Positions 1 to 61,667 of a DNA stretch of 61,667 bases are shown in pieces. This stretch comes from Perkinsus chesapeaki ATCC PRA-425. Lineage: Eukaryota > Protista > Perkinsozoa. Positions within the stretch are counted from its first letter, which is position 1. Every line of letters begins with the position of its first letter. The DNA is taken from contig JAAPAO010000151.1 of assembly GCA_013115145.1 (NCBI GenBank), positions 1 to 61,667 on the forward strand. Reading direction: 5' to 3'. The position numbers and the translations under genes were made by a program. The notes below the pieces were generated by a model. The model saw nothing but the letters and a program-made list of their open reading frames with translations, made no database searches and was not told the DNA's origin.

Positions 1-1541
1 AGCTCGCTACCGCTCGCTTGCTTTCATGGATTTAAGGTGCACCATTCCTTGATTTCGACGGTAGCTTGGATTACGGTTTTGGAGCTTGGATTTCCCCATC
101 TTGCTTGGATTACCACACATAGCTTGGCTTACAGTGGTCAGCCCCACTTTATCGGATAAAGTTTATCCTTTCTTTATCGTCAAAAATGATCAAAGTATCA
201 AAATTTCGGTTCCTAGTCCTCGGACTCGGAAGCCCGTCGCACTTTAACCACCTCCAGATAACCTGAACCAGGTTGGGACATGACCCGTGCTACATCGGCA
301 GTTTAATCCGAGCAAATGGTGCGTCATAAGATCATTTGCATGGAATTAGATATTTGAAAAAGCGCGAGAAAACCATAATAAAATAACTTCGGTGTGCTGT
401 TTTTCCGTGCGCTAAATAATACGCAAAGCGATCCATGGCTTTTCAAAAGCTAATAGGGTGGACTATGGGCTCGATACTTAGCATTGAGCCCGGGCGTACG
501 GGCACTGTTTCTAGGTCAGACGGTAGGAAGTTTTGAAACCCCTTTAAGGAAGGCACCACCCAGGAGCCATGTCTCCGCGCCAGCACTGTTCTGACACATG
601 TTTTCGTTCACTGTTTCCATACCGGAGCTTCCAGTACCTTGCGCGTTGTGACCGATACTCGTTGGTGTTGCTCTATACTACGGCTACACCGAGATTAATT
701 ACCAGAATGGCATCAATTCTTTCGTAGAATCTTCAAAACAGAATTATTTCGGTGGAGCAGCTCCACTGGAGCTCATCTCCGAGGTGCTCAAATGCTCCCC
801 ACTGGAGTTCATCCAGATAGTAATGCCCTTCACCTACATATTACGACTTCTTCCGACCAAAGAGTCAATGAGGAGTCAGCGTAACCCACACGATCCCGCA
901 ACGGCCCGTTGCCAACGGGGACGGTTTTCAGGTATAAATCATCATGTTTCTTTGGTATCTCAAATTCCCATCAGCGCCTCGTTATGAGCCTCCCTTTGTC
1001 TCCAAGGGAGTCCTCCGTCCACGGTCCGATCGCACACTTTCGACCTGAGAGCGCTCTGTAGCTCATGCAGCACAAGTGTGCACCCTGACCTGGCCAAGTC
1101 CAGCGTAGCTGAAAAGCAGTTCTTGATCATGGGGCCAGTCGAAATCTAAATCGCCGCACGCTCCGAGTGGAGCGGCGTTTTGGGGAATTGCACCCTCTGC
1201 TCGTGAGAGTGAATATGCACATCGCTTAACGTCAAAAACGTTCTTTTCAAGCATTATCTTAGAAATCTCAGCGTCGTAGCGAGTTGACTCCAACGACACA
1301 AACTTTTCGCACACTGTCGATCTAACAGTGTCAGAAAGCTTGGAGGGCCCAAGGACGCCTGGAGATTCCGTGCGGGAGCCGTGGCGTACGCCATGCGCCG
1401 TAGCTTAGGCAACTCGTAGCGAGGACGCGAGCGGAGTTGATTGCGAACACGCGATCATGCACTTCAGCGCCTCGGGGTCTAGGTAATTTCGCCTTCCATC
1501 CCATTCTTTCAGAGTTGTAAATTCCTTACATCTTCAACATC

Positions 1542-2402
1542 ATGCTCAAGAGCTTTGTCGTTATCTCACTTGCCATTGTGGGGTTCGGTATTAAAATTGA
1601 CGAGGTAGATGAGTACGGCTACGACGAAGACTCTATGGCACAGCTGTTCGACTCCTTGAAAGAGCTTGAAACCGAGGTCAAGAAAATGAATGAGGAACGT
1701 GTCGCCTCTTTCCCCAAGGGCGTCCAGCAAGCTCAGGTTGATGATGGTGGTAAATTCTATTATCCACCTGGTTGCAATTCCACCACCCAGATTTTCAACT
1801 ACTCCTACTGCTTTCATGGTCAACTGAACCAGAGCGAGCAGACCACTATCGACGCCGTGGTTGACTTGTTTGATGTTGATGATCCGGGATATAATACCGC
1901 CATTGGCTTGAAAGCTGTTTATGATGGTAAAACTCAGTCAGAACTGCACGTCCACGCAGGTGGTGATGCCCAGATTATTTTATATAGGAAAAAGCTTGGA
2001 GGTGCCACGATCTACTTAAGAGCCTATGACGAGGATTTGTCTCAGTCTTCGGGTTTAGGTGATACCTCCAAGGAGAGCTTTGTAGCCATTCCTCATTTCA
2101 AGATATACGCTTTCAAGAAACAGATAGCGGATATTGATGTTCAGCCCGGCGAGAACTCAAAGAGTTATGTCTTCGCGGGTAAACCTTACAACCTTGGTTT
2201 TAATGTATCGGTCTACGTGGAGAAGAAAGTGAAGCTTGGCATCAAGATTGGTGCAGCATTGGACTTGTCTTTGACGACGGTCAAGAACAAAATAACTAAC
2301 TGGTTTTTGAAAGGTGCGGCCCGTATCGTGGTGAAGCCACCTATCGGGCCTAACGTGAATTTCCCTTATGATTATCTCTCGACGGTTATAAATATAAGGT
2401 AA
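1542..2402 (+). CDS. Intronless secreted hypothetical protein, 286 aa (copy 1)
   Basis: Clean ORF ATG to TAA. Hydrophobic N-terminus MLKSFVVISLAIVGFG, then an acidic stretch and a beta-rich body. Close paralog at 4920-5783. Confidence 0.85.
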   Translation: MLKSFVVISLAIVGFGIKIDEVDEYGYDEDSMAQLFDSLKELETEVKKMNEERVASFPKGVQQAQVDDGGKFYYPPGCNSTTQIFNYSYCFHGQLNQSEQTTIDAVVDLFDVDDPGYNTAIGLKAVYDGKTQSELHVHAGGDAQIILYRKKLGGATIYLRAYDEDLSQSSGLGDTSKESFVAIPHFKIYAFKKQIADIDVQPGENSKSYVFAGKPYNLGFNVSVYVEKKVKLGIKIGAALDLSLTTVKNKITNWFLKGAARIVVKPPIGPNVNFPYDYLSTVINIR

Positions 2403-4919
2403 ATTCCGTCAAAGTAGCAGTTCGGCCACAATGCAGCCTTGGTTGTCTGTATGATACAGTCTTTATGGATGCGTTGGTTTCGGGACATGTGCTCCCAACA
2501 GTCATATCGTGGTTGATATGCTCTGTTCTTTTTATTAACCATTTTATACGGTTCGTGTTGGCGCTTCACAATATTAGCTTACACGGCATTCAGTAGCCTC
2601 CGATAATTCCAGTGTTACTTGAGTTCAGAACTTGGAGGGTTTTCATGCGCGACCAACTACTTGATTGGCATTATCAGATAAAACCTACATTGCGGATTTC
2701 TTTCGGAACCTCCCGGAAGAGGAAGGTTCTGAGTTATCCGGGACCTTGAAGCTTGCATGCCGTATAGGTGAGTAAACTCAGATCAACATAGAGTCTCTAC
2801 CAAGTGTAATTCCGGAACGTAGGCGAAAAGAAATTTCTAATTCAGGAGCTACTATGTGGAGATATTTGACTCATTGTACGGAAACTCCTGCTGGTCCAGC
2901 AGTGCTGGAGCGTGCTCTTCGGGAGAGCCTCCTCCCGAAAGTTCCTCCACAGAGCGGAAACCGGGCGAAATTGGAGGTGTTCCAAGTTGCGCGTTCCAAA
3001 TTGGAACTTTCAATCGGCCGGTGATTCAACCGTTCTCGGCTATGCGGCTGCCGCTATGGTCCGAGACCAAAGATAAAAGCCTCCATCTCTGATAGGATTT
3101 TCGTAGACCCTCCGATCTTGCCTCGGATAATAATTTCCAATAATGTGCGCAATGATGACAGGCGGCCTGTGACACAGGCTGTCATTAACAGTTCCGCGCG
3201 GAGCTCTTTCGAGGGAGTCACTACCGCACTGCGCGGAATGTAGTGGTTTCTGACATTGAAAATTTAACATGGAGTGAATGCCTCACTGTAAGACGCGCGG
3301 GAGGTTCAGGACTTGGGCAGCTAGAGCTCGTTTAACTTTCTTCGGAGTCCGAAATGCACACTTCGGATCACCTTCATTTATCCGAAGTTTACATTACAAG
3401 GAACTCGGGCCCAGGAAATAATATAGTGTAAGCTTACCATAGCATGACCCCCCACGCCCTCGGAGACCTGGTCCATTGGACCGTTTTGTACGTCTGAGTC
3501 ATGTGACTCACCGAAAAGGTGGAGAGATTCGAGGCTGTAATTGCTACACCAGGTACATCGGTTGAGGATAACGCCAAAGATTCGGGTTCAGAATTGGACA
3601 CGAAACTCACCTACTGCGGTCTTTGCATAGGATATGACCATGAAGAGGACTAACTATAACCAAAGACAGCATCTGTTAGACAATACGCGATGGATGGTAT
3701 GATGCCCAGGATTTCTTGTGAGAGAGGAAGGTAGCAGGCGCTCCCGCAGGCGTGCCATTCCGGCGAATGCATTCCCGGGTGTGACGATCCGACACCTAGG
3801 GCTCCGCGGCTCTAGCTCTAGAGAAAGAAGAGACTCTGCGCTACCAAGTACTAACTGCGCAATAAGTTCAGTACCCCTTGAGACTCATAAGACTTGTACG
3901 ACGTCAAGTTAAATTCTCTTCAAATTGACGTTGGTCACGAAACGCTGGGCACTTCCTAATAGTATGGCGGTCTCAGTGGAGCAGGAGTCCTCCGGCGGGG
4001 GGAACTGCTGCGCAACTTTCGCAGCGCAAGGCACCGTGCAACTACGTAGTCACACTTCACCCGCGATTCACGATCCACTCCTGGTCGGGCATAATGACAA
4101 TTCGCCTTTTGTGGATCAAATGATTCCGAAACCGCGGCCCTCCGAGAATATTTCCTGCCGACGGGCCGAGAAGCGGGCAAATGCGGTGGTGATCCGCAAT
4201 CGCGTTTCATTGAAACCTCAAGTAAAGCCGTAGTCCCAGTACAAAGCGCGTTTCCCTGCAGGCGCGTGTATCGACCGAGTCGATTCGATTCGTAACTATC
4301 TCTTATCATGACTGCAGTACCAGAGGAAGCGTTATTTTCTTTGAGTTACCTCCAGACCGGAGCGTCTAGGGGAGCAGAAGTCCTCCGGATGGACATGGTA
4401 TGGAGCTAGAGCATCCAGATTGTAATGGACTCTTCTCGGCAGTGCGGACCCATTTCACCGCGGCGTGAGTGTCTAGCACAGAGCCAGACGGTTGCTAAGC
4501 CCAAGAAGAACCCCTAAACGGCGCTCGATGAGCGCAGCACTTGGGGTGTCGTGGAAACTGCGAATATTGACAGGCAAATGCACGGAGCCGAACATATCGT
4601 GCAGAAAACCTGTCTGATATACAGTCCACCCAGAAGCTGTGGTAAGTATGCGGAATGTCAAAACTTTAGTAGGGATTACAAGGCTCCACACAGTATCCTC
4701 AATAATTGAAGGAAATGCGGTATAACCTTACATCGTGATATTTGTATTGCAGGGTGTCAGATCGCGTGGAGGCTCTAGAGTGGAGCCACGGCGCATACTA
4801 TTCGCCACGGTTCGGAAATTACAATGAAAACCATAGTGAGTTCGAGCCCAGTGCGTTTCGGTGCTGTTGTCCTTCGCACAAAGTTTTCAGAGTTGTAAAT
4901 TCCTTACATCTTCAACATC

Positions 4920-5783
4920 ATGCTCAAGAGCTTTGTCGTTATCTCACTTGCCATTGTGGGGTTCGGTATTAAAATTGACGAGGTAGATGAGTACGGCTAC
5001 GACGAAGATTCTATGGCACAGCTGTTCGACTCATTGAAAGAGCTTGAAACCGAGGTCAAGATAATGAATGAGGAACGTGTCGCCTCTTTCCCCAAGGGCG
5101 TCCAGCAAGCTCAGGTTGATGATGGTGGTAAATTCTATTATCCACCTGGTTGCAATTCCACCACCCAGATTTTCAACTACTCCTACTGCTTTCATGGTCA
5201 ACTGAACCAGAGCGAGCAGACCACTATCGACGCCGTGGTTGACTTGTTTGATATTGATGATCCGAGGGACAATACCGCCATTGGCTTGAAAGCTGTTTAT
5301 GATGGTAAAACTCAGTCAGAACTGCACGTCCACGCAGGTGGTGATGCCCAGATTATTTCATTCGGAGATAAAAAGAAGGCTGCTGCGACGATCTACTTAA
5401 AGGCTTATGACGAGGAGTTATCTCAGCCTTCGGGTTTGGGTGACACCACTAAGGAGAGCTTTGTAGCCATTCCTCATTTCAAGATATACGGTTACGGTTA
5501 CTGGCTAGCGGATGTTGATGTTCAGCCCGGCGAGGATGCAAAGAGTTATGTCTTCGCGGGTAAACCTTACAATCTTGGTTTTAATGTATCGGTCTACGTT
5601 GAGAAAGAAGCGAAGCTTGCCTTCAAGATTGGTGCAGCATTGGACGTGTCTTTGACGACAGTCAAGAACAAAATAACTAACTGGTTCTTGAAGGGTTCCG
5701 CCCGTGTCGTGGTGAAACCACCGATCGGACCTAACTTCAATTTCCCTTACGATTACATCTCGTCATTTATAAGTATAGAATAA
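4920..5783 (+). CDS. Intronless secreted hypothetical protein, 287 aa (copy 2)
   Basis: Clean ORF. N-terminal half nearly identical to 1542-2402; C-terminal half differs in patches. Confidence 0.85.
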   Translation: MLKSFVVISLAIVGFGIKIDEVDEYGYDEDSMAQLFDSLKELETEVKIMNEERVASFPKGVQQAQVDDGGKFYYPPGCNSTTQIFNYSYCFHGQLNQSEQTTIDAVVDLFDIDDPRDNTAIGLKAVYDGKTQSELHVHAGGDAQIISFGDKKKAAATIYLKAYDEELSQPSGLGDTTKESFVAIPHFKIYGYGYWLADVDVQPGEDAKSYVFAGKPYNLGFNVSVYVEKEAKLAFKIGAALDVSLTTVKNKITNWFLKGSARVVVKPPIGPNFNFPYDYISSFISIE

Positions 5784-7799
5784 ATTTATTCAAAAAGGAA
5801 TGTCGGCCACAATGGCGCTTTAATCTTCAGACATGCGCTCTTGATAGCCATATCAAGGCCGATTTTTTATGTACCTTTTTTATTGAGCTCTCTTGCTTGT
5901 GACTCTTATTGGCTACTAGTCAATGACTAGTCGGAAGTTAGTATTGAGAGATGTCTATTAGCCCATAACACTGCGGGTGTGACCTGGGTTGAAATAGTCA
6001 TGACGACCAAGACCAAGCGAAATAATCTTGCCGGGTAAGAGTTTCCGTTGTCAACTTTGTGTCTATTTTGTTGTTACATTATGTTCAGGATATATGTGGA
6101 TGTACGCCCCTCTTTTAAACGGTAGAGCACAAGCGCGGTTAGGTCTCCCAACCATCTTATCCTGGCAACTTGTTACTTGAGTTCATTCAATATATCCGCA
6201 GTACGCTAAGTGCAGACGACAATAATGCGGAAGCTCTGCTACAAAACTGGAGATTCTCCAGTGGATAATCGCCAGAGCCGATCAACTTCAGGTTCAGCTT
6301 GATCAACCGGGTTGGCCCTCACTTCACAGAGGTCAGGCATTGGAAGTCTTGTTCTGCACTGCAGTTCAAACCACACTGTTCTTGTCACTCCAGCGGCAAT
6401 TCAAGTGTGTAGCTGCACGTATGTAGACCCGTAGCGCTGTCCAATCACCGTTGAAGTCGAAAACTCAGTGGTCGACGAACTCAGTTGATTCCTTGTTTCC
6501 AAACACGGTTTCCTGAAGGCCGTCTCCGCGTGACTACCAGCAAGAAGCACCTACGTGAGATCGATACGCACCGAAACCAGGACCTAGTAGTAGTAACTCT
6601 GGCCTTTGTAACATTTTTCAATCGATAAGCATAGATTGCCGTTGCGAGTCTTCACAGTGAAGCCACAGTGATCGAGAGCCACCATCTGGCTGCCAGATTC
6701 TGGCACATTTTCGGCGAACCTCTAAATCTTGGAATTATCGAATTAGAAAGATATTAAATAACAAAGCTCATAATTGGTTCTCAATCCCAAAGAGGAATGA
6801 GCAGTCCGTATTCAATCCTTGTCAACATGGCGCGTCCTAGGTCTCATCTTGGACAGGCTTGCAGACACCTCCAAGGTTCTTAGTAACAACAACTGTCTTA
6901 GTGTGTGACAGACCGGTTCAGAGTTCGTGGCTTGCCTCAACGACCGTTGGTCATCCTTAATTGACCGACTCGAACCCTTGAATCCAACAGAAACAACTCT
7001 CACGACCATTCATGGTAATTATCCTCCAAACGTTCTCGCGACTTGATCGTTTTCTGGTCGGCAAGTCGCTTGTGGTATCGGCGGACAAAATTGGTATTAG
7101 GTTTCTCCACAGGTTGAGTGTCAGCTTTCTCTACTGTGTTTGGTATAAGCAATGGATCGTCGTTATGGTAGGGCTCGTAAGTTGGACTGAAACACAATAT
7201 TAAGATAAATTCAGAATTCATGCAGAGTTCAAAGATGAACTCAAGTTACACTAATTTTGCCTCCCACGTCGCGACGTCAGGATTTCAGTTGCAATTATCT
7301 CTTCCGTTCTTACATTCGGAATAGGCGGTGCACTCCCCAGAGTTTTCCCTTATCGCTACGATTAGGGTGAGGCACAGAAATGTATATGTCAGAGATGTCG
7401 GATATTGCACACGACCGAATCGGATAAATGGGTGCTGGTCGGAAATAATTGTGACGGGCCGGATATTTGCCTGCGGTATCTCGGAAATAAGTGCGCATGT
7501 CGGAATCATGACCGGGAAATGCTGTAGATTCGCATACTGTACTCCTTCACGTACGGTCCTTCACAGTCTGATTGAAAGCTTGTCCCGCGCCGATATAAAT
7601 GAGTTATCGATCGAAATTCGTAGGCCATCCCAGATGTATACGACTCGCATCTACACGAGGTGTGAGCTCTGAGAAATCCCTAGCTTTTACAGAATTTCTG
7701 GCGACCCAACAAATAAAAGTGCAGTGTAAATAGCATACCAATATAGGTACTGTAGAGTATTGCACTATTAATAGTGCAATAGTACAGAATAAATGATCG

Positions 7800-10745
7800 C
7801 ACAGAAGCCCACCTCCGCTCCGTCGAAGGAACAACTTCGTGTGGTAGTTCGACAGCATCCCACAAATCTTCACAGTGCGATGATACCTCATCCTCAATGT
7901 ACCTAGGAGTAAATCTCTCCAAGAGACAGATGACCTACCAGCCGAGTTTGTCAAAAATCTCTTGCATATGTGGCGGGACAGGGGCCACAATGTCGATCTG
8001 CTCACCGCCGAACGAATGCATCGATATTTGCCGAGAGCACACCTAAGGACGACCATGAGCTTAAACCTCCTTAGTTGCCAGAGACGGTGGTTGCTCCAGA
8101 TCTCCCGCATGATCGCTCACCATGCGCTTCTGTAAAATGTCTTCTCCAAACATGTCGATTCTTTGTCGCATATGTTTCTCAGGGTAAGGGTCACTCCACC
8201 GAATGGCCTGCTTCGCATAGCTGAGGAGTGGGAGGAATACTTCATACACAGCATACACAGCGTTTAATGTTCCTCGTTTATGAGTAACAAGTCCCCGCAG
8301 TAGAAGCTGACGACTCACCACCGATCAACTCAAAGACCTTTCAGTTGGTTGAATTCCTGATTCAGACTATACGGTGGAAATGCAACAGCGGGAAGATGAA
8401 TACACGCAGGGAATCATCTGGCTTCACAGAAGTGTTCTCCTCGGAGGTCCAAAAAGTGGACCAGATATTATCGATCCAAACAGCTCCGAATAAAACCATT
8501 TTATCAGAATGCACTCGTTAACGAAGAGGGAACATCAAATGCACTGGTCCTTCTAATGCTAACATCTCATTTTTCTTTGTGACACAAAAACTGAGCCCAT
8601 GCCGCTACAGCTCGAAAACATTCATCCCGATCCGAGGTCCTACATTTCATCGCCTACAATTGGTGTTCTCAGTCCGAAGGCGCAATGTGCCTGTAATTGA
8701 TCACGACGACCGGTATACCTGCGAGATTCCATCTCAACCTTGCTCGCTGCCAAACGCTACGGTTCCAGCTTCAATAGTGTAACCCCTCCCGCAAAGGAAG
8801 AGTATTTAAGAATCTCCCACTTGGTGATCGCCGAGAGCTCCGCCGAATGAAATGATGCGGGAACAACGTGATGGCCTCTGAAATGAACCCACAACCTCTT
8901 CTGAAATCCAAGATTTTGCGTGGGAATCTCAGGAATATCCGTTCGGCTTCTTCCTCAACCGCTGGGTATGACTTGTGAGCTGGATTTCATCACCATGTTC
9001 ATACCGGACTTATGGTCAAAAAGCGTGTTTTTGGCTGATCGGTATTTTCCATATCTCCTTCAACATTTTCTCAGGCTCGACTACAGATGTAGCCACCCAC
9101 GTGCAGTCTTCCAGGGAAGTCGGTGATCTTCGCAAAATATGAACTAGCAGTTTCGCGCCTACTCGTTGCGTTCCGTCAACATTCGAGCTCGAAAAGATTC
9201 AGTATCAAAAACCACTACGAGGCGGAGAATGCTCAAAGATCTTGATCAATGTCTCCAGATCTTCAAGTTGAATAATTTTCTTAACATAATTTTACTGAAG
9301 TTCAAGAAAATAATTTCACACTTTTCCAAACGCTATCCCGCAATATCGTCTTCCAGTTCTCCTATGCTTTCATAAAACCTCTCTCCCCAAGAAGTAAACT
9401 TGCGTGAACTCCACTAGGAAGATTCGTGTTTGTCCTCGCACACAATTGGCTGTCTCCTTTCAAATGAGCCATTTATGATATTTTGAAATCTCCCGACGAG
9501 TAATGCTTGCATAAGACGGGTAGGATACTTCACGGGTGTCTAGCTCCGACCTGGTGCCCACCTGTGAACTAACGGTATATTGATAGTTCCACTGAACTGT
9601 CTTGGACCAAGCTCAACCCTACCCCAAACCAGCGCCCAATAGATCCGGCTCCAAAATGACCTAAACAAATATACTGTTTCAATCACTGCGGTCGGAGGAC
9701 ATCCTTCTTTCACCTCGCCCCAATCCGATCCCTCGCCATGGTCGCCGAGGCCCTGTGTCGTGCAAGTAGCTGTACACCAGCAGTTTGCGTGTCCAGCCTG
9801 TGAATGAGCGTTGGTATCTCCGAGGAGGAGGAGGTGGCGAACGCTCGAAGGTGACGTTGAAGACTAAAAAAAAGAAATAGCAAGTACTAAATTCTCTTCG
9901 GTTCGCCGCGAAGAAGGCGTAGGGGAACATCAGCTGTCTCCGAAATGAATGCATTGGAAACTATTTTCTAACTTTGCTCTTCACATCCTCCACATCAGGA
10001 ACGTTTCCCGAACCCGAGCAACAAATCTCTGTGAGGCCAAATGACTCCATTTTCATCGCCGCTCTACTTTACGAAGTAGAGCTTCTTTTATATATTGTAA
10101 TCCAAATCACTGACAAGCCCATGATGAGACTTTCACGTGCCACAAGTGATGAGATTGAGTGTCCAAGAACGACAAAGTGAGCTCTCGATCCTATTTGATT
10201 GACAATTCCACGGAGATTCACAATCTACCTAATTTCTGTGCTTTGGATAGGAAATTGGGAAAAAATAAAAGCCTAAATTTTGGCGCGAGTCTGGGTCGGA
10301 ATACCTGTCCTTGACCTTTGGTCCATCGGTTACAGAAAGCCCCCATGGCTTGTTAATCGCTATGTAGTCAGCGTCTCGGTATAATACCGCATCCTCCACA
10401 CGTGCTACGTGAAGAGCCTGAGAACACTTTTTTTATCTTCCATATTTTCATTGTCGTTTCTCCCATGGTTCGCTACAGGTGCACCGAAGCCTTTTAGCCT
10501 CAACTTCTCCTCACCTCGGCAGCTCTTGCCTTGAAATCGCCTTCGCTGAATTCTCCCTCTCGAACAGCAGCCGGCTTCTTCCTCTTCCTTTTTTCCTCTG
10601 AATCTTCCGGCCTAGCATCCCCGAGGTTTTTCACTTCCGGTGATTTCGATAATTTCATTTTTAATTTTCTCGAGGCTGTCGTGACCGGTGCCGATTTAGC
10701 CTCACTGAATCGTCTCGTCGTGGTTCGTGGTAGAAACATTGACAA
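7800..10745 (-). pseudogene. RluA-family pseudouridine synthase, multi-exon, apparently frameshifted (pseudogene or consensus errors)
   Basis: Minus-strand exons give LYRDADYIAINKPWG (~10400-10340), LIHRLDTQTAGVQLLAR (~9810-9760), RIYWALVWG..SGTINIPL (~9640-9575), TGRRDQLQAHCAFGLRTPIVGD (~8715-8650) and GEQIDIVAPVPPHMQEIFDKLGW (~8010-7940). Frame breaks at G-runs near 10340 and 8790. Ends approximate. Confidence 0.7.
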
Positions 10746-11789
10746 AAGTATCGAACGATGAAACTGTTGTTGGTCTTCTTATGGCCGCGACGAGCGTCGG
10801 ACGCTGTCTCATCTAAGCAGTTCTAAAAATGATCAGAATGAGTACCTATAGGAATTGGGCGGCCCCATTCTTGCCAAGAAAATAACCGAGCCTTGCGTGA
10901 ACGACTGGTTGATTTTCAACAGTTCCAGACGAATTCTGAAAATCTCTTTCCACAATATAGGCTACGAGATTCTGACATCGTCAATTGTCATATCGCATTG
11001 ACAATGCCAACATAGAACTTACTAGAAATCTTTGCGCCAAGATAGACAAAATCGATCAACCGTTTCAAATGCGGAGTAGATATGATCCTCAACGTTCAGG
11101 TACTAGTTTCGAATGTCTAATAACATAACAGGGAAATACAAGAGGATTTGCAGATGGCTGACCAATCAGCGGATGAGATGATAACGGAGAGCTTTCATTG
11201 TGACTTTCGCTTGTCAAGAATGTATATTATGCTGATACCAGGCTTGGTCATGTTTTCCCGCGCGCCCTTTTATTATTATTAAAAACTAACTCAATATACT
11301 TGACCAGTGAAAGATGATCACCGAAGTTGTTTTGCCCAGTGGAGCTTACTTGTTAAACTGTGGAACCAATCATCGAGGTGCTGCGAATATGAAACGAACG
11401 GTACCGGTGACATACCTGCATATCGAAGGAGTTATATGTGCAAATCGCCGGGGTGAGGGTGTAAAGCCAAGAGAACCATGCCAACCACAGATTTCTACCC
11501 CACATTAAACTTAGTTGCTGAGAGGTAATTCTTATGCACCGTATGGATCGATACCGCACGCGATCAATATGGTGCGTTAAGATATTCAACGTGATGGCTT
11601 TGCAGCAGTCTCCATCGCCGCTGGCCTGGGTAGTAGTCGACGGAATAGTACCGGCGGAGCTGGGCTAGCCAGCTTGTTAGGCACTGCTGCTGGCTGGCTG
11701 GCTGCCACCGGGACAGTGCCGTAGATTTCACACCCGCCTCCGTCGATCAGATTCATATTTCGATCTGATCATAATCGAAACGTACTTGT

Positions 11790-14700
11790 TGTTATTCGAA
11801 CTCGTTGGCTTCGTTCAAGTCCAATCTCAATTGCTCCATCAAAACAGGCTACCGGAAGGCTTCTAGTATTTCGAGGAATAACAATCTGAATAGGAGAGAA
11901 ATGCTTAGGGTGGGATTCGAACCCAGGAGAAGCCAGGGCCTGCAAACCAACTCTCAATGGTATTTCAAGGGTACGTGGAGAACGCTGAAGTGCACTTGTA
12001 GAAGTTATGAAACAACAAAGCTCGTCAAAACGTGATCCACTTAGCGTCATCACAAACCGTCAAATTCCATAGATTGAAAAAAACTAGTACTTCTAAACCA
12101 TCCATTTGGGTACACAGAATGGCTACTAGCAAGCCTGACTCTAAGGAGACCGGAAATGCCCAGTGGGAGGTGCCACCGTGAAGGCATACTCTCGGCCTTC
12201 AATTTCAAGTGACAGCTCAGAGAGATGGTTAATTATGAGAATAGAGATGACTCGACTAAGTTCAAGCGTTCGCCCCCAACATGAGGAGATCTTACTGCTG
12301 AATTTAAGATTGTATTTATCGATTAATGTATAGTAGTTAATTTCTCATATTAACTTCATGAATTTTTATACAGAATGTGCACGTTTTAAACCATCATCTC
12401 CTCTCACTGATTCGGCGGGTAAAGATTCTCAATACATTTACCCTTCTCTATACACTCGGATACATAAGTCAGCTTACCTCTATAGAGGCACTGGCAGGCA
12501 AAACTAATGGGCGTTGATTCAAACCGTGAGGCGCAATCGGTGTTATCATAATACACGGCACGTTGGGGGCGACCTGAAGGAGCACCAGAGATATCTGCCG
12601 CCTGTAGTATCGATATCTTTCAATTGAGGCCGTAATAATCGTAAATGCACGCCCTACAGTACGTCTTGATAGTCCAAGACGATATAGGAAAATATAACGC
12701 TATGAGACGTCGCTATTTTATGAAGTTTCATAAATTTGGTTACCATCCGAGATGAAAGGTTGACTTTTTCAATGTAACTCTTCAGCAGTATTGTGATCGG
12801 TGAAAATAGAAGTGATCTTACACACGTTAGAATAACAAAAATGATCGAAAGGAATGTCCGAAGCAGAGTGCAGCACTTCGAGGAATGTCCGAAGCAGAGT
12901 GCAGCACTTCGAGGAATGTCCGAAGCAGAGTGCAGCATATCGATGAGTGACAGGTAAATGTAACATCAAATGTTATTCAGAGAGATTGTCTTGTCCCTCT
13001 CGTCCGCATCTGCCACAATGAGTCGGAGTTAGTAATATATCGTACTACTCCTTATTAGGATATCTTATACTCCTATATCTCCATATCTTAGAGTGTAGAT
13101 ACTCAAGAATTTGTAATATGGAGTTACTAACTTCACAATAGAATTGTTTACTGACTACCGCGAAACGCTAAAGTTCCATAATCCCCGACGGTGCATCCCC
13201 AAAGCAGTTTGAAAAAGTGAATCTTTCACAAATCCAACATCGTCCTCTAGTTCAGACTCGTTCAGATTTCGGACATTATCCTCCCCTTTCTCACCAGAGA
13301 TCCACCAGCTGCCATGCTGTACGCACTAGATCCGCTCGGTGTGCAAATAATCAAACCATCGCCTTGGAACTGCGTAACGTATTTCCCATCCACAATGAAA
13401 TCAAACCGCTGCAATGCGGCTTTGGCTCCCCTGAGCTTCACCATAATCGATCAACTGGGCGTGCGCTTTTTACCTCGCTATCACGCACTCGTTCAGCACT
13501 TGCTGCTGCAATATAACTTTCTCAGTGACACCGTCAGTCCCCTCGGGAGCGTCTGATGCGTCGATGGGCGACCCGTCCGGACTTGTTCGAATTTTACTGA
13601 TAACTTCACAGCGAAGTCTTGAACGCATTGTGCAAAACACCTGTGGAGCAATAATCGATCACGTGATCGATTTCCATAAACCTTTTCGGAGTAAACATCA
13701 TTCGAAATACCTTATTGTACAGCAAAGTATCCGAGGCACACAACAGGAACTACGCCCAAGGAACTTCGTATACAGTGTAGACGAGGTGTCATGGTGTAGA
13801 CTCTACAACTATACCCATATATATGCCTAGATCTGGAACGTAAGAAGGTTCCCCATCGATCAGAAACGAGAAGCCATAATCGGACGAAATTGAAAACTAG
13901 TAACCTTACTAGGATTAATTTAAAATAAATTACTTTATAGGACTAAGTCTTCTATGAAGTTTTCCAATATGAACGATGTTCGACAGCAAAATGCTTGACG
14001 CCCTAAGATGGGAATGATCCCTCTTGAGGCTGCTGCCGAAAAGACGCCCCTATTGTCGACATCAGGGCACAGCCCTCCATCGTAGTTGTTCCTGTTTACC
14101 TTGGATTTGGCTTCGTCATCCGCTTTAAGGACATTTTCAATCGGCGCATCGAATACCTTATTCAGCAACTCACGATATCTACAAAGGGAAGATACGAAGA
14201 AATGCGAAGGAACTTTTCAACGGTTTGACACCTGAATAAAGGTTAATAAACTTAATTTATCAAACAAGCCGAATATTTCCTCGAATTTTAAGCCTTCAAT
14301 CGCTGTCAGCTTGCCGGAATACGGCAAGCCTCTGGCACCTACTGTGAACACCCTTCGTGCACGCAAACGCAACTCGCGTTACGCAAGTGATATGTTCGTC
14401 TTCGGTCATGCACTACCGGGACAGTTTATCGCGAGGGCAGTGTGTGATAAGCATCTTCGATTGGCTATCGTCGACGAGCCAGATTGAGGAGACTCTCCGC
14501 CGGAGTCTCCGGCCCGGAGACATATTAACATACTTTGTTTTAGTATCGTCGTTTTAACGAACTGCCCAAAGTGATAGCCATGCGAGGTATACTCCCACAT
14601 AAATTACAAACAGTAGCTCCGGAGGACGTAGACTGAACTGCGTTATGTTGCCGATACCATATTCAAAGTTCCCCGATCAATATTAGCTGCCTTTCAGTGA

Positions 14701-16905
14701 ATTGTCTCTAGAACCTGCTACATAAGGCATATTCTGGTACGAAAGATTTCGTAGACATGAATATATTCTTTCCACTTGAGAGGGATACACTTGTAGTCGA
14801 GCGACTTGAACAAAGACAATCCGAGATGGGACTCCCGTTCTGCAAATATCTGCATAAGTTGTCCCAGAATGAGCCAAGTCGTGTGCGTGTCCTCGTCTGA
14901 ATGCATGAGAGCCAAACCAGGAGTGTTCTCGTTACCAGAAACTCGTTAAAACTCCTTAAGACAGTGTTCTACCTCCTAGAGGACTCAATACATGTAGCTT
15001 AGCCTTCCCCATATGGCTTAACTGTCGATAGCGACCTTCTTTTACGAACATGGCATGTGCTCAGCTCAGAAATGTCAGTATAATAGTCACGACTCGGTCA
15101 TTTGCGGATCGTTTCAAGTTCCCATTTGAAATAATTCGTGAACCTTCATGTCTTACAGTCAGGCTCAGACTGGATAGATTCCCTCTGACTTTTCAAGTCA
15201 CAAGGGACCAGTAGGCTGATAAGCGTAGAATGTCGGGCCCGACAGTCTGTCAGAACCCACCAACCGTGTGCTAACCCGCCGCTGTTAGACTCGGTAAGTG
15301 CTCTCGACATCACATTTCCTGATACCCTATCCAGGTGTTGCATCAGTGGGGGCTCTGGAGGCAAAGGCCCGAGCCACCTGCGGTAGGTGACCTACCATGC
15401 AAGGGATGAGTGTCCATAGAGAGGAGAAATTAAAGGCAGTTGAAGGAGAGTGAATCTGTTGAGGGCCTTTCACCGCTTGGTGATATTTCAAAATACCATT
15501 CACCGCTTAGTTAGCACAGAACGACGTGCATGCACGCACATTTAAGCACGAGTCTCACCAGCAGATCATCATCTTTAGTTGTTGTTGTTGTAGCTGCAAA
15601 ACTAATGAATACAAAAAATAACGACTCCAATTCTATCACCCGATAGCCCGACTAGCTCATTTGTGAATCACAGTCTGTGATGCAGGCACACCAGCGGCTG
15701 CAAATTCGCAAAGTTCAGACTCAATTTTTTTACCCGGTATTCGCATTCTTAGTTTTCCAGAAGCAGACCAATAGCTTACTTTTCAAAGGAATGCGGTGTC
15801 AAAAACCCCAAACTCCCTAGGGCGAATGCCACTACTGGCGGAGGCATCAACGACACTATGTTCCCACGACGATACAGGTTATCAGCTGAAACAAGGAGAC
15901 ATCGTAATCCTAAGCGATCTTGCATCGTTAAAAATTCACTATCAGTGCGGAAATATCTGTTGAACAGATTCTGTTCGGCTTCCTCACCGATGAGGACTTG
16001 CGAGCTGGGCTTTCTCATTATTTTATACAGGACTTAAGTGTTTTGACTGGGTATTTTCCGTATTTTCCTCCAATTTTTCTCACGCTTGACTACAGATGTT
16101 GCCAGCCTCGAGCATATTTCTCGCACCGTTTCCTACATACATATTCCACATACAAGGTACTGTATTGATTAGGTGCTAGAGTTTTCTTAACTCACTGAGT
16201 CCACCACGTCGCGAAATCCCCTTATTTTTTCGAAACCATATTTCATATTTTCCATTTCTGTATTGATTCAATACTATTGAAGTGAAACCTTAACCAAGCG
16301 TCAAAATTACACAACAAAATTTTTTCTTATTTTCTTAAATATAAAAAGGATAAATGATAAAATTCCGGCAAAGAATTTCAGTACCATGAAGACTCACTTT
16401 CCAGCCACATGATGGTTCGCAAAACCGTTCCATCTCCTCCAAGGCAAATAACCAAATCGACCATAACAGGCTCACAATCGTACTCATCCGGATCGGTCAA
16501 CATAACTTGTTTTCCGTCACCCATGACCATGCGGACTCCCTGCGTTGAGAAGATGCAAGGTAACACAAGATTACAAGATTCACCTCTCCTCCATCGCCTT
16601 CAATACAGCGCTTTCGGCAACCGAGGCAGTGAAATCGCGAAAGCGGGCCGTGCTCTCGCTGCGCAGCAACTGAAAATACTATGCAGCAAAACCGGCAGAG
16701 AAATAACGGATAAATCGCTTCTGCCGGGATTCGAACCCGGGACCCACCGTCAGGATCATTCGGGTCCAACAAAACACTCAATCCTCGTTCGTCCTTCACC
16801 CAATCTGCCACTTCCACGAGCGCCTTAGTCGCTTCCTCATCTCCCCATTTTTTAGTTACCAAAACCGTCCGAGGCGGCGAGCTCCTGAAGAGGCCATCAG
16901 TCGAT
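11790..16905 (-). CDS. NADK: NAD kinase (copy B), multi-exon
   Basis: Exons encode [111 protein letters not shown] and ACFDG, which are NAD kinase motifs. First and last exons not resolved. Confidence 0.85.
12851..12937. repeat. 31-bp tandem repeat, 2.8 copies, in an NADK-B intron
   Basis: GGAATGTCCGAAGCAGAGTGCAGCACTTCGA at 12851, 12882 and 12913. Confidence 0.95.
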
Positions 16906-17522
16906 TAACCAGGCGGGGTCCAGTAGTGACAAATCCTCTTAGGAAATATAAGATTCCACCCTCTTGCGCACACCTCCAAGAATCTACAATATATTTCCAG
17001 ATTAGTCCAATACAGAGATTCTACGACCGCACAATATAGATTTGAAAACATACTCATACTAGGTCTTCGTAACGAAGTGGCGGAGCTCGCTCAGCTGCTA
17101 GTTTGCTCATTGTTAGTTCGTCATCGCTCGTCTAGTGCTTTGGCGGTGCGAGCGAATGATCAAATCGCGCAGAAACGATTTAGAGAAGAAGTCTTGGGTT
17201 CGAATCCCACAGGCTACATTTTTCTATCAAAAAAAATGTTTTCGCGCTTTTACTCGACACACGGGGTAGCTTTCTTAAAATTGCTAATTTTCTAGGCATC
17301 CCCAGAGAAAGGGGAGTCTTTTCGTTTATATACCATCAGCTAGTTTGCTCTGGTTAACGAGAAATAATTCGTACGCACGCACGGCGAAATGATCCATTTC
17401 CAGATAATAAGCTCCGCTCGCTTCGCTCGCTCCGCAATTTTAGCTCGCTGAAAAGGACCTCGGTTATCTCGATACTTGGATACCAATGAGATGTTCTAAT
17501 TAGCGCACTGTGGAGATTTCTC

Positions 17523-18857
17523 TCACCACGCCAATTTGATGCTTCTTCCATCTCGAACTGGATGACTTCTCGGTAACTGTGGTTCATCCGTCGGTGTATC
17601 TGGACCGTTCAAGCTGCTCTGCGATCGGGCCAGCCAGGCGATTCCCAGAATAAACTCCTCAATGTCGATGGTGCCGGACCTGGAAAAAGATACTGAAAAT
17701 CGATCACGTGATCGATTTTACCTGTCAATGTCGAACGCCTGGAATGCACTCAAATATGTCACTCTTGCTAAGGGAATGCTTGTGTGCTTCTCTGAAAAAA
17801 ACAACTTCTGAAATTTTCCGGATTTTCCCAAAAATATAAGATTTGATCAAGGAATTGGAAAACGTGAGTTTCGATTTAGCGTAATCCAGCAGAGCAAAAT
17901 CTCCGGAAAATTTCTGCCAAGGGAAATTTTTTCTCACCTCCGTAGTGGTCATAATTAAGGAAAAAATTGACCAAGGCATATCCGTTCTCAAAATCGACAG
18001 GATCCAGATGCTTTTTCCCGCGCGCCAGAGAATGGAAAATAGTCGCTAATCGATAAAGGGTTTCATAATTGAAGCCGGTACCTGGCGTTGAGGAAATGCA
18101 AGATTTAGCAAGATCAACAAAATCCTTACGTTGCTGTAGGGATGATACTACTTTCGCTTTATCAAGCCATTCTTGCAGTGCCTACCAGGGGAAAAATGCC
18201 GAAATTTTCCAAAAATTCCCAAAACCATGGAACGCGATAATGACTGATCAATTACAGCTAATTATTGAGCGGAAAAACCCGCCGGAATTTTGCGAAAATT
18301 TTGTCAATTTTCCCTTTCCGATGCACGCAAGGGAAGACGCGCCGACTTCTCCAGACTTCCAAAATAATTTCGAGTGCGAAGCTGACTGTTTCCGAGAAGA
18401 TATGTTCAGAGTAATTCATGAAAACCTAGCATGAAGCTAAGATACTCATACCGGCTTGAGCTCTGGTGAAATATTGCCATCAGGTGAGATTCCCGGAAGA
18501 TTTGCTTCCTGTGCTGCCTCGCGACAGAAATCGATGACCGACTTTGGAGTTAGCGAGCGAGCCAGTGCTGGACTTTTCTGAAAATGAAAAAATGAATGAA
18601 TATTATCAAGTATACCGGGACCGAGAATTGAACCCACGACCTCCCGCTTACTGTATCCTGCCATCCTTGAATCAACCCACTTCGCCGCGGAGTTTTCCTC
18701 TTCCCCTCCGCTCGTGGACTCACTTCCGCGGGTGAATCTGCGAAATCGATCATGTGATCGATTACAATCTTCACTTACTAGAAGTCTGATTTAACGGCAA
18801 AGGAGTCGGTATCGATGACGATGAAGACGGTGTCATATCCGGAGACTCCTCCGACAT
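17523..18857 (-). CDS. EF-hand calcium-binding protein (NCS/calcineurin-B-like), copy B, multi-exon
   Basis: ATG at 18857 (MSEESPD). Phase-consistent exons include LQQRTGFNYETLYRLATIFHSL and AFQAFDIDRSGTIDIEEFILGI (canonical EF loop). TGA at 17523-17525. Confidence 0.75.
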
Positions 18858-19018
18858 GGTGAAATCAGAACAGCTACAAAAAATAGGAAAACGGAAAATA
18901 CGATTAAATGCATGAGAAACCGTCACTGGGATTCGAACCTGCGGCTGTTATTAACCACAACTTCACGCAAGATTATGAAGCCTTGTAAATCTTTGATGAA
19001 TTGTATTTTACAAATAAA

Positions 19019-19094
19019 TCACACACAACCAGGAATTGAACCAGGGACCTTCCGATAGCCCCAAAAACAGTCAGGCGCTCCCCTATCTGAGCTC
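19019..19094 (-). tRNA. Degenerate full-length tRNA-like sequence (Tyr-like, extra bases at the canonical tRNA-intron site), overlapping the NADK-A stop codon; probably non-functional as a tRNA
   Basis: AGCTCAGATAGGGGAGCG-CCTGA-CTGT-ttttggggct-A-TCGGA-AGGTC-CCTGG-TTCAATT-CCTGG: A box, anticodon stem and B box are recognisable; the acceptor stem does not pair. Confidence 0.55.
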
Positions 19095-22000
19095 TCTTGC
19101 CCAATGCAATTTACTCCGCAAACTATGGAACCAATCATCCAAGTGTTGTGTTGTCGATACAAACGGTACCGGAGACATGCCTAACAGAACGAGAAATGTG
19201 ACTCATCCAGTCCACTCGGTCATCACCTTTAGAGAAAACGGAGAATTTAAAATCCAGATTCTTTAACAGACTCAACTTGCCTTCCTTACTATATCAAAAT
19301 CAACCAATAAATTTCCAAAAATTTTCCATGAAACTTTAAAAAATACTGCCTTATACAAAGTATTAAAATTTCCGGAAATTTTCCGAAATTTTCCCCAACG
19401 TACTTGTCGTTATCCGAACTCTGTTTCCCCTATTCAGCTCGATATTTGTTGCTCCATCAAAACTAGCAATCGGCAAGGTCCTCGATTCCTTCGGAATTCC
19501 AACCTGCAATCAAAAGGTCCCTGGTTCGAATCCCCCGGGAGGCATTTTTTACTTCAATTGTTGCTCCTGCTGGTAAAATCAATGGTCGCTGAGACAGGCC
19601 GTGCGGCGCTATCGGTGTTACCAGAATACAGGGCACATTTGGGGCAACCTGAAAAAATGGAAAATTCATGGTTTAATATCTACCTATTTTTTCAACAAGT
19701 TGTTCTACTTGTCGGTAAGGTAGAGTACCAGTCGTTCACCGAGGAAGTACTAGAGCGACGACCGTTACTTCTTCAGAAAATGAAAATTTTCAGTCGATTT
19801 CTCAAATTTTACATAAAATTTTCATCTATGAAGATCCTTGTTGGAGTTCGAGCATGAATGGCAAGCGAGATTCATGGAAAATGAGGAATTCTGAGATTGA
19901 AATGATTATCTGGACAATTGCCAGCCTTCCGCACTTCAATCATCTACAATCGGACAAAAGGGGGAATGTTTTGGAGATGCTAGGCAAGTCTGCTAAAATC
20001 GAACCTCCAACCGCGGTAAATCCACGTGAAGATCATCATGCTACCGTACCCCGGTTATGCTGGTTCGAAAAGTCATCAAACCTGCGAACTGCTCATCTTT
20101 ACTAAGCAGTGGGGCAAATTGAAAGATTGGAGAACATCACAGATTCGGAAGGCCTCAGTAATTTCCTTACCAGACTTCCACCAGCTGCCATGCTATATGC
20201 ACTCGAACCACTCGGTGTCGCTATTATCAATCCATCAGCTTGGTATTGGGTCATTAGTTGGCCGTCAACGTAGAAATCAAACTTGTGAAATGCTGATACG
20301 CATCCTCTAAGACAAAGGAAGAATATAATCGATCACGTGATCGATTTTGACAACTGATAAATGTTTAGAGCGTCTTGAATTTGTTTTACACAGATATCCA
20401 ATCTATGTTTGAATGTATACGTAGTCAAATAATTAGGGAGCCAGCTTTTGAACAGATACTGACTAGCAAACCTAAATCGATCACGTGATCGATTATCTTA
20501 CCTCGCAATCAAGCACTCGTTCAACACTCTGTGGATTCCAAGAACCTTTGGATCTTCCTCAGACTGGATCACTTCACATCGAAGTCGAGACCGAAGCGTG
20601 CAAAAAACTCTCTAAAAGTAAGGAATCTTAGCTTGAACCGTACAAGATACAAACTAGGTGAACTTTCTACCTTCTTTTTTGCTGCCTCGACATCTTTATC
20701 ATCTTTTCCCAGACAATCCTGTACCGGCGCAACTATCACTTGATTCAATAACGTCTTGAATCTACATTGCACCAAACAAAATGCATCCGAACTGCACCAG
20801 AATGACCTAATATACTTATGTCCTAAACAATATCATTTCATTTGCCCTGTTGTACCACACAACGAAGCTATTACAGTACCCGTCAACTGAGGACTGTATT
20901 TACTTCGCCGAGCTAGGCTGCGAAGTTTTAAACATAGAGGGTTTAATTTACGACAATTACATTGCGCACCTCTACATTGCTCAAAACAGTCCTTGGTGAC
21001 GGGTACTGTAACGCTCGCTTCGAAATGTGATCGCCAACGAACCGCCGCATGCTTGATTTAATTTCCCCTCCCAATCTACGACCTTACTACAGCTACTTTA
21101 ATTACAAATGATTCTCCCCGAGGCAGAATGACCGCGTGAAAGAGAAAATATTCCAAGTTAAATTGGCAATTCTGGCACGCGCAAAATTTTCGCTCGCCCA
21201 TATCAGTAACTAGGCATGAAACGGTTACAATATTTTGACAAGTGGGTCTGAACTACCATATGCGTAACATATCCGAAAATGAGCACTAAACTTGTTCCCG
21301 TTGTGAAGTAAGGATATTACTTCAAAATATTCTAAGTTTATTTGGAGGACTGTAGACCAGAGTTGGCCGAGGCGGCGCAAGTGAAGAATATTCTCTTTAC
21401 GTCTGTTCTGACTTTCTTTTTCACTATTCACGAATACTTCACATTATTTCTGCTATCAGATCATAATGGTACGATAAACACTTATAGGTTTACCGGTTTT
21501 ACTTTTTGACCTGAGTTATCCCTTATAACAATGTCCGAAGACACCTGCCGGCTACCTTCTCACCGACTCGATACAGAAGTCATACCATTCATTGCCGTGA
21601 GAAAATCGGTCGGAATTTTTCCGAAATTTTCCTTCCTTGCCAACAGACGACCACGTCGATATATTCGAGCAGGAAGTAGTTTTTGTAAATTACTTAACTC
21701 AGGTAAAAAACAATGCCAATCCTGTCCAGCTGCCGCATGCTGAGATTCAAGTCAGGAACCAACCGCAGCATGAAACAAATCGTCGAGCAATTACGATTTT
21801 TGAAAGGCAGCCTTCGCCCAGTAATTTCACCAATAAGCTCAACAACATATAGCTCTGAACACACCACGTATACTTTGGGCCGTGAACTGAACCAGCCATA
21901 AATTTACCCTTTCGATCAAAAAATCACACAAGACGCTGAAAAATGAAATTTATACTCTTCACCACGCCTGAAAGTGCTCATTCTCGACAGCGATATCCGC

Positions 22001-23355
22001 TAAATACGTTTTTTCTATCAGAATCGAACACACTGCAAATATAAATGATCGTGAATATCTCTCCCAACTTCCCACCTATCAAATGGATGGGGTGTCAGAA
22101 ATCCCAAGCTTCCCAAAGCAAATGCCACCACCGGAGGAGGCATCACAGTCATAGGTCGATTTCCTGGAGGGCTACCAACATCGGCCGGAGAGGCTGGTGC
22201 GTTTAGGTCATCAGCAGAAGCCGGGAGAGCTGAAAATTGACAAATAAAAAACGCTTCGCTCCGCTAGAATCACATTACTAACCCGGAAACAAGAAAAACT
22301 ACAATGAAAAAACGCTTCGCTCCGCTAAGATCACCGAATTTCTCGTTCTATGCATTATACGGTTTTGGCGTCTTTGGAACACATTTTGGAATTTGCTTTC
22401 TATTATATTCCTTTGCACTTTGATTTCTAGTTTTACCAACACTTCTCCCCGTGACATTGAAGAACAAATGTATTCAATTAAACACCCATTAAAAATGCCC
22501 CCACCAGGATTCGAACCCGCGTCGTCTTACATCGTCCTTCCTCCAACCAGTTGATAGTTCTCAATACCGTCCCATCTCCCCCGAGACACACAACCAAATC
22601 AACCATCAATTGCTGATCCGAATTCTGCTCAGTTGCCGACTCCGTATGATGCGAATCATTTTCATTTTCGATTCCATGAGGGGCAAATTCGGCGAATCTT
22701 CCACATCTAGCGGGTGCGATACCACCAACTGACAGATAGAAAGACCAAATCGATCACGCGATCGATTTAAAATGATGTTCAACTAAAATTCTTCTCTCTA
22801 CACGAATTCAATTACTGAGTGACTGATGATATATGAGAATCCCACAACATTTCTCACTCACACCACACCGCTCTCACCAATCTTAGCAACACGAATTTCA
22901 CGTGAAAAGTTGCCCTTGTAAAATTATTTAATCGATCAACCTCCAATCCGTGACAAGACTCCAAAGACCATCTTATTATTCGCAGAATAGTTACACACTA
23001 ACTCATACCAAAACGTAACATTTGACATACAGATATTCGATATTGGCTCCAACTGTCCACGCTTTAGTCTACCTTAAAATACAGTGCCCCAAGGTTTAAC
23101 ATTTTAAGTCAGAGTTAAATAAATATCTTTTCAAAAAGTGAAGTGCAAGCTTCAACCTCCCCCCGATATAGTACCATCCGGATCGTTAGGATCCATCACC
23201 ACACGAATGTCATACGCAGTTTTAAGCCATCTACCAACTTCAAGCAGAGCCGCCTTCGCTCGATTACTTCCCCATTTCTTTGTCACCAATATGACTTGCG
23301 GACGCGAGCTCCTGACAGAGAGAGTCACGCGCCACAAAATTCCGGACACCCTCAT
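19083..23355 (-). CDS. NADK: NAD kinase (copy A), multi-exon
   Basis: Exons encode [116 protein letters not shown] and [18 protein letters not shown]-stop. Start codon uncertain. Confidence 0.88.
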
Positions 23356-23683
23356 ATGTCTTATAATATTACATCTCCACACTAGCCAACAAGATATTAC
23401 TATTGAAGAGAAGAAAACCTCAAAAAGGGCTGAAAAGTCGTCAATTCTAGTCCGCTACAAATGACTATCGATGTACAATACTTCCCAAATCCGCGAGGAG
23501 GCACACAGCGGAACGCCCCTTCAAAGCTGCTCAAACGTGTTAGTCTTTATTATAAAGTAGTAGATAGTACCATACTATTACAATACTTAACACTTGATGA
23601 TGATATAATCCAGCTCACGATATCATTACCCAACATTGTCCAAATATCAATTATCACTGAATTACCTCCCCCCCCCCAAATTA

Positions 23684-25588
23684 CTACCAAGCCAAGTTGA
23701 CATTCCTGCCATCTCGCACCAAATGACTCTTCGGTAACTGCGGTACTCCATCCCCAAGACTGTCAAGAGTGTTCAAGTTGGCCTGCGATCTAGCCAACCA
23801 TGCAATGCCTTGAATGAATTCAACGACATCTATGTTACCCGACCTGGAGAGAATAGGGAACACAAGTGATAGAGTTCGAGCAGCTGATAATGATTCGGGG
23901 CGATTTCGATAGACTATGTAATATACACTAAACAACTCCTGGGTCCGTGAAAAGACGTAAATTCAAAAAAATTATGAAAATTACGTGGCCACTCCAACTA
24001 AATACATACCATGAGGAGTATCTTCGTCAGCCAGATGGATACCCAATAAAATTCCAACCTTATAAATTTTCCCCGCTACGTTCCCCGAGCCCGCTCGCTC
24101 AATATCACCTGTCCCTATCAAATGCTGTAAAAGCGCTAAGATACGTATCTTTAGAAAGTGGAACCCTCTTCGGTGGGTGGCCGCCTGATGCTTCATAAAG
24201 GCCTGAAAAGACGAGAAAAGAGAAAAAGAAAATTGAATAATTTCTATCTGGCCCGTTCATCAGTTCCACAGATCACGAAAAGAATTATTCGGCGACAAAG
24301 CGGGTATGTTCACCGCACTGAGCTTGCAAACATCAACATAGTCGAGTGGGCTCCTGTAGTACGTTTCGTCTCGAGTTCTCGATTATAAGGTTCCGAGAGC
24401 ATTCAAGTATACCCTCCGCGACCCGGCCCGCCGATGCTCTCGATAGGCCGGGATTTTCGTGCAGATTAAAATTCGCTATTTATCCACTGCAGGGCAACTA
24501 ATATAATATTATCCTCGACAGTCGGAGGGATGATATGGAAGTGAGAGATATTAGTTTTATTATCATACTACCTCGAGGAGAAGGCCTCAATCCAGGGAGC
24601 CTGGAAAACACCTTCGCCTTTACTCGATTAAATGTTTCTGAAACCCAGCCAATCGAGCATTGACTGGAACCTAATTCTACTGTGTAAAATAAATTAAGAA
24701 TCGACTATGGACTGGGATAACACTTTGCTATCGTATCGATTGTACGGTAGGAGGAGGGGCGACAGATCTGTCTGTGACTTTCCGTTCATATCTGTCAGCC
24801 TACCCAACCCAGCCAAAACTGCCAAAAACCGCCCAGAATTTTCCTAGAAATTCCGTTTCCTCGCGAGATAGCTACAACGTAGAGCCATTCCAATACTGAT
24901 AGAGATACACTATGAAATTTTCAGAAGTATTAAAAACCTGCGGGATGCCTATTGCACTATATAGCGGAGGAAATTATATAATCGAACACCGCCGCGGGCG
25001 TGGCCTCCAGTATTACTAGAGTACTCCTCGTAATTTATGAAATAGTTGACCAGAGCAAATCCATTGTCAAAGTCGGAGAAGTCGAGCGTCTTCTTTCCTC
25101 TCGCCAAAGAATTGAAAATCGATATCAGATGTTTCATCGTCGCGCGATTGAAACCAGTACCTGACATGTTTTGTATCTTGCACGCTCAGCCTAAAGATAC
25201 TCACGCTGTCTTAAACCAACCACAAACTTCTCGTCATTCCACCAGTCTGGCATCGGGCCTGCCGGCGCTTCATCTGCCCTTGTCGAGATGCACCTCGCTT
25301 GAATTGGCAGCAATGCAGACGTTTGGGGAAGCAACGGTGGAGGCGCGAACTAAGGAGATAAAATGGTTCAATGGAATCTATCCTTAATTCTATTATTTTA
25401 GGATCTATTTACTAAATACGATTTATTTACTAAATAATTACTATACTAAATATGGTATTATAATATAAATATGACGCAATTGATAATTGTCAATGTAACT
25501 TTATTACCGTCGATGATGAAGAGAAGGCATGAGTGACCGGCATGAACCCCCCATTTGTATTGGTTCGTCGAGGCGGATTTGATGCCAT
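23684..25588 (-). CDS. EF-hand calcium-binding protein (NCS/calcineurin-B-like), copy A, multi-exon
   Basis: ATG at 25588 (MASNPPRR). Exons give LRQRTGFNRATMKHLISIFNSL and AFTAFDRDRSGNIDVVEFIQGI. C-terminus homologous to copy B (VRDGRNVNLAW vs VRDGRSIKLAW). Confidence 0.75.
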
Positions 25589-26514
25589 TAGATTATAGAG
25601 GGGAAGGAGGAGGCAGCGGTGATGAGTGGTGAGACGAAGGGGAGAAGAAGACAAAATGGTGGGAAAAGGAGATAATTAAAAACCCAGCTGAAGTGACCTC
25701 AAGCATATCTTGCACGCTTGACCTCAAGATATCTCACTGCTTTCATCGAAAGTAGATTACATGAGGTAAAGCTGAAGCAATCTTCGGATAATATTGAATA
25801 ATTATGATCATTATTCTTACCAATTTTGTATCTTCCGCGCTTGACCTCAAGATAATTTGTTGTACCTGCTAATTTTCATCGATTTCTCGAGATGCCCAGC
25901 AAAATTTGAGATTATCGGTTCTGAAGTGTATCGGATGGGGTTCCTACTCCGACCCAATTTGTATCTTGCACGGTCAATTTCAAGATACCGCCTTCCAACA
26001 AACTGATTTCGAGGCGCGCGCCAAACAAACAGCACAGTATAAAAGTCGTTCGCCCAAAAACCTATTCCATATCTTTTCTGCCAAGTCTTGACCTTCTTTG
26101 ATGCTGAATACTTCTGGAAGTCCTCCACAACAGTTAAGAAATCAACCCATCTCTGGTGAGTCTTTCGATACAATGCAATGGTAAACGGCATAGAGTTCGA
26201 TAATTATCTTCAAGACTTCTTCATTTACTATCAACTTAAACTTCAGTAACTATTCAATATTACTATTAATTATATTGACTAGATTACTACACTTGTGCAA
26301 CATGCTCGTATCCTTCACTCTATAGCTGTCAAACTAGTTTGGCAGAGGTGTAGATAATTATCGAGGTACAAGTAACTTTTAGTGAATTATACCAATCGTG
26401 AAAGCTTCACGATTGGTATAGTTTCACGGTGAAACTAATTCGGATCGTTGTTTTTATTTGCCCGAAAGCCACCACTACTTGGAGAAGTGGCTCGCTTCCC
26501 CATATAGTATTTTG

Positions 26515-27115
26515 TTAGCTTCATTGGCTTGACTCCTGAAGGGTTCTTCAGTCCCAGAATATGTTCCTTGAATCAATCGGGACCATTACTGGTGGTTGAT
26601 CAAAAGATTTCAGGTCTTCTCGAAAGATACCGCATGGAGCTCTCCAAGCTGATTGAGAAAACTATGACGGGGTCAAATAAGGACAGCAAAGAGATTCTGT
26701 TAAGAAAGCTAGAACTGTCGGATGACAGGTTCATGGAAATGATCTTCGCGGAAGAGTTTGGTGAAGAGACTGATCCCATAGCAGCTTTCCGCGACAAGTA
26801 AGCTTCAAAAATTGGGGAAATTTTGAGAAAATCGGGGATTTTTCGCGGAAAATTTCGAGTAAAAGTATCTCGGGAAAAGTGCGTGACATTTTACAACGCT
26901 GATTGGAATGAGAATCATCAGATTCACTGAATGCCAACGATCGGGAAAACTGATATTTTTGTGGGAGGTTTTGATGATCCCCTATGACTTCTGGAATTTA
27001 TACCACTGTTGATCATTGCTGAAAACTGAGTACAGATTTTCAGATACGTTGCCTCGAAGGAACCGTTACGAGTGGAAAATGCCGGGCGAGGTGGTGACGG
27101 GTCGCCGGACAGGAA
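26515..27115 (+). CDS. Exons of a hypothetical protein
   Basis: Protein-like frame 26529-26798 (helical, E/K/L-rich) ends at a GTAAG donor followed by an A/T-tract intron. Remaining exons unresolved. Confidence 0.35.
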
Positions 27116-30100
27116 GGTGAGCATTCCAGAAGGGCATTGTTACTAGGGAGGCAGTGATCAGACTATGTGCACCATCTCATTAGGGGAATCGTAGTCGTAA
27201 CATAACTGTCATAGATTGGGCTCATAGTTAGTCACGAGATAGGTCAGGGAAGAGAGTGAGCAATGGGTAGAATATCACGAGTAAAGAAAGCTAGTAATAC
27301 CGCGGTACAACACCTGTGCGGTAGACAGGGATTGTGTCGGGAGTTATATAGTGTAGTTGTTAGGCCAGACAGAGGAGGTTGGTCATTTGAAATTCGTTTC
27401 GGTTTGGGGGGCATATTTGTAGCAATGATTCCATGACACATCATTCAGATTGTGAACCTGTGAGGCTAGGTAGCTCCCGGAGGAGGGGCATGTATTCGTG
27501 CGGAGTTTTAATCGATTATCGGAAGAATGATAGAAGCTTGGTGATAAATCTCGGATAAGCCTCTGAAGTCCTACACATATTATTGATGTTTTATGGACAA
27601 CGCGGGGCGGATAAAGCGTTCTGATTTCCAGTTTTATAATATCCTGACTCATCAAAAAAGATATCTGAGGAAGTTGAATTCCCGAGTCCTGAACGCTGAG
27701 AATCCCTGAGTTATACACTGCGCGTCAAATTCTTATCTTAAAATTTCGATATCGTATCACTCACCGTGCGCTCAGAATTTTGTTAGTATAACTGATGTTA
27801 TTGATGTACACACATGCTTCCAGTGAGATACTCACATGCGTACCGGATATATCGGAAAAGTAGCTTCTCAGCGCGCGACAAATTCTTATGTGTATACCAT
27901 GTGCAAAAAGTTTGTTCACAAATGGAAAGCTTGCAAAAGCAAGTAAAATATATAGTGATAGGACGTATAAGTTGTTGATATATGAGATGCGCTGGACGAG
28001 CTTCAAGCTTAGCTAAGGCGAGGGGGACAGTTATTGTGTCACAAGCTATCAGCTAAGTGTGTGCGGGCAATCAAAGCCTTCGCCCACGAAGGCCTATCCT
28101 CAGGCGCTTTCATGTCGCCGTCGATCGGAGCCCAGAATCATAGATTCCCAAGTTAAAAGCGAAAGACTGCGATCGCTGCATGACAGACATGCCAAATTCA
28201 TCGCTTCCACGAGTAGGTCGATGACAGGCATATAACGGGTATCTTTTTGGGTACTTCTGTTGAGTTAAGACAACTAGTTCGGCTTGGGGAAATGGAAATT
28301 AGGGAAATTTCAATGATGGCGTATTACTTTGTAATTTGATCCCAAACACTCGTTGGCAGGGATAGTAATTGTGTCTTGAATCATTTCAAATGACCAATTG
28401 CGTATTGGAAAAAGTATACCTTTACAAATGACTCATTTGTATAGGTACACTTTTTCCCTTTTTATTAGTTACATAAAGAAGTTATGCGGAGTGTTATTCG
28501 CATGGCGTCAAAAAGGGTTGGTTTAATGTATTCTATCCGCATTTATATCATTACGAGGATCTCCAGACACTTTGAAGTGGATTTGGTGTGATTCTTGAAG
28601 AGCTTGTCTAACTCAAAGCGTTATGAAATTAGAACGAATTCGCAGATTGCCTTTGCGAATTCGAATGAGTGCAAGGTGGAAAAATGATTACAACGAAACT
28701 CGAGTTTCGGTTGTCCACCAAGATCACTCGTTACATACATAAAGTTGGTGCACAATTTGCGCTGTAGTGCTTCAAGGTTTGTGCTGCACAAACCTTGGAG
28801 CAGTTGAAACGGTCCGAGGCTCCAAGGGATGAAGGCCCAGAGGTCCCAAGCCTCTAAGGAGCGACGTGAAAGGCCGAGGTCTTCGATCAGAGGGACGTGT
28901 CTGTAGCAATCATGACAAAACTATAGGCAATGAGATTGTTGTATTGTGCTCTGATCGTCACTAAAGGCCATTTCAATTGGCCCACAAACCATCTTCCGAG
29001 GTCGATTGAGAAAGTTGCCTCTATATTAGCTTTTTTCATCATGCCGGGTGTAAGCGTTGCGGCCATAGCACGGCTTCAGCTCTCTACAGAGCATTATTCT
29101 GATCCGGTAAGTGTTCAACCTTCAAATGTGCTGTGTTGGAAGAAGTTCTGTTGGTTTTTGAGTTGTGGAATTTTCTAAAAACAGAAATCTTCATAGCGAA
29201 GGTTCTGCAATCTACATAGACGAAAATGTTGTTGAGGTTGAAAGTGCAGGGAGAAATCAGGCAACTTTACAAAAGCTTCGCGATGAGTATCGAAAGACGA
29301 AGGGTGCCGCACGAGCCGCTCCTGGGCTTATTGCTCAACGGACTAGTCCAAATTTGAACTCGTCAAGATCGATTAAGGTGAATGCTTGCTTGCGGTTGAA
29401 AGGGCCAGAGTGTTGGTCTCAGAGGATGTCGACTGGTGTGTCGAGCAGGTCGGCGCCTGAGAGGTAAGAGAGGGTTTGTAGTTCACTGTTTAGTGTTGGA
29501 TCGATGCTGCTAGTAGCTGAATCATTCACAATACTAATAATATGATCAGTGCAGTAGTTGTTATACTGGTATAAGTATATTATATCAAATATAGTGTATT
29601 AAGTATTAGCGGTTTTCGTAGTTCCCAATATAACCCTTAGCTATCGCTGTTTTCTTGACTCTGTCAGCATTCCATTTATGAACTCCATTATCGGATGCTT
29701 CAGTCAGGCCAGACGGAAGGAATGCAGTTTCGTGTTTCCGTCTGGTCTACGAGCATATTTTCTAGCACAGTGTTCTTCCGCATTGGAAGCACTTTCCAAT
29801 GGGATTGTGTGAGGACCCGCATGAATGAAACTTTCGGTGAGAGTTCGGGGAACTTTCAAAATAGTAAGAACTAATTCTCTGATCGTTTAAAGTTTCGAAA
29901 CATTCCTCTATAAGACATTTTCCTACCGAAGACAGAAGCGTAGTTTTTCACACAACCCGAGTACTTCTTTAATGCCCCTCTAGAACTTCTCTTGACATGC
30001 CGCTTAGGTCCCGGTCAAACGAAGCGACGCAACATTCCAAAACGAGTCGGCGTCGTCATCGGAACGCGATAGCAGAGTCACCGAGGACTGTGAGAGCGCT

Positions 30101-33100
30101 TGTCGTGAGCGCCTCGGCCTCAGACTGGCGGGAACAGTTTATGGAGGTGGTCTCATACGGACATCCACGTCTGGCTTTGCAACTGATCATGGAGTCATCT
30201 TTCCCCTTCATCCGGAAGAATTCTTTGGTTTTACGCATGCTGAATGTCGGAATTGGAAAGCATCTATCTGCGGCTTAATCTCACCGGGGGAAAAATCATT
30301 AAGGGCAAATTCTCCGCAAATTCCTGGCGCTCGTGTATGGGGTCCCGGCAGGTGAAAAGAGCTCAGTGGCTTGAAAACTTCAGTGCTTACAGGTCTCAAG
30401 CTAGAGAGAAAATTATAGAGAAACACCAAGTAGCTGCGTTGGAAAACCACTTGATCATCAATCATTGATGCGTCTTTGTTCACTAGAATTATATTTCCTA
30501 TCAAACTTCTTTCTATAACATCTCCATACTGCTAAGAGCACTTCTGGGCTTTCAAGAAACATGTGTTTATGAGGTTGCTTGGATACCTGACTACGGGCAA
30601 TTTTCGTATCGACTCATCTCAGGAAATCAGAGAACATCCGCGAACGCCAGAGCTTGACGATGCGATTTATAAACTGTTCAGAGCCCTCGCGAGCACCCTC
30701 CACAATGCGATTACCAAGAAAACATTTTCAAGGTGAAGGTCGTGGGAACGCTTTGGACGCGTGGTGATTAAGTTAGTATTGGATATTCTGGCACCTGGAA
30801 TCCGGGGACGCGTTTCCCCAAATGTTCGGGGAATCTTTGAGTCGATGATTCGGAGGATCAACGACTTTAACCATCGAGAAACACGTTCGTATGGAGCAGA
30901 TGCTAATAGCACTCAACGCTATGATTGCGCGAGCTGGCGTGCTGGTCAGATTCCTGCGACCGTTGTTGAAGTCGCATGACGGGACGAACATCGACGCCGC
31001 CGGCTCATCGGAGCGTCGTAGCACATCCCTAGTTAAAAGACGCGTGCAGGAGGGTGGACCGAGACCTATGGGGGTAAAGGGCCGTCGGCGGCGCCACTTC
31101 GGTAGCAGCAGCGTTCATCTAAGGTTCTTGACCGCCTCTTCACACTTTTCGACGCCAGCGAATATGGCAGCATCTGTCAGTATGATTTTGTCTCGACCAT
31201 AGAATTGTTTTGGAAGGTAAAGTCATTGGGAAGTCCGACTCGGAATCTTTGGGGCTGTCGCGATGAAGAAGAGTAACGAAAGATTGATTACGATTTTCTC
31301 ACCGGTCGGTGGTGGTGGTTCAATATAACTGTAGAATCGGTAATTTGAGCTCAAGACTTGAACTTCAAGTGGCTTGCTAGAATCTATAAGCCTGCGAAGT
31401 ACAAAAGAAACCAGTTTTCTATTTGTCCAATATTCTCTCTGATTTTCTATTGGCCCGTTCAATAGGGTCCTGTTGATGCCCAGCTGCGCTGTGCCTTCCA
31501 CGTTTATCGGCTGTCGAACAGTCACCGGTACGTCCGAGGCAGGTCGGTTGAAGTGGTTACACGAGAAGATCTTGTAAGCATATCTTAGCTTCATGCGAGG
31601 TTTGAACACGCCTCAGTTTCGCTTGATTAAGCTGGATGCACCTGACTGTGTGTGGATGACCGGCGACATCCGCGGACTCTTGAAGATCTTCTGTTCAAGA
31701 GCAGACGAGTGTCTAGAACGTAAAAATCCAAATCGATTACGCGATCGATTCTGTGTCTCTCAGGCGGCTTGCGATATGGTTCGTCAGTTCAAGGTCTTTG
31801 GGAGGCACAAACGCTACATCCTAGATTCAATCAAAACAACGTAACCATACGACGACTGAACCGCACGGAGCTGACCTCTTTAGATTTTCCTGTATGATGA
31901 CGAGGAAGTCGAGAAGGATGACACTCGAAAGTTCATAGACGACTTAATCCAGCGAATCTCTGAGGAGGACGGATACAACTTAACAAGTGGCGCAAGTACG
32001 AGAAGTCACCATTTCTCTTGAATGCCGGATGATACCGTCGATGACAAGTTGTGAAACGGTCGATCGATGGCGGCCGTAAACGGTTCACGACGAAGAAAGG
32101 GGAGTCCGCTTGGGGGGACGCCTGCCTTTATGCGTTAATGCGTTAAACTATAACATTCTAGCATGCATCTTAAAAGCGATTCATCCACCTCTCCTCTATT
32201 TGAGTATCTACTCTGGCTCATATTTGGCACTAGCCAAATCTCCGGTTATAAATGTCACTCTGGGAAAATTCGTCGGAAGTTCACTCGGCAGCACACGTCG
32301 ACTTCACGCGCGTACTTATATCATACAATGCATACGAATACGAATATCTCAACAATGTCGAGCTACCACCATGATTGCTTCTTCTCTGTACAGCCTGCTT
32401 TTGATTGGTATTATACAGTAACATTCAGTGATACATCTAAAATAAATCTTTTTTGGTATATATGGTATGCTGGGCGAGTCTGACCCAATCGGATAATTAT
32501 ACAGTAAAGATCGGACCCGGTCAGGTCTCTATTGTACAATTAGCATTTTCTGAGCGAACCGAGTTCAGGTCCTATTCGCGACTATATAACGTTCGACGAG
32601 TTCAGATCGACGGCGCGAGCGTGCTCGTTATCAAAATTCTTTGATCACTTGGTAAGTTCCGTGAGGCGATGTAAACGCATAATTATCGGCATCAGATTTC
32701 TTGCTCCAACCTACCAAAGCGGAGATCCGCATGCAAGTGATGATTGCCTTCATCCAGGCTACTATGCTGCCTTGTGTTCTCCAGTAGGTTACTCCTGACC
32801 TGGCCATCAGGGAATTACTCGCTCTTTGAAGGAATAAGTATAAAGGAACTTCCACACGCCTTCTGTTTGTCCTCACAACCGCGAACGAAGGGGACGAACT
32901 TGCACGCCTCGCAAGCGGCGCGGGCGCCAGCAGCTTCTGATGGCCCAACGAGGATGGAGCACAGTAAAGTGTAGCACAGATAACGAATCATTTACCGGGC
33001 AATACAAGAGCATGACTTAAAATTAGAGATACGAAACAACTCGACCATGGCGATAAAAGCAAATAAACTCCCTTAAGACGTTTTAAGAGTCTTAAAACAA

Positions 33101-35591
33101 GTGATGAGCGGCTGGAGGGTGAAGTACAACTTGCCAAGTTGACTATAGAACAGGAATAGCCGCGAGTAGCGCGACCCGGGACTGAGCCAGGCTGTACTTC
33201 ATATATCCTGAATTCCCGGGCAAGGACAACGTTTGTATATGCGTGCAAGTTGGGGGACAATTCGTTGTGTCACGTTGTTAAAGCTTGTATTACTTGACGG
33301 TTTGTGAGACAAAAAATGAACTTGTTGCGCGATATTGTACTGAATCCCCTGGTTCTTTATTGCATCCCGATCTATTTCGCATATACTGTAACACTGGAAG
33401 GACCATCTGCTGTAACATCACCGACATCAGATCATACAACCAAAGTGTGTTAACGGTGATGGTTAGTTAAGAATGTCGCAAAAGGAGGGCCCTACAAGGT
33501 AGGGTTACCAAGTTCCGGCTCGTTCCTTGCATGGGAATGTGCATCAATTCACTTAGTTGAAAAACGAGAACCTCATGAAAGGTTCGCGGTGAGTCCGTGT
33601 TGCGACTCGCAGTGTATAGCTCATCGTACGCATGTCCATGTACCGGCAAACATTGCCTGACAATGGAAATGCTCAAGCAGAGCTCCGTGGCGCAAAGCCG
33701 CTCCGTTTCCGTAACCTGCTGAATGCAAGCTCGCATTCTGCTCGATTTCCCATTTTTTCCCAAAAGAAATTGAATTTAGAGAAGAAATTCTCTTTGGAGA
33801 GATTGGTCACCGTGCAAAGCTTGCAGTTTAAGCCTTGCTAAACCGAATCCAGGTATGATTCGAGGCCATAATGTACGTCGTTTAATAAACGACACATGAT
33901 ACCACATTATAGTATCATGTGGTAGCGAATGATGGTCGCAAATTGTGCGATGAGTACCAAACTGTATGGTTTCACGCACTCCTGAAACGCGAATGTATAG
34001 ACCATACGTTCGCGTTTCACAAACGGCTTTACAGTAGTTACAGACTCTAACTTACAGTAAGGAACGCAGTTTCTTACTTTCACTCGATAAGACCATAATA
34101 GCAATATACATGCTGTTGTCAAAGAGCGAAGAGCGAGCCTATTGTCATGAAAGCGAAGGTCCGCATGTTGATTACCGGCTTATCCAAATCTTGTGCGGAC
34201 TGCGAGTTTCTCGAATTCGTAGGCTGTGGCCGAACCAATAGGCACATAACATCGCGCGAACAATTCGAGACTAGAGTCCAACTAAAAGCACGTAAGAGTA
34301 TCTGCATTCCGCCGAGGCCCTCTGGCAGAAACTACCTGAGCAGGTCGCCCCCAAGCGGGAACTTTATGGACAAATTGTGGTATTGTTTGGCGCGTGACTT
34401 GTCACGGTGAGAAGCTCCAAACTCGGATGTGTCGATGTCATCTGAATGATAACAAGTGATCGAGAAAGGGAAAGATTAGGAGAATCTCTGAAAAGTCCAA
34501 TCCTCCGTTTTTATATTCTGATTAGGGGACCTAATACTGATCACAAACTCACTGTTCCAGGTCCTAATTTAGGGCCTGGAACAGTGAGCTTGTGGCGCCT
34601 TCAAGTCGTGCTTCGCTCGCGGATATTCGTTGCGTTACGTACTTTAAGTAGTCAGAAAACTCTGTGGGGCAGTTTTGGGATATGTACGTACGATATATAC
34701 TTAAACAGCTGACAACGCACCTTTACAATACAGCACACGAATACTAATACAATAATAATATCACACGCCGAACAGTCGCGACTTGCAAATTCTTCCTGGG
34801 TTTCGGTCGGGGAGGGGTCAGGTCACCTGACGGGATTTAGTCTTTGAAACTGGGCACAGAGAGTGTGCTGGGTACACTGTGCCTTGGTTTTGTAACTTAC
34901 AAATTGTAAGCCGTTTCGATTAAACGGTATCAGTCGTAACGCTCACCAGGCTATTAGGTATGATGAACAACTTGACTAAATATTCGGTATTGCTAGCTCA
35001 AAGTTGTGCCTGACTACGATGCGGCCGTTTAGCGAGTCAAAGCATTTCCCCCAGATTACAGTCGCTCCCAGCTTGTGCACATCTTGCACTGCACAAGCTG
35101 GGAGCGATTGCCGATTACAATGCAATCGATTGCATATGATTAATGATTAATCATTACATAGAAAGCATTGGCAGTCAGAAAGATCAGATTTCCTGCGGAT
35201 CAGCTGTTTGTTGTGTGACGATGGCAATAAAACGATGCAACAGTGGCATCGTGCGTTCCATTGCTCGGCGCTCAGTCGAAAACAATTCATTCTCTTCGTA
35301 GTACGAAGTCCGTACAGTTTGCACGTATAAATTTGACAATGATATGCGAATATTATTCTTATTGCAACGCAAGGCAGGAACACTTCTCTGAGATTGAGTC
35401 AATAAGACGGAGATGAAAGAGGAGACAAGGGGATCTTCCAACAGACTATAACATTGTCCGATACCCGCAGTCTCTATCATAATGCTATCGAGGCACGCGC
35501 CATGTCAAGGTTCACCAACAAAAGGGCACGGCATAAAGTCTTAATAGTTACTATAAACTAAATATGACAATAACCTGAGTCATTATCGTAG

Positions 35592-35903
35592 CTACTCTTC
35601 GAGGGAGGATGGGCACTTAGTGGTCTTCGGACGACAGCATGGGCAGCCTAGACCGCCGCAAGCCTTTATGTCGCCCGGGCAGCTGGGCGTGATGAACGGC
35701 AGGTAGCAGCTCTTGCACTTATCGCATTTGACCTCTTCGCAGCACGGACAATTCTTGCCACCACACTGAGTTGTTTCATCACGGCAGCGTGGCACGAACT
35801 GAGCATATTTGCAGACTTCGCATATAAAGCAACTGTCCTTCTTATTAGCCTCGGCGAGCCCCATGAGCATGAAGCAGAAGACGGCATAGATATAACGCAT
35901 CAT
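35592..35903 (-). CDS. Small secreted cysteine-rich protein with two internal Cys repeats
   Basis: Signal-like MMRYIYAVFCFMLMGLAEA, then two units of C-x2-C-x2-C-x8-C-x6-CGG-x2-CPCC. Intronless, ends TAG. Confidence 0.8.
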   Translation of the reverse strand: MMRYIYAVFCFMLMGLAEANKKDSCFICEVCKYAQFVPRCRDETTQCGGKNCPCCEEVKCDKCKSCYLPFITPSCPGDIKACGGLGCPCCRPKTTKCPSSLEE

Positions 35904-37360
35904 TTATTGACCTTATAAAGAAGATCTGAAAGACGAGCCGAAGTTTATGCGATATATTCAACGAAGGCTTACAAGCTTGTGTTGAGTACACAACAAGAGT
36001 GTTGTGCAGCTGCGGGGTAAGGTGTACGCAGCTCACATCGATAAGACTATGGCGCGTGGATCCTACGGAGCGGCGCCAACCTTTGCGTTTCATGTCTACG
36101 AACAGAATGAGACTAATCGGAGATCCGAGAATTCCACCAGAATTAGACATAGTTTGACTTCCTCGCATAGAAGTGAACACTTTGCTGTGAGATACTTATC
36201 ACTGTATCGTAGAAACTGGAACACAGGTGTAGATCTTGGACTAGCAAAACCTAGGCCTCCAGTGGAGTTGTACCACGTGCTCCACATAATAAAGTGTATA
36301 GTCATACCTATAACCCATATCCTCCTTATGTTGACTCCAGATTTACTTGGATCTAGTGGCGCATTGTTTGCCACTAAATGATTCAGCCTCGAGGGGCTGA
36401 TTCAGAGTAATACTCTCGCACTAATTGTTCGCGGAAGGATACCACTTCCAGTGATCTCATAGACGCGCCTCGGCGCACGTGTATTCTCGCCGTGAACTCC
36501 GCAAATATGTCATGGCCGAAGTTTCATGCACGGTGGAATCAAATTTTCTAGGCTTTATACTATGGACTCCATAGTAGAGTATCTATATGAGCGAGAGCCC
36601 TTAGTATAAGTTCGTCGGCTTTTCCTTTTTCTCAACATGGCGCGGTAGCCTTGTCGCTGATTGTAAATTGCTTGCTGAGACCTTATTTTTACCAAGTAAG
36701 AAGTACCTTTCTTCTTTTCCACGCGAAAGCCGCCTCGCGTGAACCAGTTTTTCACCCAAATCAGGTGGAACTCCAATGGGTATGTGGAAACACCGTCCAA
36801 ATTGGTAGTGTGTTAACCACAAAAGCGCCACTGACATATCCCCTATGCCAAACCCGCTCGAGCCAAGCGCGGCTAATCTGCGGACCACAGATCTATAGTC
36901 TTCGGACCACAGAATATATAGCTGCTTCTAAACGCACTGGGTCAAAGTCACGTACTCTTCTCTACAGCGTTTAGCTCTTCCTTACAGTTCGACTCAACCC
37001 TAAGCCATAGTTGAAACTTTGAAGGAATTGATCGCAGTCTACAATTTTAGTGACTAAAATTTAGTCTCTGGAAACGAGCAGTGCATTGCTGAGGGAGGCA
37101 GAGGATCATTAACTCAAAGGCTATCATTTGTACATAGTGGGAGTGAGAGCGTTCCGAACGCTCTTATTCCCCCTCCAACGCTGCGTTTGCCTTGGTGCTC
37201 ACAATGTTCCACAATAATAACAAGTATACTCATGGTTTAAGGAAGGTATAGGGAATCCCCAGAGCTCCCTGCTCGGGTGCATTCTGTGGACGCCCATACA
37301 TTGATCGATTATAGCATATTTTCCGACTAAACCAGGTTAAGCAGCTTGACTATAGCTGTC

Positions 37361-37671
37361 TGTTATTCATTGTGCGCCGCTCGCTCCCTTGTACATGCGT
37401 GCACAGCTAAATCCCCCTGCGAATGTAAGCTGAATAAGAAGAAGCCTTTGTAGACTCCCTTCTCGCCTTGTGTTCGTCCATATGAACGAAGAACAAGCAA
37501 CAAGTCATTTCTCTATTCGGAGGGGAAAGTGTTATTCATTGTGCGCCGCTCGCTCCCTTGTACATGCGCGCACAGCTAAATCCCCCTGCGAATGTAAGCT
37601 GAATAAGAAGAAGCCTTTGTAGACTCCCTTCTCGCCTTGTGTTCGTCCATATGAACGAAGAACAAGCAACA
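37361..37671. repeat. Near-perfect direct duplication of ~142 bp (period 169)
   Basis: TGTTATTCATTGTGCGCC...GAACAAGCAACA at 37361-37502 and 37530-37671, one substitution seen. Confidence 0.95.
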
Positions 37672-39093
37672 CTGTCACAGCAGAAATACGATACATATTC
37701 GGTATTGCTGGCTTGAAATTGTGTCTGGCTAGTAGCCAGTGGATACTATACAGTCGTTTAGCGACCTGGCTAAGGCTCAGGGTTTAGGACAGCTTAAGGT
37801 GTCTCAAGATCATGCTTCGCCAGACAAAAATTTCACCGTGAAAAAGTCATGGCGATGAGTTGTTCAGCAATCATACAAGTAATCGTTAAGTTATCCCGTG
37901 CATTCTACTGACGCAGCTCGTCGATGGAGGACGTCATAAACTCATAATGACTGAGTGAGCAGAGCAGGTTACCTGCCGCACGCAGATACAGAGAAGAAAC
38001 TGCCTAAACGATATTATCTCATTGAGATAGGAAGTCTGTACTACTGGTCCAGTGGACCAGGTCCATAGAGTATGGTGACTTCCTATCTGATTTAGATTGG
38101 TGATATGGTTGACAATGTGAGTTTTGTAGTGGGCAATAGCTGAACCAGCATAATCGCTACTATGCTGGGATGAGCTGTCAAGTCCAAGTGAGCCGTCTAC
38201 TAGAAGTGGGAAGTATCCGACCCGTAAATGAAACCTTGCCCACATTAGCGCAGAGGAGTGTAGCAAATATACAAACGCTACGCATTCGGATGGATAGGCT
38301 ATCTAAGCCTTCTTCGGCGTTGGCCTATAAACTCACAAACACGCGTTCCTTTCATTACTTGTATTTACTATATTACTTATATTTATTACGCGTTACTTTT
38401 CCATCCCTCAGACAGTGAGGGATGAACCGTGCTAAAACAATTAGATTGTTCACATGTTAAAACATGTCACCGCTGTCGGGCATGTTGTAACAATTTGTTA
38501 CGACATGCTGCCTGTTTCCGAGTGCTAGTAGACCGCGCTTCCACGGCTTGCGAAATGGAGCAGGAACTGTGCTGCACGGTGCTCCACGCTTGCACTCGAT
38601 GTGATCTAAGCGCATGAGTTGTGCTGTAGAGGTGCCATGCTTGTAGGATATGAGCTCCTATATGATATCACGACTGTCACATAAAAGCTTAGAAGCGGAA
38701 AGCGGACCATGCCTTATGCGAAAACCTGGTTTTCAACGTGGCGCAGTGAGTCACTCAGTCTGAGCATGATGGAGCCGTCATGTTGTGAGGGACTCCCTGA
38801 GGGAGTCTCCCTCATTTTGACGCACCGGGTTCGAGGAGTAAAGCCACGAGTGGGTAACAAAGGCAAAGTATACGACCATGTTGGCAAGATAGGGAGAGGG
38901 TCTGCTTTGTTCGGCAGGGGACGTCCGAGTTAAAAATACAGATCGAGAAAGAGGTAGACAAGGATTTGCTCTTACAACTTGCACAACGGAGCGAGTGGCG
39001 CTTAGTGTGCTATACGGTCACTGGGGTTTGCCACGTATCCAACTAGTAAGGTTCATCATTATTATCCTTCCTTCAGCTCACTTGCAAGGAATT

Positions 39094-39555
39094 ATGTCAG
39101 TGCCTTTGCTGAGGACTCGGTCGTCTCGATGGATAGTGGCCGCGACTTTGCTCATTTGCATTATTGGCTCGCTATTGGCCTTTATCGTTGCCTACCTACC
39201 AAGCAGGGTATCTAGGATCATCCTGGTGACCTTCACTTTAATCGTCCCCCAGCTATTTCTCGCACTTTCGTCATTTTGGAGGAGCTATCGTTCGATAGAC
39301 CCTTTAGGGTCTGACTGTATGGATGAACACATCATATCCACCACGGTTATCTCTCTCAGTGACCAGAAAATAACTCTTAATCCAACGTGCGCCATCTGTC
39401 TCGCTGATTTCGAGCTGAACGGGGGAGTGGCCGAACTTCCCTGTGGCCATTTATTCCACAGTCAATGCTTTGATGCTTACATTGATAAACTGACGCCCGA
39501 AGGGAGGTATCATCAATGTCCTGTTTGTCGGTATGAGCTCGGCCCTAGACTCTAG
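39094..39555 (+). CDS. Two-TM RING-H2 protein (putative E3 ubiquitin ligase), intronless
   Basis: Two hydrophobic segments, then CAIC-x14-CGHLFHSQC-x16-CPVC (C3H2C3). ATG taken at 39094. Confidence 0.85.
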   Translation: MSVPLLRTRSSRWIVAATLLICIIGSLLAFIVAYLPSRVSRIILVTFTLIVPQLFLALSSFWRSYRSIDPLGSDCMDEHIISTTVISLSDQKITLNPTCAICLADFELNGGVAELPCGHLFHSQCFDAYIDKLTPEGRYHQCPVCRYELGPRL

Positions 39556-42500
39556 GGCCTAGAGTCCAATGTGCTCTGCTTTTAGTATCCAACTGTTGCC
39601 TATGCTGTACATTTGCCAGCTTCAAGTCGCTTATAACATCATGCAGCTTGTATTGAACTGAGCACACTACCGGGTAGTGACTACCAACACCTAAACTTTT
39701 CTTTCATTCGTTGGTCGGAGGGGTTACAACGGTTTATCGTAGTTTCAACTATGACTTAGCTATGAGTTAGACTGTAGACGAGTGCTGATACACAAGGAGA
39801 AGAACAATAACCTTGTTAAGGCTACGTATTTAATCAGGCGATGCTTTCGGAGGCGGCCGTTAGCCGACTGGCACTCAGACTGATACAATCGACGTTGAGT
39901 CGTTCATAGATTAACTCAAAGTTTGAGTCTCAAACTCTATGACAACGTAGACTAGGATGACAATGATTGTCCGAAAAACGAAATTGATTTTCCTAAGTGA
40001 GTGAAATTGAAAGTACCTCCTGGGTTCGGACGAAATGGGAAGTTCTAAGATGAAATTGAATGTTCCAAACTCGTACAAGATCTTTCTATTTCGGATTTGG
40101 ACCTTCAACGTCGCTCGCCACCACGAAATTGATGTTACCAAGGACGAACTTGAAAAGGTGTAGTATCAGACTCAAATATTTGTAGGATCTCTGATAATCA
40201 GAGATCCTACAAATATTTGCCACCCAGTGGATTACAGGGAATATCTAAACCTTAGAGTTCCAGTTGCAATAGACTTGTCTTTATAATGCTATTATGTTGG
40301 TACGAATGTAAGTTGAACTTACTAAGTTTCATATCGAAAACATTCACCCCTGGGCCTGGCTCTGGTCAAGCTTTTCTATGTTGACCGTCCTTATAGGAGT
40401 TTTCTTCTCCCTTGAAGGGAGTCCCTTCCCTTCCCATTTTTCTTCTTTTTCTAGGATATGAGGAGTGCACTCACCTCAGCTCTCTGCACTTGAATCACTC
40501 ATTTGTGTGAGTCTCACACTGTGAGATTTAACGAGAGTGCTTCGATGGCTGGGGCAGACTCTGCTCAGCAGAGTCTTGCTTTATAGGCAGCTTCGCCTCC
40601 ACCACTTCACCTTTCGCCTTCCAGTCACCCATATCTACGAATCGATACACAACACATCGCGTCTTTTCAAGTTTTAATATTCGGCACACGAAGTGTTTCG
40701 AAGTAAAATCTTGACTAATCCGCCTCTATGACGGGTTATTGTAATAGTAACTCAAAAGCTTATTCCGTCTGAGGATACAAATGGTTCGTAGGTGAGGAGG
40801 TCGATACCGTAAAAAAGCTTAGAAATTTTATACGTTTATTATGAGTTATGGACCGAGTCCACTAGCTAGACGCTAGGAATCTTAGCACACAATTGTGGGA
40901 AACAAATGGCGTGGAAAACAGCACAAAAATTGGGGACAGAAATAACGTCAGCACAGAGAAATTGTGTTGCACGACAATAACATGAATGCCGTTACCGGCA
41001 CACCTCTCGGTCACGCACGCATGCGCATCGGCGAGATGCCACGCTTCATTATAAGAACCTCATGTTGAGAGTTAGTGTCGGTAATGCATCCGAGCTTTGA
41101 TTGTCATCTTTCTTGACCCACCCTACTCCCACCCGTACTTGAAGGGGATGTCCAGCTCGTGACATGGTTGATAATATCTTATTGATATTACCTGTATCAT
41201 TCAGTCCGAGCTGTTCGCTTTCCGTGATATGAGCTCACCTTCCCATTTTCTTGAGTAGCTAGTTCGCGGTCGAACAGTCAGGATTTTACACGACGCGAAA
41301 AACAGTTCCACGCCCTAAAACGGTGAAACTATACCGTGTTAGAAAGTGCAGACGAAAACGGCGGGAAATTTACGCAGGAAACTTTCCAGGGAACTTACGC
41401 GAGATTTCCAAAAGATTCAGAAAGATTTCACTGCAACTGGACTGCGACATTTTCTCGCAATCTACTGCGAGCCTAAGTATGCTCTTCGGGGTATACAAGA
41501 TCACCACGTCTCTCGCCACACTCATGGACCATGAGTCATGTTATACAGCAAAATGCTCGCTCCGGGTAGCCCGCATCCAGAGCTAAGCTCCAAGAGTCAC
41601 TCAGCGCTCATCACTGGTTCAATCGAGTCTTGGGACCCAAGATTTGAGCCATCGTGAGTCCCGTACTCAGAACAGGTAAGATGGATGCATTCCCCTTCCA
41701 GCTTGTTCTAAGACCAATGTTCTTGGATGTTGTAGGATGCTCAGTGCATCGCTCATGTTACTGGACAAAAAGACTCGATACTCTGCATATTAACGACATG
41801 GTAGTATGATCAATTATAATTTGATCATACGTGTGTGCGCGTGTGTGTTTCTGTGTTTATAGTCCAACGCCGAAGAAGGCTTAGCTAGTCTATGAATACT
41901 ATGTGCAGCTTCCTAACAAGAGTTTAATACCTATACTGTCATTGTATGATTCACTCCTTGCGAGCTTCGGAGGCCTCGGTCACATGTTCTTCTTGCATGA
42001 TGCAAGTTGCATCCTCAGTGAGAATACGAACAGAACAGAATACGGCTGGCGCGGCTTCACGGCGTGGGTCACGGCGTACTCTCTGTAGGAGCACCCTGCG
42101 GAGGCTGATGCGAAGCCATCTAAAATTGTCCGTCCTGAGACAAGGCCTAAGCGCTTTTAATATTTATTCTCTGCCCTCCCCCACGGCGCTGTGAAAAAAA
42201 TTCTGGCACAGACATAGCAAGCAATTTACAATCAGCGACAAGACTACCGCGCCGTCTCTTTCACTTCAAAATAACAAAAACAATAAGTCGTCAAAAATGA
42301 TGAAAAATGGGGAAAACTGACAAATCTCTACTAAGGTATCTACTATATCTAATCTAGCTCATATAGACCACATACCATGGTGTGACACCATGGTTCGACT
42401 TCACACAACGGACACCATTGGTGTCCGTTATATGAAGTCGAAACTTGGTTCTATCGCCGATAGTTTCCGTTTCCGTTGGCCGTTTCGTTTCGGTCATGGC

Positions 42501-43097
42501 CGGTGTGTGGATTCTGGAGCGAGTCGTGCGAGGATACAAAAGCACCGAGGCGCGTCGACAAGATGAGCAACGTAGTATTCTTCCACGACAGGCTAATGCA
42601 AAGGTATGACTCCAAATCAGTCGCGCGAAGATTGATAGACAATGGGCCATTAGACCCAACTCTATATGGAGTTCACATAAGGAAGATAGGGATTAAGGGA
42701 GTTTCTATATTTTTTTCTCGCCGGAGCCCATGGTACAACTCCGCTGGAGATCTTGGTTTCGCTAGCCCAAGATCTGCATCTGTTTTCTAATCTTCACGAT
42801 ACAGTAACCAGTACCATAGCATCTGTGCGAGGAGGTTAAACTATGTCTAACTCTACAGTAGTAGAGTGCTCGAATTTTAGATTACTTCCGTTTCTTTCTT
42901 AGACATGGAGCGCCAAAAGTTGGAGCCGCTCCGTGGGATCCACTCGCCATATTCTCATCGGCGTGATTTGCATGCACCTTCCACAGCTACACAACACTCG
43001 AGTTACGAAGCCTTTGTTAAGTATAAGATATCTGATGTTACTTAGCCTAAATCCTCCGTCGGCTTTCAGCGTTAAGATGTGAACACAGTATATGTAT

Positions 43098-43884
43098 CAG
43101 GGTTTCCCAAATCCGCGCAGGATCTGCGCGTCTGCGCCGCAGACGAATTATTTCTTTTCGAAAAGTTTTCAACAAGAAATCTCACAAGAATTAAACAATT
43201 GAAAAAAATCGAGAAAATGATGCCCCTAAAACCGAACTTGAACGAAAACCGCACCAGAGGTGGGATTTAAGAGCAAGGCTAGGGAAATAGGTCTCGGGCA
43301 TACACTTTCCGAGCGAAAAAAATTGCAGGTGCCTTTTTTAAGCGCGGAAACGGGGTTTTGCTCATCTTTGGTGAGAACTGCCTGCCGCAGCCTGGCTGCC
43401 AGCCAGCCACCGGCAAGTAACCTGTCTGCCAACCCGCTGGGGGGGGGTTTCTGGAGGAACTATGATAACGCAGCGCGTCCGTATCGAATCAATACTATCA
43501 ACTTCCCGGGGAAGTTTTTCCCGCACGAATTGTAATTAATATAATAATTATTCTGATAATTATTATCACGACCCCTACAGCAGGGGCCCTACTGTCTAGA
43601 CTGGGTCCATAGCGCCGTAGGTGGTTCACCGACTGTCGACGACAGTCCATCATTTTCTATAAATATTGACAGCATTCTCGCCTAGAATTTCTCGGTCACG
43701 AAACAACAGGCCGTCGTCAATGACCGCAACAGCAGAGGCAGGAACAACAACGAGAACATGCAAAATTCTTGGCCCCGAATGGCGGTGAATTTTTTGTGAT
43801 TGTTGTTTGTTTCTTGTTTAATTATTTCTTTAAAACTTTCCGACATGAAATAATTACCCCGACCAATGCATTTGGGGAACCCTG
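43098..43884. mobile_element. Non-autonomous hAT-type DNA transposon (MITE), 787 bp
   Basis: 15-bp TIRs CAGGGTTTCCCAAAT / ATTTGGGGAACCCTG (14/15 match). Perfect 8-bp target duplication ATATGTAT at 43090-43097 and 43885-43892. No transposase ORF. Confidence 0.9.
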
Positions 43885-44125
43885 ATATGTATCGCATCCT
43901 CTAATTCATAGTGGAACTCAACGTCAAACCATAGTTGAAACAACGATAACAGTTGGAATATATCCGACCAACTAATAGGAGTGAAGCTTGTAACAGAGAG
44001 CTTATTATAGGATGTTCACCTCAAACTTGGAAGAGACTAAAGTTTTATTTAGAAAGAACTGACAGCAAATGTACAACAAACTCTGCTGAGCAAAGATATA
44101 AATCGGGTGCTCGAAATCGGACAGA

Positions 44126-44595
44126 CTAGACCCTAGGGCCTAGATCATACCGGCAGACAGGACATTGATGATATCTCCCTTCGGGCGTCAGTTTATCAAT
44201 GTAAGCATCAAAGCATTGACTGTGGAATAAATGGCCACAGGGAAGTTCGGCCACTCCCTCGTTCAGCTCGAAATCAGCGAGGCAAATGGCACACGTTGGA
44301 TTAAGAACCACTTTCTGGTTATTGAGAGAGATAAGAGTGGTGGGTATGACGTGCTCATCCACTCAGTCCCTTGGGCCTCTTGGGGGATTGCTTCTCCAGA
44401 GACCGATAGTAAAAAATTATCGGACATATATTATTAATTACCAATAATTAGAGAGGACACCACTAGGACAACCGTAACTGTTCTGCTTGGTAGGTCAGCA
44501 ATCGAGCAAGTGAGTAGCACTCCGATAATGTATATGAGTACATCCGACACCGCTATCCATTGAAGCGAGCGGATCCTTAGCGAAGGAACTGGCAT
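44126..44595 (-). pseudogene. Inverted paralog of the TM-RING-H2 gene, disrupted
   Basis: RING part almost identical to 39320-39555. Frame broken between the TM segment and the RING (stop/frameshift ~44440-44365). Confidence 0.7.
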
Positions 44596-45543
44596 AATTT
44601 TTTGAAACTGAGTCGACAAAAATGATAATTGTGGACCTTGATTTTGCGATATGAGACAAATCCCAGTTCGCGTATAGCGTATCAGGCGCCACTCGCTTCA
44701 TTGTGCATCATGCACAGTGTATGCGTGTACAGAGTGCACCATGTTTGCTTTAACTCGGAAACTCAACACGTTACGGAGGATAGCTAGCCATGATTAGCGA
44801 TCTAATAGAGTTATAATTCATTATGAGGCTGGTTTCCTCAGAACCTACTGTAACCGTTGCAGTACCAGGGCCTACATACTAACTGACGAGCGGGAAAAAC
44901 ATGTCACCTAGCGAACAAGTCCTGTATGATTGGGATTGTGCAAGGAAAAGTACCTCCTCCCTGCTTGATTCTGTAGATTGAGATAAATCACCTTGCTGGC
45001 TCCCTCGTAGATAGAGTCAGAGTCTAAGACTCTGTTACGTTCTGTTCATTTACTGATGGCCCCAGTGGCCCAGAAGGTTTCTCCCGTCAATGATGGGCCG
45101 TCATACCTCATTCTCGCACCCCCCCACAATTGAGATACCACGTGGTTGTCGTACTATTAGCAGATATATATCATACGAAAGTCCTCACCTGGGAGTACAG
45201 CACCTTTCAACTTTATAATGCAACTCCCCAGTTGCAGAACCCCACGTTGTACAGCAACGCTTTTACACTCGATTTGTCCAATTTAAACTAATTGTAGCGC
45301 AGGGTTGAGGTCCCTGCAGCACAACTCGTGCTCCATGCTTTGTTGACCGGGTGGAACTCCCTCCGAGGACATTCTACAATGTCAGTTCTTGGAGACAGTC
45401 GGCAGTACTGATTCAGTACATCGCTCAGAAAGGTAAGAGTTTTATTTAACAGGTTATTATTTGCAATGCCAATAAGCGTATTGGGACTTCATGGTGAACA
45501 CAAAACCATCAACTGTGGGAAGTTACCCGTCTTGCTGTAGAAT

Positions 45544-46731
45544 TCAGCGACATGAAAATCTTTTTTCGCTCAACGGCCAGCAACACACTCTGGGACGACG
45601 ACACTCATGCCTGTCTAGTAAATTCTCCCGAATTCGAGTGCCTATTCTGAACACTACCACACCAATGAACATCGCTAGCAAAGCGATCCACTCAAACCAG
45701 GGCACTTGACAGGAGCCTATAAGCGGCCAATTGATAAGAGACATAATAGCCGACAACGGCAAAGTTAATGTAACACAGAGAAATGCCAGTGTGCTTGAAG
45801 CTGTAGCTAATAAATAATATAAACTAATATTGAATAATACATTGACAACCATATAACAAGTAAAGGAATTTCTGGCGACACTGTCCATCATCAAAAGTGT
45901 CATACCCTCGGTGAGAGTGTTAACCACATTAGTATGACCGATGAAAGTTTCAATTAACAATGAAACGGGCAGGACACTCACCATCCCAATGAAATGAACC
46001 GAGCTGCTCATGAGAAAAACGTTCAAGTCTAGTTTTTCCAAACTGTGACTCCGCGCGTACGTGGTGTATTTGACAAACATGAGCTCTTTTACAACGAAGG
46101 CGCAAGCTTGAATGACCATAGCCAAGGAAAAGAGTAGGTAGCCCGACACACTATTCGAATCAGCAACTTCACCGTCAACGCACTGTAGTATAATAGATAT
46201 CACCGCCACGGATAAGACAATAACAACCGCTGAAAGCTCTTGTAATATGTAAGATGTATGCAGTATAATAACGGACCAAAGCATAGTAGCTGGTACGATA
46301 AACTGTTGTAGAAGCTTGTACATGACTATTGGCATATTCCCTTGAGTAGAAAATATTAAGAAATCCGCGGTCACTTCACACACGGCAGAAATAACTGCAA
46401 ACTTGATATTTGGAAGCCAAGTGATGAAACGAGAGATTCCAGTATGGGTAGTCTGGTTGGGTAGCAGAATCCAGACCAACTGTTCTCGGGGAACTCGACC
46501 GAATAGCGCCATAATCACACAAGAGGTGGCGTAAGTGATAAAGTAGACAATTTCACCAACACAATTGGAGACAACACCGGAATATTCTCCCAACGCAACG
46601 GCTCGTATTTTACCGGTGATGGAGTTGAACGTGCCACATAATACAACCAAAAACATAAAGAAAGGCACCAACGTCCGCAAGGATAGGTTAGTTCTGGATA
46701 GACCGTCATACGACCAGTAGAAGGACATCAA
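45544..46731 (-). CDS. CRT-like (chloroquine-resistance-transporter / DMT superfamily) multi-pass membrane protein, intronless
   Basis: 395-aa ORF with about 10 hydrophobic segments. GNMPIVMYKLLQQFIVPATMLWSVIIL..Y and VNVLFNISLY..SSTLAFL resemble CRT/CLT family motifs as recalled; not confirmed by HMM. Confidence 0.7.
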   Translation of the reverse strand: MMSFYWSYDGLSRTNLSLRTLVPFFMFLVVLCGTFNSITGKIRAVALGEYSGVVSNCVGEIVYFITYATSCVIMALFGRVPREQLVWILLPNQTTHTGISRFITWLPNIKFAVISAVCEVTADFLIFSTQGNMPIVMYKLLQQFIVPATMLWSVIILHTSYILQELSAVVIVLSVAVISIILQCVDGEVADSNSVSGYLLFSLAMVIQACAFVVKELMFVKYTTYARSHSLEKLDLNVFLMSSSVHFIGMVSVLPVSLLIETFIGHTNVVNTLTEGMTLLMMDSVARNSFTCYMVVNVLFNISLYYLLATASSTLAFLCVTLTLPLSAIMSLINWPLIGSCQVPWFEWIALLAMFIGVVVFRIGTRIRENLLDRHECRRPRVCCWPLSEKRFSCR

Positions 46732-48718
46732 ACGGCCAAAACTGCCTTGAAGAACTTTGTGCTACTTGCGATGCTGTCAGATTGAAAACTTCGCTGTACG
46801 ACTTTGGAATCCTAAGCACCCCTCGTTGATTTTCAGTGGCATCTGAGACGAATTGTGGAGCAAGGAAATTTTGAGAAAGTTTCGCGAAACTCCAGGGGAT
46901 TTTCGCTGAAGGTGGTTTAGCGACGGCCACGGATCTAACCGTCGAAGGGCAGTTTTATCAATCCACGAGGAAGTCGTTACTGACCAGGATTGACACTCGC
47001 GCGCGCGTTGCTAATGATGTTAAGATCTCGCGGGTGGAGTCATGATTGATAAGTCGCTTCGCAGTGTCAATTTGACACTACCGGTGGACGATGGCAAGTA
47101 ACACAATTCGAAGGCTTTGTACCAAGTAGTCCAGACTCTGGACTCCAGAGTAGTCACCCACTGCCTGGTAGCCCTAGCTGGCGACCAGCTCAGCTACGAG
47201 GTACGATAGCTTGAAGCCTCGGAGATAGGTAATGAAGCGTAGTCGCCAACACCCGGGTGAAAGATTCCCGCGAATCTCCTCCTCTCGCGATTCACACCGT
47301 ACGCGTGCGCACGGTGCCAATTCGCACGCCTGCGACCGACCACAACGGCAGGGGAAAGCAAAGACTTGCTGTTGGATGTGACCAAATAGAATAGATTCAC
47401 AGACATGGATGTAGGCTACATCATGTAGCAGACACACCGCTATGAAGGGTTCGAAAAGGAGAAGTACAGGAAGCTTTAACCACGATGTGCTTTGTCTTAG
47501 CTGAAGGATATGAACGCATATACAAGGGTGCAACCATTTTTCCCGCAATTGTGTGATGAGCTTATTCTCGAAAAGTTAACTGGACCATTTAATTGAATCA
47601 GAAGGGAATTCACGCGACACCTAACGTAGAAAAAAAACTATTGTTGTCATTCGAGCATACATTTGCTTTATCCCGGCAAACCGAATGAGCAGTCGAACTT
47701 CGAGGTTGGAGGTGTGACGCGGGATATGTGAGTGTCAGCAAACATCAGCAGTGCTAATTCAACACCTCTCGACCGGAGAAAGACGAGAGCAGGTTATCAG
47801 CTTCGGTAACTTAACTCATCCAGATTCTGCTCGTAATACATAAACGTATTTCGCTTGCCAGTTGGGAGCTAGGCGGCGTCATACAGGTTTCAAAGTTCAC
47901 ACACTATCGGTGAAAATCACATCACCTTGCCAGCCGTTGTGCTTTTGTGGTTGCACACAGGCCCTTGGATGCGTAAGGGAATTCTGCTAGGAGAAGTAGG
48001 ATCTCTTTTGACTAGTTAAATTCCCTTGAGTGAACCGTACAGTGGAAATAACAGTATAGGTATTAAACTGCCGTTCGGAAGTTGTACATAGTATGGATAG
48101 TCTAACTAAGCCTTCTTCGGCGTTGAACTTTAAACTCACACACATATATGAATAGCTTCACAGTACGATATACAACATATCCCCATATTGCTCGAAGTTT
48201 CCGAGTCGGACATTTATACGTTCTGTGATTGAATATATAGATTCCTCAAAAACTCTATATCTAAATCTGTGCGGGCTTTTCTTGGTCAGACTAATAAGAA
48301 CGGATGATGACGGCCAAAATGCTCATACACATGATTGAACTCTATGTTAATAAGTATAGCAACTAATAGTAGATGCACCCAGAATCGGTTATTTATCTGC
48401 GGGAAGGGTAAGGTTCGAACGTTAGGCGTCCTCAAGTGCAAGGCTGGCAGCAAACCCCTAGCATTGGTGCTTCGCCGCCGCCCGCTCCATGGAAGATGCT
48501 AATTCACCGTGCGAGAGGCTAATTGTAAGAAGTAGCCTTTATTGACTCGCCTCTCGACTTGTGTTCGAAAAACAAGCAACAGTAATTGAGTTACCCCTCT
48601 TTTCGAGGCGAAACAATGTTACTAGAAAAACTCAGAGCAACATTGATGTGAATAACAGAGAAACATTAGAAAGTGTTTAAGTGTGATTCCGACTCAGTCT
48701 TGTAACAAAATCATTTCT

Positions 48719-50328
48719 TTATTCAAGATGGGAGTAACCATTCTGTGAGGAACCGATCGCCGAAACACCCTTCGGCTTCCGGACGTGCGCCTCTGCGTCG
48801 GCGACGTAGACGTCGGCCTCGCCACGCGCGTCCTCCTAAAGACAAAAAAACAAGTCGCGATCGTAGTTGGCTTTATCTTACGGGAGCTGCTCGAAGCTCA
48901 TTGGCCTTCTCAGCCTCGCGAGTATCATTAGTAGGAATCAGAGGTTCAGTCGAGCGCCTAAGATTAACGAAATGACAAGACCAGGAAATGAACCAGGGTC
49001 GTTAGAACTAAAGACGAACGCTCTACCGCTACGCCATAGAAGACTTACTCTGCGTCAGGTAGGCCTGCATCAGGGTTTGATTGTTCTTGCTGGACAATCT
49101 CTGGCGTTTGCACTTTCGGCAAAACTGCTGTTCCCTGGACGACCGGTGTGGCGGTCGCAGTTGCTACCGCTGGTTGAGGAACTTCTATCTTTGCTACCAT
49201 TTCTGGTATGGTTTGTGACAGAGCGTCGACACAATCACGGTTCTGTGTAACCGTCGAGGAGAAGTACTGCGACAACTGAGGGAAAGAGCTTTTGAATACG
49301 AGCTGCTTGCACGAAGAAATGTGAACATCTTTCGAGTAGCCGTAGAAAATACACTCTAAGAGGAGATCTACAGATCGACGATCTAAAATAACGAAGTGAA
49401 AATCGTTATTATTAACGGAAAACCTAATTTATAATTTTCATGGGAAGCATGAGATATTCATGCACTCCAAACGTAGGTTCAATTCATGAATCTCCAGTGG
49501 GTCCCGATGAGGTTCAGCTTAAATCTTTTCGTGAATCCCCCTTAGTATAGTTGAATAGTGTAGAGCCTGGGCAGCCAGTGAGCCGGTCAGGCAAGGTAAT
49601 ACGTTTAACCGAATCAGTACGAGTTAAAAACCATTCTCACCGCTTCGACAATTTCCCCGACATCCTTCTGTCGTCGACCGAGTATGTCTTTGATGTCTCT
49701 GTCCACACTGCGATCTAGACGATCGCAGTTCTCCTGTGCTTCTCTGAACTTCACCAGATTCTGCAAAAAATTTAAAATTTCCGGAAAATTTCCAAAAAAT
49801 TTACTCTGTCCAATTTTTCCTTAGCAGAATCTGAGCTCGATCCGTTCTCAACTTTCTTCTGGTATTTCTTCTGCAAGTCATCCGTCTTGACCTCGTAGTG
49901 CTTCACCAATCCGTGCGCTCTATCTCGGTCAGTCAGATCCGTCTGGGCAATGTAAAGAGCGCTCGCGCAGATGATCGATTATATTAACGCTCACCCTTAG
50001 TGTCTTGATTCGGCCGTCCAGTCTGTCAATCTTGCCCTTGGCTCTCCCGAGACATGCTAGAGAGTTTTCACCGCTATGATTGAAATGCGACATTTGCTCC
50101 GAGAACACAGCGAATGCGGCGGAGGTGTCCTGAGTAGGACAGATTTTGCGTGTTATGAAAAATATCTTCTGATAGAAACCTTTCTTTTATTTCTCCTAAT
50201 CTAGAAGCACGTTGATGCTCTAGGTATGCACTCACCTCACTGCCGGCAGTGGACTCTGTGCTAGTGGAGCTCTTCGGGTCGGCTGCCTCCCGAGAGAATC
50301 TTGCAACATTGAGATATCTCGGGTTCAT
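48719..50328 (-). CDS. Coiled-coil protein, BAR-domain-like, with a low-complexity C-terminal tail; multi-exon
   Basis: Exons give KIDRLDGRIKTLRTDLTDRDRAHGLVKHYEVKTDDLQKK and EKAQENCDRLDRSVDRDIKDILGRRQKDVGEIVEA, followed by a P/T/A-rich tail. BAR assignment is by resemblance only. Confidence 0.6.
48973..49045 (-). tRNA. Degenerate full-length tRNA-like sequence filling a 91-nt intron
   Basis: TGGCGTAGCGGTAGAGCG (A box/D arm) ... CGAC-CCTGG-TTCATTT-CCTGG (B box/T arm), inside intron 48958-49048. Confidence 0.5.
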
Positions 50329-50379
50329 CTGCTGCTGATTGGCGGTGATGTGATCGACTTCCGAGGAAAGTTGCTAAAA

Positions 50380-50452
50380 TAGAGGACGCAGAAATGGAAC
50401 CAGAGGCCTTTGGTATACAAAACCGATGCTTTAACCGCTAGGCTATTTCGGC
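50380..50452 (-). tRNA. Pseudo-tRNA, Thr(TGT)-like
   Basis: GCCGAAA-TA-GCCT-AGCGGTTA-AAGC-A-TCGGT-TT-TGT-AT-ACCAA-AGGCC-TCTGG-TTCCATT-...-TTTT. 5' two-thirds tRNA-like; T stem and acceptor 3' strand decayed. Confidence 0.55.
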
Positions 50453-50680
50453 AAATATTCTCACCAGCAACTTGGAGTTGTAGTCCAATAAATCCTTCCT
50501 CTCGCCGACCAGCGGATCCTCATCAAACTCCTTCACGCCGAACATCTGAGCATCTCGCCATAATTTCGCGGCGCGTGACCGTACTCTCTTACCTTCTCCT
50601 TCATACTCCTGAAGGTCTTGTTATCAAACCATGAAGTCATAATGTTAGTAAATTATTAGCAATAACAAATCTGATGGAAA

Positions 50681-50880
50681 GTTTGATAGGAAATATGTTA
50701 CTAGTGATACGGAGGAGGAGATATAATAGAAAGGAGTTTGATAGGAAATATGTTACTAGTGATACGGAGGAGGAGATATAATAGAAAGGAGTTTGATAGG
50801 AAATATGTTACTAGTGATACGGAGGAGGAGATATAATAGAAAGGAGTTTGATAGGAAATATGTTACTAGTGATACGGAGG
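50681..50880. repeat. 55-bp tandem minisatellite, 3.6 copies
   Basis: Identical units start at 50681, 50736, 50791 and 50846. Confidence 0.95.
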
Positions 50881-51466
50881 AAATTAAGTCAAATTTGGTC
50901 TCTCCCAGTAGTAAGCTTTTATAGCTCACTGTGACTCCTCGACAACATATCCTTACCGATCTACGATGACCTACTAGAATTCATACCGACACTTCCACTA
51001 ATTACAATACTTCCCACAATAACACAACAGACGTAATAAAAACGATTAAGTAGTATCAGCAAGTATGAAATCTAGTAATCTTAAACACTCTTGCATTTCC
51101 TCATCGGTCGCCTTCTCCCCATGTCTTTATATCACTCCGAATGAGCGCCTCACAATCACCACTGGTTGCTTGGAAACTGATGAAGGTTCAAAAATAAATC
51201 AAAGACTAACTTTTTCGAGAAAAAACTAATGGACAAATTTGAGCAAATATATTTAATAATCGACGAAATTATCATTTTCATATTTTAGGACGTAATCGAA
51301 ATTATGTGACCAATACAATTGGTCGGAAATATAAGTTTTTGGCACTAAAGCGGAAAATCTGAGAAATACTCGACTCGACTAAACACACATTTTAAAATTC
51401 CCTATGCTGCAATAGAATCAATTTCAAACCGTAAATTCCATTTTTCCCAAAATCCATCCTCCCTTA

Positions 51467-53063
51467 TTACACATCAAATTCGATCTCCTCTTCCTCTCCT
51501 CCACTCTCCTTGTTCAATCTACCACTCATCAGTCTGACGGCCCATTGGGAGCGCTTATTATCGGGACGATCACCGTCAATTCGACCAACTACAAAGATGA
51601 CATTACTGAGCCAGCAAGAGCAGAAAATAACAATTATCAGTTCAAAATAAGGAACATACGGCACTGCTGCATATTTGTAAAATTCATCGACGGCCCTCCA
51701 CCGAGCCGTAAAATTCTTCGAGGACTCGGCACAGGAAATTAGTTCTTCGAAGCAAAAATGATCCCCTCTCGATAGCAGCTTCGGATACCATGACAGACTT
51801 ATCAGCTACTTGCCGTGAGAGACAGACGATACTTCGGGAAATCAAAGATTTCCCACCCCCTGCTGTGAAGGCGAGGAGAGGACACAGACATTCAAGCTCT
51901 GGTAGGCGGCAGAGACGATTATTATTTTTAAGCAATGCTCTTAAACCTATCAAAACCCGGGCAGATGCATCTGTGAATTAAAAGGAGTCCACTTCGATTG
52001 CCAGGCTAAGTTATTGATAATTTTTACTTCTATTACGTTCTTGGATGACTGGTGTCGTTCAATGAACCAATTTTGAACCAAGTCAGATTCGATTCCAGAA
52101 CTGCTTCTTAAGCGTGAAATGCGACACTGGAATCGATTCTGAATCTCCGTATTGATTTAACGAAACGTAAACTTAATTAACGTAATTTTTACATTATTTA
52201 TTTAACGTAAATTTAAATTTTTTTAGGGAGGCTGATGTTGAGAAAGTCAGGGGGCCATCTGGCCCCACAGACATAACTTCCTCAAGAATTGAAGCACCCA
52301 CATGAAATAATTGCTAAAATGTGTTCTTAGGGTTAAGGTTAACATTGTATGCATTCCACCTGAGCCTTCATTACGACATTCTCGCAATCAGCAGCGTATC
52401 CTGTCGAGTTCAAGTCCTTCCCCGATTACATAACCGAAGCCGGTTCCCTTATTACCAGCCAAGTAAGCATACAACGCAACTCGTACTTTCGACCCTTCCG
52501 CAACAATAACGTACCTTGGAAAGGTCCCAGGTTCGATCCCGGCATGCCGCATTATTACTTTGGCTGCAATAATGCCGGCGGCAATCCCAACTGTTTGGTG
52601 AATTCGATACCGAGAGTGGTGTTGACCAACTGAGGCAGCCTCGATACTACTTCATCGCTGACCTCCGGTGGATTGCACAATCTGAAGGAGACCAAGGTGA
52701 CCTAGAAAATATCTTTTGAAGAACAGGCGAGCTAATGTGTGATATATTTCGATCTTCCTTACTTGAGCAAAGTCTCTGCAATTCTCCGCCAATCCTCCTC
52801 GGTGACATCCGATGGTATGCAAGGAGGATACTTTAGGCATCTGAGTTGATAACCAACAGCAGTGAAGCAGAGAAATCATATCGGACCGGGGTGAATCTTT
52901 CCGAAGTGCAATAGGATTGAACATGCTGCGTGGAGGACTGTGGGGTAGAAGGTATCTTTCCCGAGGCATGAAGAAGGATAGTTTCGAATGAAGGAGAGGT
53001 AGCGATATAATAAAACAGTGTCTCGGCGTCCCAAGTTGGACCACGATGAATACTAAATCTCAT
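51467..53063 (-). CDS. Hypothetical multi-exon protein
   Basis: Phase-consistent exons (IPSDVTEEDWRRIAETLLK|SPWSPSDCAIHR; LLLRKGRKYELRCMLTWL|DLNSTGYAADCENVVMKAQ) separated by short GT-AG introns. Ends and full structure uncertain; no family recognised. Confidence 0.45.
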
Positions 53064-54037
53064 AGGGGCTGTGGTGGGAATGATAATCGAATTACCCGTA
53101 AGAATGTTGTTAAGTTATTGAGTTGCATCAGTGCGTCAAATCAATACAATTAAATTAATGAGAGCTATACACTTTAAACTGGAACTTAGATGTATTAAGA
53201 ATTACAATTGACAAGAATAGCGGCGAGACTCTCCAGCAGACCGGTACTAAAGTGTTAGGGATTTCGGGTTATAATACTACAGAGACTAATAGGCTACTAA
53301 CATTCGTTATATAGCGGGAAATGGTAATAAGGAAGGGAAGATCAAACTGGTCACTTCTGATAGAAAAATGGGAATCCAAATTTTAATTGGATTTTCTTAC
53401 CCTTTCGCTGCAACAAGGACATTCCCGCTTTTAGCGGCTCTAAAGAAATCACGATGAGCCTCATCGAGATTGATATCCGGTAAAGATACGGTGAAGCGAC
53501 CTAATTAAGTATCTTAGGTTGAAGCGTGCATGATACTATAACAAGTTCAATAGTTACCTTTCGGGGATTCCATTCCAGGTGGACATTTCTTTTCGTTGTA
53601 GTTTCGCCAAGTCCACCAAGCAGCCGTCAAAGTCACCGCCGCAACCGCGATGAGTATCTTAGGTTGAAGCAGGTCTTTCGTATATAAAAAAGATTCCTCC
53701 ATTATTAATAAAAATCTTTTAGCGGCCTCAAATGATCCCAGGTTCGATCCTCGGTGAGAGCATTTTTAATGTATTTTTCACATTTTTGGTCGCAAATGAA
53801 GGAGCCAGCAATCCCCTTTCTACGGTCGTGAGTGCTACCCTAAACGCATACGACCTCCGATCTAGTCTGAATCACGCGCTGCGTTACCGACATTATAATA
53901 AAATTATATCTCCTCACTTATGAAAATATCTTCGGTGGAAGAATGTTTGGCACCTAAAATATCTCAGCTTGAAGCATGCATCCCGCAAAAGCATCCTAAC
54001 TTGAAGCATGCATTCTCCTCAGTTAGTAATCATCTCT

Positions 54038-56625
54038 ATGGAATCAGCAACAACAACTCCTACCATTTCCACTCCGAGTCCAGCCAACTTCGACCTCACC
54101 TCCACCGACGACAGTTCCGACTCTACGACTCTGGTTGCTCATCATCAGTTGCACCCACTCAATAAGACTTGGAGCTTTTGGTTAATGTATCAAGCTCAAA
54201 CTAAGGTGATCACTTTACCGCTAATTTCTCCATCTGAGCTTTCTTACCTTCAAGACATTTTTATTTTATTTATCATAATTTTGATGCGGGATATCGTCCA
54301 CGTAGACTTTATATTTTTTACTTCAAGTGGACTTAAACATCGTTATTATTTTATTATTGCAAATTGTATTGTTATGATTTTTATGTTTGTGGGAATCTGT
54401 ACCAAAATCGACCGACAGTAGCGACTTTCTAACGGTATAATGTTACTATGCATATAATTTCACCTGTCACTTCTTTGCATTTCACATTGTGCAGTTTTAT
54501 ATGTTATCGGCTCTCTTTCACCCAGTTAGGATCATCTAACCGAGACTAGACCCATCCCTTCTACTGGTTGACTTCGACCATTTTTACCTATACTTTATAC
54601 GGTCGACTTTCCTCTACCCGCCTTCTCTCGCGCCAATGATCTGTCCTTAGTTCTACACTAGTCATTTTTGGAGATTCTCGCCGAATCCAATTTCATAAAG
54701 CTTCTCTCATTTTCGATCGGAGTGACACCATCACTGTGACGTGACTTGCCGGAAAATTTTCGCTCTTCCCTGCTTCCCAAATCTTTTTCTTTTCTCCTTT
54801 TTTGGTGGAGTTCCTAATTCCTCGGTCAGTCGTCCAGTCTGACCTCTCATCCATCTTCAAGTGGCTCACGGTTGTTAATCTTCAAAGTTGTAACATTCTC
54901 ATACGAATAATTTGCTTTCCTACCGTTACTTTATTTACCGTACGTTATACGACACTTCTTCCTCGAACAGCTTGTATAGTCACAAAGCGGCAGTTACGGT
55001 TTTTGTTTTCATTAAGGAATTTCCAGTAAATTTTTTTGTATATTTACCAGCTCCTGATTCTTGCTCCTCTGCCGGAATTTCGCTTTACTGTATTCCCTTG
55101 ATCAAATTTTCATACCAACTTTTCCTCAACTTCTCCCCTCAGGATAAAAAGGATAATTGGAAAAATACACAGAAGAAGATTTTGGACTTTTCCACCGTCG
55201 AAGATTTTTGGCGAATAGTCAACAACGTTTCGGCGCCGAGTCGACTGAGTTATGCTGACTACAGTGTTTTCCGGGATGGAGTATCGCCGATGTGGGAAGA
55301 TCCAGAATGCGCCAAGGGTGGCCGATGGATTGTGGCAGTTGATCGATTTATGAGACGGGATGCCCGTTCGGAGGGCCAGGAGGAGGTGAGCAACTTTTAG
55401 GGGAGATTCGGTTATAATGTGATATCACTGGATTCGTTCCAGGAAAATGCATCGCCATTTTCGGACAATTCTGTTTTATTTTGGGATGGTTCAAATTGCT
55501 GTGGAGAATTTTATGCTTTCGAGTTTAACTCTCAGTTTGGATCGTCTTTCCAGATTTTGTTAATGTCCCTTTCCAGTGCGTACTAGTGTGCGGTTTTGGG
55601 TTGAGCGATATACATGCTGTTTGAAAATATTTTTTATAAGTATATAAATATTATATAAAAATTTGTTGTTAGTTAATATTTTATTTGGGTATTCCGGTTA
55701 GGAAAATCGATGTCAGTTTGGGTCTCTTAGCATTCGTGAATGATGAGGTGCGGTTTACTTTGTGGGGGTATCGAGTCGGAGGTACTGGAGAGAAATAATT
55801 GTTTTAGTTGTCGAGATTAAGATTGGCAGCGTATCTTCTATTTGCGTGAAATGCATGCTTCGAGCAGATTATCGGGGGGAAAGAAACTACTATCTGGATG
55901 AAATGACACAGGAAGATTGTTAGCGAATCTTATATCGATATGGAATGCACGTTTTAAGCTCATTCTTATTGATGAAATGTACGCTTCAAGAAGATATCTT
56001 TTCCCTGTATGGAGTGCATGCTTGAACCTCTTCTCTCAGGCCTTAGACGAGAGCTGGCTTAATGTCGTTTTGTCTCTTATTGGAGGCGCTGCTTATCATG
56101 ATGAAATTCGCGGAGAAGATTTGCCTGTTTGCGGTGGAGTATGTTCCGTCCGAAAATATAATTGCAAAATCGCCCTTTGGGTTGGGACGTCCGAGGAAGG
56201 GTTACTCTTAAAAGCAGGAAAGCAGTTTCGGAAATCCTTGAAGTAAGGGGGTAATCGATCGATTGATCGATTTGGTATAGCGTCTTATTTTGTAATGCTT
56301 GCGAATATTGAACCCGCGAGGGGCCGCATTCGTTGGTCATTCTTACCATGTATATGGAAGAATATACTAGCAAGAAAAGCTATGAGTTATATCAGGGTAT
56401 CTTAGCTTGACGTGCGCAAGATGCAAAATAGCTCATCGTTACTCCTTCAGGCCTCTCATCGATTATATGACCAATTTGGATAACAACACCTCTTCCGAAG
56501 AAGAAAACTCCCGTCGTCCTGCAAGGCCGTCAGTTCGATCGAAATCAATTCAGTTTGAGTTCTTCTCCAATAACATAAAATCGGCTGCTCCTTTGGAGCT
56601 GCCATTCGTCGAGGAGGAAGAATAA
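54038..56625 (+). CDS. eIF4E: Eukaryotic translation initiation factor 4E family protein
   Basis: Exons 54038-54205, 55143-55385, 56040-56242, 56281-56291 (11 nt) and 56432-56625. Motifs HPLNKTWSFW, FSTVEDFW, YSVFRDGVSPMWEDP..GGRW, DESWLNVVLSLIG, KIALW. Confidence 0.92.
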
Positions 56626-57626
56626 TAATACAATCGATCAACTGGGCGCGCGCTAATTGCAAATAGCGTCTGGAGGCGGTTGTTGTATATTTATTATATT
56701 CTATAGTTGCGCACTGTGAAGAATTGAAAGATTCTTTGTGGGAGAATCTTCTTTGCGATGATTGCTAGCTTGAAAGTATCTTAGGTTGATATGAGATGCA
56801 CGGTCGAGGTTATATATAATGTTACTTATTGACATAATCTAGTTATTGGTACAATCTTCGTCTGCGCATATCTTAGCTTGAACCGTGCAAGATACTTTAC
56901 AGGTTAAAGACTGGCTATACAGTAAAACGGTTGTCGATCAGTAGGTGTTATGATGATCGTTACGTATACTTATATTAGCGCTCTTGTTGAGTTGCAGTTC
57001 TTCAATCATTCAAAGAAATATTTTCTCAGGATACTTCGTAAAACCTTTCGACGAACCAATCTCGATGGGAATGCACTGAACTAAAATAAAATCGATTAGT
57101 GTTATGTGGAGTTTCCCGGACAATTTGCTGGCTCATGAAGCAAGCTACATTGTATGTAGGAGATCATAGAGGAGCATCAGAGATCCGTTAGGTCCACGAA
57201 GAAGAAGAAGGAGGAGGAGGAGGAATGCATTTTATATGCCTTTTGGTTTAATAACATCTTCTGGCATGATTTCTTAATGTGGGAATTAACAACACTCTCA
57301 ATACTCAATGGTGGCGCAATCACCTCAGAGGCGATTGCGTCAAAAATGTCTTCCGAGAAATTGATTTCGCCATGAAGGTATAGGTTTGATAATTCCATCT
57401 TTGGACACTTTCACGACGGCAGCTTTCGTACCGACGCCTTCGGTTCACCCAAGTTGGGGGTTGGATTTTATTTCTTGCGGGATGAAACTTTTTATCGAAG
57501 GAAAATTGAGCGGGAAAATTTTCATTTTACACGACTATTCTTTGTATGGGAAATGTTCACGAAGGGGAAAATATTTAACTGAGTCGATTTTCCATTTCCT
57601 CAGTCATCGTTGAATATTATTCTCGA

Positions 57627-60600
57627 ATGCTAACCGAAGATGACAGTCGTCGGCAGGCTCGGAAATATTCTGGCAATTCTTTCATGCAACAGCGGCTCAC
57701 AGCATGGCAACCTCTCTTGAGTCCTGGGTATTAATGGGAAGGGAGGGAATATACCTCTTAACATCGTTTATCACCAGTCATTTCATTACTTTCACTAGGG
57801 CAGATCAGGGTTGCTAAAAGTGGCTCAAGATTGGTGTGAATCGCTAAATCGCTGCCGATACTTAACCTCTTTCTTCTACTATGAATTTCGTCTACCCTAA
57901 TATTAAATATGTTTTTGAGCTTGTCGTACCACTTCCGCATTGTTTCTCTCTTCGGCCCTATTCAGAAAGGAAAGACGTAAAAAGATACTTCCTCGAGAAA
58001 CTGTTTTTCAGTTTTTTCAGTCTTCAGAAAATTTCTATTTTTTTCAGGTGGGTCATCGCGGCATTCGTTGGATTCGGAGCAGTTTTTTTGGCAATGGGAA
58101 CTGGGCTGTCGGTTGTAAGACTTGAAAGTCTCGTGGGATTTTCTATCGCTTGCTCCAGTGGTGAGAAGTATCTAGATATAGAATCTCATGTTGAAGCGTG
58201 CACGATGCAAACTAGCTTAGCCTCCAGGGACTTCCTGTTTGAAAGCCTATTCAACCTTCCTTATCGGATGGTAGAAATATATCTCTTCACCAAGCTCATT
58301 GCAAGCTTTTTCGTCACGTAAAATACAATCCGACCTCCCTTGATTTTTTTAATTTCGTGGCGCGTGACTATTTCTCATCCAGGCAAATGCGTCGTCTGGT
58401 GAGTATACGAAGGAGTACACTAGATTAAGTGCGAACGGAGTTGCAGTTGTTGAGATTGAAATTGGACAGGACATGCCAGCGGCGTCGACATACCTGTAAA
58501 AAGGTGTCCGAATTATTGAGGGTTTGATGTGTAGTTAAAGGGAGAGGATTCTGTAAGATTTCAGTGAGACTGTGATAGAGGAATTAAGTCGCATGTGTGA
58601 GTTGAATGGTCTCATTACGATTGGTTTAGAACAACACATTCTTTTATGGTATGATTGCCATTAGGAACATCCTTCGATTTTCGAGAAAGATATTTCTGTT
58701 TGGGATGGGTTGGCTAATATTATCAGGTATTACGAGATTGGTGATTTTTATCAGAATCATAGAAGGTTTGTTACGTCGAGATCTGACGAACAGCTAGCCG
58801 GTGATAATCGATCACGTGATCGATTTGGCAGGGTGGCAATATGTAGATCCCTCGAGCGTGAAATTCGGCGAGAAAGCTCCGTCGGAGTGCGAGCCTGCTA
58901 CAGTTGGCAGTAATGGAAAGGTGTAGTTATCCTTGCGCATGCGTGCAAAGATATTTTATAGCCCAGCTTTTAGACTTTACCCTTGCGGGTTGGTGGCAAG
59001 ATCGATCTTTAATGATAGCTTTGTAGTCGATATAAAAAAGAGGAGTTCTTCGAATGAGTGGAGGAGGGCAGAAGTGAACGAAGTGGGTATTAATCTGCTG
59101 CTGTTGCCCTAGCAGCAGCAGGTAGGAATCGTCTAGGCTCACAGAAATACAGTATGTTCATCGTGGAACACTGTAATGGACTTTATGCCAGAAAATATAT
59201 TCCTTTAGCCTTCTGGTTTGATGGGGCGTGGGTTCGATTCCTGGCTGGGATATCTAGAATTTTTGGAGGAAATCGTTTTTGGGAATCTCACCGAGTTTTG
59301 TGGCGCTCCTTTGAATTTTCGCGAAATTTGCGTAATTTTTCGGAAAAAAATCGAACACTGTTTCAATTTCAACACTGGTAACTCATTTTGAGTGTGAGGG
59401 AATTACTTCATTAACGAATTTAGAAATCGATCACGTGATCGATTTATTCCTCAGTCGGCGGAAGTGATTACGTGGAAGGCGGACTTGGCTCATAAATTTA
59501 AGAATTTGGTTCCGAGTGAGCAAGTTGCTGGCGGGAAGATCCGAAATGATGAAGCGTTCGATATGTGGCTGACGAGCATCTTTCCACCGGAGGTTTGTGT
59601 ATGATGGGCGGGTGGTTTTAATGCGACCTGTTTTGTATCTTACCAGCTTCGACTCTAATAGGAATCATGTAACATAATTTATGTTGGTATTTCAAAGTGT
59701 ACCGGCAAACCTGTTCCCTTGTAGAGATACCCTTCGATGACCCTGTGAGACTTTCTTTCTGCCAAGCTGACCTATTTTGTATCTTTCTGGCATATTGCAA
59801 TAAGTTGAAGTCGATTCCCGAAATTACGCATTGTGTCGAGGGGGACAGCGGGCGTAGCGAAAACCGAGGCATGTGGAGCACGCTAGAATGGCCTTCGAGT
59901 TGACCTGTAGTATGCAAGTATCATGCATGCTTCAAGTTAAGATACCATCCAGCGTTGTAGCAGAAGGTCGGTATGAGCCGATATTTGTGTTGAGTAGAAA
60001 AGATCGAACAGCGGCTTGCGACGGATATGATAATGAAGGTAAAGGGGGAAGATGTAAATTCACTAAGGTAATAGGAGACAATAAGTCTACCTATTTTGTA
60101 TCCTGCACGCTTCAACCTCAGGTACCATTTGGTGTAGAGGGCAGAGACCCTGAGTTCCTCTGTTCTGATGGGTACCAACGGAAGCCCAACCCTTCAGGTC
60201 AAAAAACCGGAAAAATTTTTCCCGAAATTTTTTTCAAGGTTGTTTTAACAAGTCCTAATTTTTTTCAGGTTGGGGAGTAGAGAATGCTCATTTTGTCAAC
60301 TGGATGCGACCGGCGGCGAAATCAACATTCCGGAAAGTTTACGGAAAATTCGTTGAGGAACTGCAAGTGAGAGCAAGATTGCAAGATTCCTGGCTTCATC
60401 CTTCGTAGGAAGGTGATGTGATACGGGTGACAATTTTCGACAACTTCCCTGTGTATAGTTTCGGCGGTAAGAAATCGACTGTCGTGGCGAGCGCTACTTG
60501 GTTCGGCGGAAGCAACAAATATTTGAGTTTGGCGTATCTTTTGGGCGGTGGAATATGTTTGGTGTTCGCGGCTATTTTTGGAATTAGTAATATGTTGCTG

Positions 60601-60645
60601 AAGAGGAAGTTCTATGATACGGATTATCGCGATTGGGAGGATTGA
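57627..60645 (+). CDS. CDC50: CDC50/LEM3 family P4-ATPase (flippase) beta subunit, multi-exon
   Basis: FMQQRLTAWQPLL, TM1, YYEIGDFYQNHRRFVTSRSDEQLAG, YPCGLVARSIFNDSF, NAHFVNWMRPAAKSTFRKVYG, FGGKK..SATWFGGSNKYLSLAYL and TM2. Includes a 16-nt micro-exon at 58383-58398. Confidence 0.93.
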
Positions 60646-60898
60646 AGGTTTGTAATCGAAAGGTCGATGGTTCAATTCTGGCCGAGGGTATTTTTCATGC
60701 TGTATTCTTGTCGTTAATAGTGAGGCTTTGCGTTGGGGGTTTATGACGGTTGAGGGAATTTTCGGAAATTTTTGGATTTTTTTTCGTAGATGAGAAATAA
60801 TCAGGAGGGGTTTCGTAGACAATTAAAAACTCGAGAATTTTTTCCCGAAATTTTTGACGAATTTTTTTCCAGTATTTCTGTTGTTTATTCTTTCCTTA

Positions 60899-61439
60899 AT
60901 GACCGCCCCTGAGTTCACCAAAGATAGATCGAATCCTATTGGATACGTCAACACTGAAGTTAGAGAGTTTGCTGTGGAATCGAGAAGGCTTCTGCAGAAG
61001 TGCCAAAAACCCGATATGAAAGGTAATAGCTTGGGACACGTTTTCGAATTCCAGTAAAATCGATGAAAATTATTTCTTTCTTCGTTGGCTGAGGGAATTG
61101 AAGATCTTCGTTCTATTTCGTCTTGTTCATTTTATGTAATTCGTTTTTAGGGTCATTATCCATCTCGACTGGTGGCGCGTGATATATTTTCCCTGAATTA
61201 TAAGATTCAGCCCTTTGAGCCGTTTCGTCATCAACCCTTAGCATTCAATCGTTTCTCCTTTTTATTGCATTTCAACTTCTCTAAAATATTTTATTTTCGT
61301 GGGAAGTATCTTTTTTCTTTTTTCAGAGTGGAAGCGTATGATGTACGCGTGCAGTGTGGGCTTTTTCGCGATGGGTATTATCGGTTACGGCATCGATTTG
61401 GTTTTCATACCGATTAACAATCTCATTATGAGGTCATAG
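60899..61439 (+). CDS. SEC61G: Protein translocon subunit Sec61-gamma (SSS1/SecE family)
   Basis: Exons 60899-61022 and 61327-61439 splice in frame to 78 aa: ...EFAVESRRLLQKCQKPDMKEWKRMMYACSVGFFAMGIIGYGIDLVFIPINNLIMRS. Confidence 0.92.
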
Positions 61440-61504
61440 ATTCGAAAGTGAAGGTTTTGCATTTCGCTGATAAACGTATGTCGTCGAGTGGTGATAAATA
61501 GGCG

Positions 61505-61667
61505 CGGGGGGGGGGGGGGGGGGGGGGGGGGGGCGGGGGGGGGGGTGGTGGGGGGTTTTTTTTTTTTTTTTGGGGGGGGGGGGGGTGGTGGGTGGGGGGG
61601 GGGGGGGGGAGCCCAAAAAGAGGAGGGGGGGGGGGGGGGGTCTGAAAGGGGGAAGAAAAAAGGAGGG
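61505..61667. other. Low-complexity G/T/A homopolymer tail, probably poor-quality contig end
   Basis: Long irregular G, T and A runs with no repeat unit. Confidence 0.75.

Follow-up and report, generated by a model that had tools for sequence, protein, structure and literature searches.

The 61,667-nt stretch of DNA analysed here (the window) comes from a Perkinsus, a parasite of oysters and clams, that is close to P. olseni. It carries two NADK paralogs (NADK-A and NADK-B) that have all exon blocks in common, an EF-hand-like gene, a BAR-like gene, eIF4E and CDC50, and 15 short tRNA-like pieces (Table 1). The eIF4E transcript start at 54025 bears non-genomic leader letters. The original prediction had listed about 15 B-box/T-arm pieces, and motif counts, alignment and a covariance model recover all 15 as real. 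Exact matches to GGTTCRANTCC number 8 in the window against 0.22 expected, a count reached by none of 100 shuffles, and 26 sites match when one mismatch is allowed (7.5 expected). A scan for T-arm stem-loops found 11 against 2.8 expected, nine of them at predicted sites. The covariance model, built from the 15 pieces themselves and then run on the window (R1), matched 15 of 15 sites with E from 1e-9 to 1e-3 and gave no further site below E=1.

Since R1 has no further matches, the regions 1-11.8 kb and 22.6-48.9 kb are free of pieces, in keeping with the prediction that none lie in 0-11 kb or 23-48 kb. The distribution is thus strongly clustered, with 15 pieces in 22 kb and 0 in 39 kb. The associated claim, that pieces occupy intron-rich blocks, fails in so far as it takes 23-48 kb to be intron-poor: multi-exon genes conserved with P. 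olseni lie at 26.5-32.7 kb and carry no piece, so the pieces do not mark intron-rich blocks only. A Pfam scan of the open reading frames in 23-48 kb gave nothing informative.

Table 1 Positions of the tRNA-like pieces and of the introns that they fill.
Feature	Position	Strand	Basis
tRNA 3' piece, sense, 16 nt before 3' splice site of ~590-nt NADK-B intron e8/e9	11897..11945	-	R1 32.1 bits; junctions from paralog comparison
tRNA 3' piece, sense, begins at +3 of 5' splice site, inferred 75-nt NADK-B intron 16671-16745	16711..16749	-	R1 35.8 bits; frames
tRNA 3' piece, spacer between NADK-B and EF-hand-like gene, antisense to both	17185..17224	+	R1 36.4 bits; ORF map
tRNA 3' piece, sense, 5' end of inferred 74-nt intron 18578-18651	18608..18652	-	R1 35.2 bits; intron from ORF continuity only
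tRNA 3' piece, spacer downstream of NADK-A	18913..18951	-	R1 26.9 bits
Near full-length pseudo-tRNA, anticodon stem 5/5 paired, spacer or 3' end of NADK-A	19016..19094	-	R1 35.1 bits; anticodon-stem test
tRNA 3' half (anticodon loop to T-run), antisense, entire 49-nt NADK-A intron e8/e9	19504..19552	+	R1 37.8 bits; frames; P. olseni ortholog
tRNA 3' piece, sense, begins at +4 of 5' splice site, ~370-nt NADK-A intron e2/e3	22491..22530	-	R1 39.2 bits
Spliced 91-nt intron, full-length pseudo-tRNA (48973-49045), sense	48958..49048	-	Transcript contig joint; Rfam tRNA 19.5 bits; same intron position in P. olseni
Spliced 91-nt intron, full-length pseudo-tRNA (50380-50452), sense	50374..50464	-	Transcript contig joint; Rfam tRNA 26.2 bits, model positions 1-71
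tRNA 3' piece, antisense, whole 44-nt intron or 3' UTR start	52515..52558	+	R1 35.6 bits; frames permit intron, TAA TAA stop at same spot
tRNA 3' piece ~260 nt upstream of eIF4E spliced-leader acceptor	53729..53767	+	R1 35.3 bits; transcript start 54025
Decayed tRNA 3' piece, antisense, 49 nt inside spliced 208-nt eIF4E intron 56243-56450	56288..56326	-	R1 20.8 bits; joint in RNA contigs
tRNA 3' piece, sense, interior of ~350-nt CDC50 intron	59219..59257	+	R1 30.5 bits; exon map by tblastn with CDC50 homologs
tRNA 3' half from anticodon loop, sense, 4 nt past CDC50 stop codon	60649..60695	+	R1 37.6 bits; Pfam CDC50 profile ends 60642

When the 15 sites are aligned without gaps, their variable loops, T arms, 7-nt acceptor 3' strands, discriminators and T-runs all fall into the same register, so that every site shows the marks of a tRNA-derived sequence: a T arm bearing the B box, then the acceptor 3' strand and the discriminator. 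Judged by sequence, all the pieces represent 3' portions of tRNA genes and end in a Pol III-type T-run. Three copies are full length and the others are 5'-truncated; the 5' half is missing in 12, and the anticodon stem is kept in three or four, the rest beginning in the anticodon arm or variable loop. No copy has CCA after the discriminator base (0/15), and in most a T-rich run follows it immediately, which points to a gene or primary transcript, rather than a mature tRNA, as the source. ARAGORN found no intact tRNA gene in the window, the best Rfam tRNA scores (26.2 and 19.5 bits) both fall below the gathering score of 29, and the missing 5' halves tell equally against functional tRNA genes hosted in introns. 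Because neither the window nor loci L001-L004 contain an intact tRNA gene, the pieces carry neither a match to a source tRNA nor a date.

The pieces differ from one another, as had been predicted. Pairwise identity is 0.64 over the variable loop and T arm, and falls to near-random values in the acceptor strand (0.31) and the flanks (0.27). Among most copies similarity ends at the T-run, identity beyond it being 0.27. An all-against-all comparison of masked 250-nt flanks revealed no common element, only paralogous exons and an unrelated palindrome. With no flanking sequence or body in common, and no collapse to one consensus, the pieces do not form a single SINE family. We looked for poly(A) tails on the pieces and found none; the search for target-site duplications gave only near-repeats resembling the splice consensus (AG/GT) at 52515-52558 and 19504-19552, in copies that are old. 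The tRNA origin of the pieces, their many sources, their common 3' end and their location are established by these data.

Splicing was examined from transcript contigs. The two 91-nt introns that consist of full-length pseudo-tRNAs are both removed at GT-AG sites, and a third piece-bearing intron, of 208 nt, is spliced as well; the reading frame is continuous across the spliced host introns. The eight pieces predicted to lie at intron ends (11913, 16727, 18624, 19523, 22507, 48984, 50390 and 52530) were all found there, two by RNA, four by ortholog or paralog alignment and two (18624 and 52530) by reading-frame logic only. The transcript runs lack 15-21 kb, so junctions in the NADK region rest on homology. 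Two further pieces (56304 and 59231) sit within long introns, away from their ends, and five of the 15 are non-intronic. Of the 38 introns mapped in five genes, about 8, or about one in five, carry a piece. Since the introns are often only 44-110 nt long, an insert of 40-75 nt fills most of the intron and often abuts a splice site. That several pieces contain the GT or AG, also predicted, is borne out by the 49-nt intron 19504-19552 and by the used 5' splice sites at 16745 and 22530.

To establish the age of the host introns, we compared them with the syntenic loci of P. olseni and P. marinus and with the NADK-A/NADK-B paralogs. In all five testable cases the intron position is present in the ortholog or paralog, and P. 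olseni matches the window in its introns after e1, at e2/e3 and at e8/e9 and in the final one of the BAR-like gene. No piece is detectable in the partner intron in two cases (22507 and 16727), and in a third (19523/11913) the partner carries a different one: at e8/e9 of NADK-A and NADK-B the position is common and the pieces differ and lie in opposite orientation. The 5' splice site beside the 16727 piece is the same in NADK-A and P. olseni, both of which lack the piece, and that at 22530 is the same in P. olseni, where no piece is recognisable. By this alignment, the 22507 and 16727 pieces are restricted to this lineage or to a single paralog. The splicing of three host introns and the conservation of host intron positions are accordingly established.

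Other pieces have counterparts in the related species. In two P. olseni strains the ortholog of the 19504-19552 intron is 53 nt long and contains the same piece, and tRNA-like remnants lie in register past the CDC50 stop codon in both P. olseni and P. marinus. In an old intron after '..FRDK', common to the window, P. marinus carries an almost complete pseudo-tRNA of its own; P. olseni retains a remnant of it that has lost the T arm by deletion. A possible homolog of the window's 91-nt intron is the ~55-nt one found at that position in P. olseni, with a core identity of only ~45%. Taken together, these comparisons indicate that insertion into Perkinsus genes has occurred both before and after the species split.

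With moderate confidence, we favour a reading in which dead copies of many tRNA genes were inserted repeatedly into pre-existing introns, UTRs and spacers, and then decayed. As the host introns are older than the pieces, this describes unusually dense genomic litter rather than demonstrated new intron-making. The source would be primary Pol III transcripts of many different tRNA genes, with a reverse transcriptase priming at the oligo-U 3' end; where reverse transcription ended early, a 5'-truncated copy would result and would integrate at a nick or break. In compact genes the landing sites would mostly be existing short spliceosomal introns, together with 3' UTRs and spacers, and the insert may sometimes provide the GT or AG itself. 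The copies would then decay by substitution and deletion, leaving the intron position unchanged. The route is probably RNA-mediated, although, given that neither target-site duplications nor poly(A) tails were found, it is a route that we infer. Much of the original prediction therefore stands, namely many tRNA sources, repeated capture, survival only where tolerated and some GT or AG supplied by pieces. Its proposal of a new system that seeds splice junctions does not, because every testable host intron is older than, or independent of, its piece and five of the 15 pieces are non-intronic.

Two features sit less easily with passive litter. Random insertion leaves the clustering unexplained, nor does passive insertion predict that truncated sense copies should begin at +3/+4 of conserved 5' splice sites (those at 16745 and 22530), even in a ~370-nt intron. 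A splice-site-linked route, which we hold only as a tentative possibility, would make pre-tRNA copies a main raw material of intron sequence in Perkinsus, rebuilding or replacing old introns and occasionally perhaps founding new ones. At the 5' splice site, sense copies would attach at +3/+4, and the T-run of an antisense copy would directly follow the GT. If true, this would represent a new tRNA-based class of intron-shaping element.

It is unlikely that the pieces were captured at the DNA level, as tRNA-gene fragments serving as filler in double-strand-break repair or moved by ectopic recombination, in the way that organelle DNA is captured as filler. The missing poly(A), target-site duplications and CCA are compatible with such capture, and a terminator is expected of gene DNA. 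DNA capture, however, predicts a variable 3' flank and truncation at either end, and here the 5' end alone varies, while similarity in most copies stops at the T-run with nothing common downstream.

We consider it about as unlikely that the pieces are selected elements, whether as TFIIIC-binding B boxes, as hairpins that aid the splicing of very short introns or as RNase P/Z marks. The B-box core of the NADK intron piece is identical to that of P. olseni at 11 of 11 positions while the acceptor part has diverged, and this, the three-species occurrence past the CDC50 stop and the strong clustering would suit selection. Conservation of the B box is mixed, however, being lost among the three CDC50 post-stop copies and removed with the T arm of the P. 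olseni 'FRDK' intron, which weakens the TFIIIC-site reading of the original prediction. Introns in these species are ~70-75% alignable anyway, so conservation of the pieces is not clearly above neutral. Their T stems are only 75% paired, with covariation not above shuffles, and we accordingly rejected T-stem covariation as a sign of selected structure. The suggestion of RNase P/Z marks fares no better: the truncated copies lack the 5' acceptor strand that both enzymes need, and the full-length copy 48973-49045 has no paired acceptor stem on its T arm.

Similarly unlikely, in our view, is that these are tRNA-derived introners, in which a pre-tRNA fragment landing in an exon would carry splice signals with it (read in antisense, the T-run with AC gives GT(A)n and the CT of the anticodon loop gives AG), would be spliced out by means of them and would so create a new intron. 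The whole-intron cases (19504-19552, 52515-52558 and the two RNA-proven 91-nt introns) and the GT or AG within or at the edge of pieces have this appearance, but all five testable host positions are common to a paralog or ortholog, three of the five partner introns either lack a piece or carry another, the search for target-site duplications yielded nothing convincing and five pieces are non-intronic.

The origin and turnover of intron sequence is an open question, and about one in five introns in five Perkinsus genes being made of dead tRNA copies, two of them proven to be spliced, bears directly on it. Full-text literature searches found no published description of such tRNA-piece introns. 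As datable markers, the pieces allow intron turnover to be followed in an alveolate parasite, and they offer a natural test of the minimal sequence needs of 44-91-nt introns; the link to 5' splice sites, if genome-wide, would suggest a route of insertion coupled to splicing or transcription. Caution is nevertheless needed, as an intron made of a given sequence is not necessarily an intron created by it.

Several known systems offer comparisons. Therian tailless tRNA retropseudogenes are short copies of many tRNAs, including unprocessed ones, that lack poly(A) (Schmitz et al. 2004; Noll et al. 2015, PMC5322556), are truncated in single-stranded regions and are dispersed through the genome (PMC5322556). 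They are 5' complete and 3' truncated via internal priming, with target-site duplications of 8-35 nt (PMC5322556). The Perkinsus pieces are likewise short copies of many tRNAs without poly(A), but their polarity is reversed (3' complete to the Pol III terminator, 5' truncated), no duplications can be seen and the copies, here in an alveolate host, lie mainly in very short introns. As with tRNA-derived SINEs, they are interspersed and frequent in genes, and the three full-length copies have A and B boxes; unlike SINEs, they have no tRNA-unrelated body, LINE-derived tail, common flanks or consensus.

Introners and introner-like elements in Micromonas, Aureococcus, fungi and dinoflagellates form near-identical families that create introns at new positions (PMC9860276). 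The Perkinsus insert resembles them in constituting a whole or nearly whole short spliceosomal intron, and differs in that every copy is distinct and no testable position is new. Isolated B boxes are known as ETC (extra TFIIIC) sites in yeast. The pieces similarly place B-box matches outside functional tRNA genes, the eight exact GGTTCRANTCC matches conforming to the B-box consensus, but they carry a whole T arm, acceptor strand and terminator and are putative TFIIIC sites. Finally, introns derived from captured organelle DNA or from the filler of repaired breaks have been reported for Daphnia and for a nucleomorph gene. There, as in Perkinsus, unrelated cellular sequence is captured in genes and tolerated through being spliced out; the Perkinsus pieces stand apart in that they all come from a single class of RNA, have a constant 3' end and occur at very high density.

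The 15 pieces have a tRNA character that is visible first in their motif counts. The motif GGTTCRANTCC matches the window exactly eight times where shuffles lead one to expect 0.22; with one mismatch allowed, the counts are 26 observed and 7.5 expected. A 5-bp stem enclosing a TTCRANN loop has 11 matches against 2.8 in simulated sequence, nine of which were already among the pieces of the original prediction. Aligned on the T loop, all 15 pieces fall into a single ungapped register: a variable loop (AGGTC in the consensus) leads into the T arm, and the 7-nt acceptor 3' strand beyond it is different in each copy; next come a discriminator base, mostly A, and, immediately 3' of it, a T-run. CCA is absent from all 15 aligned pieces, which makes a tRNA gene or a primary Pol III transcript, rather than a mature tRNA, the source. 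A covariance model made from this alignment (R1) recovered all 15 pieces and no further site in the window below E = 1; the predicted list is thus complete, and the piece-free gaps at 1–11.8 kb and 22.6–48.9 kb are real. Three copies are full-length, while the remaining ones begin in the anticodon arm or variable loop. The sequence at 50387–50452 aligns to positions 1–71 of the Rfam tRNA model at 26.2 bits and 48980–49037 matches it at 19.5 bits, both under the gathering score, and the anticodon stem of the copy at 19016–19094 is fully paired. ARAGORN found no intact tRNA gene in the window. The T stems of the pieces are 75% paired, with no covariation above shuffles, indicating that the copies are decaying and that their structure is not maintained.

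Compared in pairs, the pieces are 0.64 identical in the variable loop and T arm, the part common to all tRNAs; in the acceptor strand (0.31) and flanks (0.27) identity is near random. Core-masked 250-nt flanks contain no shared element except paralogous exons and an unrelated palindrome. These comparisons rule out a single repeat (SINE) family, and the pieces are, as first proposed, mutually different.

Exact splice joints were taken from transcript contigs of two small RNA data sets from the same species; the remaining contexts were assigned by homology, with CDC50 exons placed using homologous proteins. The minus-strand BAR-like gene has six GT-AG introns of 91, 365, 44, 52, 106 and 91 nt, across which the reading frame is unbroken. 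Both 91-nt introns consist of a pseudo-tRNA, 4–12 nt 5' of it and 5–12 nt from the T-run to the AG. These two introns and the 208-nt eIF4E intron are spliced in the contigs, showing that these junctions are in use.

Coordinates of piece-bearing introns with transcript-contig joints and of other recurrent intron sequences in the window
Feature	Coordinates	Strand	Description
91-nt intron	48958-49048	-	full-length pseudo-tRNA, sense; transcript-contig joint
91-nt intron	50374-50464	-	full-length pseudo-tRNA, sense; transcript-contig joint
eIF4E 208-nt intron	56243-56450	gene on +	decayed antisense piece 49 nt inside; transcript-contig joint
Palindrome ATCGATCACGTGATCGAT	13654-13671, 17699-17716, 18745-18762, 20328-20345, 20476-20493, 22749-22766, 31732-31749, 58807-58824, 59426-59443
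GGAAATTTTCCGGAAATTTT-like motif	49761-49804, 60197-60267, 19363-19393, 26805-26870, 17896-17915

Ten of the 15 pieces are intronic, eight at intron ends, as originally read, and two in the interior (56304 and 59231). Of the remaining five, one begins 4 nt past the CDC50 stop codon and the other four occupy spacers or upstream regions; none of the 15 is within coding sequence. Roughly 8 of 38 introns in five mapped genes carry a piece. Splice-site adjacency largely follows from intron size, since a 40–75-nt insert in an intron of 44–91 nt is bound to reach both ends. At intron 5' ends, three truncated copies in sense orientation start within a few nucleotides of the 5' splice site, one of them in an intron of ~370 nt; the two with a comparable partner intron start at +3/+4. 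In two antisense copies that fill a whole intron, the T-run directly follows the GT. Under uniform placement, this junction geometry has a probability of about 1–2%, a rough estimate from a small sample chosen post hoc. All 15 pieces fall in 22 kb and none in the other 39 kb, although this piece-free part also contains intron-rich conserved genes.

Other sequences recur in introns. The 18-bp perfect palindrome ATCGATCACGTGATCGAT has nine copies in the window against 0 expected; all mapped copies are intronic, and the one opening the NADK exon 6/exon 7 intron recurs in altered form in P. olseni. The palindrome may represent a second type of small element residing in introns or, alternatively, a binding site with a CACGTG core. 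The GGAAATTTTCCGGAAATTTT-like motif accounts for most of a 44-nt intron proven by RNA and most of one CDC50 intron, whose position is common to P. marinus. In eIF4E transcript contigs, 23 non-genomic letters ending GCCATCTGGCTCA stand directly 5' of about 54025 and match PmaSL2, a published spliced leader of P. marinus (PMC3101222), in its 3' part, which makes about 54025 the eIF4E trans-splice acceptor site. Downstream of eIF4E, one RNA contig joins opposite strands at 56574/56841, suggesting either a chimeric assembly or an inverted repeat.

Comparison loci taken around the P. olseni and P. marinus homologs of the window's CRT-like ORF are syntenic with the window. They include NADK, whose exons reach 100% protein identity with NADK-A, the EF-hand-like neighbour, the gene with the '..FRDK' exon end and a multi-exon gene matching 29–32.7 kb, as well as CDC50 and the end of the BAR-like gene. 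The window's tandem paralogs, NADK-A and NADK-B, have nine exon blocks in common. At exon 8/exon 9, the 49-nt NADK-A intron is wholly an antisense tRNA 3' half, and NADK-B has, at the identical codon boundary, an intron of ~590 nt with a different, sense piece near its 3' end; the position is therefore older than the paralog split. In both P. olseni strains the intron here is 53 nt long and contains NADK-A's antisense piece, which is thus older than the species split. In this sole clearly orthologous pair the B box is perfectly conserved, at a background intron identity of about 70–75%.

The NADK-A exon 2/exon 3 intron holds the best-scoring of all pieces, starting at +4; its 5' splice site (..CGAT/GTA) is identical in P. 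olseni, where no tRNA piece is recognisable. A piece starts at +3 after NADK-B exon 1, at a 5' splice site common to NADK-A and P. olseni, whose introns have none there. After '..FRDK', the P. marinus intron contains an almost complete pseudo-tRNA (R1, 34 bits), and P. olseni probably retains a remnant from which the T arm is deleted; the window intron, which matches that of P. marinus in position and phase, has no piece. The last BAR-like intron has a positional counterpart in P. olseni, about 55 nt long, which may or may not be a shrunken copy of the same pseudo-tRNA. Strongly diverged tRNA-like sequence follows the CDC50 stop in the same register in all three species. Pieces of at least 30 bits number 13 in the 62-kb window; about 50 kb of P. 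olseni contain none and 18 kb of P. marinus one, so that the load seems heavier in the window's species.

An old tandem duplication (11.8–19.4 and 19.4–25.3 kb) comprises a two-gene unit, NADK plus the EF-hand-like gene; P. olseni locus L004 shows a single copy, which is orthologous to copy A, and six pieces lie in the copy B region and two in that of copy A. NADK and EF-hand exons reach 96–100% identity to their syntenic counterparts, against about 50–55% for the intronless CRT-like transporter (45544–46731), which reflects either fast evolution or paralogy. Two near-identical ORFs without introns (1521–2399 and 4899–5780), each some 290 aa long, match DUF6740 weakly and are apparently a recent duplication. 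In P. marinus CDC50 (L003 268–319) the reading frame changes from '..WFV' to 'QVPFG..', which demands an intron where the window ORF is continuous (60090–60120), on this reading an intron presence/absence difference involving no tRNA piece. The window end (61390–61667) is low-complexity and G+C-rich, with long proline or glycine runs in translated frames.

Thus the pieces are well supported as dead copies of many tRNA genes that entered non-coding DNA over a long period and later decayed, with old short introns as their main targets. Repeated capture, as originally proposed, is upheld; the seeding of splice junctions is not, all five testable host intron positions being shared with an ortholog or paralog. 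As three of the five partner introns have a different piece or none detectable, these alignments stop short of showing that pieces create introns.

Insertion was probably RNA-mediated, with reverse transcription primed at the 3' terminus of a pre-tRNA transcript: 3' ends fixed at the transcript terminus, together with 5' truncation of variable extent, are the signature of 3'-primed reverse transcription. DNA-level capture of tRNA-gene fragments is a possible alternative, given that no target-site duplications were found flanking the pieces and that there are no source genes for comparison. Full-text searches on introners and tRNA-derived introns, and on introns, tRNA pseudogenes or SINEs of Perkinsus, turned up no description of this pattern. 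Mammalian tailless retropseudogenes are complete at the 5' end and truncated at the 3' end (PMC5322556), whereas the Perkinsus pieces show the reverse, a fixed 3' end with variable 5' truncation.

Follow-up and report, generated by a model that had tools for sequence, protein, structure and literature searches.

A recurrent 20-nt palindrome beside splice sites in old introns of Perkinsus chesapeaki, a probable signal most likely acting in RNA splicing

In intron bridges, complementary segments, one on the donor side and one around the branch site or acceptor, reduce the effective length of the intron, as in the stems of the yeast RP51B type, in zebrafish introns with (AC)n/(GT)n ends and in the non-conventional introns of euglenids. 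Intronic splicing enhancers usually sit close to the donor or a short way before the acceptor; the classic ones near donors, especially in short introns, are G-runs, which are unstructured protein-binding motifs. A different kind of recurrence is that of the transposon-type introners, where a sequence family is repeated across many introns. Secondary structures bridging introns are treated in PMC3935182, and introners and MITEs of the transposon type from Micromonas, Aureococcus and Polarella are cited in PMC13685798. In Amoebophrya, introners carry inverted repeats of 8-20 nt at the intron ends, predicted to fold and to join these ends (Farhat et al., 2021; PMC7789003). The introns concerned are devoid of GT-AG boundaries, show direct repeats of 3-5 nt over the boundaries and are viewed as both invasive and intron-forming (PMC7789003).

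The window analyzed here, 61,667 nt long, is one entire contig of Perkinsus chesapeaki. Its most frequent dispersed k-mer is a 20-nt palindrome, AATCGATCACGTGATCGATT, present in six exact copies and in four variants with 1-3 mismatches (Table 1); a search of the window found all of them again at the coordinates reported in the initial annotation. The number expected by chance is about nil, since no copy appeared in 100 dinucleotide-preserving shuffles. Contigs from other parts of the genome stack on the palindrome copies and diverge exactly where the palindrome ends. Moreover, the main contigs of a second sample are identical to the window at the copies, and a ~11% divergent haplotype from that sample spans the copy at 18744. 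The host genes are two paralogous EF-hand NAD kinase genes (NADK-A and NADK-B), eIF4E, CDC50 and one unnamed gene. At least four unrelated genes had been counted at first: NADK, eIF4E and CDC50 stand, and the supposed separate EF-hand gene corresponds to the N-terminal portion of the two NAD kinase genes. The whole comparison covers twelve palindrome copies in ~160 kb from three Perkinsus species: P. chesapeaki has 10 copies in 62 kb, P. olseni 2 in 41 kb and P. marinus none in ~60 kb. Scanning the window for Rfam families and tRNAs gave no match, nor did a phage collection queried with one unrelated ORF only; a metagenome scan with the exact 20-mer gave two matches, which is chance level, and a full-text literature search retrieved no account of such a palindrome in Perkinsus.

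Table 1. Palindrome copies, their host introns and related elements in the window.
Positions	Strand	Element	Location
13440..13482	-	Family 2: arm TTGATCGATT joined to a GC-rich quasi-palindrome	43-nt NADK-B intron, same position as NADK-A intron 11
13653..13672	-	Palindrome, exact	12 nt upstream of the acceptor, 459-nt NADK-B intron (13641-14099); boundaries by NADK-A homology (DEAKSK|VFCT)
17698..17717	-	Palindrome, exact	4 nt past the donor, 42-nt NADK-B intron (17680-17721); both exon edges match NADK-A intron 5
18744..18763	-	Palindrome, variant (+ strand centre ATGT)	Putative first intron of NADK-B, 37-41 nt (18738-18778); boundaries inferred only
20307..20501	-	NADK-A intron 11, exact copy at either end	195 nt; exact map of P0151
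20327-20346	-	Palindrome, exact (acceptor side of intron 11)	20 nt before the acceptor
20475-20494	-	Palindrome, exact (donor side of intron 11)	7 nt past the donor
22748..22767	-	Palindrome, variant (+ strand centre ACGC)	19 nt upstream of the acceptor, 446-nt NADK-A intron 7 (22729-23174)
31731..31750	+	Palindrome, variant (one centre and one arm change, C8 to T)	Putative 44-nt intron (31720-31763), unnamed 233-aa gene
49950..49985	+	Looser family-2-like element, GCGCTCGCGC replacing GGGCGYGCGC; fails the strict family-2 pattern	Apparent 49-nt intron
56253..56272	+	Palindrome, variant (centre GATT)	10 nt past the donor, 208-nt eIF4E intron (56243-56450)
56632..56655	-	Family 2	Few bases past the stop of the last eIF4E reading frame; probably not intronic
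58806..58825	+	Palindrome, exact	5 nt past the donor, 46-nt CDC50 intron (58801-58846); in-frame 31-nt alternative
59425..59444	+	Palindrome, exact	10 nt upstream of the acceptor, 368-nt CDC50 intron (59087-59454)

Introns were defined by annotation and homology; a naive splice-and-ORF search could not fix their boundaries. The copies at 20327, 20475 and 22748 are placed by the exact spliced map of the annotated protein P0151, those at 13653, 17698, 56253, 58806 and 59425 by comparison with homologous sequence of the paralog or of P. olseni and P. marinus, and those at 18744 and 31731 by inference only, the intron of the latter having stayed ambiguous after gene models of the 233-aa gene were enumerated. 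For the copy at 58806, an intron of 46 nt is more likely than one of 31 nt, because the acceptor AG|ATCC is common to the three species. All ten copies thus fall within annotated or inferred introns and all ten lie 4-15 nt from a donor or 6-21 nt from an acceptor, which bears out the earlier statement that every copy is intronic and within about 25 nt of a splice site. The accompanying statement was that in several introns of 31-44 nt the palindrome makes up about half of the length or more; only three or four hosts are tiny (41-46 nt), and the copies at 13653, 56253 and 59425 reside in introns of 459, 208 and 368 nt.

Nearness to splice sites is found in long introns as well. Six copies have host introns of 195-459 nt, and each stands 7-20 nt from a splice site, a departure from uniform placement (p=0.006, Fisher combined). 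Furthermore, in the annotated stretch eight copies were counted in ~10 kb of introns and none in ~10 kb of unannotated or intergenic DNA (binomial ~0.004, with an annotation that may be incomplete). In the NADK-A introns, the density of G-runs over the first 40 nt is 20 times that found deeper in, and in orthologous introns without the palindrome G-runs stand in its place. The palindrome shares the position window of the G-run enhancers and differs from them in its structure, as G-runs are unstructured whereas the palindrome is a perfect inverted repeat, present on the acceptor side too.

One explanation offered in the initial annotation was the footprint of an introner-like element. An introner or MITE creating introns upon insertion would account for a repeated sequence in many introns and for the one intron bracketed by inverted copies (NADK-A intron 11), and related Amoebophrya do carry introners with terminal inverted repeats (PMC7789003). 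However, as judged by sequence comparison, every host intron that could be checked is old: seven host introns, holding 8/10 copies, recur in the paralog and/or in P. olseni and P. marinus, whether or not the palindrome is present there. Moreover, the likeness among copies is confined to the 20-mer, with unrelated flanks and an offset varying between 4 and 15 nt from the GT and between 6 and 21 nt from the AG. None of the ten copies is accompanied by an adjacent direct repeat of 2-10 nt, as left by target-site duplication; an internal sequence of the MITE kind is absent from nine of them, and the 128-nt stretch separating the pair in intron 11 is not repeated elsewhere in the window. With old hosts, nothing but the 20-mer in common and no target-site duplication, an origin of these introns from introners is hardly credible. 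The likeness to Amoebophrya consists in the related lineage, perkinsids being sister to dinoflagellates, and in the inverted repeats at intron ends; in contrast, the Perkinsus host introns are canonical GT-AG and old, and contain one fixed 20-mer 4-20 nt inside the boundary, without direct repeats. Similarly, the palindrome is, like the transposon-type introners, a sequence family in many introns, but it lacks whole-intron similarity, target-site duplication and new intron positions. Dada transposons of P. marinus, which target tRNA genes, were also considered and provided no link to the palindrome.

The sister species provide information on the age of the family. In P. olseni, the CDC50 intron orthologous to the host of the 58806 copy contains an exact palindrome (20/20 letters), flanked by GTAAGCAC and CAGAAA where P. 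chesapeaki has GTGAT and TGGCAG, and NADK intron 11 contains a palindrome matching at 18/20 letters, with intact arms and the centre GCCT. Beyond the palindrome, both host introns are unalignable with those of P. chesapeaki. The P. olseni counterpart of the copy at 59425 retains the right arm only, and in ~60 kb searched in P. marinus there is no palindrome copy, the orthologous introns doing without it. In an eIF4E exon, P. olseni and P. marinus are 88% identical, and either of them is 75-78% identical to P. chesapeaki; P. olseni and P. marinus are nearer to each other than to P. chesapeaki and, therefore, the shared copies date to the ancestor of all three. We propose that the palindrome family is older than the split between P. 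chesapeaki and P. olseni, and that it multiplied in P. chesapeaki and decayed in P. marinus.

A related element, designated family 2, carries one arm of the palindrome (Table 1). The half-site alone, joined to a differing GC-rich module, is present in all three Perkinsus species. Family 2 occurs in both orientations, has no predicted fold with its one palindrome arm, and substitutes for the palindrome, or is substituted by it, at homologous sites. The 43-nt NADK-B intron had been taken as a candidate for a decayed palindrome, an idea dropped because it belongs to this second family found in three species.

From a structural perspective, the palindrome is made of 8-bp arms, AATCGATC and GATCGATT, flanking a variable 4-nt centre. 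Among the ten window copies and the non-redundant P. olseni variant, 8 substitutions affect the central 4 nt versus 1 in the 16 arm positions (binomial 1.9e-5); the lone arm change, in the copy at 31731, is a C to T opposite G, which, with the + strand as transcript, would give a G.U pair. In all five variants the 8-bp arms still pair, one via G.U, as in a stem-loop that keeps its pairing while its loop varies. Two-sided compensatory changes of the stem are absent from the twelve copies, the arms being essentially invariant, and this invariance fits a protein site on DNA equally as an RNA stem. The hairpin of a single copy has a predicted energy of -8.1 kcal/mol. Two copies in one intron can pair over at least 20 bp because each of them is self-complementary, and those of intron 11 are predicted to pair together (MFE -60.4 kcal/mol, z -4.5); the other long introns show no general tendency to end-to-end pairing, and intron 11 alone stands out. 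This 195-nt NADK-A intron is predicted to behave like the bridged introns described in other organisms, whose stems, however, are intron-specific or simple repeats, whereas in Perkinsus one self-complementary 20-mer recurs across genes, mostly as a single copy, with arms conserved as sequence.

Taken as a whole, the palindrome is probably a working signal, most likely in RNA splicing. The preferred reading, to which we assign a probability of roughly 0.4, is a selected inverted-repeat element near splice sites that would fold into a hairpin in the pre-mRNA or, when paired, bridge the intron; that it works in the RNA and that it influences splicing is what we infer here. A hairpin juxtaposing the splice sites had already been suggested in the initial annotation and, though not proven, it is the best-fitting of its proposals, given that the arms are kept while the centre varies, that copies lie near splice sites even in long introns and that pairing is predicted in intron 11. 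According to this mechanism, the palindrome would sit inside pre-existing introns, in a narrow zone beside a splice site, and would be kept there by selection. A single copy would form an 8-bp hairpin either near the donor or shortly before the acceptor, the places typical of intronic splicing enhancers, paired copies would loop out the interior of the intron and reduce the donor-acceptor gap to ~30 nt, and some copy mechanism would have multiplied the element in P. chesapeaki. The constancy of the arms suggests recognition of their sequence by a specific factor, and not of the fold alone. Besides the absence of compensatory changes and of general end-to-end pairing, further observations weigh against the splicing reading: a hairpin 4-5 nt after the GT (17698 and 58806) could hinder U1/U6 pairing; most introns, as well as the orthologous P. 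marinus introns, do without the palindrome; and family 2 is non-folding, with one copy probably outside introns.

A bolder version of the splicing reading, speculative and on the whole improbable, would see in the self-complementary 20-mer a genome-wide intron-end tag, read as both sequence and structure, whose copies zip so that introns well above the usual 40-60 nt are handled like micro-introns. Such a tag might also give cis-splicing priority over spliced-leader trans-splicing at internal acceptors, and would have been selected since before the split of P. chesapeaki and P. olseni and then dropped in P. marinus. If the palindrome acts in splicing, it would offer a rare example of one fixed and structured sequence found in many introns of unrelated genes and kept between species. 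The lineage in question, the perkinsids, is sister to dinoflagellates and has relatives with unusual introns and trans-splicing. With the transfection system available for Perkinsus, altering or moving this one 20-mer could indicate how one spliceosome recognizes both very short and much longer introns; its being rich, sparse and absent across three species offers a natural experiment on the gain and loss of a signal. Even as a protein site on DNA, or as a repair product that renews itself, the palindrome would still mark a sequence-specific activity in an economically important oyster parasite.

Regarding the DNA level, the CACGTG of E-box and CDEI-type elements is the site of bHLH-zipper dimers, and TCACGTGA lies within the exact palindrome copies. 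A dimeric protein on this core had been proposed earlier, but the core is precisely the least conserved part of the palindrome, altered in 4/10 window copies (ATGT, ACGC and GATT among them) and in the P. olseni NADK copy (GCCT), and the proposal is not supported in this form. A dimer reading the two 8-bp arms is possible. In this form, the palindrome would be a DNA site for a sequence-specific dimeric protein, with inverted 8-bp half-sites and a 4-bp spacer, found in introns since these make up most of the tolerant DNA in the genes concerned. The invariant arms and free spacer agree with such a site, as do the solo half-site with a different GC-rich module in all three species and a flank of 1-2 letters common to several copies, in both orientations relative to transcription. 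Nevertheless, we regard it as unlikely: it leaves unexplained the spacing of 4-20 nt from splice sites in long introns, it does not predict the lack of copies in the unannotated or intergenic DNA counted above, and it is without a known candidate protein.

The supply of a branch point was also weighed. TGAT is compatible with a loose YTRAY branch consensus, and the TGAT of the right arm, or an ATTAT extension, could be presented 13-28 nt before the acceptor. The GTGAT branch point of the initial annotation is possible for eight of the ten copies, in which the A of TGAT falls at this distance, and both decayed copies and family 2 preserve the right arm better than the left. Donor-side copies in long introns (20475, 56253 and the two from P. 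olseni) cannot serve in this way, lying 90-180 nt from the acceptor. Furthermore, family 2 occurs in both orientations and an A buried in a stem is unfavourable, and this role is very unlikely.

Finally, the palindrome could be a functionless selfish or mutational product, namely a micro-element of palindromic form or a scar left next to a recurrent 10-mer by repair (through fold-back synthesis or after excision of a transposon), whose symmetry is kept by arm-on-arm templated correction. The many identical copies and the uneven densities in the three species would be expected of such a product, as would the gain and loss of copies between paralogous and orthologous introns. In addition, short palindromes are in ~10-fold excess in the window (97 vs 5-14 in shuffles), and the swaps between family 2 and the palindrome at homologous sites hint at inverted copying of one arm. 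The window's general palindromes, however, have a one-letter centre and a variable sequence, whereas the 20-mer is even-centred and constant, and no copy has a flanking duplication. The scar of a hAT excision, with site-dependent sequence, one-letter centre and overlapping double palindromes, is at odds with the even centre and with the same 20-mer everywhere. Self-correction would keep the symmetry but not one arm sequence across two species, and the nearness to splice sites is left unexplained, making a mutational origin somewhat doubtful. Both non-redundant P. olseni copies stand at sites occupied in P. chesapeaki, with flanks that have no common target, which argues for descent and constraint.

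In the complete contig JAAPAO010000151.1 of Perkinsus chesapeaki (assembly GCA_013115145.1), the palindrome AATCGATCACGTGATCGATT occurs in six exact copies and in four with one to three mismatches, all at the positions reported in the initial annotation. The 20-mer is absent from 100 dinucleotide-preserving shuffles of the window and is the commonest of its dispersed k-mers, ranking above tRNA B-box-like motifs and a 55-bp tandem array. This array has four to five copies at 50680-50870 and one related copy near 30491, while tRNA-like pieces with the B-box GGTTCGAATCC lie within introns (19504-19552, 22495-22530, 59200-59260 and others). The tandem genes NADK-A and NADK-B are old paralogs, and what had been taken for a separate EF-hand gene is their N-terminal part. 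The same domains are combined in homologs from other protists, and the P. marinus NAD kinase gene model is fused with a pseudouridine synthase.

The annotated NADK-A protein, P0151, maps exactly onto the window in spliced form, with 14 introns ranging from 44 to 1269 nt; introns 13 (49 nt) and 10 (59 nt) align with P. olseni, whereas most do not. The tiny host introns previously proposed were found for three or four copies, but those of 13653, 20327/20475, 22748, 56253 and 59425 measure 195-459 nt. Within introns of this size, the copy stands 7-20 nt from one end in six cases out of six (combined p = 0.006 against uniform placement). In the 26.5 kb of annotated sequence surrounding the NADK genes, eight copies fall in ~10.3 kb of introns and none in ~10 kb of unannotated DNA (probability ~0.004, the annotation being perhaps incomplete).

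Palindrome copies (named by start coordinate), family 2 copies and genes in the window, with further family 2 copies
Feature	Coordinates	Strand	Setting	Distance to splice site	Basis
Exact copies	20475, 20327		NADK-A intron 11, 195 nt	7 nt after donor; 20 nt before acceptor	exact spliced map
Variant	22748		NADK-A intron 7, 446 nt	19 nt before acceptor	exact spliced map
Exact copy	13653		459-nt intron	12 nt from acceptor	homology with paralog or sister species
Exact copy	17698		42-nt intron	4 nt from donor	homology with paralog or sister species
Variant	56253		208-nt intron	10 nt from donor	homology with paralog or sister species
Exact copy	58806		46-nt intron; in-frame 31-nt alternative	5 nt from donor	homology with paralog or sister species
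Exact copy	59425		368-nt intron	10 nt from acceptor	homology with paralog or sister species
Variant	18744		putative ~41-nt intron		inferred only
Variant	31731		putative 44-nt intron		inferred only
Family 2	13446-13466				
Family 2	56633-56653		just past eIF4E stop codon, probably outside introns		
Family-2-like GCGCTCGCGC	~49950-49985		fails strict family pattern		
Family 2, further copies	L001 2276, 1428; L011 2591, 3931; L009 8126, 9537				
NADK-A	25588-19083	minus	616 aa, P0151, EF-hand-bearing NAD kinase		
NADK-B	18857-11586	minus	678 aa, EF-hand-bearing NAD kinase		
eIF4E	~54.0-56.6 kb	plus			
CDC50	~57.7-60.6 kb	plus			
Unnamed 233-aa gene	30891-32021		annotated		

The footprint of an introner-like element, as initially suggested, is contradicted on several sides and we regard it as extremely improbable. 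All seven host introns that could be checked (eight of the ten copies) are common to the paralog and/or to P. olseni and P. marinus, with or without the palindrome; similarity between copies is confined to the 20-mer, with unrelated flanks and variable offsets to GT and AG; and none of the ten window copies has adjacent direct repeats. DNA contigs from other genome regions align on the copies and then diverge precisely at their borders (17697/8, 20346/7, 20474/5 and 22767/8), so that the dispersed unit is the 20-mer itself. The closest published case, in which introners of Amoebophrya bear inverted repeats at the intron ends (PMC7789003), is unlike this one in its splice sites, its direct repeats and its age. 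Full-text literature searches found no description of the present element.

Variation is concentrated in the four central letters. Altered centres (ATGT, ACGC, GATT, GCCT) occur in the four variants of the window and in the NADK copy of P. olseni, all of which retain the arms AATCGATC and GATCGATT, the sole arm change being a C to T opposite G in copy 31731 (eight substitutions in the centre against one in the arms; binomial 1.9e-5). The conserved unit is thus an 8+4+8 inverted repeat, and the CACGTG core earlier proposed as a dimeric-protein site is not the retained part. Binding of a dimeric protein at the DNA level would still account for the invariant arms, but it leaves the position beside splice sites unexplained and appears unlikely.

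Judged by identity in one eIF4E exon, P. chesapeaki is the most distant of the three species (75-78% to the others), P. olseni and P. marinus sharing 88%. In P. olseni (two assemblies), the orthologous CDC50 intron, which differs in length and entirely in the neighbouring letters, has the exact 20-mer 8 nt past its donor, and NADK intron 11 has a variant with perfect arms 11 nt past its own. Both of its non-redundant copies, in 41 kb examined, thus fall at sites occupied in P. chesapeaki; at the second CDC50 site the right arm alone remains, and the orthologous eIF4E site has no palindrome. In P. marinus, ~60 kb of sequence that takes in the orthologous introns yielded no copy. The simplest history is that the common ancestor already had the element; P. 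chesapeaki then retained and multiplied it, P. olseni retained it in part, and P. marinus lost it. That P. olseni retains the element letter for letter, while the intron DNA around it can no longer be aligned, argues for constraint.

Our favoured reading, to which we give a probability of about 0.4, is a selected cis-element beside splice sites, active in the pre-mRNA and probably read in a sequence-specific manner. A single copy would act as a hairpin (predicted 8-bp stem, 4-nt loop, -8.1 kcal/mol) and paired copies as a bridge. In the minimum-energy fold of intron 11 (-60.4 kcal/mol, z -4.5) the two copies pair mutually, the pairing running into the flanks, which would leave a donor-acceptor gap of ~30 nt. 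The other long introns of NADK-A have no comparable pairing of their ends. Among the roles first imagined, a hairpin juxtaposing splice sites fits best. The branch-point role also put forward can apply to some copies but not to all, and is very unlikely.

A functionless, self-renewing palindromic product, which we consider a fairly unlikely source of the copies, would match their differing numbers and a general, about ten-fold surplus of short perfect palindromes centred on a single letter (97 in the window against 5-14 in block shuffles), but is at odds with conservation and position. These palindromes, unlike the 20-mer in shape and sequence, often form overlapping pairs offset by 7 nt (e.g., 752-773, 2888-2909, 38791-38814 and 47128-47151). 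At 40173-40219 lies a large perfect palindrome in which a single central letter separates arms of 23 bp.

A related family (family 2) joins one arm, ATCGATCA[A]C, to the GC-rich quasi-palindrome GGGCGYGCGC and is present in all three Perkinsus species in both orientations. It occupies sites homologous to palindrome sites, namely the NADK-B intron matching intron 11 and P. olseni NADK intron 7. In orthologous introns devoid of the palindrome, its position is taken by GGGG runs. Within NADK-A such runs, present in 6 of 14 introns, reach 30 per kb over the first 40 nt from the donor against 1.5 per kb deeper, a 20-fold difference in density. They look like donor-proximal splicing enhancers, and their placement agrees with a functional zone immediately inside the donor.

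At 18645-19050, a contig from a second P. chesapeaki DNA sample is ~11% different from the window over 400 nt (45 letters, 16 gaps) and a contig identical to the window is present beside it, the haplotypes being very divergent at this stretch. Two tandem ORFs of ~286 aa (1542-2402 and 4920-5783) each match DUF6740 weakly.

What the first reader, a model, noticed from the sequence alone, without database searches (positions are those of the whole stretch)
20625..60125. Second dispersed module: ~28-bp hairpin GTATCTTGCACGCTTCAACCTAAGATAC in introns and UTRs
Copies in either orientation at 20625, 25173, 25705, 25828, 25961, 53509, 56397, 56776, 56868, 59918 and 60098; partial copies at ~23140, 53654, 53959, 53991 and 56010. 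The terminal stem GTATCTT/AAGATAC and the loop (GCACG..TCAA) are both conserved. Several abut splice sites; at 60098-60125 the right arm overlaps CAG|GTAC. It may be a miniature transposon remnant, an intronic structured RNA or a protein-binding site.
Basis: partly seen in the sequence, partly recalled or inferred. Interest (0 to 1): 0.75.

Follow-up and report, generated by a model that had tools for sequence, protein, structure and literature searches.

The report
Old repeat that builds tiny introns
A roughly 40-letter repeat with mirrored ends makes up whole small introns, or the ends of larger ones, in either direction in this shellfish parasite (Perkinsus); it looks like an old, no longer spreading intron-forming element, not a folded RNA.

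Summary
All listed copies exist, and there are three more (58181, 59625, 59769). Genome-wide, 129 copies lie within 3 mismatches of the 28-mer, against 0 for the reversed control.

The window is nuclear DNA of a Perkinsus species (eIF4E is 78% identical to P. olseni). The real unit is about 41 nt: the 28-mer plus a conserved 13-nt tail. Its two halves also occur alone (236 and 394 copies).

In three genes whose exons I placed by protein homology, every copy is intronic, in either orientation. Four copies are whole introns of 43 to about 70 nt. Others sit 9-26 nt from a splice site in longer introns.

Several tests gave nothing:
- The 7-bp stem shows no covariation, and the RNA folds no better than shuffled sequence.
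- There is no target-site duplication and no longer parent element.
- It resembles no Rfam family and none of the genome's own U1, U2 or U6.

Copies differ from the consensus by about 19%, none are identical, and they are strongly clustered by contig.

Best reading: an old introner-like repeat family. Whether selection now keeps it as a splicing or binding signal is open.

The parts
20612..20670 (-). Candidate 59-nt intron of a minus-strand gene. It holds the copy at 20623-20650, which is antisense to the consensus orientation used here.
   Evidence: Copy. Donor-like GT and Y-rich TAG acceptor on the minus strand. The strand is inferred, not shown (coding call unclear).
25161..25204 (-). Candidate 44-nt intron (GTGAGT to CAG) filled by the copy at 25173-25200.
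   Evidence: removing it joins two open frames on the minus strand. Inferred.
25705..25732 (-). Diverged full copy.
   Evidence: E 2e-3.
25828..25855 (-). Diverged copy.
   Evidence: E 0.4.
25961..25988 (-). Diverged full copy with tail.
   Evidence: E 1.5e-4.
53509..53536 (+). Best copy in the window (1 mismatch), upstream of the eIF4E gene. A candidate intron at 53480-53553 contains it.
   Evidence: The intron is inferred.
53654..53674 (+). 5'-half copy only.
   Evidence: profile positions 1-17.
53959..54018 (+). Two adjacent 5'-half copies. They end 4 nt before a Y-rich CAG (54020-54022), which lies 16 nt upstream of the eIF4E start codon at 54038. This is a possible leader-joining acceptor.
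   Evidence: The acceptor role is inferred.
56010..56039 (+). Partial core in the opposite orientation, at the 3' end of eIF4E intron 2 (55386-56039). The core ends 10 nt before the acceptor.
56243..56450 (+). eIF4E intron 3 (208 nt). The copy at 56397-56424 is in the sense orientation and ends 26 nt before the acceptor. The other dispersed palindrome sits 6 nt after the donor.
   Evidence: Exons placed with the P. olseni protein P0001; boundaries read.
56776..56789 (+). 5'-half fragment downstream of the eIF4E stop.
   Evidence: E 0.4.
56868..56895 (+). Full copy (3 mismatches) downstream of eIF4E.
58181..58208 (+).
   Evidence: D6, D12; E 3e-5.
59625..59648 (-). 3' half plus tail only.
   Evidence: (D14).
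59769..59792 (-). 3' half plus tail only.
   Evidence: (D14).
59918..59945 (-). Full copy. Coding potential puts the local gene on the plus strand, so the copy is probably antisense to it.
60098..60125 (-). Full copy with tail (3 mismatches). The strand of its host gene is uncertain.
   Evidence: disagree on the strand.

Best explanation
This is a family of short interspersed repeats, about 41 nt long: a 28-nt core with 7-nt inverted arms plus a 13-nt tail. The family forms spliceosomal introns in Perkinsus.

A copy with a few flanking bases (a donor 0-20 nt upstream, and a short pyrimidine run with AG 6-35 nt downstream) is a complete tiny intron. This works in either orientation. Longer introns carry copies, half copies or tandem arrays near their ends.

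Shown here: the copies are intronic, lie in both orientations, and can be whole introns.

Inferred: the family spread at the DNA level as a unit (introner-like), mostly locally and long ago, and is no longer active. Its best-kept positions may persist because splicing, or a bound factor, needs them.
For: - Abundance: 129 copies against 0 for the control; halves 236/0 and 394/5.
- DUF3431 gene on contig C802, minus strand, exons placed with P0121 and P0126. It has introns of 47, 43 and 49-52 nt made of the unit, and a fourth of about 70 nt that contains it.
- Histidine-kinase-like gene. One intron of about 320 nt holds three antisense copies; the first begins 12 nt after the donor and the last ends 11 nt before the acceptor. 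A 735-nt intron opens with three tandem half copies.
- eIF4E introns 2 and 3 carry copies.
- Orientation against the coding-potential strand is 30 sense to 22 antisense.
- An acceptor-like signal follows the copy on one strand or the other in 35 of 52 copies, against about 36% expected. The strand it implies matches the coding.
- The tail is conserved in both orientation classes, so the 41-nt piece behaves as one DNA unit.
- Density differs about 20-fold between contigs.
- No copy pair is identical, and mean distance from the consensus is 19%.
Against: - No target-site duplication at any boundary.
- The inverted repeat is internal, not terminal.
- No autonomous partner or longer parent element was seen.
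- No subfamily linkage among the variable sites.
- Some columns never vary (positions 3, 5, 22, 24, 26 in 50 copies). That fits selection on each copy better than neutral decay. In the position-unbiased sample this is only borderline (p about 0.03-0.06).
- Gain or loss between species was not testable here.
Confidence: 0.55

Rival explanations
1. It is a selected splicing cassette read on the RNA. The arm and tail supply the branch region, and the copy sets the acceptor for tiny introns and perhaps for leader joining. Abundance would then reflect function, not past mobility.
For: Acceptor-like signals cluster 18-21 nt (sense copies) or 6-13 nt (antisense copies) after the core. Validated introns place the copy 11-26 nt before the acceptor. 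Some columns are invariant. Two half copies end just before a CAG that lies 16 nt ahead of the eIF4E start codon. The arm AGATACA can pair with UGUAUCU beside the branch-binding box of this genome's U2.
Against: It is used in well under 1% of introns and is very patchy, which is odd for a general signal. It works in both orientations, although the tail is asymmetric. Copies also sit at intron 5' ends. Complementarity to U2, U1 or U6 is no better than for shuffled sequence.
Confidence: 0.2
2. It is a palindromic DNA site for a dimeric or multi-domain DNA-binding protein. This would be an intronic regulatory element with two mirrored ATC/GAT half sites and a nearly invariant GTGCA core.
For: Invariance is symmetric in both arms whatever the orientation, and the TGCA core is nearly invariant. 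Half copies lie just upstream of the eIF4E start codon. Copies are clustered by region.
Against: No binding data exist. The unit includes an asymmetric tail. Copies coincide with whole introns, which a binding site does not require. The likeness of GTGCA to known apicomplexan AP2 sites is recalled from memory only.
Confidence: 0.1
3. It is a structured intronic RNA hairpin with a function of its own.
For: 7-nt inverted arms; 87% of stem cells pair.
Against: Pairing equals the shuffled control (87.4% against 87.7%). There are only 2 double changes, and 15, 11 and 11 copies break pairs 1-28, 2-27 and 6-23 without compensation. Fold energies are -0.6 to -9 kcal/mol with z-scores of -0.7 to +0.8. 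No Rfam family matches.
Confidence: 0.03
4. The copies are internal fragments of an ordinary long transposon.
For: None found.
Against: With the core masked, the flanks of 73 copies share nothing longer than 54 nt, and those shared pieces are neighbouring short modules.
Confidence: 0.02

Closest known systems
Introner-like elements of dinoflagellates (Symbiodinium, Polarella; bioRxiv 10.1101/2020.10.14.339549)
   Same: They are repeat families that are themselves introns in many unrelated genes. Some classes create introns in either orientation and take splice sites partly from flanking sequence. The host lineage is sister to Perkinsus.
   Different: Those elements have terminal inverted repeats and 4-8 nt target-site duplications, and many are young (tip lengths 1-4%). 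Here I found no duplication, the inverted repeat is internal, the unit is only about 41 nt, and the copies are about 19% from consensus.
Introner elements of Amoebophrya (PMC7789003)
   Same: They are intron-filling repeats in a related parasitic alveolate, with complementary 5' and 3' parts and predicted hairpins.
   Different: Amoebophrya introners have 8-20 nt inverted repeats at the intron ends, 3-5 nt direct repeats over the boundaries, and non-canonical splice sites. The introns validated here are GT-AG, and the arms lie inside the intron.
Introners of Micromonas and Aureococcus, and fungal introner-like elements (as cited in PMC9860276 and PMC7789003; details from my own knowledge)
   Same: Many similar introns arise from one repeated element.
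   Different: Those elements are usually around 50-200 nt or longer and show recent bursts. In the part of the PMC9860276 supplement that is held, Perkinsus species appear only in a species trait table. They are not mentioned in the main text of PMC12130899.
MITEs
   Same: Short, non-coding, with inverted repeats, dispersed and locally clustered.
   Different: This unit is below the usual size, has no terminal inverted repeats, no target-site duplication and no known parent element.

Membership tests
Introner / introner-like element | One repeat family makes up introns in many unrelated genes. | tested here: met
   Copies lie in introns of the eIF4E, DUF3431 and histidine-kinase-like genes. 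There are 129 or more copies genome-wide.
Introner / introner-like element | The copy is co-extensive with the intron and carries or recruits the splice sites. | tested here: met
   Three validated introns of 43-52 nt are made of the unit, and a fourth of about 70 nt contains it. In one of them the donor lies inside the core.
Introner / introner-like element | Signs of transposition: target-site duplication and terminal repeats. | tested here: not met
   No duplication beyond the shuffle control at any boundary for k = 3-8. The inverted arms are internal.
Introner / introner-like element | Presence or absence of the intron between close relatives (recent gain). | not testable with these tools
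Earlier notes of this scan report shared positions in sister species. Divergence within this genome argues against recent gain.
MITE | Terminal inverted repeats flanked by a target-site duplication, derived from an autonomous element. | tested here: not met
Structured RNA family | Base pairs kept by compensatory change, and stability above background. | tested here: not met
Branch-site / U2-pairing element | Complementarity to the U2 branch-binding region beyond chance, at branch-point distance from the acceptor. | tested here: inconclusive
   The distance fits. A 7-nt match to U2 exists but is not above shuffles.

The most novel reading that the evidence does not exclude
Tiny Perkinsus introns may be marked by a small vocabulary of conserved words of about 40 nt, of which this is one. 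A dedicated factor would read these words in either orientation, on DNA or on RNA, to define the intron or to regulate the host gene. The repeat would then be a selected signal, not a transposon relic.
Probability: 0.2. Interest if true: 0.8.

Novelty: new variant of a known kind. Interest (0 to 1): 0.5.

Why it matters
Introners are the best-supported source of new introns, and the known cases are young, with clear transposon marks. An old family in the sister lineage of dinoflagellates would show what such elements look like long after they stop moving. This one is only about 41 nt long, works in both directions, and may be kept by selection. It would also give a handle on how introns of 43-60 nt are recognised. 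I found no description of it for Perkinsus in the papers I could search.

Tried and rejected
- **Stop-free-frame tests.** Tests on the copy flanks gave little: open frames are common on both strands, and the spliced-frame version gave only a weak strand bias (31 to 13).
- **First coding model.** A self-trained codon model collapsed. A frame-contrast model picked the right frame for 10 of 10 known exons, but it is too weak to fix intron boundaries.
- **Pfam scans.** Plus-strand ORFs at 19.5-25.4 kb gave nothing.
- **Protein search.** The ORF at 59873-60280 found no relatives.
- **U2 pairing.** The idea was not supported above chance.
- **Rfam.** No family matched.
- **Subfamily linkage.** None among the variable sites.
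- **Public collections.** The metagenome scan gave 2 chance-like single hits, one of them unrelated to this genome. The prokaryote genome scan gave none.
- **Paralogue comparison.** The NADK paralogue at about 13.7 kb shows a possible decayed copy at the matching place, but the alignment is too weak to rely on.
Full report
**What the window is.** The window is eukaryotic. It has an eIF4E gene, a CRT-like transporter and a RING protein. The eIF4E exon is 78-81% identical to Perkinsus olseni proteins, far above any other hit. It is contig C564 of a 41.7-Mb assembly in 3544 contigs. Published work gives Perkinsus introns as GT-AG, 39-1622 bp and mostly under 100 bp (PMC3101222).

**The observation.** Only three copies lie within 3 mismatches of the typed 28-mer, against 0 in shuffles. 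A profile built from near-consensus copies recovers the rest, plus 58181 and two tail-bearing half copies at 59625 and 59769. Genome-wide there are 129 copies within 3 mismatches, split 66/63 by strand, with 0 for the reversed pattern. In that orientation conservation continues for 13 nt past the 3' arm, while the upstream flank is not conserved. The 5' part (21-mer: 236 copies, control 0) and the 3' part with tail (18-mer: 394 copies, control 5) are each more common than the whole. The hairpin is therefore a composite of two modules. Tandem arrays of related units, with periods of 26, about 41 and 46 nt, also exist. Regularly spaced matches about 36 nt apart on contig C1906 may be another such array; I saw them only as a match list.

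**Where the copies sit.** I placed exons by protein homology in three genes, always exon by exon.

- eIF4E (plus strand; P0001).
  - Intron 3 is 56243-56450. Its copy is in the sense orientation and ends 26 nt before the acceptor.
  - Intron 2 ends with a partial core 10 nt before the acceptor.
  - Two half copies end just before a CAG that lies 16 nt upstream of the start codon.
- A DUF3431 gene on contig C802, minus strand (P0121, P0126).
  - Three introns of 47, 43 and 49-52 nt are made of the unit, and a fourth of about 70 nt contains it.
  - In the 43-nt intron the donor lies inside the core. The 5' half of that copy is coding (NLSSM) and aligns with NLRSM in the P. olseni protein. This hints that the copy predates the split of the two species.
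- A histidine-kinase-like gene on C802, minus strand.
  - One intron of about 320 nt holds three antisense copies. The first begins 12 nt after the donor and the last ends 11 nt before the acceptor.
  - A 735-nt intron starts with three tandem half copies.

So every copy I could place is intronic, in either orientation, and often close to a splice site.

**Statistics on unplaced copies.**
- A frame-contrast codon model picked the right frame for 10 of 10 known exons. With it, 30 copies are sense, 22 antisense and 21 unclear.
- Copies overlap predicted coding segments less than random positions do: 0.40 against 0.58, about 3 sd.
- A pyrimidine-rich YAG follows the core on one strand or the other in 35 of 52 copies, against about 36% expected from a 20% base rate. 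The offsets peak at 18-21 nt for sense copies and 6-13 nt for antisense copies. The strand this implies matches the coding.
- The tail is conserved in both classes. The 41-nt piece therefore behaves as one DNA unit, with the acceptor tract supplied by the flank.

**What it is not.**
- *RNA hairpin.* Pairing is 87.4% against 87.7% in shuffles. There are two double changes, and many uncompensated breaks at pairs 1-28, 2-27 and 6-23. Fold energies are ordinary, with z from -0.7 to +0.8.
- *Known RNA family.* None matched.
- *Fragment of a long element.* With the core masked, flanks share at most 54 nt.
- *Classical MITE.* No target-site duplication was found.
- *snRNA-derived or clearly snRNA-complementary.* The arm can pair with 7 nt of this genome's U2, next to a branch-binding box that carries an extra U. 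Alignment scores to U1, U2 and U6 are no better than for shuffles.

**Age and constraint.** Among 48 independent copies, the mean distance from the consensus is 7.7 of 41 positions. The closest pair differs at 3 positions and no two copies are identical. Variable sites show no subfamily linkage. Positions 3, 5, 22, 24 and 26 never vary in 50 distinct copies, and the TGCA in the loop hardly varies. In the position-unbiased sample the unevenness is borderline, p about 0.03-0.06. In the 100 copies listed, positions 3 and 5 also never change (my reading of that list by eye). This suggests constraint on particular bases.

**Patchiness.** Density is 4.15 copies per 10 kb on C802, 1.78 in the window and 0.22 on C981, although the three contigs have similar ORF content.

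**Reading.** The simplest account is an old introner-like family that spread as a DNA unit, mostly locally. It now forms tiny introns or the ends of longer ones. It is inactive, and the bases that splicing or a bound factor needs have been retained. Related lineages have intron-forming repeats with clearer transposon marks (PMC7789003; bioRxiv 10.1101/2020.10.14.339549). I found no report of such a family in Perkinsus.

**Earlier notes of this scan.** Notes made on other contigs of this genome describe the same family and say that copies sit at the same places in sister species. My within-genome results, an old and non-identical family with one exonised half copy matched in a P. olseni protein, are consistent with it.

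**Safety.** Perkinsus is a shellfish pathogen.

Noticed in passing
window 13642-13672, 17687-17717, 20316-20346, 20464-20494, 22737-22767, 58795-58825, 59414-59444, 56249-56275: A second dispersed module, a 20-bp perfect palindrome (family D4). In eIF4E intron 3 it starts 6 nt after the donor, so it too is intron-associated.
   Followed up: partly
window 17186-17223, 19512-19549, 22491-22528, 52519-52556, 53741-53778; L049:4006-4039 (minus strand): tRNA T-arm-like pieces followed by T runs. ARAGORN and Rfam find no intact tRNA in the window. One validated 34-nt intron of the DUF3431 gene is largely such a piece.
   Followed up: partly
L031:1501-1707 (minus strand): The only U2 snRNA match in the assembly has an extra U inside the branch-point-binding box, and its 5' part is partly duplicated.
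   Followed up: partly
L051:3800-4070 (minus strand): An intron of the histidine-kinase-like gene holds about six tandem units of 41-42 nt. In each unit the two arm sequences of the motif abut directly.
   Followed up: no
L018:2058-2318; contig C1906 17522-17719: A 26-nt satellite built from the 3' arm plus tail. On C1906, a run of regularly spaced matches to the 3' module, most about 36 nt apart, may be another array; I saw it only as a match list.
   Followed up: no
window 61482-61667: Long G and T homopolymer runs at the contig end. They look like a sequencing or assembly artefact (D1).
   Followed up: no
window 50680-50881 and 30480-30525: Three exact 55-nt tandem repeats, with an 87% inverted partner 20 kb away (D5, I6-I8).
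   Followed up: no
window 1542-2402 and 4920-5783: Two tandem paralogues (87-99% identical over the repeated stretches) with a sub-threshold match to DUF6740.
   Followed up: no
window 17808-21632, 49772-49797, 60753-60774: A third short recurring word, of the GGAAATTTTCC type (D8 and D10).
   Followed up: no
L050:5821-6906 (+) and L050:6298-7305 (-): Two open frames of more than 330 codons overlap on opposite strands. Only the minus one has a Pfam match, a methyltransferase. Long antisense open frames make ORF-based strand calls unreliable in this genome.
   Followed up: partly
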